From: Pachysolen tannophilus NRRL Y-2460
Lineage: Eukaryota
Assembly (NCBI GenBank): GCA_001661245.1
Contig: KV454014.1
Location: 636,954-700,953, forward strand
DNA length: 64,000 nt
Direction of reading: 5' to 3'
Position numbers and translations under genes: made by a program. The notes beneath the pieces are model-generated. The model searched no databases. It was not told the origin of the DNA and saw only the letters and a program-made list of their open reading frames with translations. This document shows positions 1 to 64,000 of this stretch, piece after piece (within the stretch, counting starts at the first letter, position 1; each line of letters opens with the position of its first letter).

Positions 1-1923
1 TCTCAGAAAACTACAAAATTATCTGAACAATCAGAAGGTGTATTTCAAACATTGAGAACTGTTATCGAATCTCGTGGTAAGAAAAATGTTGATATTAATG
101 AGCAAGTCGCTTCCTTAGAGATGTTATTATCAGTTGTGGTTGATCCATTTGAACTAATATCAATTTACTTGATGCTCATCCCAATTAGATTTGATCTTTT
201 CTCAAATGCTGCATATATGTCAGTTGAAACTTGGAATTCTGTTTTCCAAGATATTTCTGCTTTATTCAAAATTTTGGAAGAAAATTCAAATACTTATCGT
301 GTCTTAGAAAATGCTGTTCCAACTGATGATATAGAAATTCAACCTGAATCTAATAAGGATGGAATTAAAGAAATATTGGGTTCCATCCCTTCATTAGTTG
401 AAAGATTAGATGATGAATTGACAAAATCATTACAAGTTATTGATCCGCATACAACTGAATATGTTGAAAGATTGAAAGATGAAGGTAAAATATATGATTT
501 GATTGTCAGATGTCAATTATATTGTGAATTGATTATACCAAAAGAAGAATATAAAGGAGTACTGGGAGAACAACTTGCGCGTGTTGTCTTGAGAAGAGTA
601 GAACACATTTACTATAAACCAGTTCAATTAATTATTCTTGCTGAAAAGACTACTTGGGCTAAGTTACAAGGAAGAGAATCAAAAATTTATCCAAAGATAA
701 ATGATCTTAATTTAAAGGGAAATTATTCTGATGGATTGTTAGATTCCTTGTGCTCAATATTATATACCCAATCAAATTCGATTTTCCGTAAAAAAGCAAT
801 GTTATGTCATATTTACTATTATGCTTTCAATGATAAATTCTACAGAGCTCGTGATATGTTTTTAATGTCGCATTTACAATCCACCATCCACACTTCTGAT
901 CCTCAATTGCAAGTTTTATTCAATAGAGCATTGGTGCAATTAGGTTTATGTGCATTCCGTTCTGGTTTAATCAATGATTCTCAGCAATTATTACAAGAGA
1001 TTGCTACATCTCAAAGATCAAAAGAATTGTTGGGACAAGGTACTCAAAGATATCAACAACAGCAGAGTTTGGTTGACAAACAAAGATTGTTACCATTTCA
1101 TATGCATATCAATTTAGAATTATTGGAATGTTGTTTCTTAACGGCTTCATTATTGATTGAAGTTCCAACATTTGCTAAAACAAATGATTTGAACTCAACA
1201 AAGCAACATACTTATAGCTCTGCTAAATCATTTAAAAGAGCATTGGAATATTTTGATAGACAATTTTTCCAAGGGCCACCAGAAAATGCTAAAGAACACA
1301 TTATGCATGCAGCAAAGGCTTTACAAAAGGGTGATTGGATTAAGGCAAGTGAATTGATTAATTCAATTAAGATTTGGGATTTGTTTAGCAAATCTGATGA
1401 ATTAAAAATTATGTTAAAATCAAAATTACAAGTTGAAGGACTAAGAACTTATTTGTTTACATTTAAGAATTTTTATGAAAAATTATCTATAGATAAATTG
1501 GCTAACGTTTTTCAAACTTCTGAACAAAAAGTAAATTCTGTTGTTTCCAAAATGATTTTTGAAGAAGAAATAAATGCAGCTTTGGATCAAAAGACAAATT
1601 CAATTATCTTTATCCAAGGTGTTGAAGTTTCAAAATTACAAGAATTGGCTTTACAATTGGCTGATAGAGCTGGACAATTAGCTGAACGTAATGAAAGAAT
1701 CGCTGCAGGTGGTCATCAAGGAAGTTCTCAATCAAACCAACAACAATCAAATAGCAACAATTCCAACAACAATAACAACAATCAACAATCTAACCAGCAC
1801 AACAGCTATGGTGTAAAATTGGCTCCAGTAACTGGTGCATTGGATTCAACACCAGGGAAAATATCAGGTGGGGCTTTAAATGGATTTGACAAGAGACAAA
1901 GAAAAAATCAATCAAGAAAATAG
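1..1923 (+). CDS. NIP1: eIF3 subunit c, 5'-truncated (frame open from base 1)
   Basis: Motifs ERLDDELTKSLQxIDPHTTEYVERL, ARDMFLMSHLQ, LPFHMHINLELLE and a C-terminal PCI domain. The listed TTG start at 52 is internal. Confidence 0.95.
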   Translation, partial: SQKTTKLSEQSEGVFQTLRTVIESRGKKNVDINEQVASLEMLLSVVVDPFELISIYLMLIPIRFDLFSNAAYMSVETWNSVFQDISALFKILEENSNTYRVLENAVPTDDIEIQPESNKDGIKEILGSIPSLVERLDDELTKSLQVIDPHTTEYVERLKDEGKIYDLIVRCQLYCELIIPKEEYKGVLGEQLARVVLRRVEHIYYKPVQLIILAEKTTWAKLQGRESKIYPKINDLNLKGNYSDGLLDSLCSILYTQSNSIFRKKAMLCHIYYYAFNDKFYRARDMFLMSHLQSTIHTSDPQLQVLFNRALVQLGLCAFRSGLINDSQQLLQEIATSQRSKELLGQGTQRYQQQQSLVDKQRLLPFHMHINLELLECCFLTASLLIEVPTFAKTNDLNSTKQHTYSSAKSFKRALEYFDRQFFQGPPENAKEHIMHAAKALQKGDWIKASELINSIKIWDLFSKSDELKIMLKSKLQVEGLRTYLFTFKNFYEKLSIDKLANVFQTSEQKVNSVVSKMIFEEEINAALDQKTNSIIFIQGVEVSKLQELALQLADRAGQLAERNERIAAGGHQGSSQSNQQQSNSNNSNNNNNNQQSNQHNSYGVKLAPVTGALDSTPGKISGGALNGFDKRQRKNQSRK

Positions 1924-2128
1924 AAAACAACCAAGATTTATTTTATTTCTCTCTTTTAAAAAATAATTCAATTTTATCATTACTACTTGTCACTTTATGT
2001 CTCTAACTGTTTGAAGGAAATGGAAGTTGCTTATATCCATGGATCTTAGGTAATCAAGGTTGTAAAAGTTTGCTTTGTATGTTTTACTCTCATAATTTTT
2101 TTTATGTATTCGTTTTCTGTTTCTTTCC

Positions 2129-2183
<55 letters not shown>

Positions 2184-2546
2184 NNNNNNNNNNNNNNNNN
2201 NNNNNNNNNNNNNNNNNNNNNNNNNNNNNNNNNNNNNNNNNNNNNNNNNNNNNNNNNNNNNNNNNNNNNNNNNNNNNNNNNNNNNNNNNNNNNNNNNNNN
2301 NNNNNNNNNNNNNNNNNNNNNNNNNNNNNNNNNNNNNNNNNNNNNNNNNNNNNNNNNNNNNNNNNNNNNNNNNNNNNNNNNNNNNNNNNNNNNNNNNNNN
2401 NNNNNNNNNNNNNNNNNNNNNNNNNNNNNNNNNNNNNNNNNNNNNNNNNNNNNNNNNNNNNNNNNNNNNNNNNNNNNNNNNNNNNNNNNNNNNNNNNNNN
2501 NNNNNNNNNNNNNNNNNNNNNNNNNNNNNNNNNNNNNNNNNNNNNN
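2184..2546. other. Assembly gap flanked by poly(A)/poly(T)
   Basis: Run of N; TTTCCC-poly(A) occurs on both sides. Confidence 0.99.
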
Positions 2547-2568
2547 TTTTTTTTTTTTTTTTTTTTCC

Positions 2569-2608
<40 letters not shown>

Positions 2609-3082
2609 AGAAAAAAGAAAAAAAAATTATTTCTTTATTAATTTTTTTTCAAGATTTATTCCTTTTATAAGTGAGCATGCATTCAATTTGACTACGTGAA
2701 GGCATTTAAATAAATATAATAAATGAAGATTGAAATTGTAGTTAAAACAAAAATCTTCAAACTGCCTTTTTCAACTGCGGTCCGAATTGTGATTTCTACA
2801 CGACTTGTTTTTTATTTAGAAAAAAAAAAATTATGCTTTGGCTCCCTTACATAATTAATAGTTAAGACCAAGCAAAAGCCAACAAACAAGTATTTATAAA
2901 ATAAAATAGGAAAAAGATATTTGAATCCGAATCAATGACAAATAAGGCTAGCATTTGAGCTGGTTTTTCAACAGTGTTTGATGTTTGATGTTTTGATGTT
3001 TTGATGTTTTGATGGTTAACTCAGTAGTTTTTATGATTTCGATTTGATTATTAAAATTTATAAATTTAGTAATAATATACAA

Positions 3083-3300
3083 ATGAGGTCTTTTATAAAA
3101 TCGCACAAGAAAAATAGCAGTGCAGACTCACCTGAAGTGGGTAATGATATATCTTTGAAGCAACTGCTGAGGCCTTTGAATCATAGCGCTTCGAATTTTA
3201 CGTTAAGAAGAGGTGTTCCGATATTATCTCCAAATATAGGAAGTGGGAAAAATTTTAATCATGTTAATGGCGGTTATTTAAATGATGATTTTAATAATGA

Positions 3301-3341
<41 letters not shown>

Positions 3342-5893
3342 GTAACAATGTTTTTGCAACATCACCTCCTCCAGTTTTCAAAACTACACCTACACCGCGC
3401 AGTGATGGTAAAATTTTCCATTCCCCCGTTACTGCAAATTTCCCAATTAATGAAAGTAAAAGATCAAAATTGAAAGGTTTTCTAAAACATAAAAGTTCAA
3501 AAAATTCCCTTTATCCGCAAACACAAGGTCATAATAACGTGAAGTCACCATCATCTCCAGTGCTATTGAATAAGAGTAAAAGTTTTGCTTCTTTAGTATG
3601 TTCAGATTTGCCTGAACATATTTTTGATAATAATGCTTCTTCAAAAGCTTATGTACCTATACCTCTATCCACATCGACCACTACAAATTTTAATAATACT
3701 CATAATGTCCAAAATATTATTCCAAAAGTTAATGTTAATAACGGTAATGATTCTTCTTTATCAATATTAGTCGATGATTCAAAGTTTTTAGGTAATTCTA
3801 ATGTTAATACTAATGCTAAAATTAATCAAATAAATAATGATAAAAGCCGTGTTTCTACTTCTACTTCAACAGTTTTAACATCAAATCAAGATTCATTAAT
3901 TAGTGCAAAGTTAAATTATCAAACAACGGGAACCACCTCGTCGGTGGAATCAAATACCCATTTGAACAATGTCAAGGAAATCCAGCCTCTCAGTAATAGA
4001 TCTCAATATTCGTTTCAAAGTTCTAACATTAATCTTGACTCAAATTTAAATTCCTCAAAAGAAAAACAATCGAGTCATTTAGACAAAAATGAAACTAAAG
4101 GCATTAATGAGAATACAAATATTAGGTTCCCATCTCTTTCTGATTCCACTTCAGGATCTTCTTCTTCGTCCCAATTTTCATTTGAAGCAAATAATACCTA
4201 TGGAAGAAGTTCATCCATAAAATATTATAAAAAACCAGAAGATGTTGAGTCAGAAATAAGAGGGAAAAGAATAAAAAAAGGTAGAAAATATATTGATGAT
4301 TTCATAGGTGAAGATTATGATATTTCTGAACTCAATGATGATAATAACTATCTTGATTCTGACATTGAAGATGACACAGAAGAACTATTTAACAGGAAAC
4401 TTTTTCCTAGTGATGACGAAGATGAAAAGGATATTTACGGTTTGAAAGAGAATGTGATACTTGGTGAAATAAATGATGTTGATGGAACTGATACCGAGAG
4501 TATAACGACGGAAAATAATTATGAATATACAGATGAAGATGACGATATCGGAGGGGAAGCTACCAAATACGAGGATTACGAAATATCGGACGTTGAATGT
4601 GATGTTGATGTTGCTAATGCTGATGTTAATGATAATGCTGTTGCTGATACTAATGCTATTGCTGATGATAATGCTATTGCTGATGATAATGCTATTGCTG
4701 ATGATGATGATCATGATGCTGTTGCTGACGATAATGCTAATGCTGATGCTGGCTATCTTCAAGTAGAAGTTGCTCTACTTAACGAATCTCAGGAAGATTT
4801 GATACATGAAAAACTTACTTCTGAGGAACATAATGTTTCACGAACTCTTGATCCTGAGGCTGATAAAAGTCTCGATGAAATTCAAGAAATGAATTATAAG
4901 CAAATACCTCGTCTACCGAAAGCCGCAAGTAAAACTGGAATTTCAGCTCATGATAAGGGAAAGATAGCTCTGACTACTAAAAATTCTAATACTTTTACTC
5001 ATCAAGGGCCAAGTCTAAAGTCATTGAAGATAAAATATCACCATTTATCTTCTACTATGGATCAAGATTTAAATTTCTTGAATTCAAAATATTCATGGTA
5101 TGTTAATGATGAACAGTCTCTTCAGATATCAAAATTTTTGAAAAAAGGCAATCTGTCTGATTCATTATCGTCTAATAAACATTTTTTGGATGTTCCAGAA
5201 ACTCTGAATAGATTAAACACCCCTCATTTGATTTCTCCAGAGATCGAGATACACAGTAGTAACAAGTCAGATTCTTCCGACTCGGATTTCAAGTTTGATA
5301 ATAACCTCCTGGGCATATCTTCTGCTTCAAGTGATAAGTTTGATGATTCGTTGATTGATGAGATTAATCAAATGCCAGAAGATTTTGAATTTGAGGAATT
5401 TGAATTTTACGATGCCAATAGCATTAGCAATAGCAATAGAATCGGAGCGCTGCCTAAAAATAATCATAGCAATAATAGACGGAGGCAAGCATCAAAGTCA
5501 ACACTGCATATACCAAATAAAAACAATGGAGTTACCTCGTCATCAGGATATCTGCCTGGTAAAAACTTTAAAACCAATAATAAAACAGTTACATTATTCA
5601 ATAATTCATCATATAAAAAAAATTCGTCAACTATTTTCGATGGTAACATTGCTAAAAATGATCCTCCTACAGATAATGAATTTACAAATGAACTTGGAAT
5701 TGCGTACGCTCATCAGATAAACAATAGTTTAAACAGTTTGAATATAGATGATAGTGATCTAGATGACTTGAGTTATATCACCCCTATCAATTCACTAAAT
5801 GTTCAACCAAATTATGGTCTAACAGCTGATGGTTCCCCTTTGACAACTATCAGCGAAGGCTCCTTTGACTTGACTCCCCCGCGGAGAAGCTGA
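3083..5893 (+). CDS. ZRG8: Zrg8-like low-complexity protein
   Basis: First ATG at 3083 gives MRSFIKSHKK, resembling the S. cerevisiae Zrg8 N-terminus (MRSFIKAHKK, recalled). C-terminal DEINQMPEDFEF and LTTISE blocks. Confidence 0.75.
4625..4714 (+). repeat. In-frame 18-bp minisatellite (GCTGATGATAATGCTATT; ADDNAI)
   Basis: Exact copies at 4661-4678 and 4679-4696 with degenerate flanking copies. Confidence 0.9.
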
Positions 5894-8784
5894 AAAGAGA
5901 AAAATTTAACCACCAAGTTCAAAGACTTTTTTTTGAAGTGTGGTCGGTCCTATGTACAATTAACTTCCTTTGACATTTATCTAGTGAGCAGTTGTCTGTC
6001 ATTAATTATGAACATAATTAGGATTGTAATCCAATAGAAACTTCGGTACATAGTAAAATAAAAAATAATTGAAATTTGTTTCACTTTCTTATCACAGTTT
6101 TGTCTAGTAAATTGATAGAATTGACTAGGTCTTTATGCAATTCAATCACATTCATTTATGAAAAGTGTTTATATTTGATATTCCAAAATCTTCATGCATG
6201 TCTTCTTGTTGCTGTATTAAAACCTTAAATTCATACTCTTAACTGGATTAACTGACCTTTTTCACTTAAGTTGAAAATTATTGTAAGTAAATAATATGAG
6301 TGATCTGATTTTTTTATTCATATGCAATCAACCTCTTGCATGTCTGAACCCAATATCATAAATGCAAAAATGTGTTGGATATCAGTTTTAAATCTGTATG
6401 TTATTTTGAAATCTTAATAAGAATCTTGCGTTTTTGCTATATTAAATTTTCATTTCAAATCCTGGATTTAGTCGGATAGACTGAAGCCATTGGATCGACA
6501 TAAACAAACTCATAATTTTTTTTGCTTCATCTTAAATTACTTGGGAACACTTTCATTCAATTCCAGAGTTTTTGTTTTTATGCAAAATTTTTTGAAGTGG
6601 TTTATTAGCTATGTCCTTTGTGCCAGTAGACAGACCAAGTTTTAAAACTTATTTTCATTTCAAACTTAGAAAAATTTACAATTTTTTGAAAACTTAAAAT
6701 ATTTACTTTCTAATCTTTCAAACTATCATTAATTACCTTACTATGATTGTCATCAGTTTTTTTTTTAAAGTGAATACCTTAAAATTTACTGATTTTCGGT
6801 TTGCATGAACAAAATATGGTTTTGCTTAATCAAATAGATTGTATCTGGCTAAAATTTACTTCTTTTTAACTTTTTGTACTGACTGATATACTGGTTTTCA
6901 ATTTTTTTTTATTTTTTTATTTTGACATTGACATTGTATAATAAATTCTTTAAAGCTCAAGTTTCTTCAACTTTTTAGTAAAGAAAAGGAATTTTTACTG
7001 ATTTTTTTTTTTTTTTTTCTGCTTCAGAAGCTAGAAGCTGGTTTGTACATTCACCAAAACATGGCACTATTCGTAGTTGAAAATAAAAGAAAAGTTTTTC
7101 ATCTTAAAAAATATTCAAGGTTTACCTTAGTTGTCTTTTTCGTTAAATAAAAGAAATGGTTTTTTCAAATCTTAAAGTTATTTTAATTAAGATATAGATC
7201 TAATCTCTGCTTAAGGTTTGACAGCAGAAATTTTTGATTTTATTAAAACAATAACAAACTTGTTGAAAAAACTCTTTTTACGGTTGTAATTGCCGTTGAA
7301 ATTTTTAACGTTAGTTTTACCAAAACTAAGGTGCTAATCATAAATTTCTCGGTCGCTGTAACTTACTTTGAATAAAAGTTTTTTAAAACTTATGACTTGT
7401 GAAATGCTTACAGTAAATCCGAGATTTTAATGTTTGCTCTTGGATGTTTCAGTTATTTTTGTTTTAGTATTGCAGGAAATTAGGCAGTTTCATTTAATTT
7501 ATGCATTTTCCGTTTCTGTAGCAAAAATTTTAAGAATTGTTCGTTTTCTTTAACATGAAAATTGAGTAATTTGGATATCTCCGGCTGATTTCACTTTATA
7601 GTCTCCAAAAAATCGAATTCTTAACTTCTCAGGCATTTATTAATAAATAAAATTTGTTATTTTTGGCTTTGGAATTGGAGTTCATGCTAATATTGGATTT
7701 CATAAGAATTTTTCTTTCTCAAATTTCACTTTCGAACATTTGAAGTAGTTTTTTTTTTTTAAGAAAAAAAAAATGGGTCCACTGATTGCAAGAATTAACA
7801 TATATCCAAAATTAAAGCAGCTAGAATTTTTGAATACCAAAATTAATATTCGGCAGATGGAAAAGAGAAGTAAGAGGGGATTCCTTTGGTAACAATGGAT
7901 TATCAAATAAAAAAAAAAAAAAAAAAAAGGAAGTAATTAAATTGTGATTTCTATTTGATTTTCTCGACTAAAAAGAAAAATTTCCACTGCAGAAAGAATA
8001 AGTCACTAAAATCAGGAAATCCGTTTGTATTATTATTATTATTATTATTTTAATTCTATAAGATATCTAAAAACATGACAATTTGAATATTATATTGACC
8101 TCAAAATGTTATACGGGACGGGATATTTTATGAAATAAATTTAACTTGAGCCTCGCGTTTAAAACAATTATGCAAGTCTTACTATTATGCATCTTTTTAT
8201 AACCGGAACTTAGCTCATCACATGAGAGATTTGTATGGTTATGAGTTTAAATTCCGGAGTATAATAGAGTCCTGCATTTTATTTACATTTTTCCCAAAGA
8301 GGATAATTAATGAGATAAGGAAATTTTTATAAAGATTTCTCTTCTCTAGAAAAATGAATTTATTAAATAGAAAGAATAATAATTCTAATAAAATCTAGAA
8401 TAAAACAAATCAAAGCTATATAATATGTGATATATGAAGAAATTTTTAATTTTGTGACTGAAAGGAATACAAAATAAAAGAGATTGAAGAATTTTTTTTT
8501 TAAAAAAAAAGAAATCAAATGGATAAATTTAGAAGTTGATAAATAAAAAAAAAAAAAAACTCATTTAACCCTAGTCTAAATGAAGAAGCAGAGAAAAAAA
8601 AAAATCTAGAAAGATGCAAAAACCTTTTAAAACCAATAGACCCAAAATGACAAATAAAAATGAACTCCTGAAATATAATATAAGAAAAATTTAAAAGCAA
8701 AAAGCAAAAGCAAAAAAAAAAAAATAAAAATGACTGCAAAAAGCAAAATAAGAACTTTTGTTCTTAATCTGATTATATATTTAA

Positions 8785-10644
8785 TCAGTTATTAACCTTT
8801 GTTTGATAATAATTTCTTTTAGGTTTATATTTATAATTAGGATAAACCTTCTGATGAATTTTTTTCTCAATTTCGCTAAACTGCGCAAAACGTTGTTTAA
8901 CTTCTTCGGATTCTGTTTGCCAAAGCATGCTAATAACGTGTCCTAAAACTGAATGAGAAACTTTGTTAATGCTCAATCTAGAATTGATAAAATCAATAAA
9001 TGGAGTAGCAGCATTTTCATCATTATCTTCGATTATGTCAAATATTCTATGTAATATGGCCAATTCTTGTTTATTTTTACCGTAATCAGAACTGATCATC
9101 TTATTTTCATAGCTGCTAAAGACTTCATCAATTATTGGACTGACTGAGTCAATCAAGTTTAATAGATGGATAAATTTCATCATTGAAGCTCTGTAAATCA
9201 TGAATGAATTTAATGGTCTCTTTACATAATTTTCATCTAAATTACGATTTTTGTGCGATGATGATGAAAACATTTCGTTTGTACCATTAATGTTATATAT
9301 ATGTCTCAAATTTGACATGATACCGTTATTTAATTGTCTTTTATTTTCTTTTTCTAAAATATCATTTTCACCAACAGATGATTTTACCTCAATATAATAT
9401 ATTCCTTCTCCTTTTTGCTGAAAAGGCATATCTGCAGTGGATCTAACATCATCACCAGCCCCTAAGATTTGATTATGAGCCAATAACCTTAACTTTTCAA
9501 GTTTATGATCCATCATAAATAAGTTTTGAATTGTTTGCAATTCTTCCACAGAAACTTTATTATTTTTGAAAGAATTGATTTCTTTAAGATAATTCCATCT
9601 TTCAAGACTAAATTTGGTTAATTTGATCCAAGCTTTTGTCTTATAATGTGAAGCTTCAATGTTGGAAATATCCGTCGGATAAGGAATAAATGTATTCAAT
9701 TTTGGAATTGCAAATCTTTTAGATAAAGTGTAATGAAAGTGTTGAATAAAAGTAGAATGTTCGACACCAGATAATAGCCTTGTTGTAGATTGCATAGTGT
9801 TCGATATTAATGCTAACTTCGGTGTTGGGATTTTCAACTTTACCATGAATTTTTTTGATTGAAATGGTTGATATTCCATATCTGTTTTATCTCCTGTTGA
9901 TTCTACCTTATCATCTAAAAAATATTCAGGTTCATTGTCATCAGCAATACCGGTTTGCTGAAATGAAATTTCCTTTATAATTTCATAATTTCTCTTGTAG
10001 TCATTATAAATTAATGGATTCTGATAAGCATTGATTGCATTTGTCTTTTTAGAGATTTCTGAAACTTTTCCCGTTGGAAATTCAGATTCATTATCGCTGA
10101 AATGATTTGTATCAATGTAACTTCCTGTGTCAAAAGTACTAGAAGGAGTCAGAGGAGTCAATGCTAGACTTTGAAGTGTTAAGGAACTTGAAACAGTACC
10201 AGCAGAAGATCTTCTTGAAACTTCAGATTCAGAAATCGATATTGAATCTTCTTTTTCTGAAAATTCGGACGACAACAATTTTGTTATGGCAGTTATATCC
10301 TGATTGCTATCAATTATTACCGGTTTTTCCTCTGAAGAATCGATGTTGTGTTCTGGAAAATAAAAAGAAAGTTCATTCATAACGTTGTTTCCATTTTCTT
10401 GTTCACAACTGGTTGGACTTAAACATATATTGTCTTTTTTAAAGTAACTGATGTCTTTATCTAAAGTATTTCTGACATTATTGAAGTTTTTATTATAAAA
10501 AACGGAAGCCACCTCATGGTATAGATCAAAGTGGTCGGACTTAAACCCAATAAAATCGTTATTGTTGAATTCAATATTATTTTGTTGTTGTGGTTGTTGC
10601 TGTTGCTTTAATTCCTTCGTTTCCAAAAACTTTGATGCTGTCAT
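8785..10644 (-). CDS. MATA/SOX-type HMG-box transcription factor, 619 aa, C-terminal split HMG box
   Basis: VKRPLNSFMIYR ... long insert ... HSVLGHVISMLWQTESEEVKQRFAQFSEIEKKIHQKVYPNYKYKPKR. Confidence 0.85.
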   Translation of the reverse strand: MTASKFLETKELKQQQQPQQQNNIEFNNNDFIGFKSDHFDLYHEVASVFYNKNFNNVRNTLDKDISYFKKDNICLSPTSCEQENGNNVMNELSFYFPEHNIDSSEEKPVIIDSNQDITAITKLLSSEFSEKEDSISISESEVSRRSSAGTVSSSLTLQSLALTPLTPSSTFDTGSYIDTNHFSDNESEFPTGKVSEISKKTNAINAYQNPLIYNDYKRNYEIIKEISFQQTGIADDNEPEYFLDDKVESTGDKTDMEYQPFQSKKFMVKLKIPTPKLALISNTMQSTTRLLSGVEHSTFIQHFHYTLSKRFAIPKLNTFIPYPTDISNIEASHYKTKAWIKLTKFSLERWNYLKEINSFKNNKVSVEELQTIQNLFMMDHKLEKLRLLAHNQILGAGDDVRSTADMPFQQKGEGIYYIEVKSSVGENDILEKENKRQLNNGIMSNLRHIYNINGTNEMFSSSSHKNRNLDENYVKRPLNSFMIYRASMMKFIHLLNLIDSVSPIIDEVFSSYENKMISSDYGKNKQELAILHRIFDIIEDNDENAATPFIDFINSRLSINKVSHSVLGHVISMLWQTESEEVKQRFAQFSEIEKKIHQKVYPNYKYKPKRNYYQTKVNN

Positions 10645-11078
10645 GTCTTGTCTTTTATTTTTTTGTTTTTTGCTTATTTCTTCAAGTAGTTAATATGCAA
10701 GTGAATAGAGCAATATACAAGAAAAAATAAAAAAGTTCAAGACTCTTTATTTTTTTATTTTTTTTTTTTCAGCAGATTAGCATTTATATATATGTATATA
10801 CATGTATATACATATATACAATTAGCTAAAAAAGATCCAACACTTAAATTATACTTGGCTTCTTAACTTTGAAGATTTGAAAATAAAAAAAAAAAATAAT
10901 AATAATAATAAAATAAAATAAAATAAAAGTGTAAAAATAAATATACCCAGCCAAAATCCAAAAAAAAGAGACAACCCGACTTAGTTAGTACTGAAGCTAA
11001 TCTGCAAACAAGAAACAAGAAATCGATAATTCTGCTAGTTCTATTCTAGTTGAAATTACTTTTTTTTTTTTTTTTTAT

Positions 11079-11476
11079 NNNNNNNNNNNNNNNNNNNNNN
11101 NNNNNNNNNNNNNNNNNNNNNNNNNNNNNNNNNNNNNNNNNNNNNNNNNNNNNNNNNNNNNNNNNNNNNNNNNNNNNNNNNNNNNNNNNNNNNNNNNNNN
11201 NNNNNNNNNNNNNNNNNNNNNNNNNNNNNNNNNNNNNNNNNNNNNNNNNNNNNNNNNNNNNNNNNNNNNNNNNNNNNNNNNNNNNNNNNNNNNNNNNNNN
11301 NNNNNNNNNNNNNNNNNNNNNNNNNNNNNNNNNNNNNNNNNNNNNNNNNNNNNNNNNNNNNNNNNNNNNNNNNNNNNNNNNNNNNNNNNNNNNNNNNNNN
11401 NNNNNNNNNNNNNNNNNNNNNNNNNNNNNNNNNNNNNNNNNNNNNNNNNNNNNNNNNNNNNNNNNNNNNNNNNNNN
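11079..11476. other. Assembly gap
   Basis: Run of N after a poly(T) tract. Confidence 0.99.
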
Positions 11477-14032
11477 TTTATCAAATTTTAGCTGCAGTAA
11501 CTATGTGAGATGAGAATACGAGCTCAAAAAAAAAAAATTAAAAAATAAAAAAGACATAGAAAAAATGCAAGGATAATTCTGGATTTATAACCGAATTCAT
11601 TTTTTTAATTCTAATTAATTTAAAAATTGATCCTACTATTCCAAACCTTTTGATGGACTAAAAATAGTAAACCTGTAAAACTACAAAATTCTAAGAAGAA
11701 TTAAAAAGATTACAATAGAAAAACAGCCAAAGCATAAGCAGAAGGCATTATTAATTGCAAGTACATCATTAAGGTTATTGCTTTAATTATCAATATTAAC
11801 CAAGATAAACATGTACAATCATTTTTAAACAATAATGTTAAGATGGGACCAGGCATGTCATAATGCTGGCATCTTGCTCTAACTTTAGATGACATAATAT
11901 CTCATAATTAAACATAAAGTTTTTTTTTTTCCAAAACCAAGAATAATCAGGAATCTTAAAGTTTAGTCAAGAATCAAAAAGTTAAGACAAACTTAAATCT
12001 TGGATGGATGTTTTAAATTTTCTTTACGTTATGATGACTTCACCATTTAAAGTTACGGGACTATATATATGATATCTATGATTGAATATAAAATTGAAGA
12101 CCATTGTACGTTTTTATTATGGAGCAAAAGAAAAAAAAAAACAATATTATGATAATGCCGTTTGAGCGGCTTTCTTTGAGAACAAATGTGGCAAAAATAA
12201 AAATTGAAAAATTGAAAAATTGAAAATGAAGAAAAGGATCAATAATCGATAATTAACGAAGAAAAAAATAACGAAAAAACGGTGTAATCAGCGTAAACCA
12301 TCTATTCATGTTCATGTCATGTATACGTTAAATGTAGTTCCTGAAACTGTATCATGCTGTTGCAAGGTGTACCTCAGCGCAAGCGCTTATTTTTTTTTTT
12401 TTTTTCATTTTTTTTTTTGATTTTCCTAGTAGACCCGAGATCATCATAAAATATAGACCAAGAACCTCTTTTTTTGCAAAGCTCACTTTAGGAACCAGTA
12501 GGAACAAAATTGAGTTCTTAACTAGAGATAAAGGCACTACTTAAAACTGTAAGCTATAAATTACATAATTATTATAGCATTTACCCACATGTATCGGCCA
12601 ATGGATGAATCAAAAAAAAAATCAATTATAAAAAAATAGTTACCCCAGTCAATATTGTCTAAGATTGCGGCGTTTTTTTGTTTTTTTTTTTTGATCTAAA
12701 AAAAAAGATTACCTGCATATAGCATGAGACTGCATAATCGTGATGCATTCGAGGGAAATCAAGAAATAACAGAGTAAAATGCGATAATAAAAAAATTGAC
12801 TATCAAGATCCCTTCAACTTTCTTTCATGTAGAACAAAACACAAATATACAAAAATATGGTATAAATTCAAGAGTCTTATCAGAAAAAATTATCCATTAA
12901 ATAATTAAAATTTCAAGAAAAAAAAAATTCTTCATTTTTTATTAGTGGTCTCTTTTTAGTTTTTTTCATTACTTTATATGGATCTGTAACTTTAGTTAGT
13001 CAAGTTATAGGTCACACTGATCTTTGCTTGCATTGTAACAAAATGAACAATAAGAGGGCGAAAATTAGAATTTTTTCGCAACGGAATATTCTGGGAAGGA
13101 ACTTTAAGTTTTAAAGCTTTATGCTTTTTTTTTATTTATTTTATTTTATTTTATTTTATTTTTTTGACTCTATTAAGGATACATAGAAGCTAAGCACCGG
13201 ATTTTCGTTGATATTTCACATTTGTATATACACACTGTAATTAATTTTTTAAATATTGTGTTTTTCTTTGAGTTTCTGATACTAAGCTTAGATAGAAAGT
13301 ACAAAATAATAAATCCTTTCTTATTAATTAGGTCTGACCATTAATGCACAAATAGAATTTTTTCTTTTTTTCTTGTAATTGCAAAGCGGATCGAAGTTGA
13401 TGGTCATCGTACTTAACTTCGAGAAAAAAATAAAAAAAAAAAAAAAAATTGCATGTCTCAAATCTCACTTGGTGTAATTTGATCTCAAATATCCTATTTT
13501 CGCCATGATTACATGAACTTGTTTAATAATCCAATTACTCATAATTTCTTGCGTCATAAAGATCTCTACTAAGGATTTATATACTAAGAATAATATTACA
13601 TTTATTAATTTATGTTTTTCGTTAAAAGGAAAGTAAGTACAAAAATAAATTTTTTTCTTAATGAAAACAAAAAAAAAAAAACAAATTTCGGTCTAGAGAC
13701 TATTGAAGGCTATTGATAAGCTTACTCCAAAAGAAAATTTTTTTTATTTCTCGTTTATAGATTTGTAGATCTTTAAAATTATAAGCTGAGGGGAATCATT
13801 GCAAAAAGAAGGTTAATTGAAAGATTGAAACCGGTATCCGAAGATTTACCTTGAAAAAACCAAAAAAAAAAAAAAATTAAACTCTAAAAGTAAAGGCCTT
13901 TTCATAAGCGTAGAAGAAGAAAATTATCATGTTTAGCTTTTTAGATTATTATTGTTGAAAAATTTTTAAAATTTTTAAATTTAAACCACACTTTATAACG
14001 TGTTCAACAGTTTTTTTTTTTTTTTTTTTTTT

Positions 14033-14400
14033 NNNNNNNNNNNNNNNNNNNNNNNNNNNNNNNNNNNNNNNNNNNNNNNNNNNNNNNNNNNNNNNNNNNN
14101 NNNNNNNNNNNNNNNNNNNNNNNNNNNNNNNNNNNNNNNNNNNNNNNNNNNNNNNNNNNNNNNNNNNNNNNNNNNNNNNNNNNNNNNNNNNNNNNNNNNN
14201 NNNNNNNNNNNNNNNNNNNNNNNNNNNNNNNNNNNNNNNNNNNNNNNNNNNNNNNNNNNNNNNNNNNNNNNNNNNNNNNNNNNNNNNNNNNNNNNNNNNN
14301 NNNNNNNNNNNNNNNNNNNNNNNNNNNNNNNNNNNNNNNNNNNNNNNNNNNNNNNNNNNNNNNNNNNNNNNNNNNNNNNNNNNNNNNNNNNNNNNNNNNN
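14033..14400. other. Assembly gap
   Basis: Run of N between poly(T) tracts. Confidence 0.99.
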
Positions 14401-15662
14401 TTTTTTTTTTTTTTTTTTTTGTTATCAATTTTTCTTTCAACAATAAAATTTGAGGTATGATCCATTTTTTTTTTTTTTTTTTTTTACTAATAGCGTATTC
14501 AACAGCGACTGCTTTCTACTTAATTGAACCAACTAAAAAATGACTTGGCATGTAATTCACTCACATTTAAGGAGCCAAAAACATACAGTCTTTAGGGCGT
14601 ATCACTATTTATACAGCGTACATCTCTTTCTTTACTTGATTTATTTTAAAATTTTCTAGATAGGCCTCCGATAAATGATAAATTAAAAGAAAAAAAAAAA
14701 AAAAAAAGAAAAAAATCCGAAATTGGCCCTGTAAAATAATTTTAGTGAGATGTATCTTCACGAGGTTTGCTAATTAAATTCAAAGGCCTTTTTTTGTTAA
14801 AAATATAGTAAAAATTATTATTATTTTTTTTTAGTCAACTTTGTTGTCTCTGTTGATCATTTCACCAAAAGAGCTATTTTTACTTAATGCAATTAATATG
14901 TGTGTTAAATAGATTTTCATCTACTTCGAGTTCTTGAGTAAAAGACAGCACTAAATTTAAATATGCAGATATGGAATAGTGAATAGTTATAGTTATTAAG
15001 CGAATTAAATTAACAAGCATAAAAGTATAGTTTGAACATATATAGATTAAAATTGTCCTGCTCTAGTTCATAGTGATTAGGATAACCAATATAACAAGAT
15101 CAATATTATAATGAAAGAAATGAAATTTCACCCTGGGAGAAAACCCCAAGACTGATTGATCAACCAACCTCTCAATCTTTCAGTTTTTTTTTTCTTGAAT
15201 AATATAAAAATCTATATGTTCTTAAAAAAAAACGGGAGTAATCCTCCCATTCTAGTCCAGTAAAAACAAAAGTCGGATCGGACACACTTACATCATCCAC
15301 TCACTGCCTTCTCAACAGGATAAGTTCGGGTTAAAGAAATTCAACTTACAAATCTTTTATATTGTATTTGTATTATATTATGTTGCCATTATGGTAGTGT
15401 GACTGGCTGCTTACTGTTCTCTAATAAGTAATTAATGAGTAATATAGGAATCTAGAGATAAAGAAGAAAAAAAAAAAGAAAACATAAAAATAAAAACGCA
15501 ATAAAGTAATTATAATTATAGGGAAGTGGTAAGGGTTGTAGTAGATAGATAGTAGAATCAATATAGGAAGTGGTCCAAAGTGAGAAACAAATTAAATTTT
15601 ATTATAACCAAAGTCAAAAGAAAAGATTTTTTATTTTAATTTTTTTTTAGCTATTTTTAATT

Positions 15663-16541
15663 ATGGTAAACAATAGAAGAATACTACATCATGCTTCCGT
15701 AGCTTCCTTATCTTCCTCATCAATGATGGGATATGATAACCATCCAACAAAAGTTGCAGATCTCAAAGTTGTATTGTTGGGAGAGTCGGCGGTTGGGAAG
15801 TCGTCGTTGGTCCAAAGATTTGCAACAAATTCATTTGATAACAATAGAGAGAGTACGATTGGTGCAGCTTTTATAACGAAGAAAATTTACTTAAGTGATG
15901 AAAATCTTAATAATAATAGTAATGAGTTGAAATTGATAAATTTTCAAATATGGGATACTGCTGGTCAAGAACGGTATAAGTCCTTAACACCAATGTATTA
16001 TAGAAATGCAAATGTCGCTATTGTTGTTTATGATTTGACCGATTATCAAAGTCTTAAAAAAGCTGAAAATTGGGTCAATGAGTTAAAACTTTATATTAGA
16101 GATAACCAATTTGAGAATTCTAGTGTTTCAGCTAAAAATTCTTTAACTATATATCTTGTGGGGAATAAACTAGATTTGTTATCTATAAAGGAAAATGAAG
16201 GACCCGGTAATAATGACAATAATAGTGGTGACATGAACAATGATAACGATACAAGTAGAACCACATTTGAATCAGAACCACAAGAGTTTCCCTTGTCTTT
16301 GAATAATATTCAAACCTACAAGACGAGTGCTTTGACTGGTGAAGGAATAGATACTTTATTTAATAGTATAATAAACGATGTCACAGATGATCAATTTGTT
16401 GATGTTGATGATTTAGATTTTGATAAGAATTCAAAGAATCACAAAAATTCTAGAAATGGGTTATTGGTGGATTTGACTGCTGGAAGAGGAGGAACAAACT
16501 CAAGTGACGGGTTTACTGAGTTTGGAGGGTGTAGTTGCTAA
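15663..16541 (+). CDS. Rab5-family GTPase (Ypt52/Vps21/Ypt10-like)
   Basis: GESAVGKSS, ESTIGAAF, WDTAGQERY, GNKLD, TSA and a C-terminal CSC prenylation motif. Confidence 0.92.
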   Translation: MVNNRRILHHASVASLSSSSMMGYDNHPTKVADLKVVLLGESAVGKSSLVQRFATNSFDNNRESTIGAAFITKKIYLSDENLNNNSNELKLINFQIWDTAGQERYKSLTPMYYRNANVAIVVYDLTDYQSLKKAENWVNELKLYIRDNQFENSSVSAKNSLTIYLVGNKLDLLSIKENEGPGNNDNNSGDMNNDNDTSRTTFESEPQEFPLSLNNIQTYKTSALTGEGIDTLFNSIINDVTDDQFVDVDDLDFDKNSKNHKNSRNGLLVDLTAGRGGTNSSDGFTEFGGCSC

Positions 16542-16576
16542 AGTAAATATTTACAATGTACTTTTATTAAACCTAA

Positions 16577-18715
16577 CTATACTATTACTTTAAATAAATA
16601 ACCCAATAAGAAAAAAAATAAATATCTTAAATCAACGTTATACTTGATGGAAAACATTAACAAAAAGCAAGAGAAAATTAGTAAAAAAATCGGATGTTTA
16701 AGCCAATAAGTTATAAAATGTGCATTATAATCTTTATATGGTAATGTCAATAATTTTCCATCACCAACACCAACACCAACATCAACATCTGTTGGATCAA
16801 TTTCTTTCTCAAAAGATTTTACCGTAAGTAACGTATCAGCAGACGATCTCTTATCATGGAAATTCATAAATGGCTGATGGTGAAGGCGGCTATCGCTCGT
16901 GGACTCATTATTTACCGAAATGGCTTTCAACTTTTCATAGATGTGATCTAATGTAATTATGACATCTTTCAGAAAAGGTCTCTTGGATGGATTTATATTG
17001 CACATGGAATTAATCAAGTCGATAAAATCTTTCAACAAGTAAGAATCATTAGTTTTATCTATTTCAGCGAGATTTTCAATATCAATGATCTTTCTACTGT
17101 TGAGAATTTCTTTATTATCGTAAAGGAAAAAATATTCACTCCTATTTTGATAATAATCTTTAATTTTATGTCTGATTAACTCCAGGTCATAGTTACCTTC
17201 AGTTCCATAAGGTAATTTGTTAAAACATAAATAGTATAATATCAAACCCAATGAATAAATATCGGTTTTCTTATTAAATTCATTTAAGCGATCACTGTTA
17301 TTTCCGGCACATTTTACTAATAACTCTGGAGCCGTATATTCTAAAGTACCTGTATACCCACTTGATTCTCTTTTAGTTCCTTCAAATATAGATTCACCAA
17401 AATCACTAACACATACTACGGGTATTCTATTCATATCATGAACAGAATTCACTTTTACTTTTTTGAAATCAATTTTTTTCTTTAAAAGACAATTTGAAGG
17501 TTTTAAATCTCTATGAATGATATGATTTTTGTGTAATTTATAGACACCGCTGCAAATATCTTTAAAAATTTTGAAAATTTCAAAATTATTTAAATAAAAA
17601 GTTTCATCTTTTGCCAATAAATTCTTGTTACCAATTTTCTTTAAAGTTTTCAATAACAGTTTTTTCTCCAAGAAACCTTTTGGCTTATTGAGATTCAGGA
17701 TTAAAGTTTCTAAATTTCCACCATCGCAATATTCAAATAATATAAATACACAAGGTATTTTTGGACCAAAAGTTGATATATTATCAATTTCTAACCAGAC
17801 ATGATTGTAATTAACCAAATTTTTCGTGCCATCTATATTAATGAAATTTTCATCATCTTCATCTTCATCTTCATCATTATCTTCGTCATGATCATTACTG
17901 TTGTTATTAGTTAAAGAATAGAGAAAGTTCACTTCTTTTAATATTTTTTCTAAATTTTCAATATTATTCCCTATTCCAATTTTCTTTAAAGCAAATACAC
18001 CTAAAGTTAAATCACTCAAGTTATGTTCTACTTTGAAAACTACTCCATTAGATCCATTACCTAATTTCTCTAAAATTTTAAAGAATTTATGGAAATAATT
18101 TGGTGAAAATAAATTTTTGGGAATGTTACCATATACATCAAAGGAAGCACTTGAATTCCCATCTTCAAGTTCAACTTCTTCAATGCTTGCAGATAATCTT
18201 GGAAGTAAATTATGCGTACGCGTTTCAGAATCAGTTTCAGTATCAACTTCATTATTGTTAGTGGCTTCGTAATCTAAATTGGCCAACAACTTAAAATAAT
18301 TACTATCCATATAAATAGCATTACTATCTGTATTAAAACCATGATTATGATCACCATCTGTATCGTTAAAACCTTGAGCACCATCGTGGAATTGAATATT
18401 GTAACCACAATTAGGACAAATTAAATAACCATCACCGCTTAAATGAGTACTAGATCTAACTCCGGATTTTCCTGTTGCTGCTTCATGTCTATCTATAACA
18501 TGATTACCGCCTAAATTATCATTCACACTTCCATAAAATGTATAGTTGGAATTGCCGCCATCATCATTGTTAATTTCACTTCCAGAACTACTATTTAAAT
18601 TGGACTTAACAATTTCAAAAGTATTTTTGGATTTATTATATAAAATTAGCGCATCTGATGGAGGATGATTCAACACTATTTTTAATTCATCATTTTTATA
18701 TAACACTACCGACAT
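16577..18715 (-). CDS. IKS1: Iks1-like Ser/Thr protein kinase with C-terminal hydrophobic segment
   Basis: LGNGSNGVVFKV, FALKKI, YNHVWLE, FGPKIPCVFILFEYCDGGNLE, HRDLKPSN, SDFGE; N-terminal CPNCG and YFKLL. Confidence 0.85.
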   Translation of the reverse strand: MSVVLYKNDELKIVLNHPPSDALILYNKSKNTFEIVKSNLNSSSGSEINNDDGGNSNYTFYGSVNDNLGGNHVIDRHEAATGKSGVRSSTHLSGDGYLICPNCGYNIQFHDGAQGFNDTDGDHNHGFNTDSNAIYMDSNYFKLLANLDYEATNNNEVDTETDSETRTHNLLPRLSASIEEVELEDGNSSASFDVYGNIPKNLFSPNYFHKFFKILEKLGNGSNGVVFKVEHNLSDLTLGVFALKKIGIGNNIENLEKILKEVNFLYSLTNNNSNDHDEDNDEDEDEDDENFINIDGTKNLVNYNHVWLEIDNISTFGPKIPCVFILFEYCDGGNLETLILNLNKPKGFLEKKLLLKTLKKIGNKNLLAKDETFYLNNFEIFKIFKDICSGVYKLHKNHIIHRDLKPSNCLLKKKIDFKKVKVNSVHDMNRIPVVCVSDFGESIFEGTKRESSGYTGTLEYTAPELLVKCAGNNSDRLNEFNKKTDIYSLGLILYYLCFNKLPYGTEGNYDLELIRHKIKDYYQNRSEYFFLYDNKEILNSRKIIDIENLAEIDKTNDSYLLKDFIDLINSMCNINPSKRPFLKDVIITLDHIYEKLKAISVNNESTSDSRLHHQPFMNFHDKRSSADTLLTVKSFEKEIDPTDVDVGVGVGDGKLLTLPYKDYNAHFITYWLKHPIFLLIFSCFLLMFSIKYNVDLRYLFFFLLGYLFKVIV

Positions 18716-19275
18716 TTTCGTCTCAAGATATCTTACCCATCCTATCCCAAGAATAGTAGAATCAATCTGAATTATTAATTAAATAGTTAAGATACAAAAA
18801 TAAGCATAAACTTGATGTTTTCTTTCTTATATTCAAAAGGGGCGTTTCGTTTGGTTTTATCTTAAATCTACAATTACAAAATAAAACTAAAATGAATAAG
18901 CTTAAAAGATTACAGCAAAAAAGATTGTAACAGTGGTAATTATGATAAAAAAGAATTATATATATATATATTTATAATTTAAAGCAGCATTATAAATAGT
19001 TGGTTAAATTCGTAAATTTCAGCTAATACAGTCCTGTTAAAAATAAAAAAAAATTGTCGTAGTATTTTTTTTTTGTCTTTCTTTCTTTCTTTCTTATTTT
19101 AATGCTTGAAACTTTCCGTCATTTCTTAAAATAAAAAAGTTTTATCTTTTTTCTTTTTTTTGTCTTTATTTGCTATTTGGATCTCTTGCAAGATGAAAAA
19201 GCTTTGTCTTTCTGAAGTGTTCTTGAAATGAATGTCTAGTGCAACACTACAAGTTATTCTTTTTTTTTTTTTTTG

Positions 19276-20867
19276 TTATTGATTTGGGTTGAAAACTTGG
19301 GCAAAAGAACTATTCTTGTCACCGTTTTGTTGCCATTCTGACATGATACTTTCCAAGATAGTCAAACCGCTGGTAATACCGACTGTAACACTTACTGGCA
19401 ATCCATAACCACCAAATAATTCACTAAAGGCCACAATTAAAGATAAGATACCTGCACCAGTAATGGATGCAGTTGGAATAACTTTGTTCAATTCTTTTGT
19501 TATAGCAGAGTCTCTATAACCCAAGATAGAAATTCCTTGTTCTTTAAAAGTCTTTGATAAATCATTACCAGAAGATCCTGAAACTGACGACCATGTTTTA
19601 GAAAATGAAATTGAAGTTGTGATGATGAAAAATGAGTATATTATAGTTTGTAAAAATTTGGAAATAATTGAATTATAGATTGGGGATGGGGAAAGATAAT
19701 ACAATAAACCACTAGTTAATTCATAATGAATTGAAGAAGATGATATAATATCATAATCTGCCAAGAATGTCTTTACTAATGTATTTGAAGCCATTTTTCT
19801 AGAAATTGCATAACCAAAAATGTTTAAATTGTATAAAACGGTAAAAGTGAATAAAATTGGCAATGAACCACAAAATAATAATTTTATTGGATAAGATTGA
19901 GACATTGACCTAACTTTTGTTGATTTAATTGTTAATTCAAATCTAAAATTTGCCAAATACATGACAATGGCAAATGTAATAATGGTAATATAAAATTGGT
20001 TTAAATTACTAAAATTCAATCTATTAAAAGATGAAATGATTGCAGATCCCAAAGGTTTAGTTCTAATATTTTTCATCAAGTTAACTAATGAGCCAACACT
20101 TTCAAAACCTCTAGCTGTTTTCAAGACTTGAATACCAATTGTGTTATAAGCAAAATTAGAAGCAATTGCAATAGTAAGTAAACTTAAAACACCAGATGAA
20201 AATCCATAACCTTTATCAATTAATTCAACCAATAAGGTAACAAACAACGTAGTTAAAGTGATCTGAGCAACAATAAGTGCCAGAGTAGTTAAAGATAATG
20301 GATTTCCAACAGAAGAATCAAAATATCCACTAGAAACCAACAGAATTGAATAAATAAAACTTAAAAAGACACTGGTAAGTTTTTGTAAAGTTTGAAACAA
20401 CAGTCTATCAGATTTCAAAGTGAAATTGACATTTAATAATCTGTTCCCAGCTGCAAGTTGCCACAAGAAAGCTGATGTCAAAATTGGTAATAAACCAAAC
20501 TCTAATAAAGTACCCTTTTCACTTCCAAAGATTGGCCTCAACCAGTAAAACGGATCTTTGATTGATAACTGTTCAGCTACTTTCACACCAACAATTGGAA
20601 ACTGCAATAGTAGATAAATAAAACATGAAACAAATGTGTAGATGATCTTATCATCAAATTCAGATTTCCCAAGAGAAATTTCAATTTCTGGAATAATAGA
20701 ACCAAAAGGTTTCATTAAATCAAGAAGGCGAACTATATTAAAAAAAAAAAGCACAAACTTTTAGTTAGTAAACATATACATATAACCGAAAGCAAAAGCA
20801 AAAACAAAAAAAAAAAAAAGATAAAAAAAAAACAACCAAACATTGATAATAACATACAACTACTCAT
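19276..20867 (-). CDS. SSH1: Sec61 paralogue Ssh1; exon 1 20867-20858, intron 20857-20733, exon 2 20732-19276
   Basis: ATGAGTAGTT|GTATGT, TACTAAC at 20770-20764, TAG|TTCGC. The spliced start is MSSFRLLDLMKPF. SecY-family TM pattern with GTLLEFG and YPIKLL. Confidence 0.92.
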
Positions 20868-21149
20868 AGTCTATACTTTAAGCAAATAATTACTTTTGAA
20901 TTTGATATATAAATTAATATATTTCAATAACTACTGTTTATCAATTATCGGTTTTTTTATCTCGTCCAATTAAGGCTTCATTCACTTTCTGAACGAAAAT
21001 TTGGTCAATGAAAAAAAACAAAAAAATTGAATAAAAAGTAGTGTATTAAGATGAATTAAAGAGATGAATTGCGTTCGTTTAAAAGAACAGAAGAGAAGAG
21101 AAGAGAAAGAGTTAGTTAAATATATTGGAGATTCGGTTGGTATAAGGTT

Positions 21150-21920
21150 ATGCCGGTTAAAGAGATAGGATTGGGGTCAGTAACGGGATCAGGGTCCCAA
21201 GTAGAGGAGTCAGATTTGTCTATTGCGGATGTTGATTCCAAGATAAGTTATAGCGATGCTATAGATTATTGGACTTCTATACCTCCAACTGTGGATGGAG
21301 TACTTGGTGGTTTTGGAGAACAAACTTCAGTTCCAAAAGCAGATATTGTTGGATCAAATACTTTTATAAGAAAATTGAAGACAAGGTTTTCTGTGGAAGA
21401 AGGGAAGGTGAAATATGGTATTGATTTTGGTGCAGGAGTTGGTAGAGTTACTAAGGATTTCTTGGTAAAGCATTGTGACAAAGTTGATCTTTTGGAACCT
21501 GTGGTACCATTTGTTGAAAAAATGAAGACAAATTTATCTGAATATATAGATGAGGGAAAGATTGGTGAAATTTACCAAATTCCGATGCAAGATTGGGAAC
21601 CTGAACCTAAAAAATATTATTTAATATGGTGTCAATGGTGTTGTGGACAACTTCCAGATAATGATTTTTTAAAATGGTTAGATAATTGTAAAAAAGCAAT
21701 ACAAGAAAATGGATTATTGGTAATAAAGGAAAATAATAGTACTTCAGATACTGATATTTTTGATGAAGTAGATAGTTCAAAGACAAGAACTGATGAAAAT
21801 TTTAGAAAATTATTTAAAAAAGCTGGTTGGAAATTAATTTCTACTGATAAACAAAAAGGTTTACCAAAAGAATTACTCCCTGTTAGAATGTATGCTTTAA
21901 AACCTGAAATAGAGAATTAG
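21150..21920 (+). CDS. TAE1: Alpha-N-terminal protein methyltransferase (Tae1/Ntm1)
   Basis: YWTSIPPTVDGVLGGFG, DFGAGVGRVT, IWCQWC, KEN, DSSKTR, GLPKELLPVRMYAL. Confidence 0.93.
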   Translation: MPVKEIGLGSVTGSGSQVEESDLSIADVDSKISYSDAIDYWTSIPPTVDGVLGGFGEQTSVPKADIVGSNTFIRKLKTRFSVEEGKVKYGIDFGAGVGRVTKDFLVKHCDKVDLLEPVVPFVEKMKTNLSEYIDEGKIGEIYQIPMQDWEPEPKKYYLIWCQWCCGQLPDNDFLKWLDNCKKAIQENGLLVIKENNSTSDTDIFDEVDSSKTRTDENFRKLFKKAGWKLISTDKQKGLPKELLPVRMYALKPEIEN

Positions 21921-22069
21921 TAAGATAATAATACTACATTAAATAATAACTAGAAATTAAAATTCCATTAAAATCTATATAAATACTTCAAAAAAAAATT
22001 ATTGGTTAGTAACTTATTTCTTCTTTATAAGATATCTTCTTTATTCAACTACTACATATCTTCAAAATT

Positions 22070-22166
22070 TATAAATCAGATAGGGGTGAAAGACTAATTT
22101 CGATGGTTGTTTTTATCTTCATACTAATTCAGTTGAACTATGCATTACTTTTCATCATCATTTTCT
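22070..22166 (-). ncRNA. SNR60: Box C/D snoRNA, snR60 orthologue (25S Am817 and Gm908 guides, S. cerevisiae numbering)
   Basis: Minus strand: box C ATGATGA (22161-22155), guide GCATAGTTCA + D' CTGA (22132-22129), C' TGAAGA (22121-22116), guide ATTAGTCTTTCACCCCTAT + D CTGA (22079-22076). The guides complement 25S UGAACUAUGC and AUAGGGG(C)GAAAGACUAAU, and the D+5 rule lands on A and G. Ends approximate. Confidence 0.9.
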
Positions 22167-22858
22167 ATAAATTTTATCAAATTGTATTTTGTAGTTAAAA
22201 CCAATTGAAACCAAGGCATGCTTGATAAAAAAACACAACTTACAATTTTTATTGATCACCAATTATTACTTGCTCGTTTATCAATTACTTATTTATTTTA
22301 AACAAATTTTCAATAATTAAAAGAGTTGAAAAATGAAAATTTTTTCTTAAATGCGTTTTTTTTTTCAAATATGCGTAATTTTCCACACCACCAAAACTCC
22401 GCTTTTACAAACACATATAATTTTTCAATAATGTAAAATACAATATCAAAATGAAAAGGGTAAATTAAAAGTTGTAAGAAACATAACATTAACAAAGAAA
22501 AATAAATGAAAAATAAATCCAAAGGTAAAGCAAACCAAGAATTGTTCTTTTTAAACCAACTGCTTCAAACGCCTAAGAAACATTTGCTTGAACCGCTAAA
22601 AAATTCACTTATTTTTACCGTCGCTAAATAATAGAAAGAGAAGAAAATTAAAATTAAAAAAAAAAAAAAGTACCACAAATCATTAAATTATTATACAATA
22701 AAACAAGCAAACATAGTGAAAAATTAAAAATTTGATATTGAATTTCAAATTTCTAGAACAGAAAACTTTTTATGTTCCTTAAATTTTTTTTCCGTCTTTT
22801 TTTTTCTTTATTTTCAATTGTATTCATTTTTTTTTTTTTTGTTTGGAAATAAATAAAT

Positions 22859-24373
22859 CTACAAACTTTTTGTTAATTCCGGATCTACTAATAATTCGTT
22901 GGTTGTTCCAGGATTATTGTTGCCATTATTGACACCTTTCTGTCTTTCTCTTTGTCTTTCTTCCTCTTCCCTCAGCTGTACAGCATTGGCCTCTGCTGCA
23001 ACCTCAGCAATATCATATTGTTGATCAGTGGGATCATCATTATTTTTATTCTCATTGTTATTGTTATCAGAATTTGAATGATTAGATACTATTGATTTTT
23101 CCAGTTGTGATAAAACTTTTGCTTCATTTTCTGAAAATTCTGTATATTCTTTTAAAAAATTCATAATTTTTTTAGAAATATTAGTAATATTTTCATCATT
23201 AACAGTACTATCATTACTAAATTTCAAATATTCTTTTAAAATATCCAATTTTTTATTTTTACTTCTTGTCAATGTTACATTTATATGGAAATCATAAATT
23301 TCCAAATTTTTATTTGTTATTAACAAATATTTGAAATTAAACATTTCATTATTAGTTGATAAATCATCAATATTAAATTTAGGGAAATAAACGAAAAATT
23401 TACTTGGATCTTGACATTCGATTGTTATAATAATTTCTTGTGGCTTTAAAATTGATGGACCATCATCTAGTTTTCTTTTTCTACCTCTTTTTTGAAGAGA
23501 ATTTTCTCTTTTCAGCAATTTTGTGGAATCAATACCGATTGTTGATAATAAATCCGGATTAGCCGAACTACCACCACCATTACCGCCACTATTAACACCT
23601 CCACCACTACTACTACTATTGGAACCATGAGCTCCACGACCAGTATTATCATTATTATCTATTAATTCTGTTTCAATTACCCTTAACCCTTCTTCATTTA
23701 ATATAATTTCTTCCTTTTCATCTAATCCAAGATATTTTTTAAAATCACTTTCAAATTCATTTTTTTTCAATTTGAAACAACAATCTAAATGATTTAATTC
23801 TTGACAAAAATTTGAAACTGTATATTTTCTATTAATTTTTTTCCCACCAAGAGTCATATCTGGTGTAGAAGAAGTTGAATTATCAACTGTAACAGGTAAT
23901 GTAATTATTTCATCATGATTATGATTCATAACAATTGGTTTTAAAATCCATAATTTTTTACGCTGTTTATATTGTAATTCGGCTTTAAAAGGACATTGAC
24001 ATTTATGTTTTTGAGCATCATTAAATTGTTGACCTAATTCTCTTGTCTTTGAAGACAGTAAATTTGTCCCATTATTACTATTACTTTTATTTACACCATG
24101 CCTTGAACATAATAATATAACTCTTTTTGAATCATTCTTATTAGTAACTACTTTATAACCATGTTTCAAAGAGAAAAATTTAACAAATTCAATCAACACC
24201 CTTTTATCTCTACCATAAATCAAGGGCGGAGGCGAAAGCTTTGTAGCATTATAATTTGCACTATTTAATATTAAATTATAATTTTGTAAAGTTAATTGAT
24301 GTTGTGGTGTAGTCGCGACATTTATATTTGTTTGATATAATTCATTTGAAATACCATCAATTGAAGATGTCAT
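22859..24373 (-). CDS. Putative transcription factor with FAR1/AFT (WRKY-GCM1, MULE-derived) zinc DNA-binding domain
   Basis: FSLKHGYKVV...LLCSRHG...KCQCPFK...KKLWIL...HNH; KRGRKRK basic motif; no DDE transposase core evident. Confidence 0.75.
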   Translation of the reverse strand: MTSSIDGISNELYQTNINVATTPQHQLTLQNYNLILNSANYNATKLSPPPLIYGRDKRVLIEFVKFFSLKHGYKVVTNKNDSKRVILLCSRHGVNKSNSNNGTNLLSSKTRELGQQFNDAQKHKCQCPFKAELQYKQRKKLWILKPIVMNHNHDEIITLPVTVDNSTSSTPDMTLGGKKINRKYTVSNFCQELNHLDCCFKLKKNEFESDFKKYLGLDEKEEIILNEEGLRVIETELIDNNDNTGRGAHGSNSSSSGGGVNSGGNGGGSSANPDLLSTIGIDSTKLLKRENSLQKRGRKRKLDDGPSILKPQEIIITIECQDPSKFFVYFPKFNIDDLSTNNEMFNFKYLLITNKNLEIYDFHINVTLTRSKNKKLDILKEYLKFSNDSTVNDENITNISKKIMNFLKEYTEFSENEAKVLSQLEKSIVSNHSNSDNNNNENKNNDDPTDQQYDIAEVAAEANAVQLREEEERQRERQKGVNNGNNNPGTTNELLVDPELTKSL

Positions 24374-24448
24374 TTTTTATTCCAATTAGCAAGAAGAAGA
24401 GTAATAATAATAAAAATAATAATAAAAATAAAGACAAAACCCAAAAAA

Positions 24449-24503
24449 ACACACTCTCACACACACACACTCTCTCACTCACGCACTAACTCACGCACAC
24501 ACT
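24449..24503. repeat. (CA)n/(CT)n microsatellite upstream of the FAR1-type gene
   Basis: acacactctcacacacacacactctctcactcacgcactaactcacgcacacact. Confidence 0.8.
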
Positions 24504-25101
24504 AACTCAAAAACAAATTGCAAAAATTTTTTATTTTTTTTTAATAAAATAGCTAATTTATTAACGAATAAGTCCAGATAAGCTAAACACACGAACGGAC
24601 AACTAAAAGTATAAACAATAAAATGTTAATAATATTAAGAGAAAAATAAATACCTTTGCCGTCTTAAGCCCCCGATTTTTATGTTTTTTTTTAATTTAAA
24701 AAACTCCTGTTTTTTTTTTCTATTGTAAAAAAATGAAGTGTCATTTTCGTTTTCTTTGGTGAAAAAAACAGAAAAAAAAAAGTAAACAAAAGAGGGAAAA
24801 CAACAAGGGCGGCGGGGTAAGAAGAATGCACGTGATTATGTCGAGCTCCTATTTATTTGTTTTGTTTTTCTAAATTGAGGGCGGTTAAGAGGAGTAGGGG
24901 ACATAATAATATTAGTTCTTATCAATCAATATGTGTGTGGGTGTGTGTGTGTCTGGGTTTAGATGTTTGAAGTACACAAATACGAAACCTTGGTTAATTG
25001 TAATGGCGGTTAGCTGTAATTTTTTTTTTATCTTTAAATTAATTATATGGAATGTAGTTTTAATATGTTGACTTGTAATTTTATTTTGTTGTTTACCGAA
25101 T

Positions 25102-25725
25102 ATGGAGCGCTCTTTTACTAAACAAAATTTGAATGCTTTGCAAAGTTTAATATTGCAACGATCTCATGAATCTACTTGTTTAAAAAAATTATTAATAGGA
25201 AATAAGTCTTGTAAATGTTACAATTTAAGTTCAGAAGAGTTTAGAATCAATTATCTATTGCTCAATGATTCAAATATTAAACTAGGTGATAAGGAAATAC
25301 AATCTCAAAATGATAATAATAATGATGATGACGATAACAAGAATAAAGATACATATCATAAGAGCGTCAAGGTTGATAACAGTATAGACGTATCTAAATT
25401 GGCTGAAAATTTAAAGGAAAAAAATGATTTAAAAATCCATCAAAGGGATGAACACGGGATTTCAATTTTATTTGATTCAAATGATAGTTCGTTATTAGCA
25501 TTAGATAATAATCAACATCATAATCATAATCATAAGCATGAACATGAACCACATGTTTCAATACCTATGATTAAAAATACTAATAATTCAAGGCTAAAGA
25601 TCAAAAATCGAACCCCCCACATCAGATCTAAAACTAATAATAGTTTTAAAACTAGTTGTTCTAAGAAGTCAATGTTAGTTAAAGATTTGAAGTTCCCCAA
25701 ATTGTCAAAGTTGAATAGAAGGTAG
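25102..25725 (+). CDS. Orphan 207-aa protein (possible meiotic, Mam1-like N-terminus)
   Basis: ATG-initiated 624-nt ORF in AT-rich DNA with host-like codon bias; upstream GGCGGTTA x2 and CACAAAT. Confidence 0.7.
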   Translation: MERSFTKQNLNALQSLILQRSHESTCLKKLLIGNKSCKCYNLSSEEFRINYLLLNDSNIKLGDKEIQSQNDNNNDDDDNKNKDTYHKSVKVDNSIDVSKLAENLKEKNDLKIHQRDEHGISILFDSNDSSLLALDNNQHHNHNHKHEHEPHVSIPMIKNTNNSRLKIKNRTPHIRSKTNNSFKTSCSKKSMLVKDLKFPKLSKLNRR

Positions 25726-25895
25726 TGTGTGAAGTTAATACAAAATACAATTGATAATTTAATTTCATGATGTAGAGATAAAAAATTAAAAAAAAACTCA
25801 ACCAACTATAAAGATATTATTAGTCCAAAAAAAAAAAAAATAAGAAAAAGAAAAAGAAAAGAAATTTAAACCAACAACTTTATGGGGACGCAAAA

Positions 25896-27391
25896 ATGAC
25901 AATTGAAGTATGTATGATTTGAAACTAACTGTTTTTTAATTCAATGTACTAACTAACTAACTTTTTTTTTGCCTTTTCCAGAGTTATTCAAAATTTGTAA
26001 TTGATTCACCATTTTTCGAAAGTTTAACAAAACCAATATCTTCAAGACCTGTACCATGGGAAGGTTATGCAAGAAGTAATCAACTCTCAATAGATGAAGC
26101 AGATTCTATGAAAAAACTTGATATTCAAGAAATTCAAGAAAAAATTGATACAATTGATTCTAATGTTGCTTTATATTCAACAAAAGTATTAGCCGTATTA
26201 AATAAATTAGATAGAAATGATGCCATTGAAAATTTATTGGATTTAATTGCTAAAACATATACAGATAATAATACTCGTGGCCCTTTAGTATTACTTAATG
26301 GCTTATTAGAATTAAATAATATTGATTCTTCATTACCTTTTAATACTATAGCTAAATTTTTAGATAATCAAAATGAAACAATTCAAATGTTAAGTTCATA
26401 TGATTTGACTATATTATTGATATCTGCCCCAAAATCAATGAGAATTAGTAATGATATTGTATCAAATTTATTTCAATTGATTACTACTCAATTTCTTGTT
26501 TCAGAAAATAAAAATTTGGTATTTTTCGGTATACAATTATTAAAAGAATTATTATCAATTTCATCATTTAGACATATTTTTTGGTCATTTCAATCAAATT
26601 TTTTCCCTCCATTATATAAATTATTGAACCAAAATTCTACTGATTTACAATTGAGATATTATACTTTATTATCAATCTGGTTATTGAGTTTCAATAAAGA
26701 AATTTCAATTAAATTACCGGAATTATATAAAGATATTATTGCAAAATATTTATCCTTATCAAAAGATTCAGTAAAGGAAAAAATTGTTAGGTTAGCAGTT
26801 TCAACTTTACTGAATTTTATATCTATTCCAAAAAATGAAAATATTATTAAAGTTTTCCTTTATGAAAAAGCTGTTGATATTTTCAATCAATTGATAGAAA
26901 GAAAATGGGCAGATGATGAATTAAAACAAGATTTATCATTGATCTTGACAACTTTGAATGATGCAGTTGTCAATTTAACCACTTTTGATCAATATGAAAT
27001 TGAATTATCTAAAGAACAATTTAATTGGTCCCCTCCACATAAATCTGAAGAATTTTGGATTGAAAATGTTACTAAATTTAAAGAAAATAATTTTAAGATT
27101 TTTGTACAATTAATTAAACTATTACAATTAAGTGAAGATGAACAAGATGCAATTTTCATATTTGAAAGTTTATCAAAAGAACAACAACAACAATTTACTT
27201 TAAATCAAGCAATTATATGTCATGATTTAGGTATGGTTGTTAAACATTTACCCGAATCAATCAAGTTCTTGGAGAAAAACCCTTCGTTAAAATACACGAT
27301 AATGAACTTGATGAACTCTCAGAATGCAGATGTTAAATATGAAGCTTTAAGAACAACTCAAATATTGGTTTCACATAGTTTTACTGTTTGA
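25896..27391 (+). CDS. VMA13: V-ATPase V1 subunit H; exon 1 25896-25907, intron 25908-25981, exon 2 25982-27391
   Basis: ATGACAATTGAA|GTATGT...TACTAACTAACTAAC...CAG|AGT continues in frame (RPVPWEGYARS). Also QLRYYTLLSIWLLSF, VKEKIVR, WSPPHKSEEFWIEN, VKYEAL. Confidence 0.92.
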
Positions 27392-27802
27392 ATCACATTC
27401 TTCTTCTTTTTTTTTCCTTTTATTTTTTCTTTTCTTTTCTTTCATTATTACATTGCTAAACTTACTCTTTACTTAACTGAAATTGAATTTACACATTCTC
27501 TGGAATCAGTTACTAAATAGATTTGATTAAGTAATTGAATAATCTAACTAATTATCAATCTATCTATAACTTGTTCATCTTCTTCTCTATTTTCAATATT
27601 GGATCTCTTGCCATTTGCGGAAACTTCCGTATTTGGAAATTGTTGATTTTATTCAATTTTTTTGAAAATTTTTTAAAAAACGTTTTTTTTTTTTTTCAGT
27701 CAAAGAAAAGTCATAATTTAAGACAGATATAATAGTTCAATATATTAGAATAATCTAGTGAGTCCCACACTTTTGAAGTGATAAAATCTAGAAGATATAA
27801 AA

Positions 27803-29056
27803 ATGTCGTTTATTAATATCTGTCGTGATAATACCGATCCTTTTTACCGTTACAAGATGCCTCCAATCCAGTCAAAGATTGAAGGTAGAGGTAACGGTAT
27901 TAAAACCGCTGTTGTTAATCTGTCAGAAGTTGCAAGAGCATTAGATAGGCCTTCAGCTTATATTATAAAATATTTTGGTATTGAGTTAGGTGCCCAGACT
28001 TCTATAAATGAGCTGACTGAAAGATATTTGGTGAATGGACAGCATGATTCGAATAGACTTCAAGAATTATTAGATGGATTTATTAATAAATTTGTCTTGT
28101 GTGGTGCTTGTAAAAATCCAGAGACTGCAATCATTATAAATAAGGATGATACTTTAACAAGGAATTGTAAAGCTTGTGGTAAGAAGACGCTTATTGATCC
28201 AAGACATAAATTAAATCAATTTATTTTGAAAAATCAAGTTACAAAATCGAAAAAGACTAAAAAATCTGCCACTGCTACTGCTAACGTTGTTGGTGGAGGT
28301 GTTACCATTAGTGATTTGGCTTCAGGTCAAAAGACATCATCTAGAGGTGGATTGGCCGATGATTCTCAGGATAGTGTTAATCAAGATGAAGAATTTTCTG
28401 ATGACGATGAATTAGCTAGAAAGATTAACGCCGAAGCACAAGCTTTACCTGAAGTTGATCCTGTTAAGGATGATGATTGGGCTGTTGATATGTCTGAAGA
28501 AGCTATTGCTAGAAGAGCAAAAGAATTAGAAGGCTTGAGTATTGATGATGCTAAAAAATCTTTAAGCAAATATGAAATATTTGGTGAATGGTTATATAGA
28601 CTGGATAAATCTGATCTTCCATCAGATATTGATATATATAAAAAGGCAAATGAGTTGGAAATAGTCAACAAGTCAAACACTTTAACCGTATTGGCACAAT
28701 GCTTGTTTGATGAAAACATTGAAGATGAAATCACACTTCATCATGGTTTATTAAATAAATTGATCACTTCAGATAAACATGAAAAAGCATTCTTGGGAGG
28801 TTTAGAAAGATTGGTCGGCTTGGATGTACCGGAATTGATCACAAAAGTTCCAAAAATATGCATGGCACTTTATGATAACGATTTAATTAGTGAAGAAACT
28901 TTTATAAAATGGGGGACAACAGTTTCTACAAAATTTGTAAGTGATAAAAAAATCGTTAAAAAAGTTAAAAGAGCCGCTAAACCTTTTATAACTTGGTTAC
29001 AAGAAGCAGAAGAAGATGAAGAAGAAAACGAAAGCAACGATGACGATTCAGAATAA
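27803..29056 (+). CDS. TIF5: Translation initiation factor eIF5
   Basis: DPFYRYKMP, EGRGNGIKT, CGACKNPET...CKACG zinc ribbon, W2 domain ending FITWLQEAEEDEE. Confidence 0.97.
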   Translation: MSFINICRDNTDPFYRYKMPPIQSKIEGRGNGIKTAVVNLSEVARALDRPSAYIIKYFGIELGAQTSINELTERYLVNGQHDSNRLQELLDGFINKFVLCGACKNPETAIIINKDDTLTRNCKACGKKTLIDPRHKLNQFILKNQVTKSKKTKKSATATANVVGGGVTISDLASGQKTSSRGGLADDSQDSVNQDEEFSDDDELARKINAEAQALPEVDPVKDDDWAVDMSEEAIARRAKELEGLSIDDAKKSLSKYEIFGEWLYRLDKSDLPSDIDIYKKANELEIVNKSNTLTVLAQCLFDENIEDEITLHHGLLNKLITSDKHEKAFLGGLERLVGLDVPELITKVPKICMALYDNDLISEETFIKWGTTVSTKFVSDKKIVKKVKRAAKPFITWLQEAEEDEEENESNDDDSE

Positions 29057-29180
29057 GGCAAAAAAAAAACTTACATATATATATATATATACCGTCCTCT
29101 ATTCTCCTGTGTTAATAATATATATATATATAGTTTACTATAGTTTACTAGTATTTTGGTATTTATAGTGTACCGCTTAA

Positions 29181-29286
29181 TGCGCGCGTATTTCAAAAAA
29201 ATTGTTGATATTTTTTAATTTTTTTAATTTTTAATTTTTTTTTCTTTGTTTACATACAAATAACTCATATTTTACATTATAAACAA
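29181..29286 (+). promoter_or_regulatory. Putative cell-cycle elements upstream of BIR1
   Basis: GCGCGT (MCB-like core) near 29184, TTGTTTAC (forkhead) at 29246-29253, TAAACAA (Hcm1/Fkh) at 29280-29286. Confidence 0.45.
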
Positions 29287-29365
29287 AGTGAGTTAAATAT
29301 ATATATATATATATATATATATAATAAAAGTATTATTGTTAATCAATAGGAGAAGGGAAGGTAAA

Positions 29366-32300
29366 ATGCCGCTGAAGAAGAAAGTGAAAGATTCTTTTTA
29401 TTTGAATTATAGGATTTCAACTTTTGAAAATGGCGCTACTGTTGGAAGGTCTAAAAAATTGGTACATTGGTTGTATTCAACAAATTTAAAAAAAGATATG
29501 TTAAGTAGATTAGGGTTTTTCTTTACTCCAACACAACAACATAAAGATCAAATAACATGTTGCAATTGTTTGAAAAAAGAATATGATTTATCGAAATTAA
29601 CAGAGACCGAGGTGCTGATAAGGCATTTAAAACAATCACCGAATTGTGAAAGTATAAAATTATTACTTTTCTTAATAACAAATAAAGATCCATCATCAAT
29701 GTTATTGGATCCATTTAGTGAACAATCGATTAATTTGAGAATGCATTCTTTCCAGAATTGGCCTCATAAGAAACCAGAACCAAAGAGTTTATGTGAAGCA
29801 GGGTTTATATATCAGCCCACTGTAAAAGATGATGATACCACTGTGTGTTTATATTGTGGATGTTCTTTAGAAGGATGGCAAGAAGGTGATGATCCAATGG
29901 AAGAACATAAGATAAGAAGTGGAAATTGTTCAATAGTAAATGTAAAAGTTGTGGATAGTGAAGGTAGCGATGAAAGTGATTTATCAATTAGTTTCCAAGA
30001 TGATCATGCTCATCAACAACATGAAGATATTTCAGATCAAGATTATGAAGAATCAAGTCAAAAGAAAGTATCAACTCTGAAGCATTCATCATTTTTCAGT
30101 AATAGATCAAAAACATATGGTTCTTCCAAGATATTGAAAAATAAATTGATGACCAGTAGTCAAAATTCTAGTTTTAATTTTATTGCTGAATCAACGGTTA
30201 ATCATAAGAATACTCAAAAGGAAGCAGAAAGATCAATTGACAATGTAGCACATATAAAGAAAGAACAGATTGAAAAGGACAACACAAAATATAATCAAGA
30301 AGAAGAAGAAGAAGATGTTTTTGAATTTAAAGATGATGACGATGAAGAACAACAACCTATAAGTCGTTCTGTATCTCTATTGAAAAACAACAATCTTTCA
30401 GTGCCATCTTCGAAAAAATCGAAAAAGATTAATTCTGATAATTCTCAAAGTTTGGTGTCAGGAAAGGTATCAGGAAAAACTAGAGAAATGAAATCTGCTG
30501 AAAATACAAAACGTAAAAACAATGATATGGTAGCTTCTGATGATAAAGATAATACAGATACTATTCCGGAAAACAAACGCAAACGAAAATCACCTCAGCC
30601 ATCATCTCTGACTCATCAAATTCAAGAAACCATAGAAAGTAAAGATACATTAGAATACAATAAGGAGCTGTCAAATATTTCAGGTGCTTATATAGAGGTC
30701 CAGAAACCCAAAGAGCAAACCAGTGATTATAAAAAGAATACAAGCTCTGAAGCAGAGAATCATGTCTCCATTGGAAAAGTTCACCATTCTTCATCACCTT
30801 CTATAGAAGAGATAAATGAGTTAAACGTAGAAACTAAACTAGACAAATCAGATGAAAAATTTAATAATTCTAATTCTATATCACAGAAAAAATCCCAAAA
30901 GAGAAAATCCTCAAAATTAAATAATAAGCTTGAAGCAGGCCGTAAGAAGTTGAAATCGAAAAAAAATGAAACTACCGTCACTACAGAGGTTCTGCTACCG
31001 ACAAAAAGAGATTCACCAAAAGCTGTCAACGCGGATTTTTTGACATCTGAAAAAGAGTTTGAAGAGCTTTCCTCAAGAGTGGATAAGGAACTACAAGATA
31101 TTGAAAATGGAATTTTTTCATCTCCTGTAAAATCCTTAAAACTGAAAAGCGAAATGCAGGAACATCGGGTTAGTTCATCGGACTCTATGTTAATACAGGA
31201 AACTACAGGTCTTTCAAAAAGGAATTCCATTCTTCGACCAAGATCATTGTCCAAAAGAAATTCAAGTAGTGGTGCTCTCATAGACATTGATATGAACAGC
31301 CGTAGTGGTGATAATTATAATGATTCAATGACTACAAAACATAAGCTACTGAAGAGACGTAAGTCTCTGATTAGTGACAAAGAAAATGAGATTTCTGTTC
31401 TTGCAACCACTGCTAGCTCTACCAATGCTCAGAAACCTGTTAAGGAATCTTCCCAAGATGTAGCACAGAAGAATGGTCCGACAGATCATAGCCAGACCAA
31501 CTTAATTGAAACTAAAGTCGAGCAAAAAGTTCGAAAACAAAAAAATAATCTGTCAAAATCACCAATCAAAAGCCAAAAGATAGATGAACCATCTCTGAAG
31601 ACGAAAACAAGTACTAAAAAGTTGAAAAAAACAGAAGTCAAAGAAAAACTGAAATCAAGATCAAGCTCGCCAATAAAATTGAATAAATTAATTGATGAGG
31701 CTGATAATAATAATGGGGTTGATCACGACATTTTCAGCGACATAATACGTTCTCCAATCAGGAAAAAGACTAAATTTGCTTTATTTGATGATTTGCAGGA
31801 TTTAAATATTGCAGGAGATTCAATTCCTAGGCTAACAAAAGAAACCGAAAAGGATCAAACCAACACTAAGAATTCAGATCTATCTCCATCTAAAGTTGAG
31901 AAAGAAGAAAGCACTACAGTTTTTAATGCAGATCAATTTTCTGAGGAAGAAACTGTACACGCAATTCGAAAAAAGAAGAACAATGCTGTATTATCTTCAG
32001 ATGGGGAAGACATGCATTTTTCTCCGGAGGATGCCTCTGATGCTGATGTTAATCCGAAAATCGAAAATAAACAGTCTTCAGGATTATCCGAAGAAAAAAA
32101 TTTAAAACAGATTACAATTACAACTAGTCCGTTGACTACGTTAAAGGATACAGATGAGGCTAACGACAAAACTGTTCAAAAAGTATCACATTTATCACCT
32201 CCTCTTTCACAAGAACAATTTGTAGCTGACACTGAGGATGAAGGGCAAGTTTTATCGGACAAAATTACTGAGGATGAAGGGCAAGTTTTATCGGACAAAA

Positions 32301-33301
32301 TTACTGATGATAAAGTCATCAATCCTGAAGATAGTAATAGTCCTGATCATTTGACAGAAGGCCACTGGGATGATCCAGTTGAGGAGATCGTTCCTATAAC
32401 TGAATTAATTTTGAATTCAAAAGGTAACCTGCTTAAGCAGGAAGATATGAGCGGTAACAAAATGGGTGAAAGTTCTACTGATAAGCTGAAGTATGCGGAT
32501 GTCATAACTGATGAAGGAGTGATAGATGATGATGATGATGTCCCAGCTATCGAAAAGTCATTAAAATCTCCTACTGCTGGAAAAACGTCAGACACATTTG
32601 AGGCTAGTAATGACAGAAACGATGAAGCAGCTAACGATGAGGAAAATTTCCAGCGTAAAGAACAGAAAGATCACATAGAACTCAATAACGCTACTCACGC
32701 TACTCATAATTTGGTAGACATTAGTAAGTCTTTGATTTCAACTACTCCGAAATCACGTTTTAACTCATCCAAAGCATCTCCACATAACTCTTCGACACCT
32801 GATAATGGTGTTGACTCAGCAGATGCGGAAAGCACTCCACTTGGCCTACAAACGTTTCCAGAAGATCACCAAAGTACACGGTCAATCAAAACTGCTTTCA
32901 ATAGATCATCCATGGAGTTCAAGACGGAAGAAGCAATACAGGCAAAAGAGGAGGAAGGGGAAGAGGAAATTACAATGCCTCAATGTGAATGGGTGCCTTC
33001 ATCTTCTGATAAGTTGTTCCAGATTGTATCTGATATCGAACATGCTTCAGATTTTTTACAAAAAATATCGGAAAAAAACTACGAATTAAACGATGACGTA
33101 GATGGTGTATTGACAAACTTTATTGGACAAATGCCTGAAGAAGAATTGGAAATGTCCATCAGAGAATGGTGCTATTATAATGCCAAACAAGCTAAGGATT
33201 TATTGAGTATTAGTTGTGAATCGATGTTACAGGTTTTCAAAGAAGAAAGTGATAGAGCAATGGAGTTCTTAAAAAACCTACCTGTTAAAAATGAAGAGTA
33301 A
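29366..33301 (+). CDS. BIR1: Survivin/Bir1 chromosomal-passenger subunit
   Basis: Two BIR repeats (RISTF...GFFFTP...CCNC...HLKQSPNC; RMHSF...AGFIY...CLYC...W...DDPMEEH...C) and C-terminal FIGQMPEEELEMSIREW. First ATG at 29366. Confidence 0.92.
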   Translation: MPLKKKVKDSFYLNYRISTFENGATVGRSKKLVHWLYSTNLKKDMLSRLGFFFTPTQQHKDQITCCNCLKKEYDLSKLTETEVLIRHLKQSPNCESIKLLLFLITNKDPSSMLLDPFSEQSINLRMHSFQNWPHKKPEPKSLCEAGFIYQPTVKDDDTTVCLYCGCSLEGWQEGDDPMEEHKIRSGNCSIVNVKVVDSEGSDESDLSISFQDDHAHQQHEDISDQDYEESSQKKVSTLKHSSFFSNRSKTYGSSKILKNKLMTSSQNSSFNFIAESTVNHKNTQKEAERSIDNVAHIKKEQIEKDNTKYNQEEEEEDVFEFKDDDDEEQQPISRSVSLLKNNNLSVPSSKKSKKINSDNSQSLVSGKVSGKTREMKSAENTKRKNNDMVASDDKDNTDTIPENKRKRKSPQPSSLTHQIQETIESKDTLEYNKELSNISGAYIEVQKPKEQTSDYKKNTSSEAENHVSIGKVHHSSSPSIEEINELNVETKLDKSDEKFNNSNSISQKKSQKRKSSKLNNKLEAGRKKLKSKKNETTVTTEVLLPTKRDSPKAVNADFLTSEKEFEELSSRVDKELQDIENGIFSSPVKSLKLKSEMQEHRVSSSDSMLIQETTGLSKRNSILRPRSLSKRNSSSGALIDIDMNSRSGDNYNDSMTTKHKLLKRRKSLISDKENEISVLATTASSTNAQKPVKESSQDVAQKNGPTDHSQTNLIETKVEQKVRKQKNNLSKSPIKSQKIDEPSLKTKTSTKKLKKTEVKEKLKSRSSSPIKLNKLIDEADNNNGVDHDIFSDIIRSPIRKKTKFALFDDLQDLNIAGDSIPRLTKETEKDQTNTKNSDLSPSKVEKEESTTVFNADQFSEEETVHAIRKKKNNAVLSSDGEDMHFSPEDASDADVNPKIENKQSSGLSEEKNLKQITITTSPLTTLKDTDEANDKTVQKVSHLSPPLSQEQFVADTEDEGQVLSDKITEDEGQVLSDKITDDKVINPEDSNSPDHLTEGHWDDPVEEIVPITELILNSKGNLLKQEDMSGNKMGESSTDKLKYADVITDEGVIDDDDDVPAIEKSLKSPTAGKTSDTFEASNDRNDEAANDEENFQRKEQKDHIELNNATHATHNLVDISKSLISTTPKSRFNSSKASPHNSSTPDNGVDSADAESTPLGLQTFPEDHQSTRSIKTAFNRSSMEFKTEEAIQAKEEEGEEEITMPQCEWVPSSSDKLFQIVSDIEHASDFLQKISEKNYELNDDVDGVLTNFIGQMPEEELEMSIREWCYYNAKQAKDLLSISCESMLQVFKEESDRAMEFLKNLPVKNEE
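32231..32302 (+). repeat. Perfect in-frame 36-bp tandem duplication in BIR1 (TEDEGQVLSDKI x2)
   Basis: ACTGAGGATGAAGGGCAAGTTTTATCGGACAAAATT at 32231 and 32267. Confidence 0.97.
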
Positions 33302-33665
33302 AAGAGATAAAACTGTTTTCAAAATATCAATTTACGTAATATTAATCGTGTGTGTATAATTACTTTACAAGTTCAGGTCTTGCATTTTTTTTTTTTTTTG
33401 TTAGTTATTGATTATTACTTTATTTTGAAATGCGATTTTTTCATTTTTCTCTTCCAAGTATGATTTCTATATAGTTGAGAGAAATTACAAAAATACGCAT
33501 TAATAAATACCCTCCTAAACTTATTAAATCCAAATATACAGAAAAAAAAATAAAAATAAACATTTATGCCAAAATGGCAAATGGAAATGGTAAATGCTGG
33601 AAAGATAAAAACGATTGAACAAAAAAATTATTAAAATAAAATACAGAGCTCAGCAATAACCTAAT

Positions 33666-35843
33666 CTAATCTTCATCCATCTCTTCATCATAATCATCTT
33701 GATCCTGATCCTGATCCATCTGCTGATTATCAGCCTCATTTAGCTGTCGTTGTTGCTGTTGTTGTTGTTGTTGTTCACGCAGTAGCCCCTGCTGTTGGTC
33801 TTGCTGTTGCCGTTGTTGCTGAATAGTCTGTAAGGGAAATCCAGATGTCTGATTCTGTTGATGTGGCAGTTGCCCTGCTTGCGGAACTAAATTGCGAAAG
33901 TAATTTAACCTGTTAAATAAATCTATTGCTTCAGCTGGGATCCGTCCATTTTCCATATTTTGTCCCAGTATTGGTTCTCTTATAAATGCTATAGGACGCA
34001 GTCCACTGCCATCGAGTTGTGCTCTGAATTCGCCATCGTTTCTTGCAGCTAACATCAATCGCAGAGATCTACTATCCGCTTCATTTATCGGCCTATTCAT
34101 TAATAACCTCTGAACGGCATTATGCTGCCCATCTAGTATTGCTGTTGCTAAACTGCCACCACGATCATCAAATATGCTAATCAAATAACACCTAAGATTT
34201 TCCACTCCTCTACCACTGAAGACACAAAAAAGAGATCTTTGATGGTCTGAAAATTCAACTGGTGGCGATCTGCAAAATTTTGTAATATCATTTCTTAAAA
34301 AAGCCGTTATACCAGTTAATGATAAATGTGTTAGTTTAGGGCATGCCATCAACAAATTATAAATCGGTCTAAGAGTAATCTGGATACAATATGATAGATG
34401 TACTCTTTCTAAAGTATCTTCAAAAGTACGACGTGAATTAGCCAAGGCATTTATACCTTCATCTGTTATATTATTACATTTGACCAATCCAATCCTTCTC
34501 AATCTTGGTAAAGTTGACAATTCTCTTAAAGTTTCATTTGTTAATTGTGAACAACAAGCAAAATCAACATATTGTAAACGATGACAATTCCTTATTAGTG
34601 TAGCGGTTCCAAAATCAGTGATATTTGAACAATGTCCTAGATGAATATAGTGTAAACATTTTCCTAGCAAGGATAATGATCTTAATGATGCATCAGTAAT
34701 ATTAACACATTTCGATAACACGACATTTCTTAATCTAGGGGCTTTAACAACAAATTTTTCAACTGCTTTATCTCCAATTAAATTACAACTGGTAAAATCT
34801 ATTATACGTAATTTATCTAAGCACGGTTCATTTGGTAACAAATCAAAACATTCATCTGTGATATTATTATTATGCGATATTTTAAATTCTCTCAATTGCT
34901 CTAATTTGGCAAATAATATTTTCAAAGAAGCATCTGTGATCTTATTACAACCATGCAAATCTAACTCTACAACATTTGGACAATGTTCTGCTAATTCAAT
35001 CAATGTATCATCATCAATTTCAGAACACTCACTAAATTTTATTCTTTTCAACATTGGACAGCAACGAACCAATTCTAGTACCAGCAGTTTAGTAATTTTT
35101 TGTGAATTTGGAGCATAAACTCCCTGTAAACGAGGACAATTATGAGCTAATGTAATATATATATCATCTGTAATGTCTCTCACTCCGGTAAGATCAAGTG
35201 ATTGTAATCTTTTACAACCAAAAAGTAATTTATAAATTGAACTGTGGGTTAATTTTGAGCAATTGACCAAGGTTATTCTTTCTAAATTAACACAACCAAC
35301 AAATTGTTGAATAAATTCATCTGTCAGATTAGCTCCAATAAATGATAAGTTTAATCTTCTTATAAAAGGTCTATAATCCCAATAAGTTTGATCTCTTGGC
35401 ATTTTTAAAACTTCGGATATTTCACTTGCTGTGGCAACATTTTGTATTCCTGGTCTAAACCAAATCAAATCAATTACCATATCAGCCCATAGTTTACAAA
35501 CTAGAGCGACATTTATCAAATCAGATCTTTTATTTAAAAATGAAAAGATTAATAATAAAAGTTCTGGTGGCAACTTCATTATTGAAGAATTTTGTACAAA
35601 CAATTTAGAACTAGTCGAAAAAGAATTATAATTCTTATGCTCTGATGCAATGGACCCAGTTCTATTTTGTGATCTTTCCTTTATCATACTATAAAAAGCA
35701 TGTTGATCATCATCTATTTCAGTGTCTTGATCATCTTGCTGTTGTAAATGCAACGTAGAGGAACTCTTATGAAGTATATTATGATTCGAAAGATGATTAT
35801 TGCCGTTTCCAATATTATATGATCTATTATGATTGATATCCAT
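33666..35843 (-). CDS. GRR1: F-box/LRR SCF substrate adaptor Grr1
   Basis: F-box LPPELLLLIFSFL...VCKLW, about 12 LRRs, LERVHLSYC, CPKLTHLSLTG, FCVFSG. Confidence 0.95.
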   Translation of the reverse strand: MDINHNRSYNIGNGNNHLSNHNILHKSSSTLHLQQQDDQDTEIDDDQHAFYSMIKERSQNRTGSIASEHKNYNSFSTSSKLFVQNSSIMKLPPELLLLIFSFLNKRSDLINVALVCKLWADMVIDLIWFRPGIQNVATASEISEVLKMPRDQTYWDYRPFIRRLNLSFIGANLTDEFIQQFVGCVNLERITLVNCSKLTHSSIYKLLFGCKRLQSLDLTGVRDITDDIYITLAHNCPRLQGVYAPNSQKITKLLVLELVRCCPMLKRIKFSECSEIDDDTLIELAEHCPNVVELDLHGCNKITDASLKILFAKLEQLREFKISHNNNITDECFDLLPNEPCLDKLRIIDFTSCNLIGDKAVEKFVVKAPRLRNVVLSKCVNITDASLRSLSLLGKCLHYIHLGHCSNITDFGTATLIRNCHRLQYVDFACCSQLTNETLRELSTLPRLRRIGLVKCNNITDEGINALANSRRTFEDTLERVHLSYCIQITLRPIYNLLMACPKLTHLSLTGITAFLRNDITKFCRSPPVEFSDHQRSLFCVFSGRGVENLRCYLISIFDDRGGSLATAILDGQHNAVQRLLMNRPINEADSRSLRLMLAARNDGEFRAQLDGSGLRPIAFIREPILGQNMENGRIPAEAIDLFNRLNYFRNLVPQAGQLPHQQNQTSGFPLQTIQQQRQQQDQQQGLLREQQQQQQQQRQLNEADNQQMDQDQDQDDYDEEMDED

Positions 35844-36767
35844 TTCTCCCTTACCTTGAATAAATAAATATATATAAATTTATATATATATATACGTTCA
35901 ACACCAAATCACTCGATATATATATATATATGATATTTTAACCGCTGATGGAATAAAACTCCTAAAAAGCGCTTTTTTTTCTTAATTATCTATGAAGATT
36001 TATAATGATAAAACAAAACTTTTAGAGATCAAAATTGACTTTCTATTAGAAACCTCCTATAAATATAGGATGATTCAAAAAAAAATTAGTATTTGGCGGA
36101 TTCGAAACAAATTATAAAAAGTTGCTGTTTCCACCAAAACACAAACAAAAAACAAGAACAAAAAATTGAAAAAAAAACCCCAAAAAATAAAATAAAAAAA
36201 AAATAAAGAGATGAAATCAAAAGGATATTAGCCAAAAAAAAATGAGTCTTCGTCTTTTAACCCTATGGTGATTTTATCAATCCTCTTCTATTAATTGATC
36301 CCTCTTCTTGGTGTAATTTATTAATTTATATATAAATCTAATCTATGTTTTGTGGTAAAAAACCCAATCAAAAAAAATAAAAAAAAAAAACAAAAAAAAA
36401 AAAAAAAGACAAAAAAAGCCACCTTCCAAATACGGAAGTTAAAAGTGCACATTTCCCAATTAGGTACATTTAAGCCCAATCGGGAATTACTAGGAAATTA
36501 AAATCTTTTTTTTTTCTTTTCTTTTTTTTTGTTATGCTAAATTTGTGTAATATGTGAGCAAAAAAAGAAAGTATAATATAATAGTAGTAGATAATTAATA
36601 CATACAAGATCAAGATCAAAAAGATTAAGGTTAAAAAGTACTATTTACCATGATATGCTACAGGGTAAATCGATTACGTTGATTTTGTAAAAGTCTAATA
36701 TCTTTTATTCTGATTTATACACTTTCCGTCCGTCCTTGATTTCAACTTTCTGTTCTCTTGGATTAGC

Positions 36768-37409
36768 CTAGCCTAGCTGTGGGGTTTCTTCTTTTGAATC
36801 CAATTTAATAGTTTCTAAATGATTTTCAGATTCTGCGTTTAAATTTGTAACTTCTTGTTGTTGTTGTAGTTGTTGGTCTGGTTGTTCTTCTTCACCACAA
36901 CCGCACTGGTAGTCTTCGATGATATGGTTACAGTTATATATTGTCTTATTTAACCTTTCATTAACAAGGTTATGAATATGACACCCCCATATAGCAGCGT
37001 TAGATCTAGTTGAGATTTGAGGAGGGTATTTTACTAACAACTGCTGGAAATGTCTAGCACAATCACCGCATGGGTATACTTTTGCGAAATAAGTTATAAA
37101 ATTTGATAAATGTGATTGTTGATCTGTTGATGGTATTACTGGATACCTTGCTAATACAGTATGTAATAATTTCCATGAAGCATTACCCAACTCTGCTTTT
37201 AAAGTTTCATTAGTCATATTTGGCATAAAAGCTTCAGGGTTAGGCTCATATTTAGCATTATTCTTAAAATTCTTAGACGTTATTGGCCTAGTAAGAACAT
37301 CGGTTAACTGACCAGATTTTGAACTGAAAACAAATATATATGTTAAAAGAAATACCAACAGCAAAATAATGCTAATATTCCATTTCCTAAAAATCCTAAA
37401 CATCATCAT
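36768..37409 (-). CDS. ERV2: ER FAD-dependent sulfhydryl oxidase Erv2
   Basis: N-terminal TM anchor, LGNASWKLLHT, YPCGDCARHF, HNLVNERL, YQCGC. Confidence 0.95.
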   Translation of the reverse strand: MMMFRIFRKWNISIILLLVFLLTYIFVFSSKSGQLTDVLTRPITSKNFKNNAKYEPNPEAFMPNMTNETLKAELGNASWKLLHTVLARYPVIPSTDQQSHLSNFITYFAKVYPCGDCARHFQQLLVKYPPQISTRSNAAIWGCHIHNLVNERLNKTIYNCNHIIEDYQCGCGEEEQPDQQLQQQQEVTNLNAESENHLETIKLDSKEETPQLG

Positions 37410-37949
37410 GATAAAGGCATGTAATTAAAAAAGCAAAAAGAGAGAAAGAAGAAGAAAAAAAAAAAAAAATTAAAAAGAATGAAAAATCAAATAGCAAAAC
37501 CAAAAAACCTATAGCCTCTTATCATATAAATGTTTTCAAAATTAGCAATATCAATTATATATATTTTACTCGTGTTTTTTATCATAAATCTTTGAAACAA
37601 GTGACTATATGCTCAAATTGTAAAATCGCCGACAGAACACGATTTTTGCTTAGACTTTTTTTTTGTTTTTTTTTATTATTTTCTGAAAATGAGAAAAAAA
37701 CAAAAAAATTAAGAAAAAATTAAAGAAAAATTTCCTAAACTGGATTGACTTCTTGATTAAGGAATTTAAGTAAATGTTATCTGTTTTTGGGTTTTTGAAT
37801 TCCATGTTTGGAGATTATTATTTATGGGTAGGCTTAACCTTGTATTAGTTAATCTATAATCTGTTATTATTATTTATTGTGTTTATCTTTTTTTTTTTTT
37901 TTTTTTTAGTTTTAACAATATAAGCCATCAAAGCTTCAGTTGATCAATC

Positions 37950-39350
37950 ATGGCAATGACTGGGGGAGGTTCAGAGAATTCTGGGGATAATGGCAATGAT
38001 AGCAATGATAAAAAAATTCTGCCTCTGTCACAGTCTACGTTTAATACTCCAGGGATTGCCGCTGTTCATATTAATCTGGCAAGGGAACTGGTGGAGTTAC
38101 ATACAAGAGATAGAAGACCAAATTTAACGTTGGTGAATAATAAATCTCAGAGAATACTGCAGACACTGCAGACACTGCCAATGCTGTCAACGCTGTCAAC
38201 GCTGCAAAATTTACAAAATCTACAAAATCTGCAGAAATTGCCAAAACTGCCAAAACTGCAACTTCAGCAAGGTCAGAAGTTTCAAGTTCCATTATCCAAA
38301 AAGAAACAATCAACTATAACAACATCTACATCTACTTCCACTGATATAAAAATTCCAACTCATCATTCGCCATCATCAACTCCATGGCCGTGTTCAAATC
38401 CTCAATGCCAGCATTGTGGGTCGGTCATTATACCGGCACCACAATCTTCGTTACCTATAAGAGATGTACCTTCAATTTCAATAAAAAATTGGGATATATA
38501 TTTAACGAAAAATCCAATTTTAAATGCTACTGAATTGGAAGATTTTGAAAAAAGTTTTAATTTCCCCTTACCTGAAATGATCTTTGGTAATAATGGTATA
38601 GAGATTTATAATCCAATTTTAAAATGGGGGTTTAAAGTGAATTGTTTTGATTCTTTAAAATTGATTGATGATAATGTTGATCCAAGTAAATTGTTGAAAG
38701 TTAGTTATGCCAATGACTGGTATAAAGCAAGACAAGTTAAACATAATAGTAATAGCGTCGCTACCGGTACAATAAATGGTTCTAGTTCTAATTCTAGTTC
38801 TAATAAAAATGACAATCAAGATATAAGTAGCGGTAGTATCACAAGTGGAAGTAGTGAAAGTATCATGGAAATATATAAATCATTTGATTGGACATATACT
38901 ACAACATATAAAGGCGATGAATTTACAAATAATCTGAAACATTTTCAAAAAGATAATACGCGTGAAATTCCTCTACATAAATTAACAGATAAATTGCAAC
39001 CCATCTTGTTCTATCAAGAATTTGTTTTATATGAAGACGAATTGGGTGATAATGGGATATCAATCTTATCTTGCAAAGTACGTTGTATGAAAAATTGTAT
39101 GTTACTATTATTAAGATTTTTCTTGAGAGTGGATAATGTTATATTCCGAATCAATGATACAAGATTATACATTGATTTCGAAGAAAATTTAATAATAAGA
39201 GAATTTAAAACTCAAGAATCAAGTTATAACGATCTTTTGAAAAAAATTAATCCTTCGAGTGGAGATCCAAGAAGTTTATTAAGAGATAGCAATTGGGTAG
39301 CTCAAAATACAAAATTATTAAAGGCAGAAAGAGAATACGTTGAATTATGA
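37950..39350 (+). CDS. TIP41: TAP42-interacting protein Tip41
   Basis: NPQCQHCGSVIIP, LPEMIFGNN, DWTYTTTYKG, YEDELGDNGIS, RFFLRVD, LRDSNWVAQN. Confidence 0.95.
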   Translation: MAMTGGGSENSGDNGNDSNDKKILPLSQSTFNTPGIAAVHINLARELVELHTRDRRPNLTLVNNKSQRILQTLQTLPMLSTLSTLQNLQNLQNLQKLPKLPKLQLQQGQKFQVPLSKKKQSTITTSTSTSTDIKIPTHHSPSSTPWPCSNPQCQHCGSVIIPAPQSSLPIRDVPSISIKNWDIYLTKNPILNATELEDFEKSFNFPLPEMIFGNNGIEIYNPILKWGFKVNCFDSLKLIDDNVDPSKLLKVSYANDWYKARQVKHNSNSVATGTINGSSSNSSSNKNDNQDISSGSITSGSSESIMEIYKSFDWTYTTTYKGDEFTNNLKHFQKDNTREIPLHKLTDKLQPILFYQEFVLYEDELGDNGISILSCKVRCMKNCMLLLLRFFLRVDNVIFRINDTRLYIDFEENLIIREFKTQESSYNDLLKKINPSSGDPRSLLRDSNWVAQNTKLLKAEREYVEL

Positions 39351-39554
39351 ATTTTTCATTTTCTGTTTCTTTGTTCTAATTCTTTTTTTTTTTNTTTTTT
39401 TTTTTTTTCAACATTCAAAAGGTTTTTCTGGTTTTTCATTGTTCTTACGGTAGTTGATATTTTTTTTTCAGGTGATGTATATATTTTTTTAAAAAAATAA
39501 ACATTTAAAAAGTATAAACATAACATATCCAATGACTAATTTTTAAAAAAATTA

Positions 39555-40712
39555 TCAACACATTGCATTACAAAACTCATTATAAACACAATCGTCTAAT
39601 ATAACTATCCCATTAAGACTCAAATCGTTCATTAATACTAAATTTTTAAATATTTCTAATTCCAATAAATAAATTAGTTCGTCCACAACGTCATTTAGTT
39701 GAGCACGGTACTTGATACAAAATGGGTTATCATCTCCGTATAGTCCGAATTCGGGAGCTTTTAATACACTACTTATATTTAACGTTCTTAAATTTAATAT
39801 AAATCTTCTTAATATGATATTCATTTCTTTGTAGTTTTGGAAAGTTGAGTCTTTGATATATTCTTCAATAGCATCCAATCTGCGAAAATGCAATAAAAAA
39901 AAACGAAAACCACTGTTAGTAAGAATAACCAAATAATCGGATTTTTAACTCTTTAGTAATAAGTACTCTATATCATAATCAACAATTTTTGATCCGATCG
40001 CTTTCAACAAATTCTTAAATCTAATAAAGACTTTCATTAAATCTTTATTATTACAGTTATAAACTGTACCTAATCTCTGTGTATCTATACCATTACAAAT
40101 TTCTTAAAACAAAGTTAGTAAAGAGGTTATCTTAGCATATGGCAAAAACAACGTATATATTACCCCAGAAGACATACTAGACATACTTTTATCAATTTCA
40201 GCCGCGTTCTGCCTGTCATTAAAGCTTAACTTTTTCTCTTCAGAAACCGGAGAATAATTTTTTGAATTTTTGATATTTGAAAAGTCATTTAACAAAGTAT
40301 CGGCCAAGTCACTTTCCTCTTTGAAATAATTGAGGCCCGCTGAAATATATGAAAAACTTTTTCTATAATATTGGGCTTTTGTTTGATAATCCGAAATCTT
40401 TTTTAAAGGATACTTTAACATTGAAAGAATCAGATTAGCAGACAAACATGTCGAGTAAATGTAAGGAGATATTAGTCTCAAATTACAATTTTCTTCGTAT
40501 GAATATGTTAGATTATAGATTGTATTTTGTACAGAGGATATACCTTTGATTTTTTTCACTGTCCAATAAAGTTGCTGATCTTCTTGCTTTTTCTTGAATA
40601 TCTGGTTTATATTTTTTGATTTACTTATTTCTGACTCGCTCTCGTATTCTTTCAAAGTCCCACCGATTTCAGCTGCGGGTGGGTTTTGATTGAATTCTGA
40701 TTCATACTGCAT
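39555..40712 (-). CDS. Orphan three-exon gene, about 328 aa: exons 40712-40187, 40102-39967, 39879-39555
   Basis: Intron 1: GTATGT (40186), TACTAAC (40120-40114), AAG (40103). Intron 2: GTACTT (39966), TACTAAC (39921-39915), CAG (39880). Phases 1 and 2 join the two listed ORFs through a stop-free 136-nt middle exon (987 nt total). Confidence 0.75.
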
Positions 40713-41453
40713 GTTGATGTATAAATCGTATCAGCCTTATATACAACATGTGCATAGTGATGAATAACTATTTTCACCTTTAGTCCTTTTATTTCTTCTA
40801 AATGTCCTTCCTAAAACCAAAAAAAGCAAAATCAAAATGAACCCCGGTCTAATCTATGTGTCAGATTTTATTACCGTTGTTGTTATTTACTGCTCTTCAT
40901 TGATTATTTCGATTTTGTGTAATTTACCTCTTTTGGAAAGATAAAAGTTGCATCAAACGGTAAATAGTGCATTATTTGCATCTGCATATTGCTGCATGTC
41001 TCTTATTCAAACAAATTTTGAGGCTAACCGGTCTTGTATTTTTTCAAATTTGTAAGAAAAATACATGGATACTGAGTCTATATAGTACGGATGTAATATT
41101 AAAAATCCGAATTGCTTACTATGTGTGATTTATTAGATATAATTATTACATAGGATGCCACTTGAAAAGAAAGAAGAAAGGAGGATCTTTTTTTTTTTTT
41201 CTTTTTTTTTTTGTTTTTTTTGTTTTTGGTATTTATCATAAAGATACTGGATTACAACATATTCAAACCAATCCACTCCAATAATATTATTTTTTTGAAA
41301 TTTTAAAACAGTTTAGCTAGGTAGCTAGATGGTTAAAAGTGCTGTTTTTATTTATTTATTTATTATCTTCAAAGAATCACGTTTCATTAAATTGACAAGT
41401 ATTTAAAAAACCATCGGTATATGACAAGATAAAGGCAACATCAGCAATAACAA

Positions 41454-41765
41454 ATGTCAGCAACAGAACAATTATCCCAGCAGCAGGCAAAGCAGGAGAT
41501 GATGCTTTTAAAGTATGCCCAATTAAAGCTAAAGAGAACAACGGAACAAAATAATAGGCTAAAAGATGTCTTATCGAGAGAGAAGATATATTCTTCCAGT
41601 AGAGCCATATGTATCATAAATTATACTCAACAACAAACTGATTATTTCATTCCGTCAATTTGGGGTACAATACCTGATGATCAAAACAAGTTCAAGAGAT
41701 TTAAGCTAGAAACACAACGTAAGAAATCATCTGCTTCCGGTGCAGGTTGTTGTGTCATTACATGA
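41454..41765 (+). CDS. STE18: Pheromone-pathway G-protein gamma subunit
   Basis: LKLKR..EQNNRLK..LSREKI.SS, DYFIPSIWG and a C-terminal CCaaX (CCVIT); one TGAAAC on the minus strand at 41381-41386. Confidence 0.9.
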   Translation: MSATEQLSQQQAKQEMMLLKYAQLKLKRTTEQNNRLKDVLSREKIYSSSRAICIINYTQQQTDYFIPSIWGTIPDDQNKFKRFKLETQRKKSSASGAGCCVIT

Positions 41766-41979
41766 TGAAAACTTGAATGTTGTTCTTTTCATATTGGTTC
41801 TTCTACTTTGTTTTCTTTTCCGAATTTTAGTTTATATATTTTTAATTAATGTCATATTCCCAATCTTTTTTTTTTTTCTTTTGTTAAGAAAAACGACACA
41901 ACCGGTAAACACACCCTAGCGATATATAACTACATCTAAAACCTTTGTTATATTAAACTTTAAACTTATCATTAACTAT

Positions 41980-42972
41980 CTAATCTGAATGAGTGTATGA
42001 TTTCAACACAATTTCAGCAATTTTTATATTTTCAGAACTTGATAAATCATTTTCAACAATTTTTTGTAATCTCTTGGTAGCTAACAGGTGTAAATCATCA
42101 TTTTGCTTTACATCAGTAGAAGATGACTTCTTAATTATCTTTAAGTTAACATCAAATTTTTTACTTGTCAATTTCAATATTCCAGCCCAACCTCTAACAA
42201 AAGTTTCACACAATTCCACCGATCTCAAAAAATGTTTAAGACTTAAAGATTTCAAAACCAACAAATTTTCAGAATTATGTGCACTTAACGATCCAGAATG
42301 ACTAACTGACAGATATAATTGCAACATTGATAATAAATATAATTCACCAATTTTGCTGAAAATGTTATATGCAAATGGTTCTATAAGTAAGACTTCTTGA
42401 TAACAATATACTGCTTTATCATATAAATTTAGCTTAGTGTATTCATTTGCCAATTCAGACCAAGTCATCAGATCTAAAGGTTTTATTTCTAAATATTCTA
42501 ATAATTTTGAAATATAAATCAGCAGTCTTTCTTTCTTTGTTGCCAATCTTGATTCTAAAATAAATTTTCTTCTTTTTATTAATAATAAGTCATCAACATC
42601 TTTAGTCTTATTTTTGAAAAAATTCACAGATTTATTTAAAAAATTTAACGCATCTTGAGGATTGAAAGTTGCTTCTATATAAACAGATTTTAATACTATC
42701 AATCTCTCAGACAGCTCGATATTGAACTTATCTTCCAAGATATCTAGCATTGCCTTGGCCTCAATGTCATGATTGGTTTGTATGCACAAATTGAAATTAA
42801 GTTCAATTATTTGATAATATTCAAATTCATTAATAGAAGAGTTTGGTGATGGATTCAATTCTATGAATTTGTGAGTTACTTTATAAACATCAAATAAATC
42901 CTTTGGATCTAATGTAGCAAATTTACCATACTTCTGAAGATCTAACAATCTGCTCTTAATTGCAGATGACAT
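41980..42972 (-). CDS. EMC2: ER membrane complex TPR subunit Emc2
   Basis: PLDxMTWSELANEY, AVYCYQEVLLIEPFAYNIF, HFLRSVELC..FVRGWAG. Confidence 0.88.
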   Translation of the reverse strand: MSSAIKSRLLDLQKYGKFATLDPKDLFDVYKVTHKFIELNPSPNSSINEFEYYQIIELNFNLCIQTNHDIEAKAMLDILEDKFNIELSERLIVLKSVYIEATFNPQDALNFLNKSVNFFKNKTKDVDDLLLIKRRKFILESRLATKKERLLIYISKLLEYLEIKPLDLMTWSELANEYTKLNLYDKAVYCYQEVLLIEPFAYNIFSKIGELYLLSMLQLYLSVSHSGSLSAHNSENLLVLKSLSLKHFLRSVELCETFVRGWAGILKLTSKKFDVNLKIIKKSSSTDVKQNDDLHLLATKRLQKIVENDLSSSENIKIAEIVLKSYTHSD

Positions 42973-43202
42973 TTTTTCAATAAATGAATATTCTTTTTAT
43001 TTTTGTTGAATACTTGGACAAATCCCATTTGATAAATTATAACTACTAACTAAAAACCAAAGAAAACCAAAGAGAAAAAAAAAATTAAAAAAAAAAAAAA
43101 ACACAAAACGGAGAAGTTTAAAAGTTCTCCAAAAATAACTTCTCCTTTAAGGAGAAACAAAATTGTTTCGTTTTAACTTCCTTAAACAGATCGGGTTTCG
43201 GC

Positions 43203-43627
43203 CTTATCAGCAAGATAGATAAATAGATAAATAGATAGAGATGAGGCATCTTAATCATCGTAGAGACATCAGATTTCAAAAAAAAAAATAAAAATAAAAA
43301 AAAAAACATGGTTATCTTAGGATGAATTTTTTGATTGATAAGTAAATATAAAACACGAAGGTTTTGTAGGTTGTAATTAATAGTACTCTGTTATGGATCT
43401 TTTAAACTTTGCAATTTTTATATGTAGTAGGAAATTATCAGAATTTGGTTATATGTCCATGTAATGTTAGGTCTTTTGCGACTTAGATAGGAGAAAGCAT
43501 TGATTAATCTATCGGCTAACGTTTCATGAAATTTAACAAGTTTTCCGGTAGTGAAATTATCTTTTATCTTTATGCGAACAAACAATTTTGACATTTATCG
43601 GCTAAGATAGATAAATAGATAGATAGA
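43203..43627. promoter_or_regulatory. GATA-site cluster upstream of the DAO gene
   Basis: CTTATC at 43203, GATAAG at 43337 and many GATAG/GATAA; exact repeats AAGATAGATAAATAGATA (43212, 43604) and TATCGGCTAA (43510, 43596). Confidence 0.55.
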
Positions 43628-43780
43628 TGCATTTGTATTTGTTTTTTTTTTTTTTTTTTTTTTTTTTTAGTTCTAAGCTGAGTAGTTATTAGATTATTCA
43701 AAGATATAAATTAGCATCATTAATTCAATTTTAGAAAATTTTCATATTTAGTAGTAATTAGATTTTAAATTTTTTGGAAA

Positions 43781-44887
43781 ATGCTGAAAAAAATTGTTGT
43801 AGTAGGGGCAGGTGTTATTGGCCTTACAACAGCTTATATCTTGTTGAAAAACAATTATCAAGTCTCATTAATTGCTTCATTTTTTCCAAGTGATTCGACT
43901 TCAATAATGGAATATACTTCAATGAAAGCTGGGGCATATTATGCACCTGGAGGTACACATGATACTCCATTAGAAGAAAGAAAAATTGATCTTCCAAGTT
44001 ATAGAGAAATTTTAAAAATTGCTCAAGATCATCCAGAAGCTGGAGTTTGGATAAAAGAAGCTATTCAATATATTGATAAATCACATAAGGAAGATTTAAT
44101 GGAAGCATTAACTTATGATGGTCCATGGTGGAAAAATCATGTTAATAATTATAAAAAAATTCCTGAAAATGAATTTCCAAATGATAAAATTGGATTTGGT
44201 TTTAAATTTGATACATTTATTATTTCTCCAATTCCATATTTACATTTTTTATTATCTGAATGTATTAAATTAGGTTTAAATTTTCGTCGTTATAAAATTG
44301 AAAATTTAGATTCTGCAATTGAATTTTTCATAAATCCAATTACTAAAAATTATGAAAAAGGTGATATAGTTATAAATTGTACTGGTAATGGTTCAATTAA
44401 ATTAGTTCCTCAAGATAAGAAAACTTTCACAATTCGAGGACAAACAATTTTAGTTGAAAATAATTCTTCAACTTTAAAAGTTGTTAGAATAAAAGATGAA
44501 AATTATCCAGGAGAATTTATTGGTATTATTCCAAGAAAAGAAGGTGGCTCATTATTAAATGGAATATATTCTTTCCGTGACAATTCATCATCAATAGATT
44601 ATGATTTAGCCAATAGAATCATTGAACGTTGTTTGGAATATGCTCCAGAACTTATTGATCCAAATTTCTCTAAAAATAAACCATACCTTAAAATAATTAG
44701 CCATAACGTTGGTTTAAGACCAGGTAGAGAATCAGGTCCAAGAATTGAAAAAGAAATTACTCCAAAGAAAACTCTTATAATTCATAATTATGGTGCCTCA
44801 AATGTAGGTTACATTAAAAGTTTCGGTCTAGCTGAAAAAGTATTAGATCTTATCAAACAAGAAGAAAAATTTAAGTATAAGTTATAA
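43781..44887 (+). CDS. D-amino-acid oxidase / D-aspartate oxidase family flavoprotein
   Basis: IVVVGAGVIGLTTA FAD-binding motif, YTSMKAGA, VINCTG, IRGQT, HNVGLRPGR..GPRIE, IHNYGA. Confidence 0.92.
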   Translation: MLKKIVVVGAGVIGLTTAYILLKNNYQVSLIASFFPSDSTSIMEYTSMKAGAYYAPGGTHDTPLEERKIDLPSYREILKIAQDHPEAGVWIKEAIQYIDKSHKEDLMEALTYDGPWWKNHVNNYKKIPENEFPNDKIGFGFKFDTFIISPIPYLHFLLSECIKLGLNFRRYKIENLDSAIEFFINPITKNYEKGDIVINCTGNGSIKLVPQDKKTFTIRGQTILVENNSSTLKVVRIKDENYPGEFIGIIPRKEGGSLLNGIYSFRDNSSSIDYDLANRIIERCLEYAPELIDPNFSKNKPYLKIISHNVGLRPGRESGPRIEKEITPKKTLIIHNYGASNVGYIKSFGLAEKVLDLIKQEEKFKYKL

Positions 44888-44936
44888 TTATAATTATAGT
44901 TATAGCCAATATAATTCTATAAAAGAATTACCAAGT

Positions 44937-44980
44937 AGTGTACATAGAGTGTACATTGAGTGTACATAGAGTGTACACTA
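44937..44980 (+). repeat. Four tandem 11-bp units AGTGTACA(TAG/TTG/TAG/CTA)
   Basis: Units start at 44937, 44948, 44959 and 44970. Confidence 0.95.
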
Positions 44981-45238
44981 TATATATATATATATATATT
45001 TAACAAACTTGTTTTTTTTTTCTTCCGGCTTTTATTTTTAAATCCTAATGATTCCGTATTTTTCTTATTTGTATTGTATTTTAATGTGGTGTTTGAGCCG
45101 AACTTCCCCTGTTCACCAGAATTTTTTTTTTAAAAAACTTGCGGATACTCCGCCCGTCTTGGCTCTTTCTCTTTTCAAAATATCGCTTAAGCGTGCAGCA
45201 GACAACACAGATTATTTAATTTAAACTGTAAGAGAACG

Positions 45239-45370
45239 CGGCCATTAAGGTTAAGAACCGCCTACGCGGTCAGTGCGGTCAATACGGTCAATGCGGCCAG
45301 TACGGTCGGTAAGGCCAACAAAAAATAAAACAAAATTAAACAAGGTCAGTACCGGTCATCACGGTCAGTC
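45239..45370. repeat. Degenerate 9-bp repeat array (C/A)GG(T/C)CANNN
   Basis: Tandem units at 45267, 45276, 45285, 45294, 45303, 45312, plus 45239, 45343, 45353, 45362. Confidence 0.85.
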
Positions 45371-46097
45371 TTTGGGCAGAGCTTTCCTTTCGCTGTCTAT
45401 TTTATTTTTTTTATTTTTTTATTTTTTATTTTTTCTTTATTTTTTTATTTTGTTGTTCTTTTTTCCATCGATTAATCGATTGATCGATCGTCGTTTATTT
45501 TTCTTAAAAGAAGAAGAACCGAACTCAATTTTTTTTTAAAAAAGAAATAGATAAAAACCAAAAAAAAAAAAAGAAGAAAAAAAATTGCAATGATAGTAAT
45601 AATATTATATTAATTTGATTAACAATGTATAACTACTGTTTGTTAAAAAAAATAGGTTGGGTTTTTTTTTGAATGAAATCGTCTTATCATTAATTAAGAA
45701 ATAGTTTGTTCCAAATTTTATTGTTACTGTTGGGTTTTTTTTCTCTTATTTTTATTTTTATTTTTATTTTTTATTTTATTTTATTTTTGCTACAGTTTAT
45801 TCTACTAATAATTAATAATCTATAATACGTATAATTTATACATAATTGTATATTATATTTGTTTCAAAGTACTTTATTTTATTCAACAAGAAACGAACGT
45901 TCGTTTAAATTGAAAAAGACAAGAGACAAAAAAAAAAAGTTAAAAAAATAAAATAGAATAAAAAGTTAATAAACTCATAAATATATATATATATATATAT
46001 TTATATATTGAATTTTGCAAAGAAGTGATAGAGAAAAAGAGAAAACTTGAAAAAATAGGTTATAGAATTTATCCAATCAATCATCATAATTTAATAA

Positions 46098-49000
46098 ATG
46101 AATCAACAAGTGTTCGGCGGTAATAACATTCCAGGTATAAATATAACTACCAGTAGCGGTAGTAATATAGATGATGCTAATAGTTTTGATCAATTGAATT
46201 TGAGCTCGACAACACCAGCGCCATTTAATACTTCGTCTGCATCAAAATCACCGCTCAGTATTAGTCCACAGTTGACTAATACATCTCCTTCTTCCTCGTT
46301 AAGTCTTGGAAGTGGGAATAATAGACCGCTGTCGTTGGATTTTAGCACTATGTTATTCAATGAATCTTTGCAAAACCATCAACTGCAGTTACAATCGTCC
46401 CGCCAACAACAACAGCAACAACAACAACAGTTACAGCTAAATAATTCAAATAACGGATTAGGATCGCGAACTAGAAATAGAGCCGGAACATTACCTTCAA
46501 GGTTTACCCCAAACTCAACTTCATCAGTTTTTAACTCTACGTTTATGCCAGGTGCCGCTGGAGGTGGTGTCAGCAGTGGTTCATCTAGTTTCAACAACAG
46601 TCTTAACTTGAGTCCTGGTTTACATGCTGTTAAAGAGTTAAACGACGAGTTGAATTTGCCAGCAAGAAATAGGATAAGATCAAGTTCTTTTCAAAACACT
46701 AATATTTGGTCCAATAACGAACAAGAAAAGTTTTTAATTTCCGGTGTTAATCATAGTAATAATAGTACTGGAAGTTTAACTGCAAGTTTTACTACACCTA
46801 CTCATAATAATATTGATTTATTATTACCAAATGATAATTTTTCTCATTATGCTTCTTCACATCAACATTTAGGTCCACAAAATAATTCTACAGCTGTTCC
46901 GCTTAATGGAAACAACAACAACAACAACAATAATAATAATAATAATAATACTAATATTAATAATAATAACAATATTGATACGAGCACTTCCACAACAACG
47001 TCAACCACTGCAAATAATGCAAACAATATTAATGGTAATTCGACGTTGAACAGAACAAGATCTTATTCAACAAATAACGTCTTGGTAGCGAATCCAAGTG
47101 ATCAAAATGTTTATTATTTACAACAATTTTCTAATAATCCTTCTAATATTATAGCTGAGGAGATTACACATGAAAACGGTACTACTGTTCATCATCCAAA
47201 TGATGTTTTTAATAGTATTAATAGTGAAAATGTTAACAACCATATTTCATTACAAAATCCTCAACAACAACAACAACAACAACAAATAAAATACTTGGAA
47301 AGACCAAGAGCACAGACCTACACCAATGGTGTTAATACTAATATCGTTCCATTATTAGAGCAATACCAGAATTTCAACATTGGTGATGGTAATGCTACAT
47401 TGCCATTATTACAAGATGATGTTCCGCTGCATACAATTAATTTTGTTTCCACTTTTCAAGATGCGACTTTAAATCCAAGTAATACTATTGTCTTGGTTAA
47501 TTTACCAAACAATGGGTTAGTTACGGCTTTGAATTTTTACAAGATTTTGTCGAAATTTGGTATTGTATTGAGCGTTAGAATTATCAATTGTTCAAATGGA
47601 GATGTAATTGTATTAGCAGAATTTAATAATATTGAAAGTGCTATGAATTCTAAAGCAAGTTTGAATCACCAAGAGTTAATCCCAGGTTTAAGTTGTATTG
47701 TAGCGTTTGCAAAAATTTTATCAATCAATAATGACACTACCATTGTAGAACAACAACAACAGCAAACTCAACAAATTCAGCAGGTCCAGCAAGTCCAACA
47801 GTCCCAACAGCAACAGGAGAAGCCTACTTCCGTATCACATCCACCACAACAGGGATCTCCTGTTAAAGATGCTTCAAACGAACAGTTCAACTTACAAAAT
47901 TCAAGCCCTCTATTCCCAGAACCTGCATTCAATGATAATCTAGATCAATTCAAAGAGATCATTAAACAATTTGAGGGAGATTTAACTGAAGAAGAATCGA
48001 GATACTTAAAACACATCATATATAATGCAAGTAAATATGATTCAGTCATGGAGAAAGGTTTTGGCCCATTACCAGAACCTTTAACTGCTAGAGAATTTGA
48101 TTCTCCAAAATTACGTGAAATCAGGAAAGACATTGAAGCAAATAAATTGTCACAGCAAGAAGTGGAAGAATTAGCTTTAGCTATGATTTCAGAGTTACCT
48201 GAGTTGGCAAGTGATTATTTGGGTAATACCATAGTGCAGAAACTATTTGAAATATGTTCAGCTCCTATAAGGGATATTCTCTTGATCAAGTTATCACCTT
48301 ACTTATCGCAAATGGGTATTCATAAAAATGGTACTTGGGCAGCTCAGAAATTAATATCGACAGCAACTACTCAGAGAGAAATGAAGATTATCAGTCATTC
48401 ATTGAAGCCATATTGTTGTAATTTATTCAATGATCAATTTGGTAATTATGTCTTACAGTGTGTTTTGAAATTTGGTAGTCCTTGGAATGACTTTATCACT
48501 GAAGCAATATTAGCTAAATTTATGGAAATTTCGAGAGGTAGATTTGGTGCTAGAGCTATTAGAGCATGTTTAGAATCAAACTTGATTACAAATGAGCAAA
48601 CTGCTGTTATTGCTGCAACTATTGTTACTCATGGTAATAATTTGGCTACGAATGCCAATGGTTCATTGCTTATTACTTGGTATTTCGATACTTATCAATT
48701 ACCAAATAGACATGCTATTTTTCTGCCATACTTAATTCCAAGCTTACTTCAGTTATGTACACATAAATTAGGATCTTTAACAATTTTGAAGATATTGAAC
48801 TATAGAAACGATTTGGGTCCTAGAAATTTAATCTTAAAGGAGATTTTTGGAGAATTACCTGAAGAATCAGATGCCGACCAACAGGAGCATCAAACTCCAT
48901 CGAAACCACCAAGTAAACTATTACGTGATATATTGTCGGACAACGTCAATGGTGTCTCATTTATTTACAAAATTATATCAATTCCATTGTTAGAAGCACA

Positions 49001-49631
49001 TTTAAAGCAACATATAATAACTCAGATAAGAATGGTTCTTTTGGATTTGAATATCACGAGCTATCAAGGCTATAAGAGGTTAATGGAGGAAGTTGGATTA
49101 AGAAATAGCGGTAGGGAAAACATGGACAATGGTAAAACTCATTCAAGATCACACCCTCAAGGTTTTAGGAGAAATTTTGGTACTATTGGAAATAATCCTA
49201 ACAATGGGAATTTAAGCGGTAACCGCATCCATATGAATGGACTTGGTTCTAATGGTGGATACTTCCAACCTTCTCTGGAACAAGGTGCTTACATGATGCA
49301 GCTGCCCCAACAAAATATAATGCATAGCAATAATAATATGATGATGGGATCTCTGATTCAAGGTGTGGCAGGTCAATTTTATTCACAATTCCCGCTGCCC
49401 CAACCGCAATTTCCATTCAACAATGGAAATTCTGATACCGGTAATAATCAGTATAACAATATGGTTTCAGGATCAGTATCTCCTCCATCTAGGCAATTGC
49501 AGAATCAGCCTGTCATGCAGAACGACGTTTTGCTGCAATTACAGCTGTTGTCACTTTCCTCTGCTGTTAAGGGATATCCAGATTCTCCAACTTTCTCACA
49601 ACAACAGCATAATCAACCAACATATTATTAG
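46098..49631 (+). CDS. JSN1: RRM plus Pumilio-repeat RNA-binding protein (Jsn1/Puf2 class)
   Basis: RNRAGTLPS, RRM, FDSPKLREIRK, ELASDYLGNTIVQKLFE, HKNGTWAAQK, DQFGNYV, LCTHKLGSLTILKILN. Confidence 0.92.
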   Translation: MNQQVFGGNNIPGINITTSSGSNIDDANSFDQLNLSSTTPAPFNTSSASKSPLSISPQLTNTSPSSSLSLGSGNNRPLSLDFSTMLFNESLQNHQLQLQSSRQQQQQQQQQLQLNNSNNGLGSRTRNRAGTLPSRFTPNSTSSVFNSTFMPGAAGGGVSSGSSSFNNSLNLSPGLHAVKELNDELNLPARNRIRSSSFQNTNIWSNNEQEKFLISGVNHSNNSTGSLTASFTTPTHNNIDLLLPNDNFSHYASSHQHLGPQNNSTAVPLNGNNNNNNNNNNNNNTNINNNNNIDTSTSTTTSTTANNANNINGNSTLNRTRSYSTNNVLVANPSDQNVYYLQQFSNNPSNIIAEEITHENGTTVHHPNDVFNSINSENVNNHISLQNPQQQQQQQQIKYLERPRAQTYTNGVNTNIVPLLEQYQNFNIGDGNATLPLLQDDVPLHTINFVSTFQDATLNPSNTIVLVNLPNNGLVTALNFYKILSKFGIVLSVRIINCSNGDVIVLAEFNNIESAMNSKASLNHQELIPGLSCIVAFAKILSINNDTTIVEQQQQQTQQIQQVQQVQQSQQQQEKPTSVSHPPQQGSPVKDASNEQFNLQNSSPLFPEPAFNDNLDQFKEIIKQFEGDLTEEESRYLKHIIYNASKYDSVMEKGFGPLPEPLTAREFDSPKLREIRKDIEANKLSQQEVEELALAMISELPELASDYLGNTIVQKLFEICSAPIRDILLIKLSPYLSQMGIHKNGTWAAQKLISTATTQREMKIISHSLKPYCCNLFNDQFGNYVLQCVLKFGSPWNDFITEAILAKFMEISRGRFGARAIRACLESNLITNEQTAVIAATIVTHGNNLATNANGSLLITWYFDTYQLPNRHAIFLPYLIPSLLQLCTHKLGSLTILKILNYRNDLGPRNLILKEIFGELPEESDADQQEHQTPSKPPSKLLRDILSDNVNGVSFIYKIISIPLLEAHLKQHIITQIRMVLLDLNITSYQGYKRLMEEVGLRNSGRENMDNGKTHSRSHPQGFRRNFGTIGNNPNNGNLSGNRIHMNGLGSNGGYFQPSLEQGAYMMQLPQQNIMHSNNNMMMGSLIQGVAGQFYSQFPLPQPQFPFNNGNSDTGNNQYNNMVSGSVSPPSRQLQNQPVMQNDVLLQLQLLSLSSAVKGYPDSPTFSQQQHNQPTYY

Positions 49632-50325
49632 ATTCTATAAATTTCTTTTTGCATAGGGATTATACAAGGGTTCATTTTATTTTATTATTTATCTTTTTTT
49701 TATTTCTATACTTTATCTGGTTATAAAGAGAAATTTTAATGGTTTATGAAAAAATTATCACTTTCTTGTCTTAATGATTAAGGATATATTGACTTAGTTG
49801 AAGCTTTTCATCTCATCAATGTCTAATGATACATAAAAAAAATGGTTTAGTTATATTTTTAGTTGCTTTATATAACATGAAAATAAAAAAATAGATGCTC
49901 TAAAAACAATTTTAAAAAAAGACATAAAACAGGAAGATTTTATACAGATATTTTTTTTATTTTTTATAATTACGTGTTTTTTATTTACAAATGTTCTTCG
50001 TGAAATTTCTTAATCATTAATTACTATTACTATTACTATTACTATTACTATTATTATTATTATCTGTATTTGTATTGAGTGGAAGTTCTATTTTATTATT
50101 GTCTACATCTAATTCTAAATCTTAAGATGATAATTCCATTTATGTCCAAAAGCGGTAATTACTGAAAAGGGTTGTTTTTGGGGAAGTTTTTTTTTCCAGC
50201 TTTTGATTTTTAAATATCTTTTTTTTTCCAGAGAAAACCGCTGAAGACATTTCATCTAATTATATATAATTTATACCGTTAACCAGTTCTATATACATTT
50301 GATTTATCTTGTTAAGTTTGGAAAA

Positions 50326-51153
50326 ATGTCTTACCGTTTAGCTTCTCGTTCTTTAAGAACATCAGTTCTTAACTTGAAAACTGTTTCACTTAAACAACAA
50401 AAACCATTACAAAGGGTAATTTCAAAATCGGGTTTTCCGCTATCATCATACTTTGAACAACAAAGAACTTTTTCTTCTTCAATTAAATATTTTAATAGTG
50501 CAAAGAAAGATTTGGAAACTATATTAAAATCTGAATTAGAATTTGAAAAAAATGATGCATTTTCCTTAGAAAAATATCACCAAGATTGGTTAGCTTCCTC
50601 AGGTTTCCAAATTATTAACGTTGAAGATAAAGTTTTAGCTGAATTGGTCAAGAAAAATGGTAATGAAATAATTCACGTTTACTTTGATGTTGTTCAAATC
50701 ACAAACTCTCCATTTGAAAATGAAATGGATGAACAAGATGATGAACAGTTAATCGACGAAAATAATGAAGATGGTGAATTAAGAAATTTGGTCAATGATA
50801 CTATTGCCAATGTCAATGTTGTCATTGAAAACACTACAGATAACTCGGCCATTGGTATCGATTTACTCTTGTCAGTTTCTAATAACAAGTTTGCAATCAA
50901 TGGTTTATCTCATTTTGAAGATGCAACATTGGCATTATCAGAAACTGCAGAAGCTGATTCTAAGAGACAATTGAAATACAACGGTCCACCATTCAGCAAT
51001 TTAGCTGAAGAATTACAAGATTCCTTAACTGGTTACTTGACATCAAGAGGAATCGATGAACAATTGGGTGATTTCATTGTTGCTTATTCAACAGTTAAAG
51101 AAAATAATGAATACATTTCCTGGTTGACTAATTTGAAAAAATTTTTCAGCTGA
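50326..51153 (+). CDS. MAM33: Mitochondrial acidic matrix protein Mam33 (C1QBP family)
   Basis: Arg/Ser-rich presequence from ATG 50326; YNGPPFSNLAEELQ...YLTSRGID...KENNEYISWL. Confidence 0.93.
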   Translation: MSYRLASRSLRTSVLNLKTVSLKQQKPLQRVISKSGFPLSSYFEQQRTFSSSIKYFNSAKKDLETILKSELEFEKNDAFSLEKYHQDWLASSGFQIINVEDKVLAELVKKNGNEIIHVYFDVVQITNSPFENEMDEQDDEQLIDENNEDGELRNLVNDTIANVNVVIENTTDNSAIGIDLLLSVSNNKFAINGLSHFEDATLALSETAEADSKRQLKYNGPPFSNLAEELQDSLTGYLTSRGIDEQLGDFIVAYSTVKENNEYISWLTNLKKFFS

Positions 51154-51789
51154 AAAAAGGTGATTTACACGTAGAATGAAACCACATCTTTTTCATTTTC
51201 ATTTTCATTTTCATTTTATTTTTACTTTCAAAATTTTTTTAATTTAACCTTCTTTCACAATATTTTGGTTTTTTGTTGAATTTTATAGCAGAATTTTCTG
51301 GTACGTGTATATAGATAGATATTTGAATCGGTTTCATTTAGCAACTGCAGCAGCAGGTTAAAAAGAGTAGATGACAGAAAGTACGCATCTGTAGCTGCAA
51401 TTAGAAAACGGGATAGACGTACAAAAAAAGCAAAAAGTAACGTGGTAGTGTGCATACTATATAAAAAGTCCTTTTCGGTTTCTTCAGGGGCTGCCTCAAA
51501 AAAATTATTTTTTGAACTTTTTTTTTACTTTCAATTCCGCCCCTCTTACTTTTTTCGGATGTGACTGTTGTTTTTTTTTCTCAATTTTTTAATTTTTTTT
51601 CACTAATATTATTTTCAGGGTAAAGAAACCTCTTTTTAACCTTGGTTGTGAAAATTTTCCAAGTATCCAAAACGCAGTAGTGAGGTTCGAAGAGCTGGAC
51701 TATACAAAACTTGATTATTTCTATAATTTGAATTTTATTATTAAAATTTGATATTTAATAATAACTTATATTAATCAAAATAAGAAAAA

Positions 51790-52448
51790 ATGTCAGACGC
51801 TGCTGTTTCATACGCTGCCTTAATTTTGGCCGATTCAGAAATTGAAATTACATCAGACAAATTGTTAACTTTAACAAAAGCTGCTGGTGCCTCAGTTGAA
51901 CAAATCTGGGCAGATGTTTTTGCTAAAGCTTTAGAAGGTAAAGACTTAAAAGAATTGTAAGTATTAGATCGTTATATCACAGCATATTGGTGTTTTTATT
52001 TTATTTTTTGGTTTTTTTTTTTGTTCAGAGTTGAGTGTATTGTATGTTTTGTCTTGGAAGTTAAACTTGAAAGATTTGATTATTAAAAATAATTATGATT
52101 GATTATTCACTGCTATTTGCAATTTTCAGAATTTTCATTATTTTGAAATAATCTTTTTCTAATAAGAGAGACATACATATTCATCAGAAGAAGAATAGCA
52201 ACGCAAGACAAAAAAGTTTATTTGGTTTTACAAATATAGAGATGTACAAAAGTTACTAACTTCAAATTTTTTTTTTTCTTTTTTAACATAGATTATTCTC
52301 ATTTGCTGCTTCTGCTCCAACTGCTGGTGCTGCTACCGGTGCTGCTGCTGCTTCAGGTGCCTCTGAAGCTGCTGCTGCTGAAGAAGAAAAAGCTGAAGAA
52401 GCTAAGGAAGAATCAGATGATGATATGGGATTTGGTTTATTCGATTAA
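51790..52448 (+). CDS. RPP1: 60S acidic ribosomal protein P1, 107 aa; exon 1 51790-51956, intron 51957-52291, exon 2 52292-52448 (absent from the ORF track)
   Basis: [25 protein letters not shown]...[22 protein letters not shown]...[19 protein letters not shown] donor, TACTAAC at 52254-52260, TAG acceptor. Confidence 0.97.
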
Positions 52449-52806
52449 ACAAAAAATTCGATATTAGGGGGAATAAGAAATTCATAGAATTAATCAATAT
52501 CAATAAAGAGAAGTGTTTCTTTAAAGCTATTTAAAAAATTTTATGGAGCTGAAGGATTATTTTTTTCCCATTTTCGCTCTTTTAATGTAGTTTATTGTAA
52601 TGTAATGTAAATTTCCACTTCAACTAAATTGTCTAATTATTTTATTATACTATAATACAACCTAACCTCCAACATTATCAATCAAATTAGCTCTTTAACC
52701 TTTATTTCCTGACCCGACCCGATGTTCATATATTTCTATATGAAACTAATAATACATCTGTGATGAGATAAAAAAAAATACAACACTTGAAAATAGTAAC
52801 ACAAAT

Positions 52807-53934
52807 TCATTCCATTCTCTTTTTACCAGCAATTTTATCAAGATTTGTATCCCTAAAATTAGTATTCATGCCCAGTTTCTCGTTTAAAGTATTATAATAG
52901 AATCCAAACTTGTTATGCAAAAAAAGTTTTTGATTTTCACTGATCTCATTAACTAGTGCGTCGTAATCTAAATTATTACTATGAATTGTATTAGCATTAT
53001 TGTTGCTTTTTTTATTCTTTTTTAAACTTTTTGTCTTTTGCAGATTCCTTTTATTTCTTGAAGCCAATGCAGTTGTAGAAGGTGACAACAATAATTCATC
53101 ATCAGGAATTTGCATACGAGCAACTGAAGAATAATTATAATTGTTAGTACGGCCGAATGTATCTAATTCAGTCTCAGAAATTGTCCTATCTGATTCCAGT
53201 TCTTCTGATTTCCTAATTTCCTTGGAAGAATCTAATCTACTTATTTTTTTATTCCCAACACCCAACTTTCTCTTTTTTCTATTTTTGCCATTCCCAGTGA
53301 CCTTTAAATTATCTCCTTGTTCCTGTTCCTGTTTATGTTCATGTCCATGTTCTTGTTTCTTTACTCTTATTAAATTAATCATTTCCAATTCTTTCCCCAT
53401 TAATTTCTTTTCAATATCAAATTGTTCCCTTAATATAGTATTGTTTAAATTTAAAATTTCTAAAGTTTTTGAATCTTTAGCAATTTTCCTTAAAAGTTGA
53501 AATAAAATCTTATTTATTAATATATCAAGCGATTTCAGATCCATCTTATAAACCATGTTTTCATCTCCATCAAATGATTCCAGAATTTCATGAGCTAAAA
53601 CTCCCACTATGTTCACATAGTTATCATCCTTGGATAACTCATTTTCATACTGACTAAAAATTGAAGAAAGATCTTTTATCCTATCAATATGTTGCTCAGT
53701 ATCATCTTTACCAACCTTTGACAAATCACTATCGCTTAATGATGTGTTACCTTCTTTTTCATTTTCATCTTTTATTCCACTTGTTTCATGATTGGTTCCC
53801 AAAATCAGTTGTAGCCTAGAAGATAAACTTGATTCATTTTTCTTCAAAGATAAGGCAGGTGATAATCCTGATTTTGGCTTTTGTTTCTTATTATTTAAAT
53901 TTACCACCGGTGAAATAGGAGGTGTCTGATTCAT
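52807..53934 (-). CDS. Uncharacterised 375-aa coiled-coil protein with basic NLS-like stretch
   Basis: Long ATG ORF with TPPISP start, central heptad region and KNRKKRKL; weak recalled resemblance to Fdo1-type proteins, unverified. Confidence 0.75.
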   Translation of the reverse strand: MNQTPPISPVVNLNNKKQKPKSGLSPALSLKKNESSLSSRLQLILGTNHETSGIKDENEKEGNTSLSDSDLSKVGKDDTEQHIDRIKDLSSIFSQYENELSKDDNYVNIVGVLAHEILESFDGDENMVYKMDLKSLDILINKILFQLLRKIAKDSKTLEILNLNNTILREQFDIEKKLMGKELEMINLIRVKKQEHGHEHKQEQEQGDNLKVTGNGKNRKKRKLGVGNKKISRLDSSKEIRKSEELESDRTISETELDTFGRTNNYNYSSVARMQIPDDELLLSPSTTALASRNKRNLQKTKSLKKNKKSNNNANTIHSNNLDYDALVNEISENQKLFLHNKFGFYYNTLNEKLGMNTNFRDTNLDKIAGKKRME

Positions 53935-54534
53935 TTCTCAATCAATATACTACTGCTATAACTTCCAAACCGCCAAAGAATAGCTTATACCAATATAATC
54001 ATATGATGATGATATTATCATCTAAAATGCAACTACTGTTAAAAGTAATGTATACCTGAAATACTCCGGCCTCAAAACTCACTTCATTTCCATAGCTACC
54101 TTTTTTTGTGGTATTGATGTCCGTAAAACATACACGACCAAAAATTGTATAGAAATAAAGATAAGGTGGATGGATACGATGAATAGAGAAATAAAAACAG
54201 TTTTATTTTTGAATTGGATTCTCTTATATTTATGAATCTTTAGGTGTAATGTAATGCACAGAGTGGAAAGAGCAAAACTTGTATTTATATATATATACTT
54301 GGAAACAAATGAAAAAAAAGTAAAAAAATAAAAAAAAATATAGTAATAATCAAAAAAAAAAAAAAAAGGCAAAAAAAATCAGTGAATATGATGAATAAAG
54401 TAAAGAAATATATTTATATATACTTTTCTGATAAAATAAAAACAGAGTAGCGGATTGATTGATTAAACTTGAGCTGTGTATAAAATTTTTTAAGAAATGT
54501 TAAAATATTTTGATTTTTTTTTATGAAAAAATGA

Positions 54535-55488
54535 TTATTCTTCAAAAGTAGCAGCATTGCTTCCTAAAGCAGGTAATTTTTCCAATACACCTTTCATATA
54601 TTCATAAACGGTAAATGTGACTGCTTGTCCAGGAGCAACTCTCATAATTCTTGGGGTGATACCTTTATATAATGCTCTTGCACCTTCTTCTTGAATCAAT
54701 TTTTTAGAAATTCTTGTGAATCTCAGTAAACCATTTTCATTTTGTATTCCTCTTTCTCTTTGCATTCTTGTTTTAATTGTATCTAATGGAGCATTTGATA
54801 ATGGACCCAATGCACCACTAATTAAACCAATACATGAGGTTTCCCAACTTGGTAAAACTTCCTTATCATGATATTTTTGTAAAAATTCTCTTAATTTTGA
54901 ATATACTGTGAAATTAACACCTTGATTTGTTGCTTGTCTTGCAGCAGTTAAAGTGACACCTCTATATAAAGTACGTAAACCTTCTTCTTTAACAACAACA
55001 TATGCACAATGTGGAGCATTTCTATATTTTGGAGCACCTGTTGGATCAGACATTGAATGATGTTGAGCTTGTAATCTAATTTTAACAACTTCCATTGGAT
55101 TAACAACCAATACAGCCTCGGTAATACCTGCACCAACACCTGCAATAAACGTGCCCCCAGTGGAAATATTACCAGTTTGTTTATCTCTTAATAAGGATCT
55201 ATAAAATTCATAAGTTGAAAATCTAATACCCATTTTTGGAACAATACCTATAACCACAGCACCTAGCCCTTTATACAAAGATGAAAACCCTTCTTTTGAA
55301 GCAATTGTAACACCAGTCTTTATAAAACCCGGAGGTTTTGTTCCTTGTATACCTGAAACCCTCCGATATAATTGCATTCGAACCTTAATAGTATCCAAAG
55401 GATGGCAACATAATGCTTCAAATAAACCAGCAGTTCCACCAGCTAGTAAATCAACAGCTGGATTTTTTTTCTGTTTATTAGTAGACAT
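54535..55488 (-). CDS. SFC1: Mitochondrial succinate-fumarate carrier
   Basis: AGGTAGLFEALCCHPLDTIKVRMQ, GIVPKMGIRF, PMEVVKIRLQAQH, AARQATNQ, NAPLDTIKTR, RVAPGQAVTF. Confidence 0.95.
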   Translation of the reverse strand: MSTNKQKKNPAVDLLAGGTAGLFEALCCHPLDTIKVRMQLYRRVSGIQGTKPPGFIKTGVTIASKEGFSSLYKGLGAVVIGIVPKMGIRFSTYEFYRSLLRDKQTGNISTGGTFIAGVGAGITEAVLVVNPMEVVKIRLQAQHHSMSDPTGAPKYRNAPHCAYVVVKEEGLRTLYRGVTLTAARQATNQGVNFTVYSKLREFLQKYHDKEVLPSWETSCIGLISGALGPLSNAPLDTIKTRMQRERGIQNENGLLRFTRISKKLIQEEGARALYKGITPRIMRVAPGQAVTFTVYEYMKGVLEKLPALGSNAATFEE

Positions 55489-55810
55489 ATTGTTACTATC
55501 TAATCACTTTTTTTTTTCTCTCTTTTATAATTTGCTTGTGTTGGCGAAAATCAAATATAATTGTGTTTCCTTTAAACTGTCTTTTCTATCTTCAGTCTCA
55601 AAAAAATCAACAAAATATAGAATACTGCTGGTATAAATGTATAAATATATAAATATATAAATATATAAATATTTAATAAATATATGAAGGAATAGATTAC
55701 AACGTGGTATATAAATATCAAGAATATATTTCTAATCTATATTTTTGAAAAATAAAGGAGTCGTTAACTGATATTTATATATTATGCATAGAGAAAAAAA
55801 AAAATAATAA

Positions 55811-55846
<36 letters not shown>

Positions 55847-56837
55847 TTTAATATTATTTTCTTTGATTCTTTAAATGCTACGCTACAGGATCAAATTAGA
55901 TCGCGGTGAAAAGGGTTTATATAAAAACAAGAAAAAAAAAACCGAGCATGCAACGCTTCTTCATGCTTAATTTACTACTTTTTCTTTTGGGTTTTGTGGG
56001 GAAATTAATGCGAAGAACCGAATATTTCTCCAATACATTTTTAGTGACCCGATGACAATGCAGATTTAAACAAAAAGTCCCCTTCATCCTAAAAACTGCT
56101 AGCTATACATTTATCGCACAAACGCATAAACTTGGAAGGTCTTTTTCATTTTTTGCATTACATTTTTGGCTTAAAAAAAACCTCGCATGTTTAGAAAAGA
56201 AAGGATTCTATCGGTCGGTCTCAAGATAAAATAAATAAATAATTTGGAATTATAATTACTACCGAAAAAAAAAATTAACGGAAGGTAAAAAAAAATTGAT
56301 TAATAAGATAAGCAAGATTAAGGTTTGGGGGTAGTGCGAAAAAGTACACAGAAGGCACATAAGGCACAATACAACAATATAAGGCAGAAAATGAATTAGT
56401 ACAATTTTCTTTTTTTTTTTTTTTTTTTCTTTTGATTTTAATTAAAGTTCACAACAATTAGGCAAACGTCATTTACAACATTCGGAATGTTGTAGACCAA
56501 ATTTTCTATTATATTAGGTAGTATTATAATTTTATATTAAAACAAGGTTATGTCCCATCAATTTAACTGATAAGATAGATGGGAATTAGATTGAGTTTTT
56601 GGGTAGTTTCTCTTTATGGGTTGTCGATGCGTCGTGCACATTTAGTTGATTTCCAGTTTTTTAATTTTTTAATTTTTTTTCTATATATATATATATATTT
56701 TAAAGCTTTGTTTTAAGCGCTGAAAGCTTTAATCATCTTTCAATTAGTTGAATGGGAATAAGTTGATTGATTGATCAGTGAGTTTTCTCTTTTACTTTTT
56801 TTTTCCTTTTTTTTAAAAAAATATATATTTGGAAATA

Positions 56838-59800
56838 ATGACTGTGAGTGATTTGCTAGAATTGGAGACATTGCTATCGGACCTTCAATTAAACAAGAAT
56901 GAAAATATTGATGTTAGCGCCCATGAGGCCGCTTATGATGATGATGAGACAAATTTAGTATTGGAACTAGATCCAAATTTACAAACAACTTATAAAGAAC
57001 CAACAAAGACTAATTTACAGATTAATGAGGAGATAAGAGATTTTTTTTTAAAACCATCTACTACATTAACTTGGGATTTATTAGATATTTTTCAAACAAA
57101 AGATTTAAATGCATTATCGATTAATAATAAGATAAATGTACGAGAAAATTTTATAGATTCATTATTAACTTTACCAGAACCAATATCAAGAACTTCATTT
57201 AGATTTCAAAGAAAAGGTATTTCTGGTGAGATTGCTGGATATGAAGAAATTGTGACGGTAAATGATACTTCAAATTTATCTGCTAATACTTCTTTATCTT
57301 TGAATAGAAAATATGATGCATCAAAGACTTCATCAGTAGTTGGTGATACAAATCATTTACCATTTCAACCGGGTGGTTTGACAACTTTGAACGTTGTTGA
57401 TTATGAAAGAACTCTAGAACGTGATGCAGATGGATTATTTTATAAAGCTCCAGGTTTATCAAGAGGCTTAAATATATTAAATGATGATATTAATGATAAA
57501 GAACAAATAACTGAATTGTCAACTATAAAGAAAGAATCTCATGATTCTGCAAATTCTCATGATTTAGACCCTAATAATAATGCAAACAATGTAAGATTAA
57601 TATCAAGAGATTCATTAAAGGAAAAAATTGGATTGGAATCTCAAGATTCAAAAATTTCCAAAAATAATACAATACAAGAAGAAATCGATGATATTTTACC
57701 ATTAGATGTTTCAATAGGAATTCCTATGTCTTTAAATCAACCTGTAAGATTGGAAAGAAAACAATGGGCACATCCAGTAGATGTTAATCATCAAATTGAA
57801 AATTTCAATGAACTTATACCAAATATGGCTAGAACTTGGCCTTTTGAATTGGATACTTTCCAAAAAGAAGCAGTTTATCGGTTAGAACAAGGTGATTCAG
57901 TGTTTGTTGCTGCGCATACTTCTGCCGGTAAAACTGTTGTTGCAGAATATGCAATTGCAATGGCAAATCGAAATATGACTAAATGTATATATACATCTCC
58001 TATCAAGGCTTTATCAAATCAAAAATTTAGAGATTTTAAAAGTGAAGGACAAGATGTTGGATTAATCACAGGTGATGTTCAAATTAATCCAGATTCTAAT
58101 TGTCTTATTATGACTACCGAAATTTTAAGATCAATGTTATATAGAGGTGCTGATTTAATTAGAGATGTAGAATTTGTCATTTTTGATGAAGTTCATTATG
58201 TAAACGATATTGATAGAGGTGTTGTATGGGAAGAAGTTATTATAATGCTACCTGAGCACGTGAAGTTTATATTGTTATCTGCAACAGTTCCAAATACTTT
58301 TGAATTTGCTGACTGGGTAGGAAGAACAAAACATAAAGATATTTATGTGATTTCTACTCCAAAGAGACCAGTTCCATTAGAAATTTTTATTTGGGCTAAG
58401 AATGAAATGTTTAAAGTGGTTAACTCTCAAAGAAAATTTGTTGAATCTGATTTCAAAAGACATACCCTTTTTTTAGATAAAGTAAAAGATGAACCTAAAC
58501 AACTAAATTATAGTAATGGTACGAGAGGCGGTAAAGGTGGATCTGCTAAAGGAATGAATAGAGGTGGTGGAAAACCAGTTGCCACTAGAGGTGGAAGAGG
58601 TGGAAGAGGTGGCTCAACAGGTCAAAGATTTAGTCAACAACGTGATGGGCCTAATAAGAATACATGGCTTCAATTAGTTCAGTATTTAAAAAGACAGAAC
58701 TTATTACCAGCAGTTATATTTGTTTTCAGCAAGAAAAGATGTGAAGAATACTGTGATACATTAACCAGTGTAGATTTTTCCACCGCTAGAGAGAAATCGG
58801 AAATTCATATGTTTATTGAAAGATCAATGTCTATTTTGAAAAAGGAAGACAGAGAATTACCGCAAATATTAAAAATAAGAGAGTTATTAAGAAGAGGTAT
58901 AGCCGTTCATCATGGAGGTTTGTTGCCAATTGTTAAAGAATGCATTGAAATCTTATTTTCAAAAGGATTGATTAAAGTTTTGTTTGCTACTGAGACTTTT
59001 GCAATGGGATTAAATTTACCAACAAGAACTGTAGTCTTTAGCGAATTAAGAAAGCATGATGGTAGAGGTTTTAGAAATTTATTACCTGGAGAATTCACTC
59101 AGATGTCAGGACGTGCAGGTAGAAGAGGTTTAGATTCTACTGGTACAGTCATTGTCATGGCATATAACCAACCATTAGAAGCAGGAAATTTTAAAGAAGT
59201 GACATTGGGAACTCCAACAAAATTAAGATCTCAATTTAGGTTGACTTATAACATGATCTTGAATTTATTAAGGATTGAAGCATTGAGAGTGGAGGAAATG
59301 ATAAAACGTTCCTTTAGCGAAAATTCAACACAATCTCTATTGCCAGAACATGAAAGAGAAATCATAAGATTTGAAAAAGAATTGAATACTATAAAAATAG
59401 ATGAATGTGATCAATGTCATCTAACTGATTTGAACTTGGTGCACAAAGCTCTTGTCGATTATAAGACTTTGTATTCTGAAATAGTCAAGGAATCTTTGAA
59501 AATCTCAAGTTTGAAGTCAAAATTTAAGACTGGAAGATTATTAATGTTTAGAGATCCATCGAATTTAGTTAGACCTGGATTTATCGTTAGAACCAATTTA
59601 AATCTGAATTCTTTTGTTGTTTTAACCTTTGATGTTGGTAAAACCGCAGAAGCCAATAATACTACTGATATCCCATATATACCAATGATTAAAGGTTTTG
59701 TTAAAAAATATTTTAGCAAAATGAAATACCCTGCAGATTCTGAATTAATTTTTCAAGAAGTTGGTTTTGATCGAATTGAATTTGTTTCACTTTATGTATT

Positions 59801-60704
59801 GAAAACAAAGCTCAATGATATCATTAACAATGAGGAAGAGGCTATACTCGATGTAAGAAATAGAATCAACACTTTATTGAAATTCCAGCTTAAGTGGGAT
59901 GAATTTGATTTCAAATATTTTAGTAATTTGACGTTACTAGAATTGAATAAAAAGAAAGATGAATTATTAGACGTCATTCAAAACTCAGATATATTGAACT
60001 GTCCAAATTTTATTCACCATTTCAATCAAATCAACCACCAATATCACGTTCAAAGCAAAATTGCATCTTTAAAATCTTTAATTTCGGATGAGAATTTAGA
60101 ATTATTACCAGATTATGAACAAAGACTTTCAGTGTTGAAAGAGTTGGGTTTTGTTGACCAAGCTTTGAATGTTGTCTTGAAAGGACGTGTTGCTTGTGAA
60201 ATTAATTCAGGCTGGGAATTGATAATGACCGAGTTAGTCTTGGATAACTTTTTAGGTGAATTTGAACCTGAAGAGGTCGTTGCACTTTTATCCGCTTTTG
60301 TTTATGAGGGAAAAACAAATGACGACGAGGATATATGTATTACTCCGAGATTAGAAAGAGGAAAAGAAAAAATAAAATCTATTGCGGAAAAGACATTGCA
60401 AGTGTATGAGGCAAATCAAGTACCTCTTACCCAAGAAGAAGAAGAATTTTTAGAAAGAAAGAGGTTTAATTTGGTAAACGTAGTTTACGAATGGGCTAGG
60501 GGAATGTCTTTCAACGAAATCATGCAAATGACTAATGAGGCTGAAGGTACCATTGTAAGAGTTATTAACCGGTTGGATGAAGTTGTGAGGGAAGTAAAAA
60601 ATGTTGCATTGATTATTGGAGATTCAGTATTACATCAGAAAATGTCTCAGGCCCAGGAGTCAATAAAGAGAGACATTGTATTTTGCGCATCTTTATATAT
60701 TTGA
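56838..60704 (+). CDS. SKI2: Ski2 DExH RNA helicase
   Basis: AHTSAGKT, DEVH, LSAT, HHGGLLP, QMSGRAGRRGLD, C-terminal DSHCT ending RDIVFCASLYI. First ATG at 56838. Confidence 0.96.
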   Translation: MTVSDLLELETLLSDLQLNKNENIDVSAHEAAYDDDETNLVLELDPNLQTTYKEPTKTNLQINEEIRDFFLKPSTTLTWDLLDIFQTKDLNALSINNKINVRENFIDSLLTLPEPISRTSFRFQRKGISGEIAGYEEIVTVNDTSNLSANTSLSLNRKYDASKTSSVVGDTNHLPFQPGGLTTLNVVDYERTLERDADGLFYKAPGLSRGLNILNDDINDKEQITELSTIKKESHDSANSHDLDPNNNANNVRLISRDSLKEKIGLESQDSKISKNNTIQEEIDDILPLDVSIGIPMSLNQPVRLERKQWAHPVDVNHQIENFNELIPNMARTWPFELDTFQKEAVYRLEQGDSVFVAAHTSAGKTVVAEYAIAMANRNMTKCIYTSPIKALSNQKFRDFKSEGQDVGLITGDVQINPDSNCLIMTTEILRSMLYRGADLIRDVEFVIFDEVHYVNDIDRGVVWEEVIIMLPEHVKFILLSATVPNTFEFADWVGRTKHKDIYVISTPKRPVPLEIFIWAKNEMFKVVNSQRKFVESDFKRHTLFLDKVKDEPKQLNYSNGTRGGKGGSAKGMNRGGGKPVATRGGRGGRGGSTGQRFSQQRDGPNKNTWLQLVQYLKRQNLLPAVIFVFSKKRCEEYCDTLTSVDFSTAREKSEIHMFIERSMSILKKEDRELPQILKIRELLRRGIAVHHGGLLPIVKECIEILFSKGLIKVLFATETFAMGLNLPTRTVVFSELRKHDGRGFRNLLPGEFTQMSGRAGRRGLDSTGTVIVMAYNQPLEAGNFKEVTLGTPTKLRSQFRLTYNMILNLLRIEALRVEEMIKRSFSENSTQSLLPEHEREIIRFEKELNTIKIDECDQCHLTDLNLVHKALVDYKTLYSEIVKESLKISSLKSKFKTGRLLMFRDPSNLVRPGFIVRTNLNLNSFVVLTFDVGKTAEANNTTDIPYIPMIKGFVKKYFSKMKYPADSELIFQEVGFDRIEFVSLYVLKTKLNDIINNEEEAILDVRNRINTLLKFQLKWDEFDFKYFSNLTLLELNKKKDELLDVIQNSDILNCPNFIHHFNQINHQYHVQSKIASLKSLISDENLELLPDYEQRLSVLKELGFVDQALNVVLKGRVACEINSGWELIMTELVLDNFLGEFEPEEVVALLSAFVYEGKTNDDEDICITPRLERGKEKIKSIAEKTLQVYEANQVPLTQEEEEFLERKRFNLVNVVYEWARGMSFNEIMQMTNEAEGTIVRVINRLDEVVREVKNVALIIGDSVLHQKMSQAQESIKRDIVFCASLYI

Positions 60705-61015
60705 ACTAAATTTGATGCACATTTTCAAATTTCAATTCAAACAGTAATTTAATAAAAAGTTTATAATCTTTATTCTTCAACTCGTACGTGATTCTATATA
60801 CAGAAAGAGTCAATGAAAAAAAAAAAAAATTCAAGAATGTAGAATTAAAAATAGTAAAATAAAAGATAAAACAATTGCTCATCAATATACATAGTTGTAA
60901 TTTGAGATGAACAATTGATCAATTTTGTTTTTTTTGTCTGTTTTGTTTGTTTTTTTTGTTTTCTTTTCCTGGCTGTCTTGTCAATTTTTCATTTGAAGTT
61001 CAGAAAGGCTACAAC

Positions 61016-63580
61016 TCACTTCTTTTCATCTTCAAACTTATTAAAACCCAATGCTAAGTCACCGTTAGATTTTTCTTCCTTTCCAGCCAAATATTTGTCA
61101 AAGGCATCACTCTGACTAGGAAATGGACGTTTACCCAACAATCTGATCATATCTTCCCTAGTAATTACTTCTTTTTCTAATAATAACTCTGCAACCAATC
61201 CGAGTTCTTCGGATTTTTCAGACAACAATTGCTTACAACGAACATAGCATTCCTGGACAATTCTATGTATTTCTTCATCTATTAATTCTGCAGTTTGATC
61301 AGAATATGGCTTTGTCATATCATTACCTCTATCTTGGTTAAAGTTTATAAATCCGATTTTAGGAGACATACCACATTCAATAACCATTTTTTGGGCAATC
61401 GCAGTGACTTTTTCAAAATCATCGTGCCCACCAGAAGTAACAGATTCAAAGTGTAACTCTTCACTAACACGGCCAGCTAAGGTCATCGTCATTCTATCCA
61501 TTAATCTTTCGACGCTGTAAAGATATATATCAGGTGGTAAATACTGTGCGTATCCTAAGGCTGCAGAGCCTCTTGGAACAATACTAACTTTCAACAATGG
61601 ATCTGCATTTTTTAAATACCAACCACAAATAGCATGCCCAGCTTCGTGATATGCGACAATCCTCTTTTCTTCTGGAGAAAGAACTCTAGTTTTCTTCTCC
61701 AAGCCAGCAATAACTCTTTCAATTGCCATTTCGAAATGCTTTAATTTAACATATTCCTCATCTAAACGAGCTGCAATTAATGCAGATTCATTACAACAAT
61801 TGGCTATATCAGCACCAGAAAATCCAGGGGTAAGGGTAGCTAATCTACCTTTCAAATCTTCCAAATCTTCCTCTGGTGAAATTTTGATTTTTTTCAAATG
61901 AACTTCAAAAATACGTTTACGTCCTTCTAATTCTGGATTGTCAATTAAAACTTTCCTGTCAAATCTTCCTGGTCTTAACAAAGCACTATCTAAAACATCA
62001 GGCCTGTTAGTACCTGCCAAGACAACAACATGATCAGATGTAGAAAATCCATCCATTTCAACCAACAATTGATTCAAAGTATTTTCACGTTCATCATTAC
62101 CTCCTGTCATAGAGTTTTTAGAACGGGATTTACCAATAGCGTCGATTTCATCGATGAAGACAATAGAAGGAGCATCTTCTCTTGCAGTTTTGAATAAATC
62201 ACGAACTCTTGAGGCACCAACACCAACAAACATTTCAACAAATTCTGAACCAGAAACTGAATAAAATGGGACACCAGCTTCCCCAGCGGTAGCCTTAGCT
62301 AATAATGTCTTACCAGTACCAGGTGGTCCTGATAATATAGCACCTCTTGGAATCTTGGCGCCTAACTTTTCATACTTCTTTGGGTTTTTCAAAAATTTAA
62401 CAAATTCCATAATTTCTTCTTTTGCTTCATCACATCCAGCAACGTCTTCAAATTTTACCTTGACATCCTTTTCTAAATTGAATTTCTTGGCCTTAGATTT
62501 CCCAGCTCCAAAGATACCACCACCTATACCGTTAGCACTTTTAGCTGCTTTCTTAGTAATCCAGTATAATCCATAAAGCATCAAAATAGTTGGTAAGAAG
62601 GCAAACAATCCCTTAAGTAAACTACCTTGAGTAGTATAAATTATAGGAACTCTAAATTCTTCTTGAACACCATTTTCTTCTTGTGCCTTCAACATATTAT
62701 GTTCAAACTTATCAATTGAACCAATAGTGAAATAATATTCGACATTATTGTTTAAAGCGTTTTGTTTACCATTTTCATTTAAAATGACATAAACAGTACT
62801 TTTATTAGCAACTACCAATTTTTCAACAAAACCTTTATCTAATAAACTGGTTCTAAATTCTTGCCAAGTTATTTCTGTTTGTGGGGAACTTGTTGAAGTT
62901 ATAACATATAATAATAGGGCAAATGACAAAAGATAAAGAATTGCTAAATCTGGTCTAATTTCCAAGACTGTAAATTTAATTTCTTTATCATTTTTCTTTT
63001 CATCTTTAATTTCTGATGAACTTGTTTGATTATTTAATTCTTCTTTTTGTTCATATTTTCTCTTGGTATGATATAATAAAATGCTACTATGCAATTTTTG
63101 AATGTTTAAAAATCTAGTATCCATATTAACATCTTGATCTTCTAAAATCAATTTTGATAATTGAACAATTACTGGATCATCTAATGTCCCAATTTTATGT
63201 TTTTCAAATAATTCATTAATAGCATCTGATTTTTGTTTAACATCTAAACTTTGATTTTCCCAGATTTTACTTATTTCCTTATAAATTTCTCCAGCTTCTT
63301 GATTTATCGAATTTTTATTATTCTTATCAAATTCTTCTTGATTCTTTAATGATGTTGAATGGAAAGATCTAACTTGAAATTGTAATACATTCTTATTAAA
63401 ATTCAATAATGGAAAATTATTTTTTGAAATTATTCTAGTTTTAAACCCATTCCTAATTTCCAATGGTATTGACTTTATAGTCATTTTATTCACTATAGGT
63501 TTACTACTTAGAACAGTATTCATACTTCGCAAAGTACTACTACTATTCACAAACCGTCTCATTACAAATTTTGGGAACAT
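61016..63580 (-). CDS. YTA12: Mitochondrial m-AAA protease subunit
   Basis: [25 protein letters not shown]...YYFTIGSID resembles Yta12 more than Afg3. First ATG at 63580. Confidence 0.88.
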
Positions 63581-64000
63581 TTTCAAATCAAAAAAAAAAA
63601 AAATTAAAAAAAAATTTTCTAATTAATTAATTATTTGAAAACCAAATGCAACCATAAACAAGCATCAAAATATCTAGCAACAATGAATAAATTATATTCT
63701 ATTTGACTATTAAATGGTATAGTTTTATTGTCGTCGGTTGAGATGATATATAGCACAAGAAGAACTCGAGGCAAAAAAAAAAGCCGCCACGAACCTCTTC
63801 TCTTTCTCTAAGAAAACAATTTGGATTGCGATGCACTACTACCAAACCACCAAACCACCAAACTAATTGACAATTGATAATTGATAATGATGTCTTGAGG
63901 AATAAACCTCATTCTTGTTACAATTAGTTGGTTGTTGGTTATTGATTTGTTGATAAGTCTGTTGCTGGGGAAATGTTTTTTCTTTTTTTTTTTTTAATAA

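Follow-up and report, generated by a model that had tools for sequence, protein, structure and literature searches.

Alanine decoding of CUG in Pachysolen tannophilus, recovered from a 64-kb stretch of nuclear DNA and a tRNA-CAG of alanine type

The CTG codons of this DNA should almost certainly be translated as alanine. The genome to which the window (the whole stretch analysed, 64,000 nucleotides) belongs has a tRNA gene that joins a CAG anticodon to the body of an alanine tRNA; its product is predicted to accept alanine, so that every nuclear CUG would be read as Ala (table 26). Nuclear sense codons are rarely reassigned; three reassignments of CUG are known in yeasts, CUG-Ala among them. 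The preliminary description of the window had proposed this decoding from in-frame CTG codons placed where homologues have Ala. It was right and the finding is not new, since the code was described, with proteomics, in 2016 (PMC4937558), has its own NCBI table and its own taxonomic order, and is already used in the public records of the same DNA.

The search for a tRNA-CAG bearing the G3:U70 pair, suggested as a check in the preliminary description, led to one gene on contig C6, detected by pattern search and ARAGORN:
G000:C6:217831-217902, minus strand: tRNA gene with CAG anticodon

The body of this tRNA is of the Ala type. Its 5' end (5' GGGC) and acceptor stem are those of the genome's Ala tRNAs, and it combines G3:U70, A73, G37 and a 4-base variable loop, with no long variable arm. 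Its identity is 70-73% to three Ala tRNAs, 54-65% to five Leu tRNAs and 51-54% to two Ser tRNAs, and among the 14 tRNAs compared only the tRNA-CAG and the three Ala tRNAs possess G3:U70. The Ser tRNAs of the genome bear G73 instead of A73. A DNA search returned a single copy of the tRNA-CAG. The Leu anticodons present among the long-arm tRNAs retrieved are AAG, TAG, TAA and CAA; no tRNA-Leu(CAG) or tRNA-Ser(CAG) was found among the Leu and Ser tRNAs obtained with a D-arm pattern (30 of 32 matches) or by ARAGORN on the retrieved loci, a census that is incomplete, and the Rfam tRNA search scored 63 of 1003 candidates. The window itself contains no tRNA gene. A loose pattern joining anticodon loop and T-loop produced 117 matches, versus 47 in a reversed control, and none of the 100 matches listed looked tRNA-like by eye; this pattern is uninformative because the real tRNA-CAG escapes it. 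Alanyl-tRNA synthetase recognizes its substrates through G3:U70 and ignores the anticodon, and a copy of an Ala tRNA with a mutated anticodon could therefore have taken over CUG. This capture may have occurred after, or during, the loss of the ancestral tRNA-Leu(CAG).

The same features define the published tRNA-CAG of P. tannophilus (PMC4937558), namely a common 5' G1GGC4, G3:U70, A73, G37 and no extended variable loop; the 70-73% given above falls within its reported identity to Ala tRNAs, 62-77%, although that was computed by another alignment method. No difference from the published code was seen here, and table 26 also reads the public proteins. The tRNA-CAG string has no match in the supplements of PMC5951914. 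In the clades CUG-Ser1 (Serinales, table 12) and CUG-Ser2 (Ascoideales), in contrast, the body is that of a tRNA-Ser and bears a long variable arm.

The eight CTG codons on which the proposal was built were all confirmed to be in frame, with correct coordinates and strands:
16970..16972, minus strand: protein kinase, subdomain XI, residue 584 (ORF 16577-18715)
35082..35087, minus strand: Grr1, two adjacent CTG, residues 253 and 254 (ORF 33666-35843)
35325..35327, minus strand: Grr1, residue 173, where neither Leu nor Ala fits
38076..38078, plus strand: Tip41 N-terminus, residue 43 (ORF 37950-39350), codon present
42469..42471, minus strand: Emc2, residue 168 (ORF 41980-42972)
43784..43786, plus strand: D-amino-acid oxidase (DAO), residue 2 (ORF 43781-44887)
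48723..48725, plus strand: Jsn1/Puf1-like protein, residue 876 (ORF 46098-49631)

Judged by homologous sequences, four of these eight sites argue for Ala. At Jsn1 residue 876, 120 homologues show Ala 94 times, Thr 17, Val 8, Ser once and Leu never; Grr1 residue 254 (codon 35084) is Ala in 84 of 119 homologues and Ser in 6. Ala is also the commonest residue at Emc2 168 (23/72, with 6 Leu), where the PDB chain 6wb9_2 has Ala as well, and at kinase residue 584 (23 of 70 paralogues, followed by Ile with 9 and Leu with 8). Two sites give no signal: the column of Grr1 residue 253 (codon 35087) is variable and uninformative (E28, D23, P17, A13, S11; n=119), and DAO residue 2, which had been offered as evidence for Ala, was rejected as such, being an unconserved position that lies outside the best match and is Gln in PDB 1c0i. 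The column of Grr1 residue 173 contains Val 105, Ile 11, Ala 2, Met 1 and Leu 0 (n=119) and suits neither Leu nor Ala. For Tip41 residue 43, a metagenome scan gave no relative, and the PDB matches do not cover the residue.

Other CTG codons, in the window and elsewhere in the genome, give a mixed picture. Two features of the window are concerned:
27920..27922, plus strand: eIF5, residue 40, a counter-site (ORF 27803-29056)
19279..20715, minus strand: Ssh1/Sec61-like gene with three CTG, compared with structures and by SecY score

The eIF5 residue 40 column is composed of Leu 72, Thr 21, Val 14 and Ala 10 (119 homologues), and residue 235 of V-ATPase H, also encoded by CTG, lies opposite Leu in PDB 3j9t. 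Residue 105 of the Ssh1/Sec61-like protein faces Glu in 2ww9 and Ala in 8dnv, and the SecY score of this protein is 154.9 bits when CTG is read as Ala, 153.0 as Ser and 152.0 as Leu. Elsewhere in the genome, one CTG of a Pho85-like kinase lies opposite an Ala of Pho85, the remaining two being opposite Asp/Gly-type or poorly aligned positions, and a CTG in a MAPK activation loop faces an Ala of Fus3, at a position where 51 of 70 kinases have Gly.

A pooled likelihood test was applied to distant-paralogue columns at 86 CTG sites, with true codons as controls (2000 draws). The Ala-minus-Leu log-odds amounted to +32.9, against a mean of -134.5 for true Leu codons (SD 12.5, maximum -88.1, 2000 draws), and the mean Leu fraction was 0.09 opposite CTG versus 0.35-0.36 for the other Leu codons. 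The contrast is sharper in Grr1, with 46-74% Leu opposite other Leu codons and 1% opposite CTG. On average, these columns exclude Leu at CTG, eIF5 residue 40 being one of the individual exceptions. They do not, by themselves, choose Ala over Thr or Ser: the ranking was Thr (-9.4), Ser (-11.3) and Ala (-19.6), Ala came first in only 456 of 5000 bootstraps, although the control of true Ala codons returned Ala in 2000 of 2000 draws, and the nine CTG sites falling in majority-residue columns include three Leu columns and one Ala column. The tabulation of residues opposite CTG, suggested earlier as a check, excludes Leu over the 86 sites without singling out Ala. This test is blind to subfamily-specific conservation, such as the MAPK Ala in a mostly Gly column. 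A close-paralogue comparison at 19 CTG sites placed Ala on top (0.19), with Leu at 0. Pfam scores also favour Ala, modestly: over 28 domains, Ala exceeded Leu by 25.6 bits, of which 12.0 come from one Sel1-repeat protein, and Ser by 8.5 bits, Leu winning in 6 domains and Ser beating Ala in 4. Over 21 domains, Ala exceeded Thr by 12.3 bits (hand sum). Threonine, first in the pooled columns, was rejected as the meaning of CUG because the tRNA-CAG has no Thr-type acceptor stem and because of this Pfam margin.

The public protein records of the same DNA match table 26 exactly for Grr1, eIF5, Emc2 and the carrier (4/4), table-1 readings of these four proteins being absent from public databases (0/4), as is the table-12 reading of Grr1 (0/1). 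Such an annotation is the annotator's choice of table and not a measurement: it demonstrates that the code was already known and provides no independent proof of decoding. Five of the seven sequencing runs listed contain the stretch, none of them RNA. The phylogenetic position was addressed with a tree of one gene, Grr1 (25 rows), whose homologues include no named Alaninales sequence. The protein joins Pichiales with a support of 100/98 and is kept out of Serinales at 100/100. It is also separate from Ascoidea, Ascoideales being represented by one row on a long branch; Pichiales alone reach 77/63, so a placement within this order remains compatible. The tree agrees with where the CUG-Ala clade stands, and the earlier assignment of the genome to that clade is very likely correct. 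The clade corresponds to Alaninales, Pachysolenaceae (Pachysolen, Nakazawaea, Peterozyma; PMC5951914, PMC11182611), and the likeness lies in the place beside Pichiales and in the under-representation of CUG at conserved sites, which the legend of Supplementary Fig. 14 of PMC5951914 describes for the Ala clade. The protein family OG0016373 is named as diagnostic for the order (PMC11182611).

A serine reading (table 12, as in the CUG-Ser1 or CUG-Ser2 clades) is hardly credible. The pooled columns place Ser slightly over Ala and some Pfam domains prefer it, but the Ala-minus-Ser value of -8.4 is outside anything that true Ser codons gave (-21.3 at most in 2000 draws), Ser is rare at Jsn1 876 and Grr1 254, and no table-12 Grr1 exists among the public records. 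Moreover, the sole tRNA-CAG found lacks the long variable arm and G73, and Grr1 lies outside Serinales and apart from Ascoidea. The standard code, in which the Ala-like sites would be chance substitutions, has a practically negligible probability. It could call upon the Leu majority at eIF5 residue 40, the three Leu columns out of nine and the CUG-Leu code of the sister order Pichiales (PMC5951914); the low Leu fraction opposite CTG, log-odds far beyond the Leu control, the near absence of Leu opposite the CTG codons of Grr1 and a set of long-arm tRNAs that includes no tRNA-Leu(CAG) all oppose it.

It is very unlikely that CUG, although mainly Ala, undergoes a meaningful Leu leak on which a few CTG sites in Leu columns would depend, whether because the G37-bearing tRNA-CAG is mischarged or because tRNA-Leu(UAG) reads CUG by wobble. 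The ingredients are present: such sites occur, a tRNA-Leu(UAG) gene exists in the genome, and the tRNA-CAG has G37, which in Candida leads to some charging of the tRNA-Ser(CAG) with Leu (PMC4937558). However, the long variable arm that Leu tRNAs have is missing from the tRNA-CAG, 10 of 119 homologues naturally carry Ala at eIF5 residue 40, and published mass spectrometry of P. tannophilus counted Ala 243 times and Leu 3 times over 256 CUG sites (PMC5951914, Supplementary Table 1) and 97.2% Ala over 907 CUG positions, as unambiguous as AUG (PMC4937558). Overall, LC-MS/MS gives Ala at 95-97% of the CUG sites of this species (PMC4937558, PMC5951914), and Supplementary Table 1 of PMC5951914 likewise reports Ala at CUG for N. 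wickerhamii and Pe. xylosa. A few CTG codons at sites where relatives retain Leu or Val (eIF5 residue 40, Grr1 residue 173) could be left over from the reassignment: CUG-Leu codons of the ancestor, turned into Ala by the change of code and not by mutation, which may still receive some Leu through the G37 tRNA-CAG or tRNA-Leu(UAG). This remains an unlikely proposal; if true, a small but site-relevant Ala/Leu ambiguity persists in this yeast.

CTG accounts for 89 of the 13,454 codons of the window (25 ORFs), and CTA is similar with 82. Partial eIF3c, Ski2, the AFG3-like protease and the mitochondrial carrier have 0-1 CTG each, and genes with long low-complexity tails have 8-14. The absence of CTG from RPP1 had also been presented as evidence:
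51790-52448, plus strand: RPP1, acidic ribosomal P protein, 107 codons, intron 51957-52291

This argument was abandoned: the absence of CTG from the 107 codons is unspecific because CTT, CTC and CTA are equally missing, RPP1 having no CTN codon at all. The practical consequence of the alanine code is that table 26 is needed to translate the genes of this organism, failing which about 7 residues per 1000 would be wrong. The case also constitutes a good positive control, a real change of the genetic code having been recovered from raw sequence without tools.

The preliminary description proposed that CUG is apparently decoded as Ala (table 26) in place of Leu (table 1), and named a tRNA-CAG with the G3:U70 pair as a feature to be sought. 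This tRNA is indeed present, on an Ala-type body, in the whole genome assembly (G000). It was detected with a pattern that linked the acceptor start of Ala tRNAs to an anticodon loop bearing CAG; this gave 5 matches, one of them a tRNA gene according to ARAGORN. The two tRNA genes relevant to CUG and CUA reading are the following.

G000:C6:217831-217902, minus strand: tRNA-CAG gene, 72 bases, found by pattern and ARAGORN
G000:C8:422116-422249, minus strand: tRNA-Leu(TAG) gene (locus L027), interrupted by an intron of 52 bases; no other gene with a TAG anticodon was retrieved

The Leu label given by ARAGORN to the tRNA-CAG comes from the anticodon alone. It shares its first 12 bases with all six Ala tRNA genes detected (3 AGC, 3 TGC), and it carries G3:U70, discriminator A73, a 4-base variable loop and G37, the features of the Pachysolen tRNA-CAG described in PMC4937558. 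Its pairwise identity reaches 70-73% with Ala tRNAs, 54-65% with Leu, 56-57% with Thr and 51-54% with Ser tRNAs. Among 14 tRNAs compared, G3:U70 is limited to this molecule and the Ala tRNAs, and a DNA search finds the gene in single copy. The long-arm tRNAs retrieved have the anticodons AAG, TAG, TAA and CAA for Leu and AGA, TGA, GCT and probably CGA for Ser; in this incomplete census none has a CAG anticodon. The Ala tRNA genes (L006-L012), six by pattern, have AGC and TGC anticodons only, CGC not being found, and the GCG codon is rare (22/13,454). Their acceptor stem contains a U6-U67 mismatch at a place where the tRNA-CAG is normally paired; the tRNA-CAG for its part has one T-stem mismatch. 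Of the 63 tRNA matches scored, 12 lie within 29 kb on contig C10, which is probably mitochondrial DNA.

The window (G000:C4:636954-700953; assembly of 12.6 Mb in 197 contigs) is AT-rich budding-yeast DNA with 28.7% G+C. Of the 25 ORFs scanned, 21 have a Pfam match, and those identified include eIF3c, an HMG-box protein, a Rab GTPase, a protein kinase, a Sec61-like subunit, V-ATPase H, eIF5, a BIR protein, Grr1, Erv/Alr, Tip41, G-gamma, Emc2, D-amino-acid oxidase (DAO), a PUF protein (Jsn1), Mam33, a mitochondrial carrier, Ski2 and an AFG3/FtsH-like protease; names finer than the Pfam family are taken in part from those of homologues. Four ORFs, 200-940 codons long, match no Pfam family at E 0.001: 3083-5893 and 25102-25725 (plus strand) and 40104-40712 and 52807-53934 (minus strand). 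Assembly gaps (1130 N) at about 2100-2600, 11000-11500 and 14000-14500 produce spurious ORFs, and at least two are bordered by long A or T runs. Homologue locus tags suggest that the gene neighbourhood 27803-49631 is conserved: in Komagataella pastoris the relatives of eIF5 and Grr1 carry the tags BA75_04542 and BA75_04545, and Kpol_520p5 and Kpol_520p3 denote an eIF5 and a PUF relative. In the 25 ORFs, CTG (89 of 13,454 codons) is about as frequent as CTA (82) and gathers mainly in low-complexity regions. RPP1 lacks CTG as described, but it lacks every other CTN codon as well and gives no CTG-specific signal.

The eight codons cited (minus strand: kinase 16972, Grr1 35327, 35087 and 35084, Emc2 42471; plus strand: Tip41 38076, DAO 43784, Jsn1 48723) are all in-frame CTG. 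With CTG masked as X, the residues of homologues were tabulated at each site. The claimed correspondence with Ala holds for Jsn1 residue 876 (94/120 homologues), Grr1 residue 254 (84/119), Emc2 residue 168, where Ala is commonest (23/72, from the 72 of 74 best matches past the length filter) and is also found in PDB chain 6wb9_2, and the kinase site, where it is commonest among paralogues (23/70). Grr1 residue 253 and DAO residue 2 show no conservation and are uninformative. Grr1 residue 173 (35325-35327, minus strand), said to fit Leu or Val better, is Val in 105 of 119 homologues and Leu in none. An additional counter-site is eIF5 residue 40 (27920-27922, plus strand), where 72 of the 119 homologues have Leu, 21 Thr, 14 Val and 10 Ala. 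Because homologues have mainly Leu or Val there, these two CTGs are candidate relics of the reassignment.

In Tip41, 9 of the 14 CTGs lie inside a short tandem-repeat linker (38148-38270, plus strand). A +2-shifted frame is also open there and, over a stretch of 40 codons, its fit to the window codon usage is 11 log units better, a situation unique among 23 genes tested. This linker could reflect two frameshifts that compensate each other, ancient or assembly-made, and its CTGs may therefore be shadows of another frame. The CTG at 38076 (residue 43) lies upstream and is untouched by this question.

A pooled test was applied to 86 CTG sites in homologue columns with an occupancy of 80% or more. 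Kinases supply 39 of these sites (71 domains, from 70 of 115 genome matches plus that of the window), mitochondrial carriers 23 (19 distinct proteins, out of 30 loci), DEAD-type helicases 11 (16 proteins, out of 30 loci) and Emc2, Grr1 and eIF5 together 13, with Jsn1 outside the pool. Applied to 60 other codons, the method assigned 59 correctly. The Ala minus Leu score at CTG is +32.9, far from true Leu codons (mean -134.5, SD 12.5, maximum -88.1 in 2000 equal-sized draws), which on sequence grounds excludes Leu as the pooled meaning. The same test does not single out Ala over these 86 sites: Thr (-9.4) and Ser (-11.3) precede Ala (-19.6), no residue exceeds zero, and Ala is top in 456 of 5000 bootstraps. 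CTG thus resembles neither Leu codons nor ordinary GCN codons. It falls mostly at poorly conserved positions, only 9 of the 86 columns being dominated by a majority residue (Leu in 3, Lys in 2, and Gly, Tyr, Val and Ala in one each). This placement agrees with the disproportionately few CUG in conserved regions of Ala-clade species (PMC5951914, Supplementary Fig. 14 legend) and with the zero CUG stated for Pachysolen, under the strictest cut-off, at positions where Leu or Ser is highly conserved (PMC4986446).

Comparisons at closer range favour Ala. When only paralogues with 45% identity or more are considered, Ala ranks first at 19 sites (0.19; Leu 0); a MAP kinase has CTG in its activation-loop motif opposite the Ala of Fus3, and a Pho85-like kinase has one opposite the Ala of Pho85. 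Pfam bit scores, taken over 22 proteins (18 of 22 candidates plus 4 window genes) and 28 domains after removal of 2 duplicate PK_Tyr rows, give modest margins toward Ala: +25.6 over Leu (favoured by 11 domains and opposed by 6, at 0.3 bits), 12.0 of it from one protein, +8.5 over Ser (9 for, 4 against) and, by hand sum over 21 domains of 16 of these proteins, +12.3 over Thr.

Read with table 26, Grr1, eIF5, Emc2 and the carrier are found letter for letter in the public protein collection (NCBI, UniRef; 4/4), where the table-1 readings (0/4) and the reading of Grr1 by table 12 (CUG=Ser; 0/1) are absent; it follows that the depositors had themselves translated this DNA with CUG=Ala. In an IQ-TREE phylogeny of 25 rows (23 named homologues from the 119, one close relative and the window gene; orders assigned by us, no named Alaninales row), Grr1 clusters with Pichiales (100/98) and outside Serinales (100/100). 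This agrees with the CUG-Ala clade placement of PMC5951914, a single gene also allowing a place inside Pichiales.

Alanyl-tRNA synthetase recognises G3:U70 and disregards the anticodon, so the tRNA-CAG is predicted to be charged with Ala and, from established knowledge, would decode CUG. The absent long variable arm would keep the Leu and Ser synthetases off it, and tRNA-Leu(UAG) would read CUA, presumably through a modified wobble base as proposed in PMC4937558. According to the same paper G3:U70 alone is insufficient, being found in some tRNA-Leu(CAG); unlike these, the present tRNA is Ala-like over its whole body. Published peptides have Ala at 97.2% of 907 CUG positions (PMC4937558) and at 243/256 CUG sites in P. 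tannophilus, 134/137 in Nakazawaea wickerhamii and 472/497 in Peterozyma xylosa (PMC5951914, Supplementary Table 1). Such figures hold directly for the present genome only if it derives from one of these species, most probably P. tannophilus. The present analysis provides the tRNA-CAG gene with its Ala body, excludes Leu and finds Ala at diagnostic sites, for a code already known as NCBI table 26 and belonging to the order Alaninales, which is diagnosed by the CUG-Ala trait (PMC11182611).
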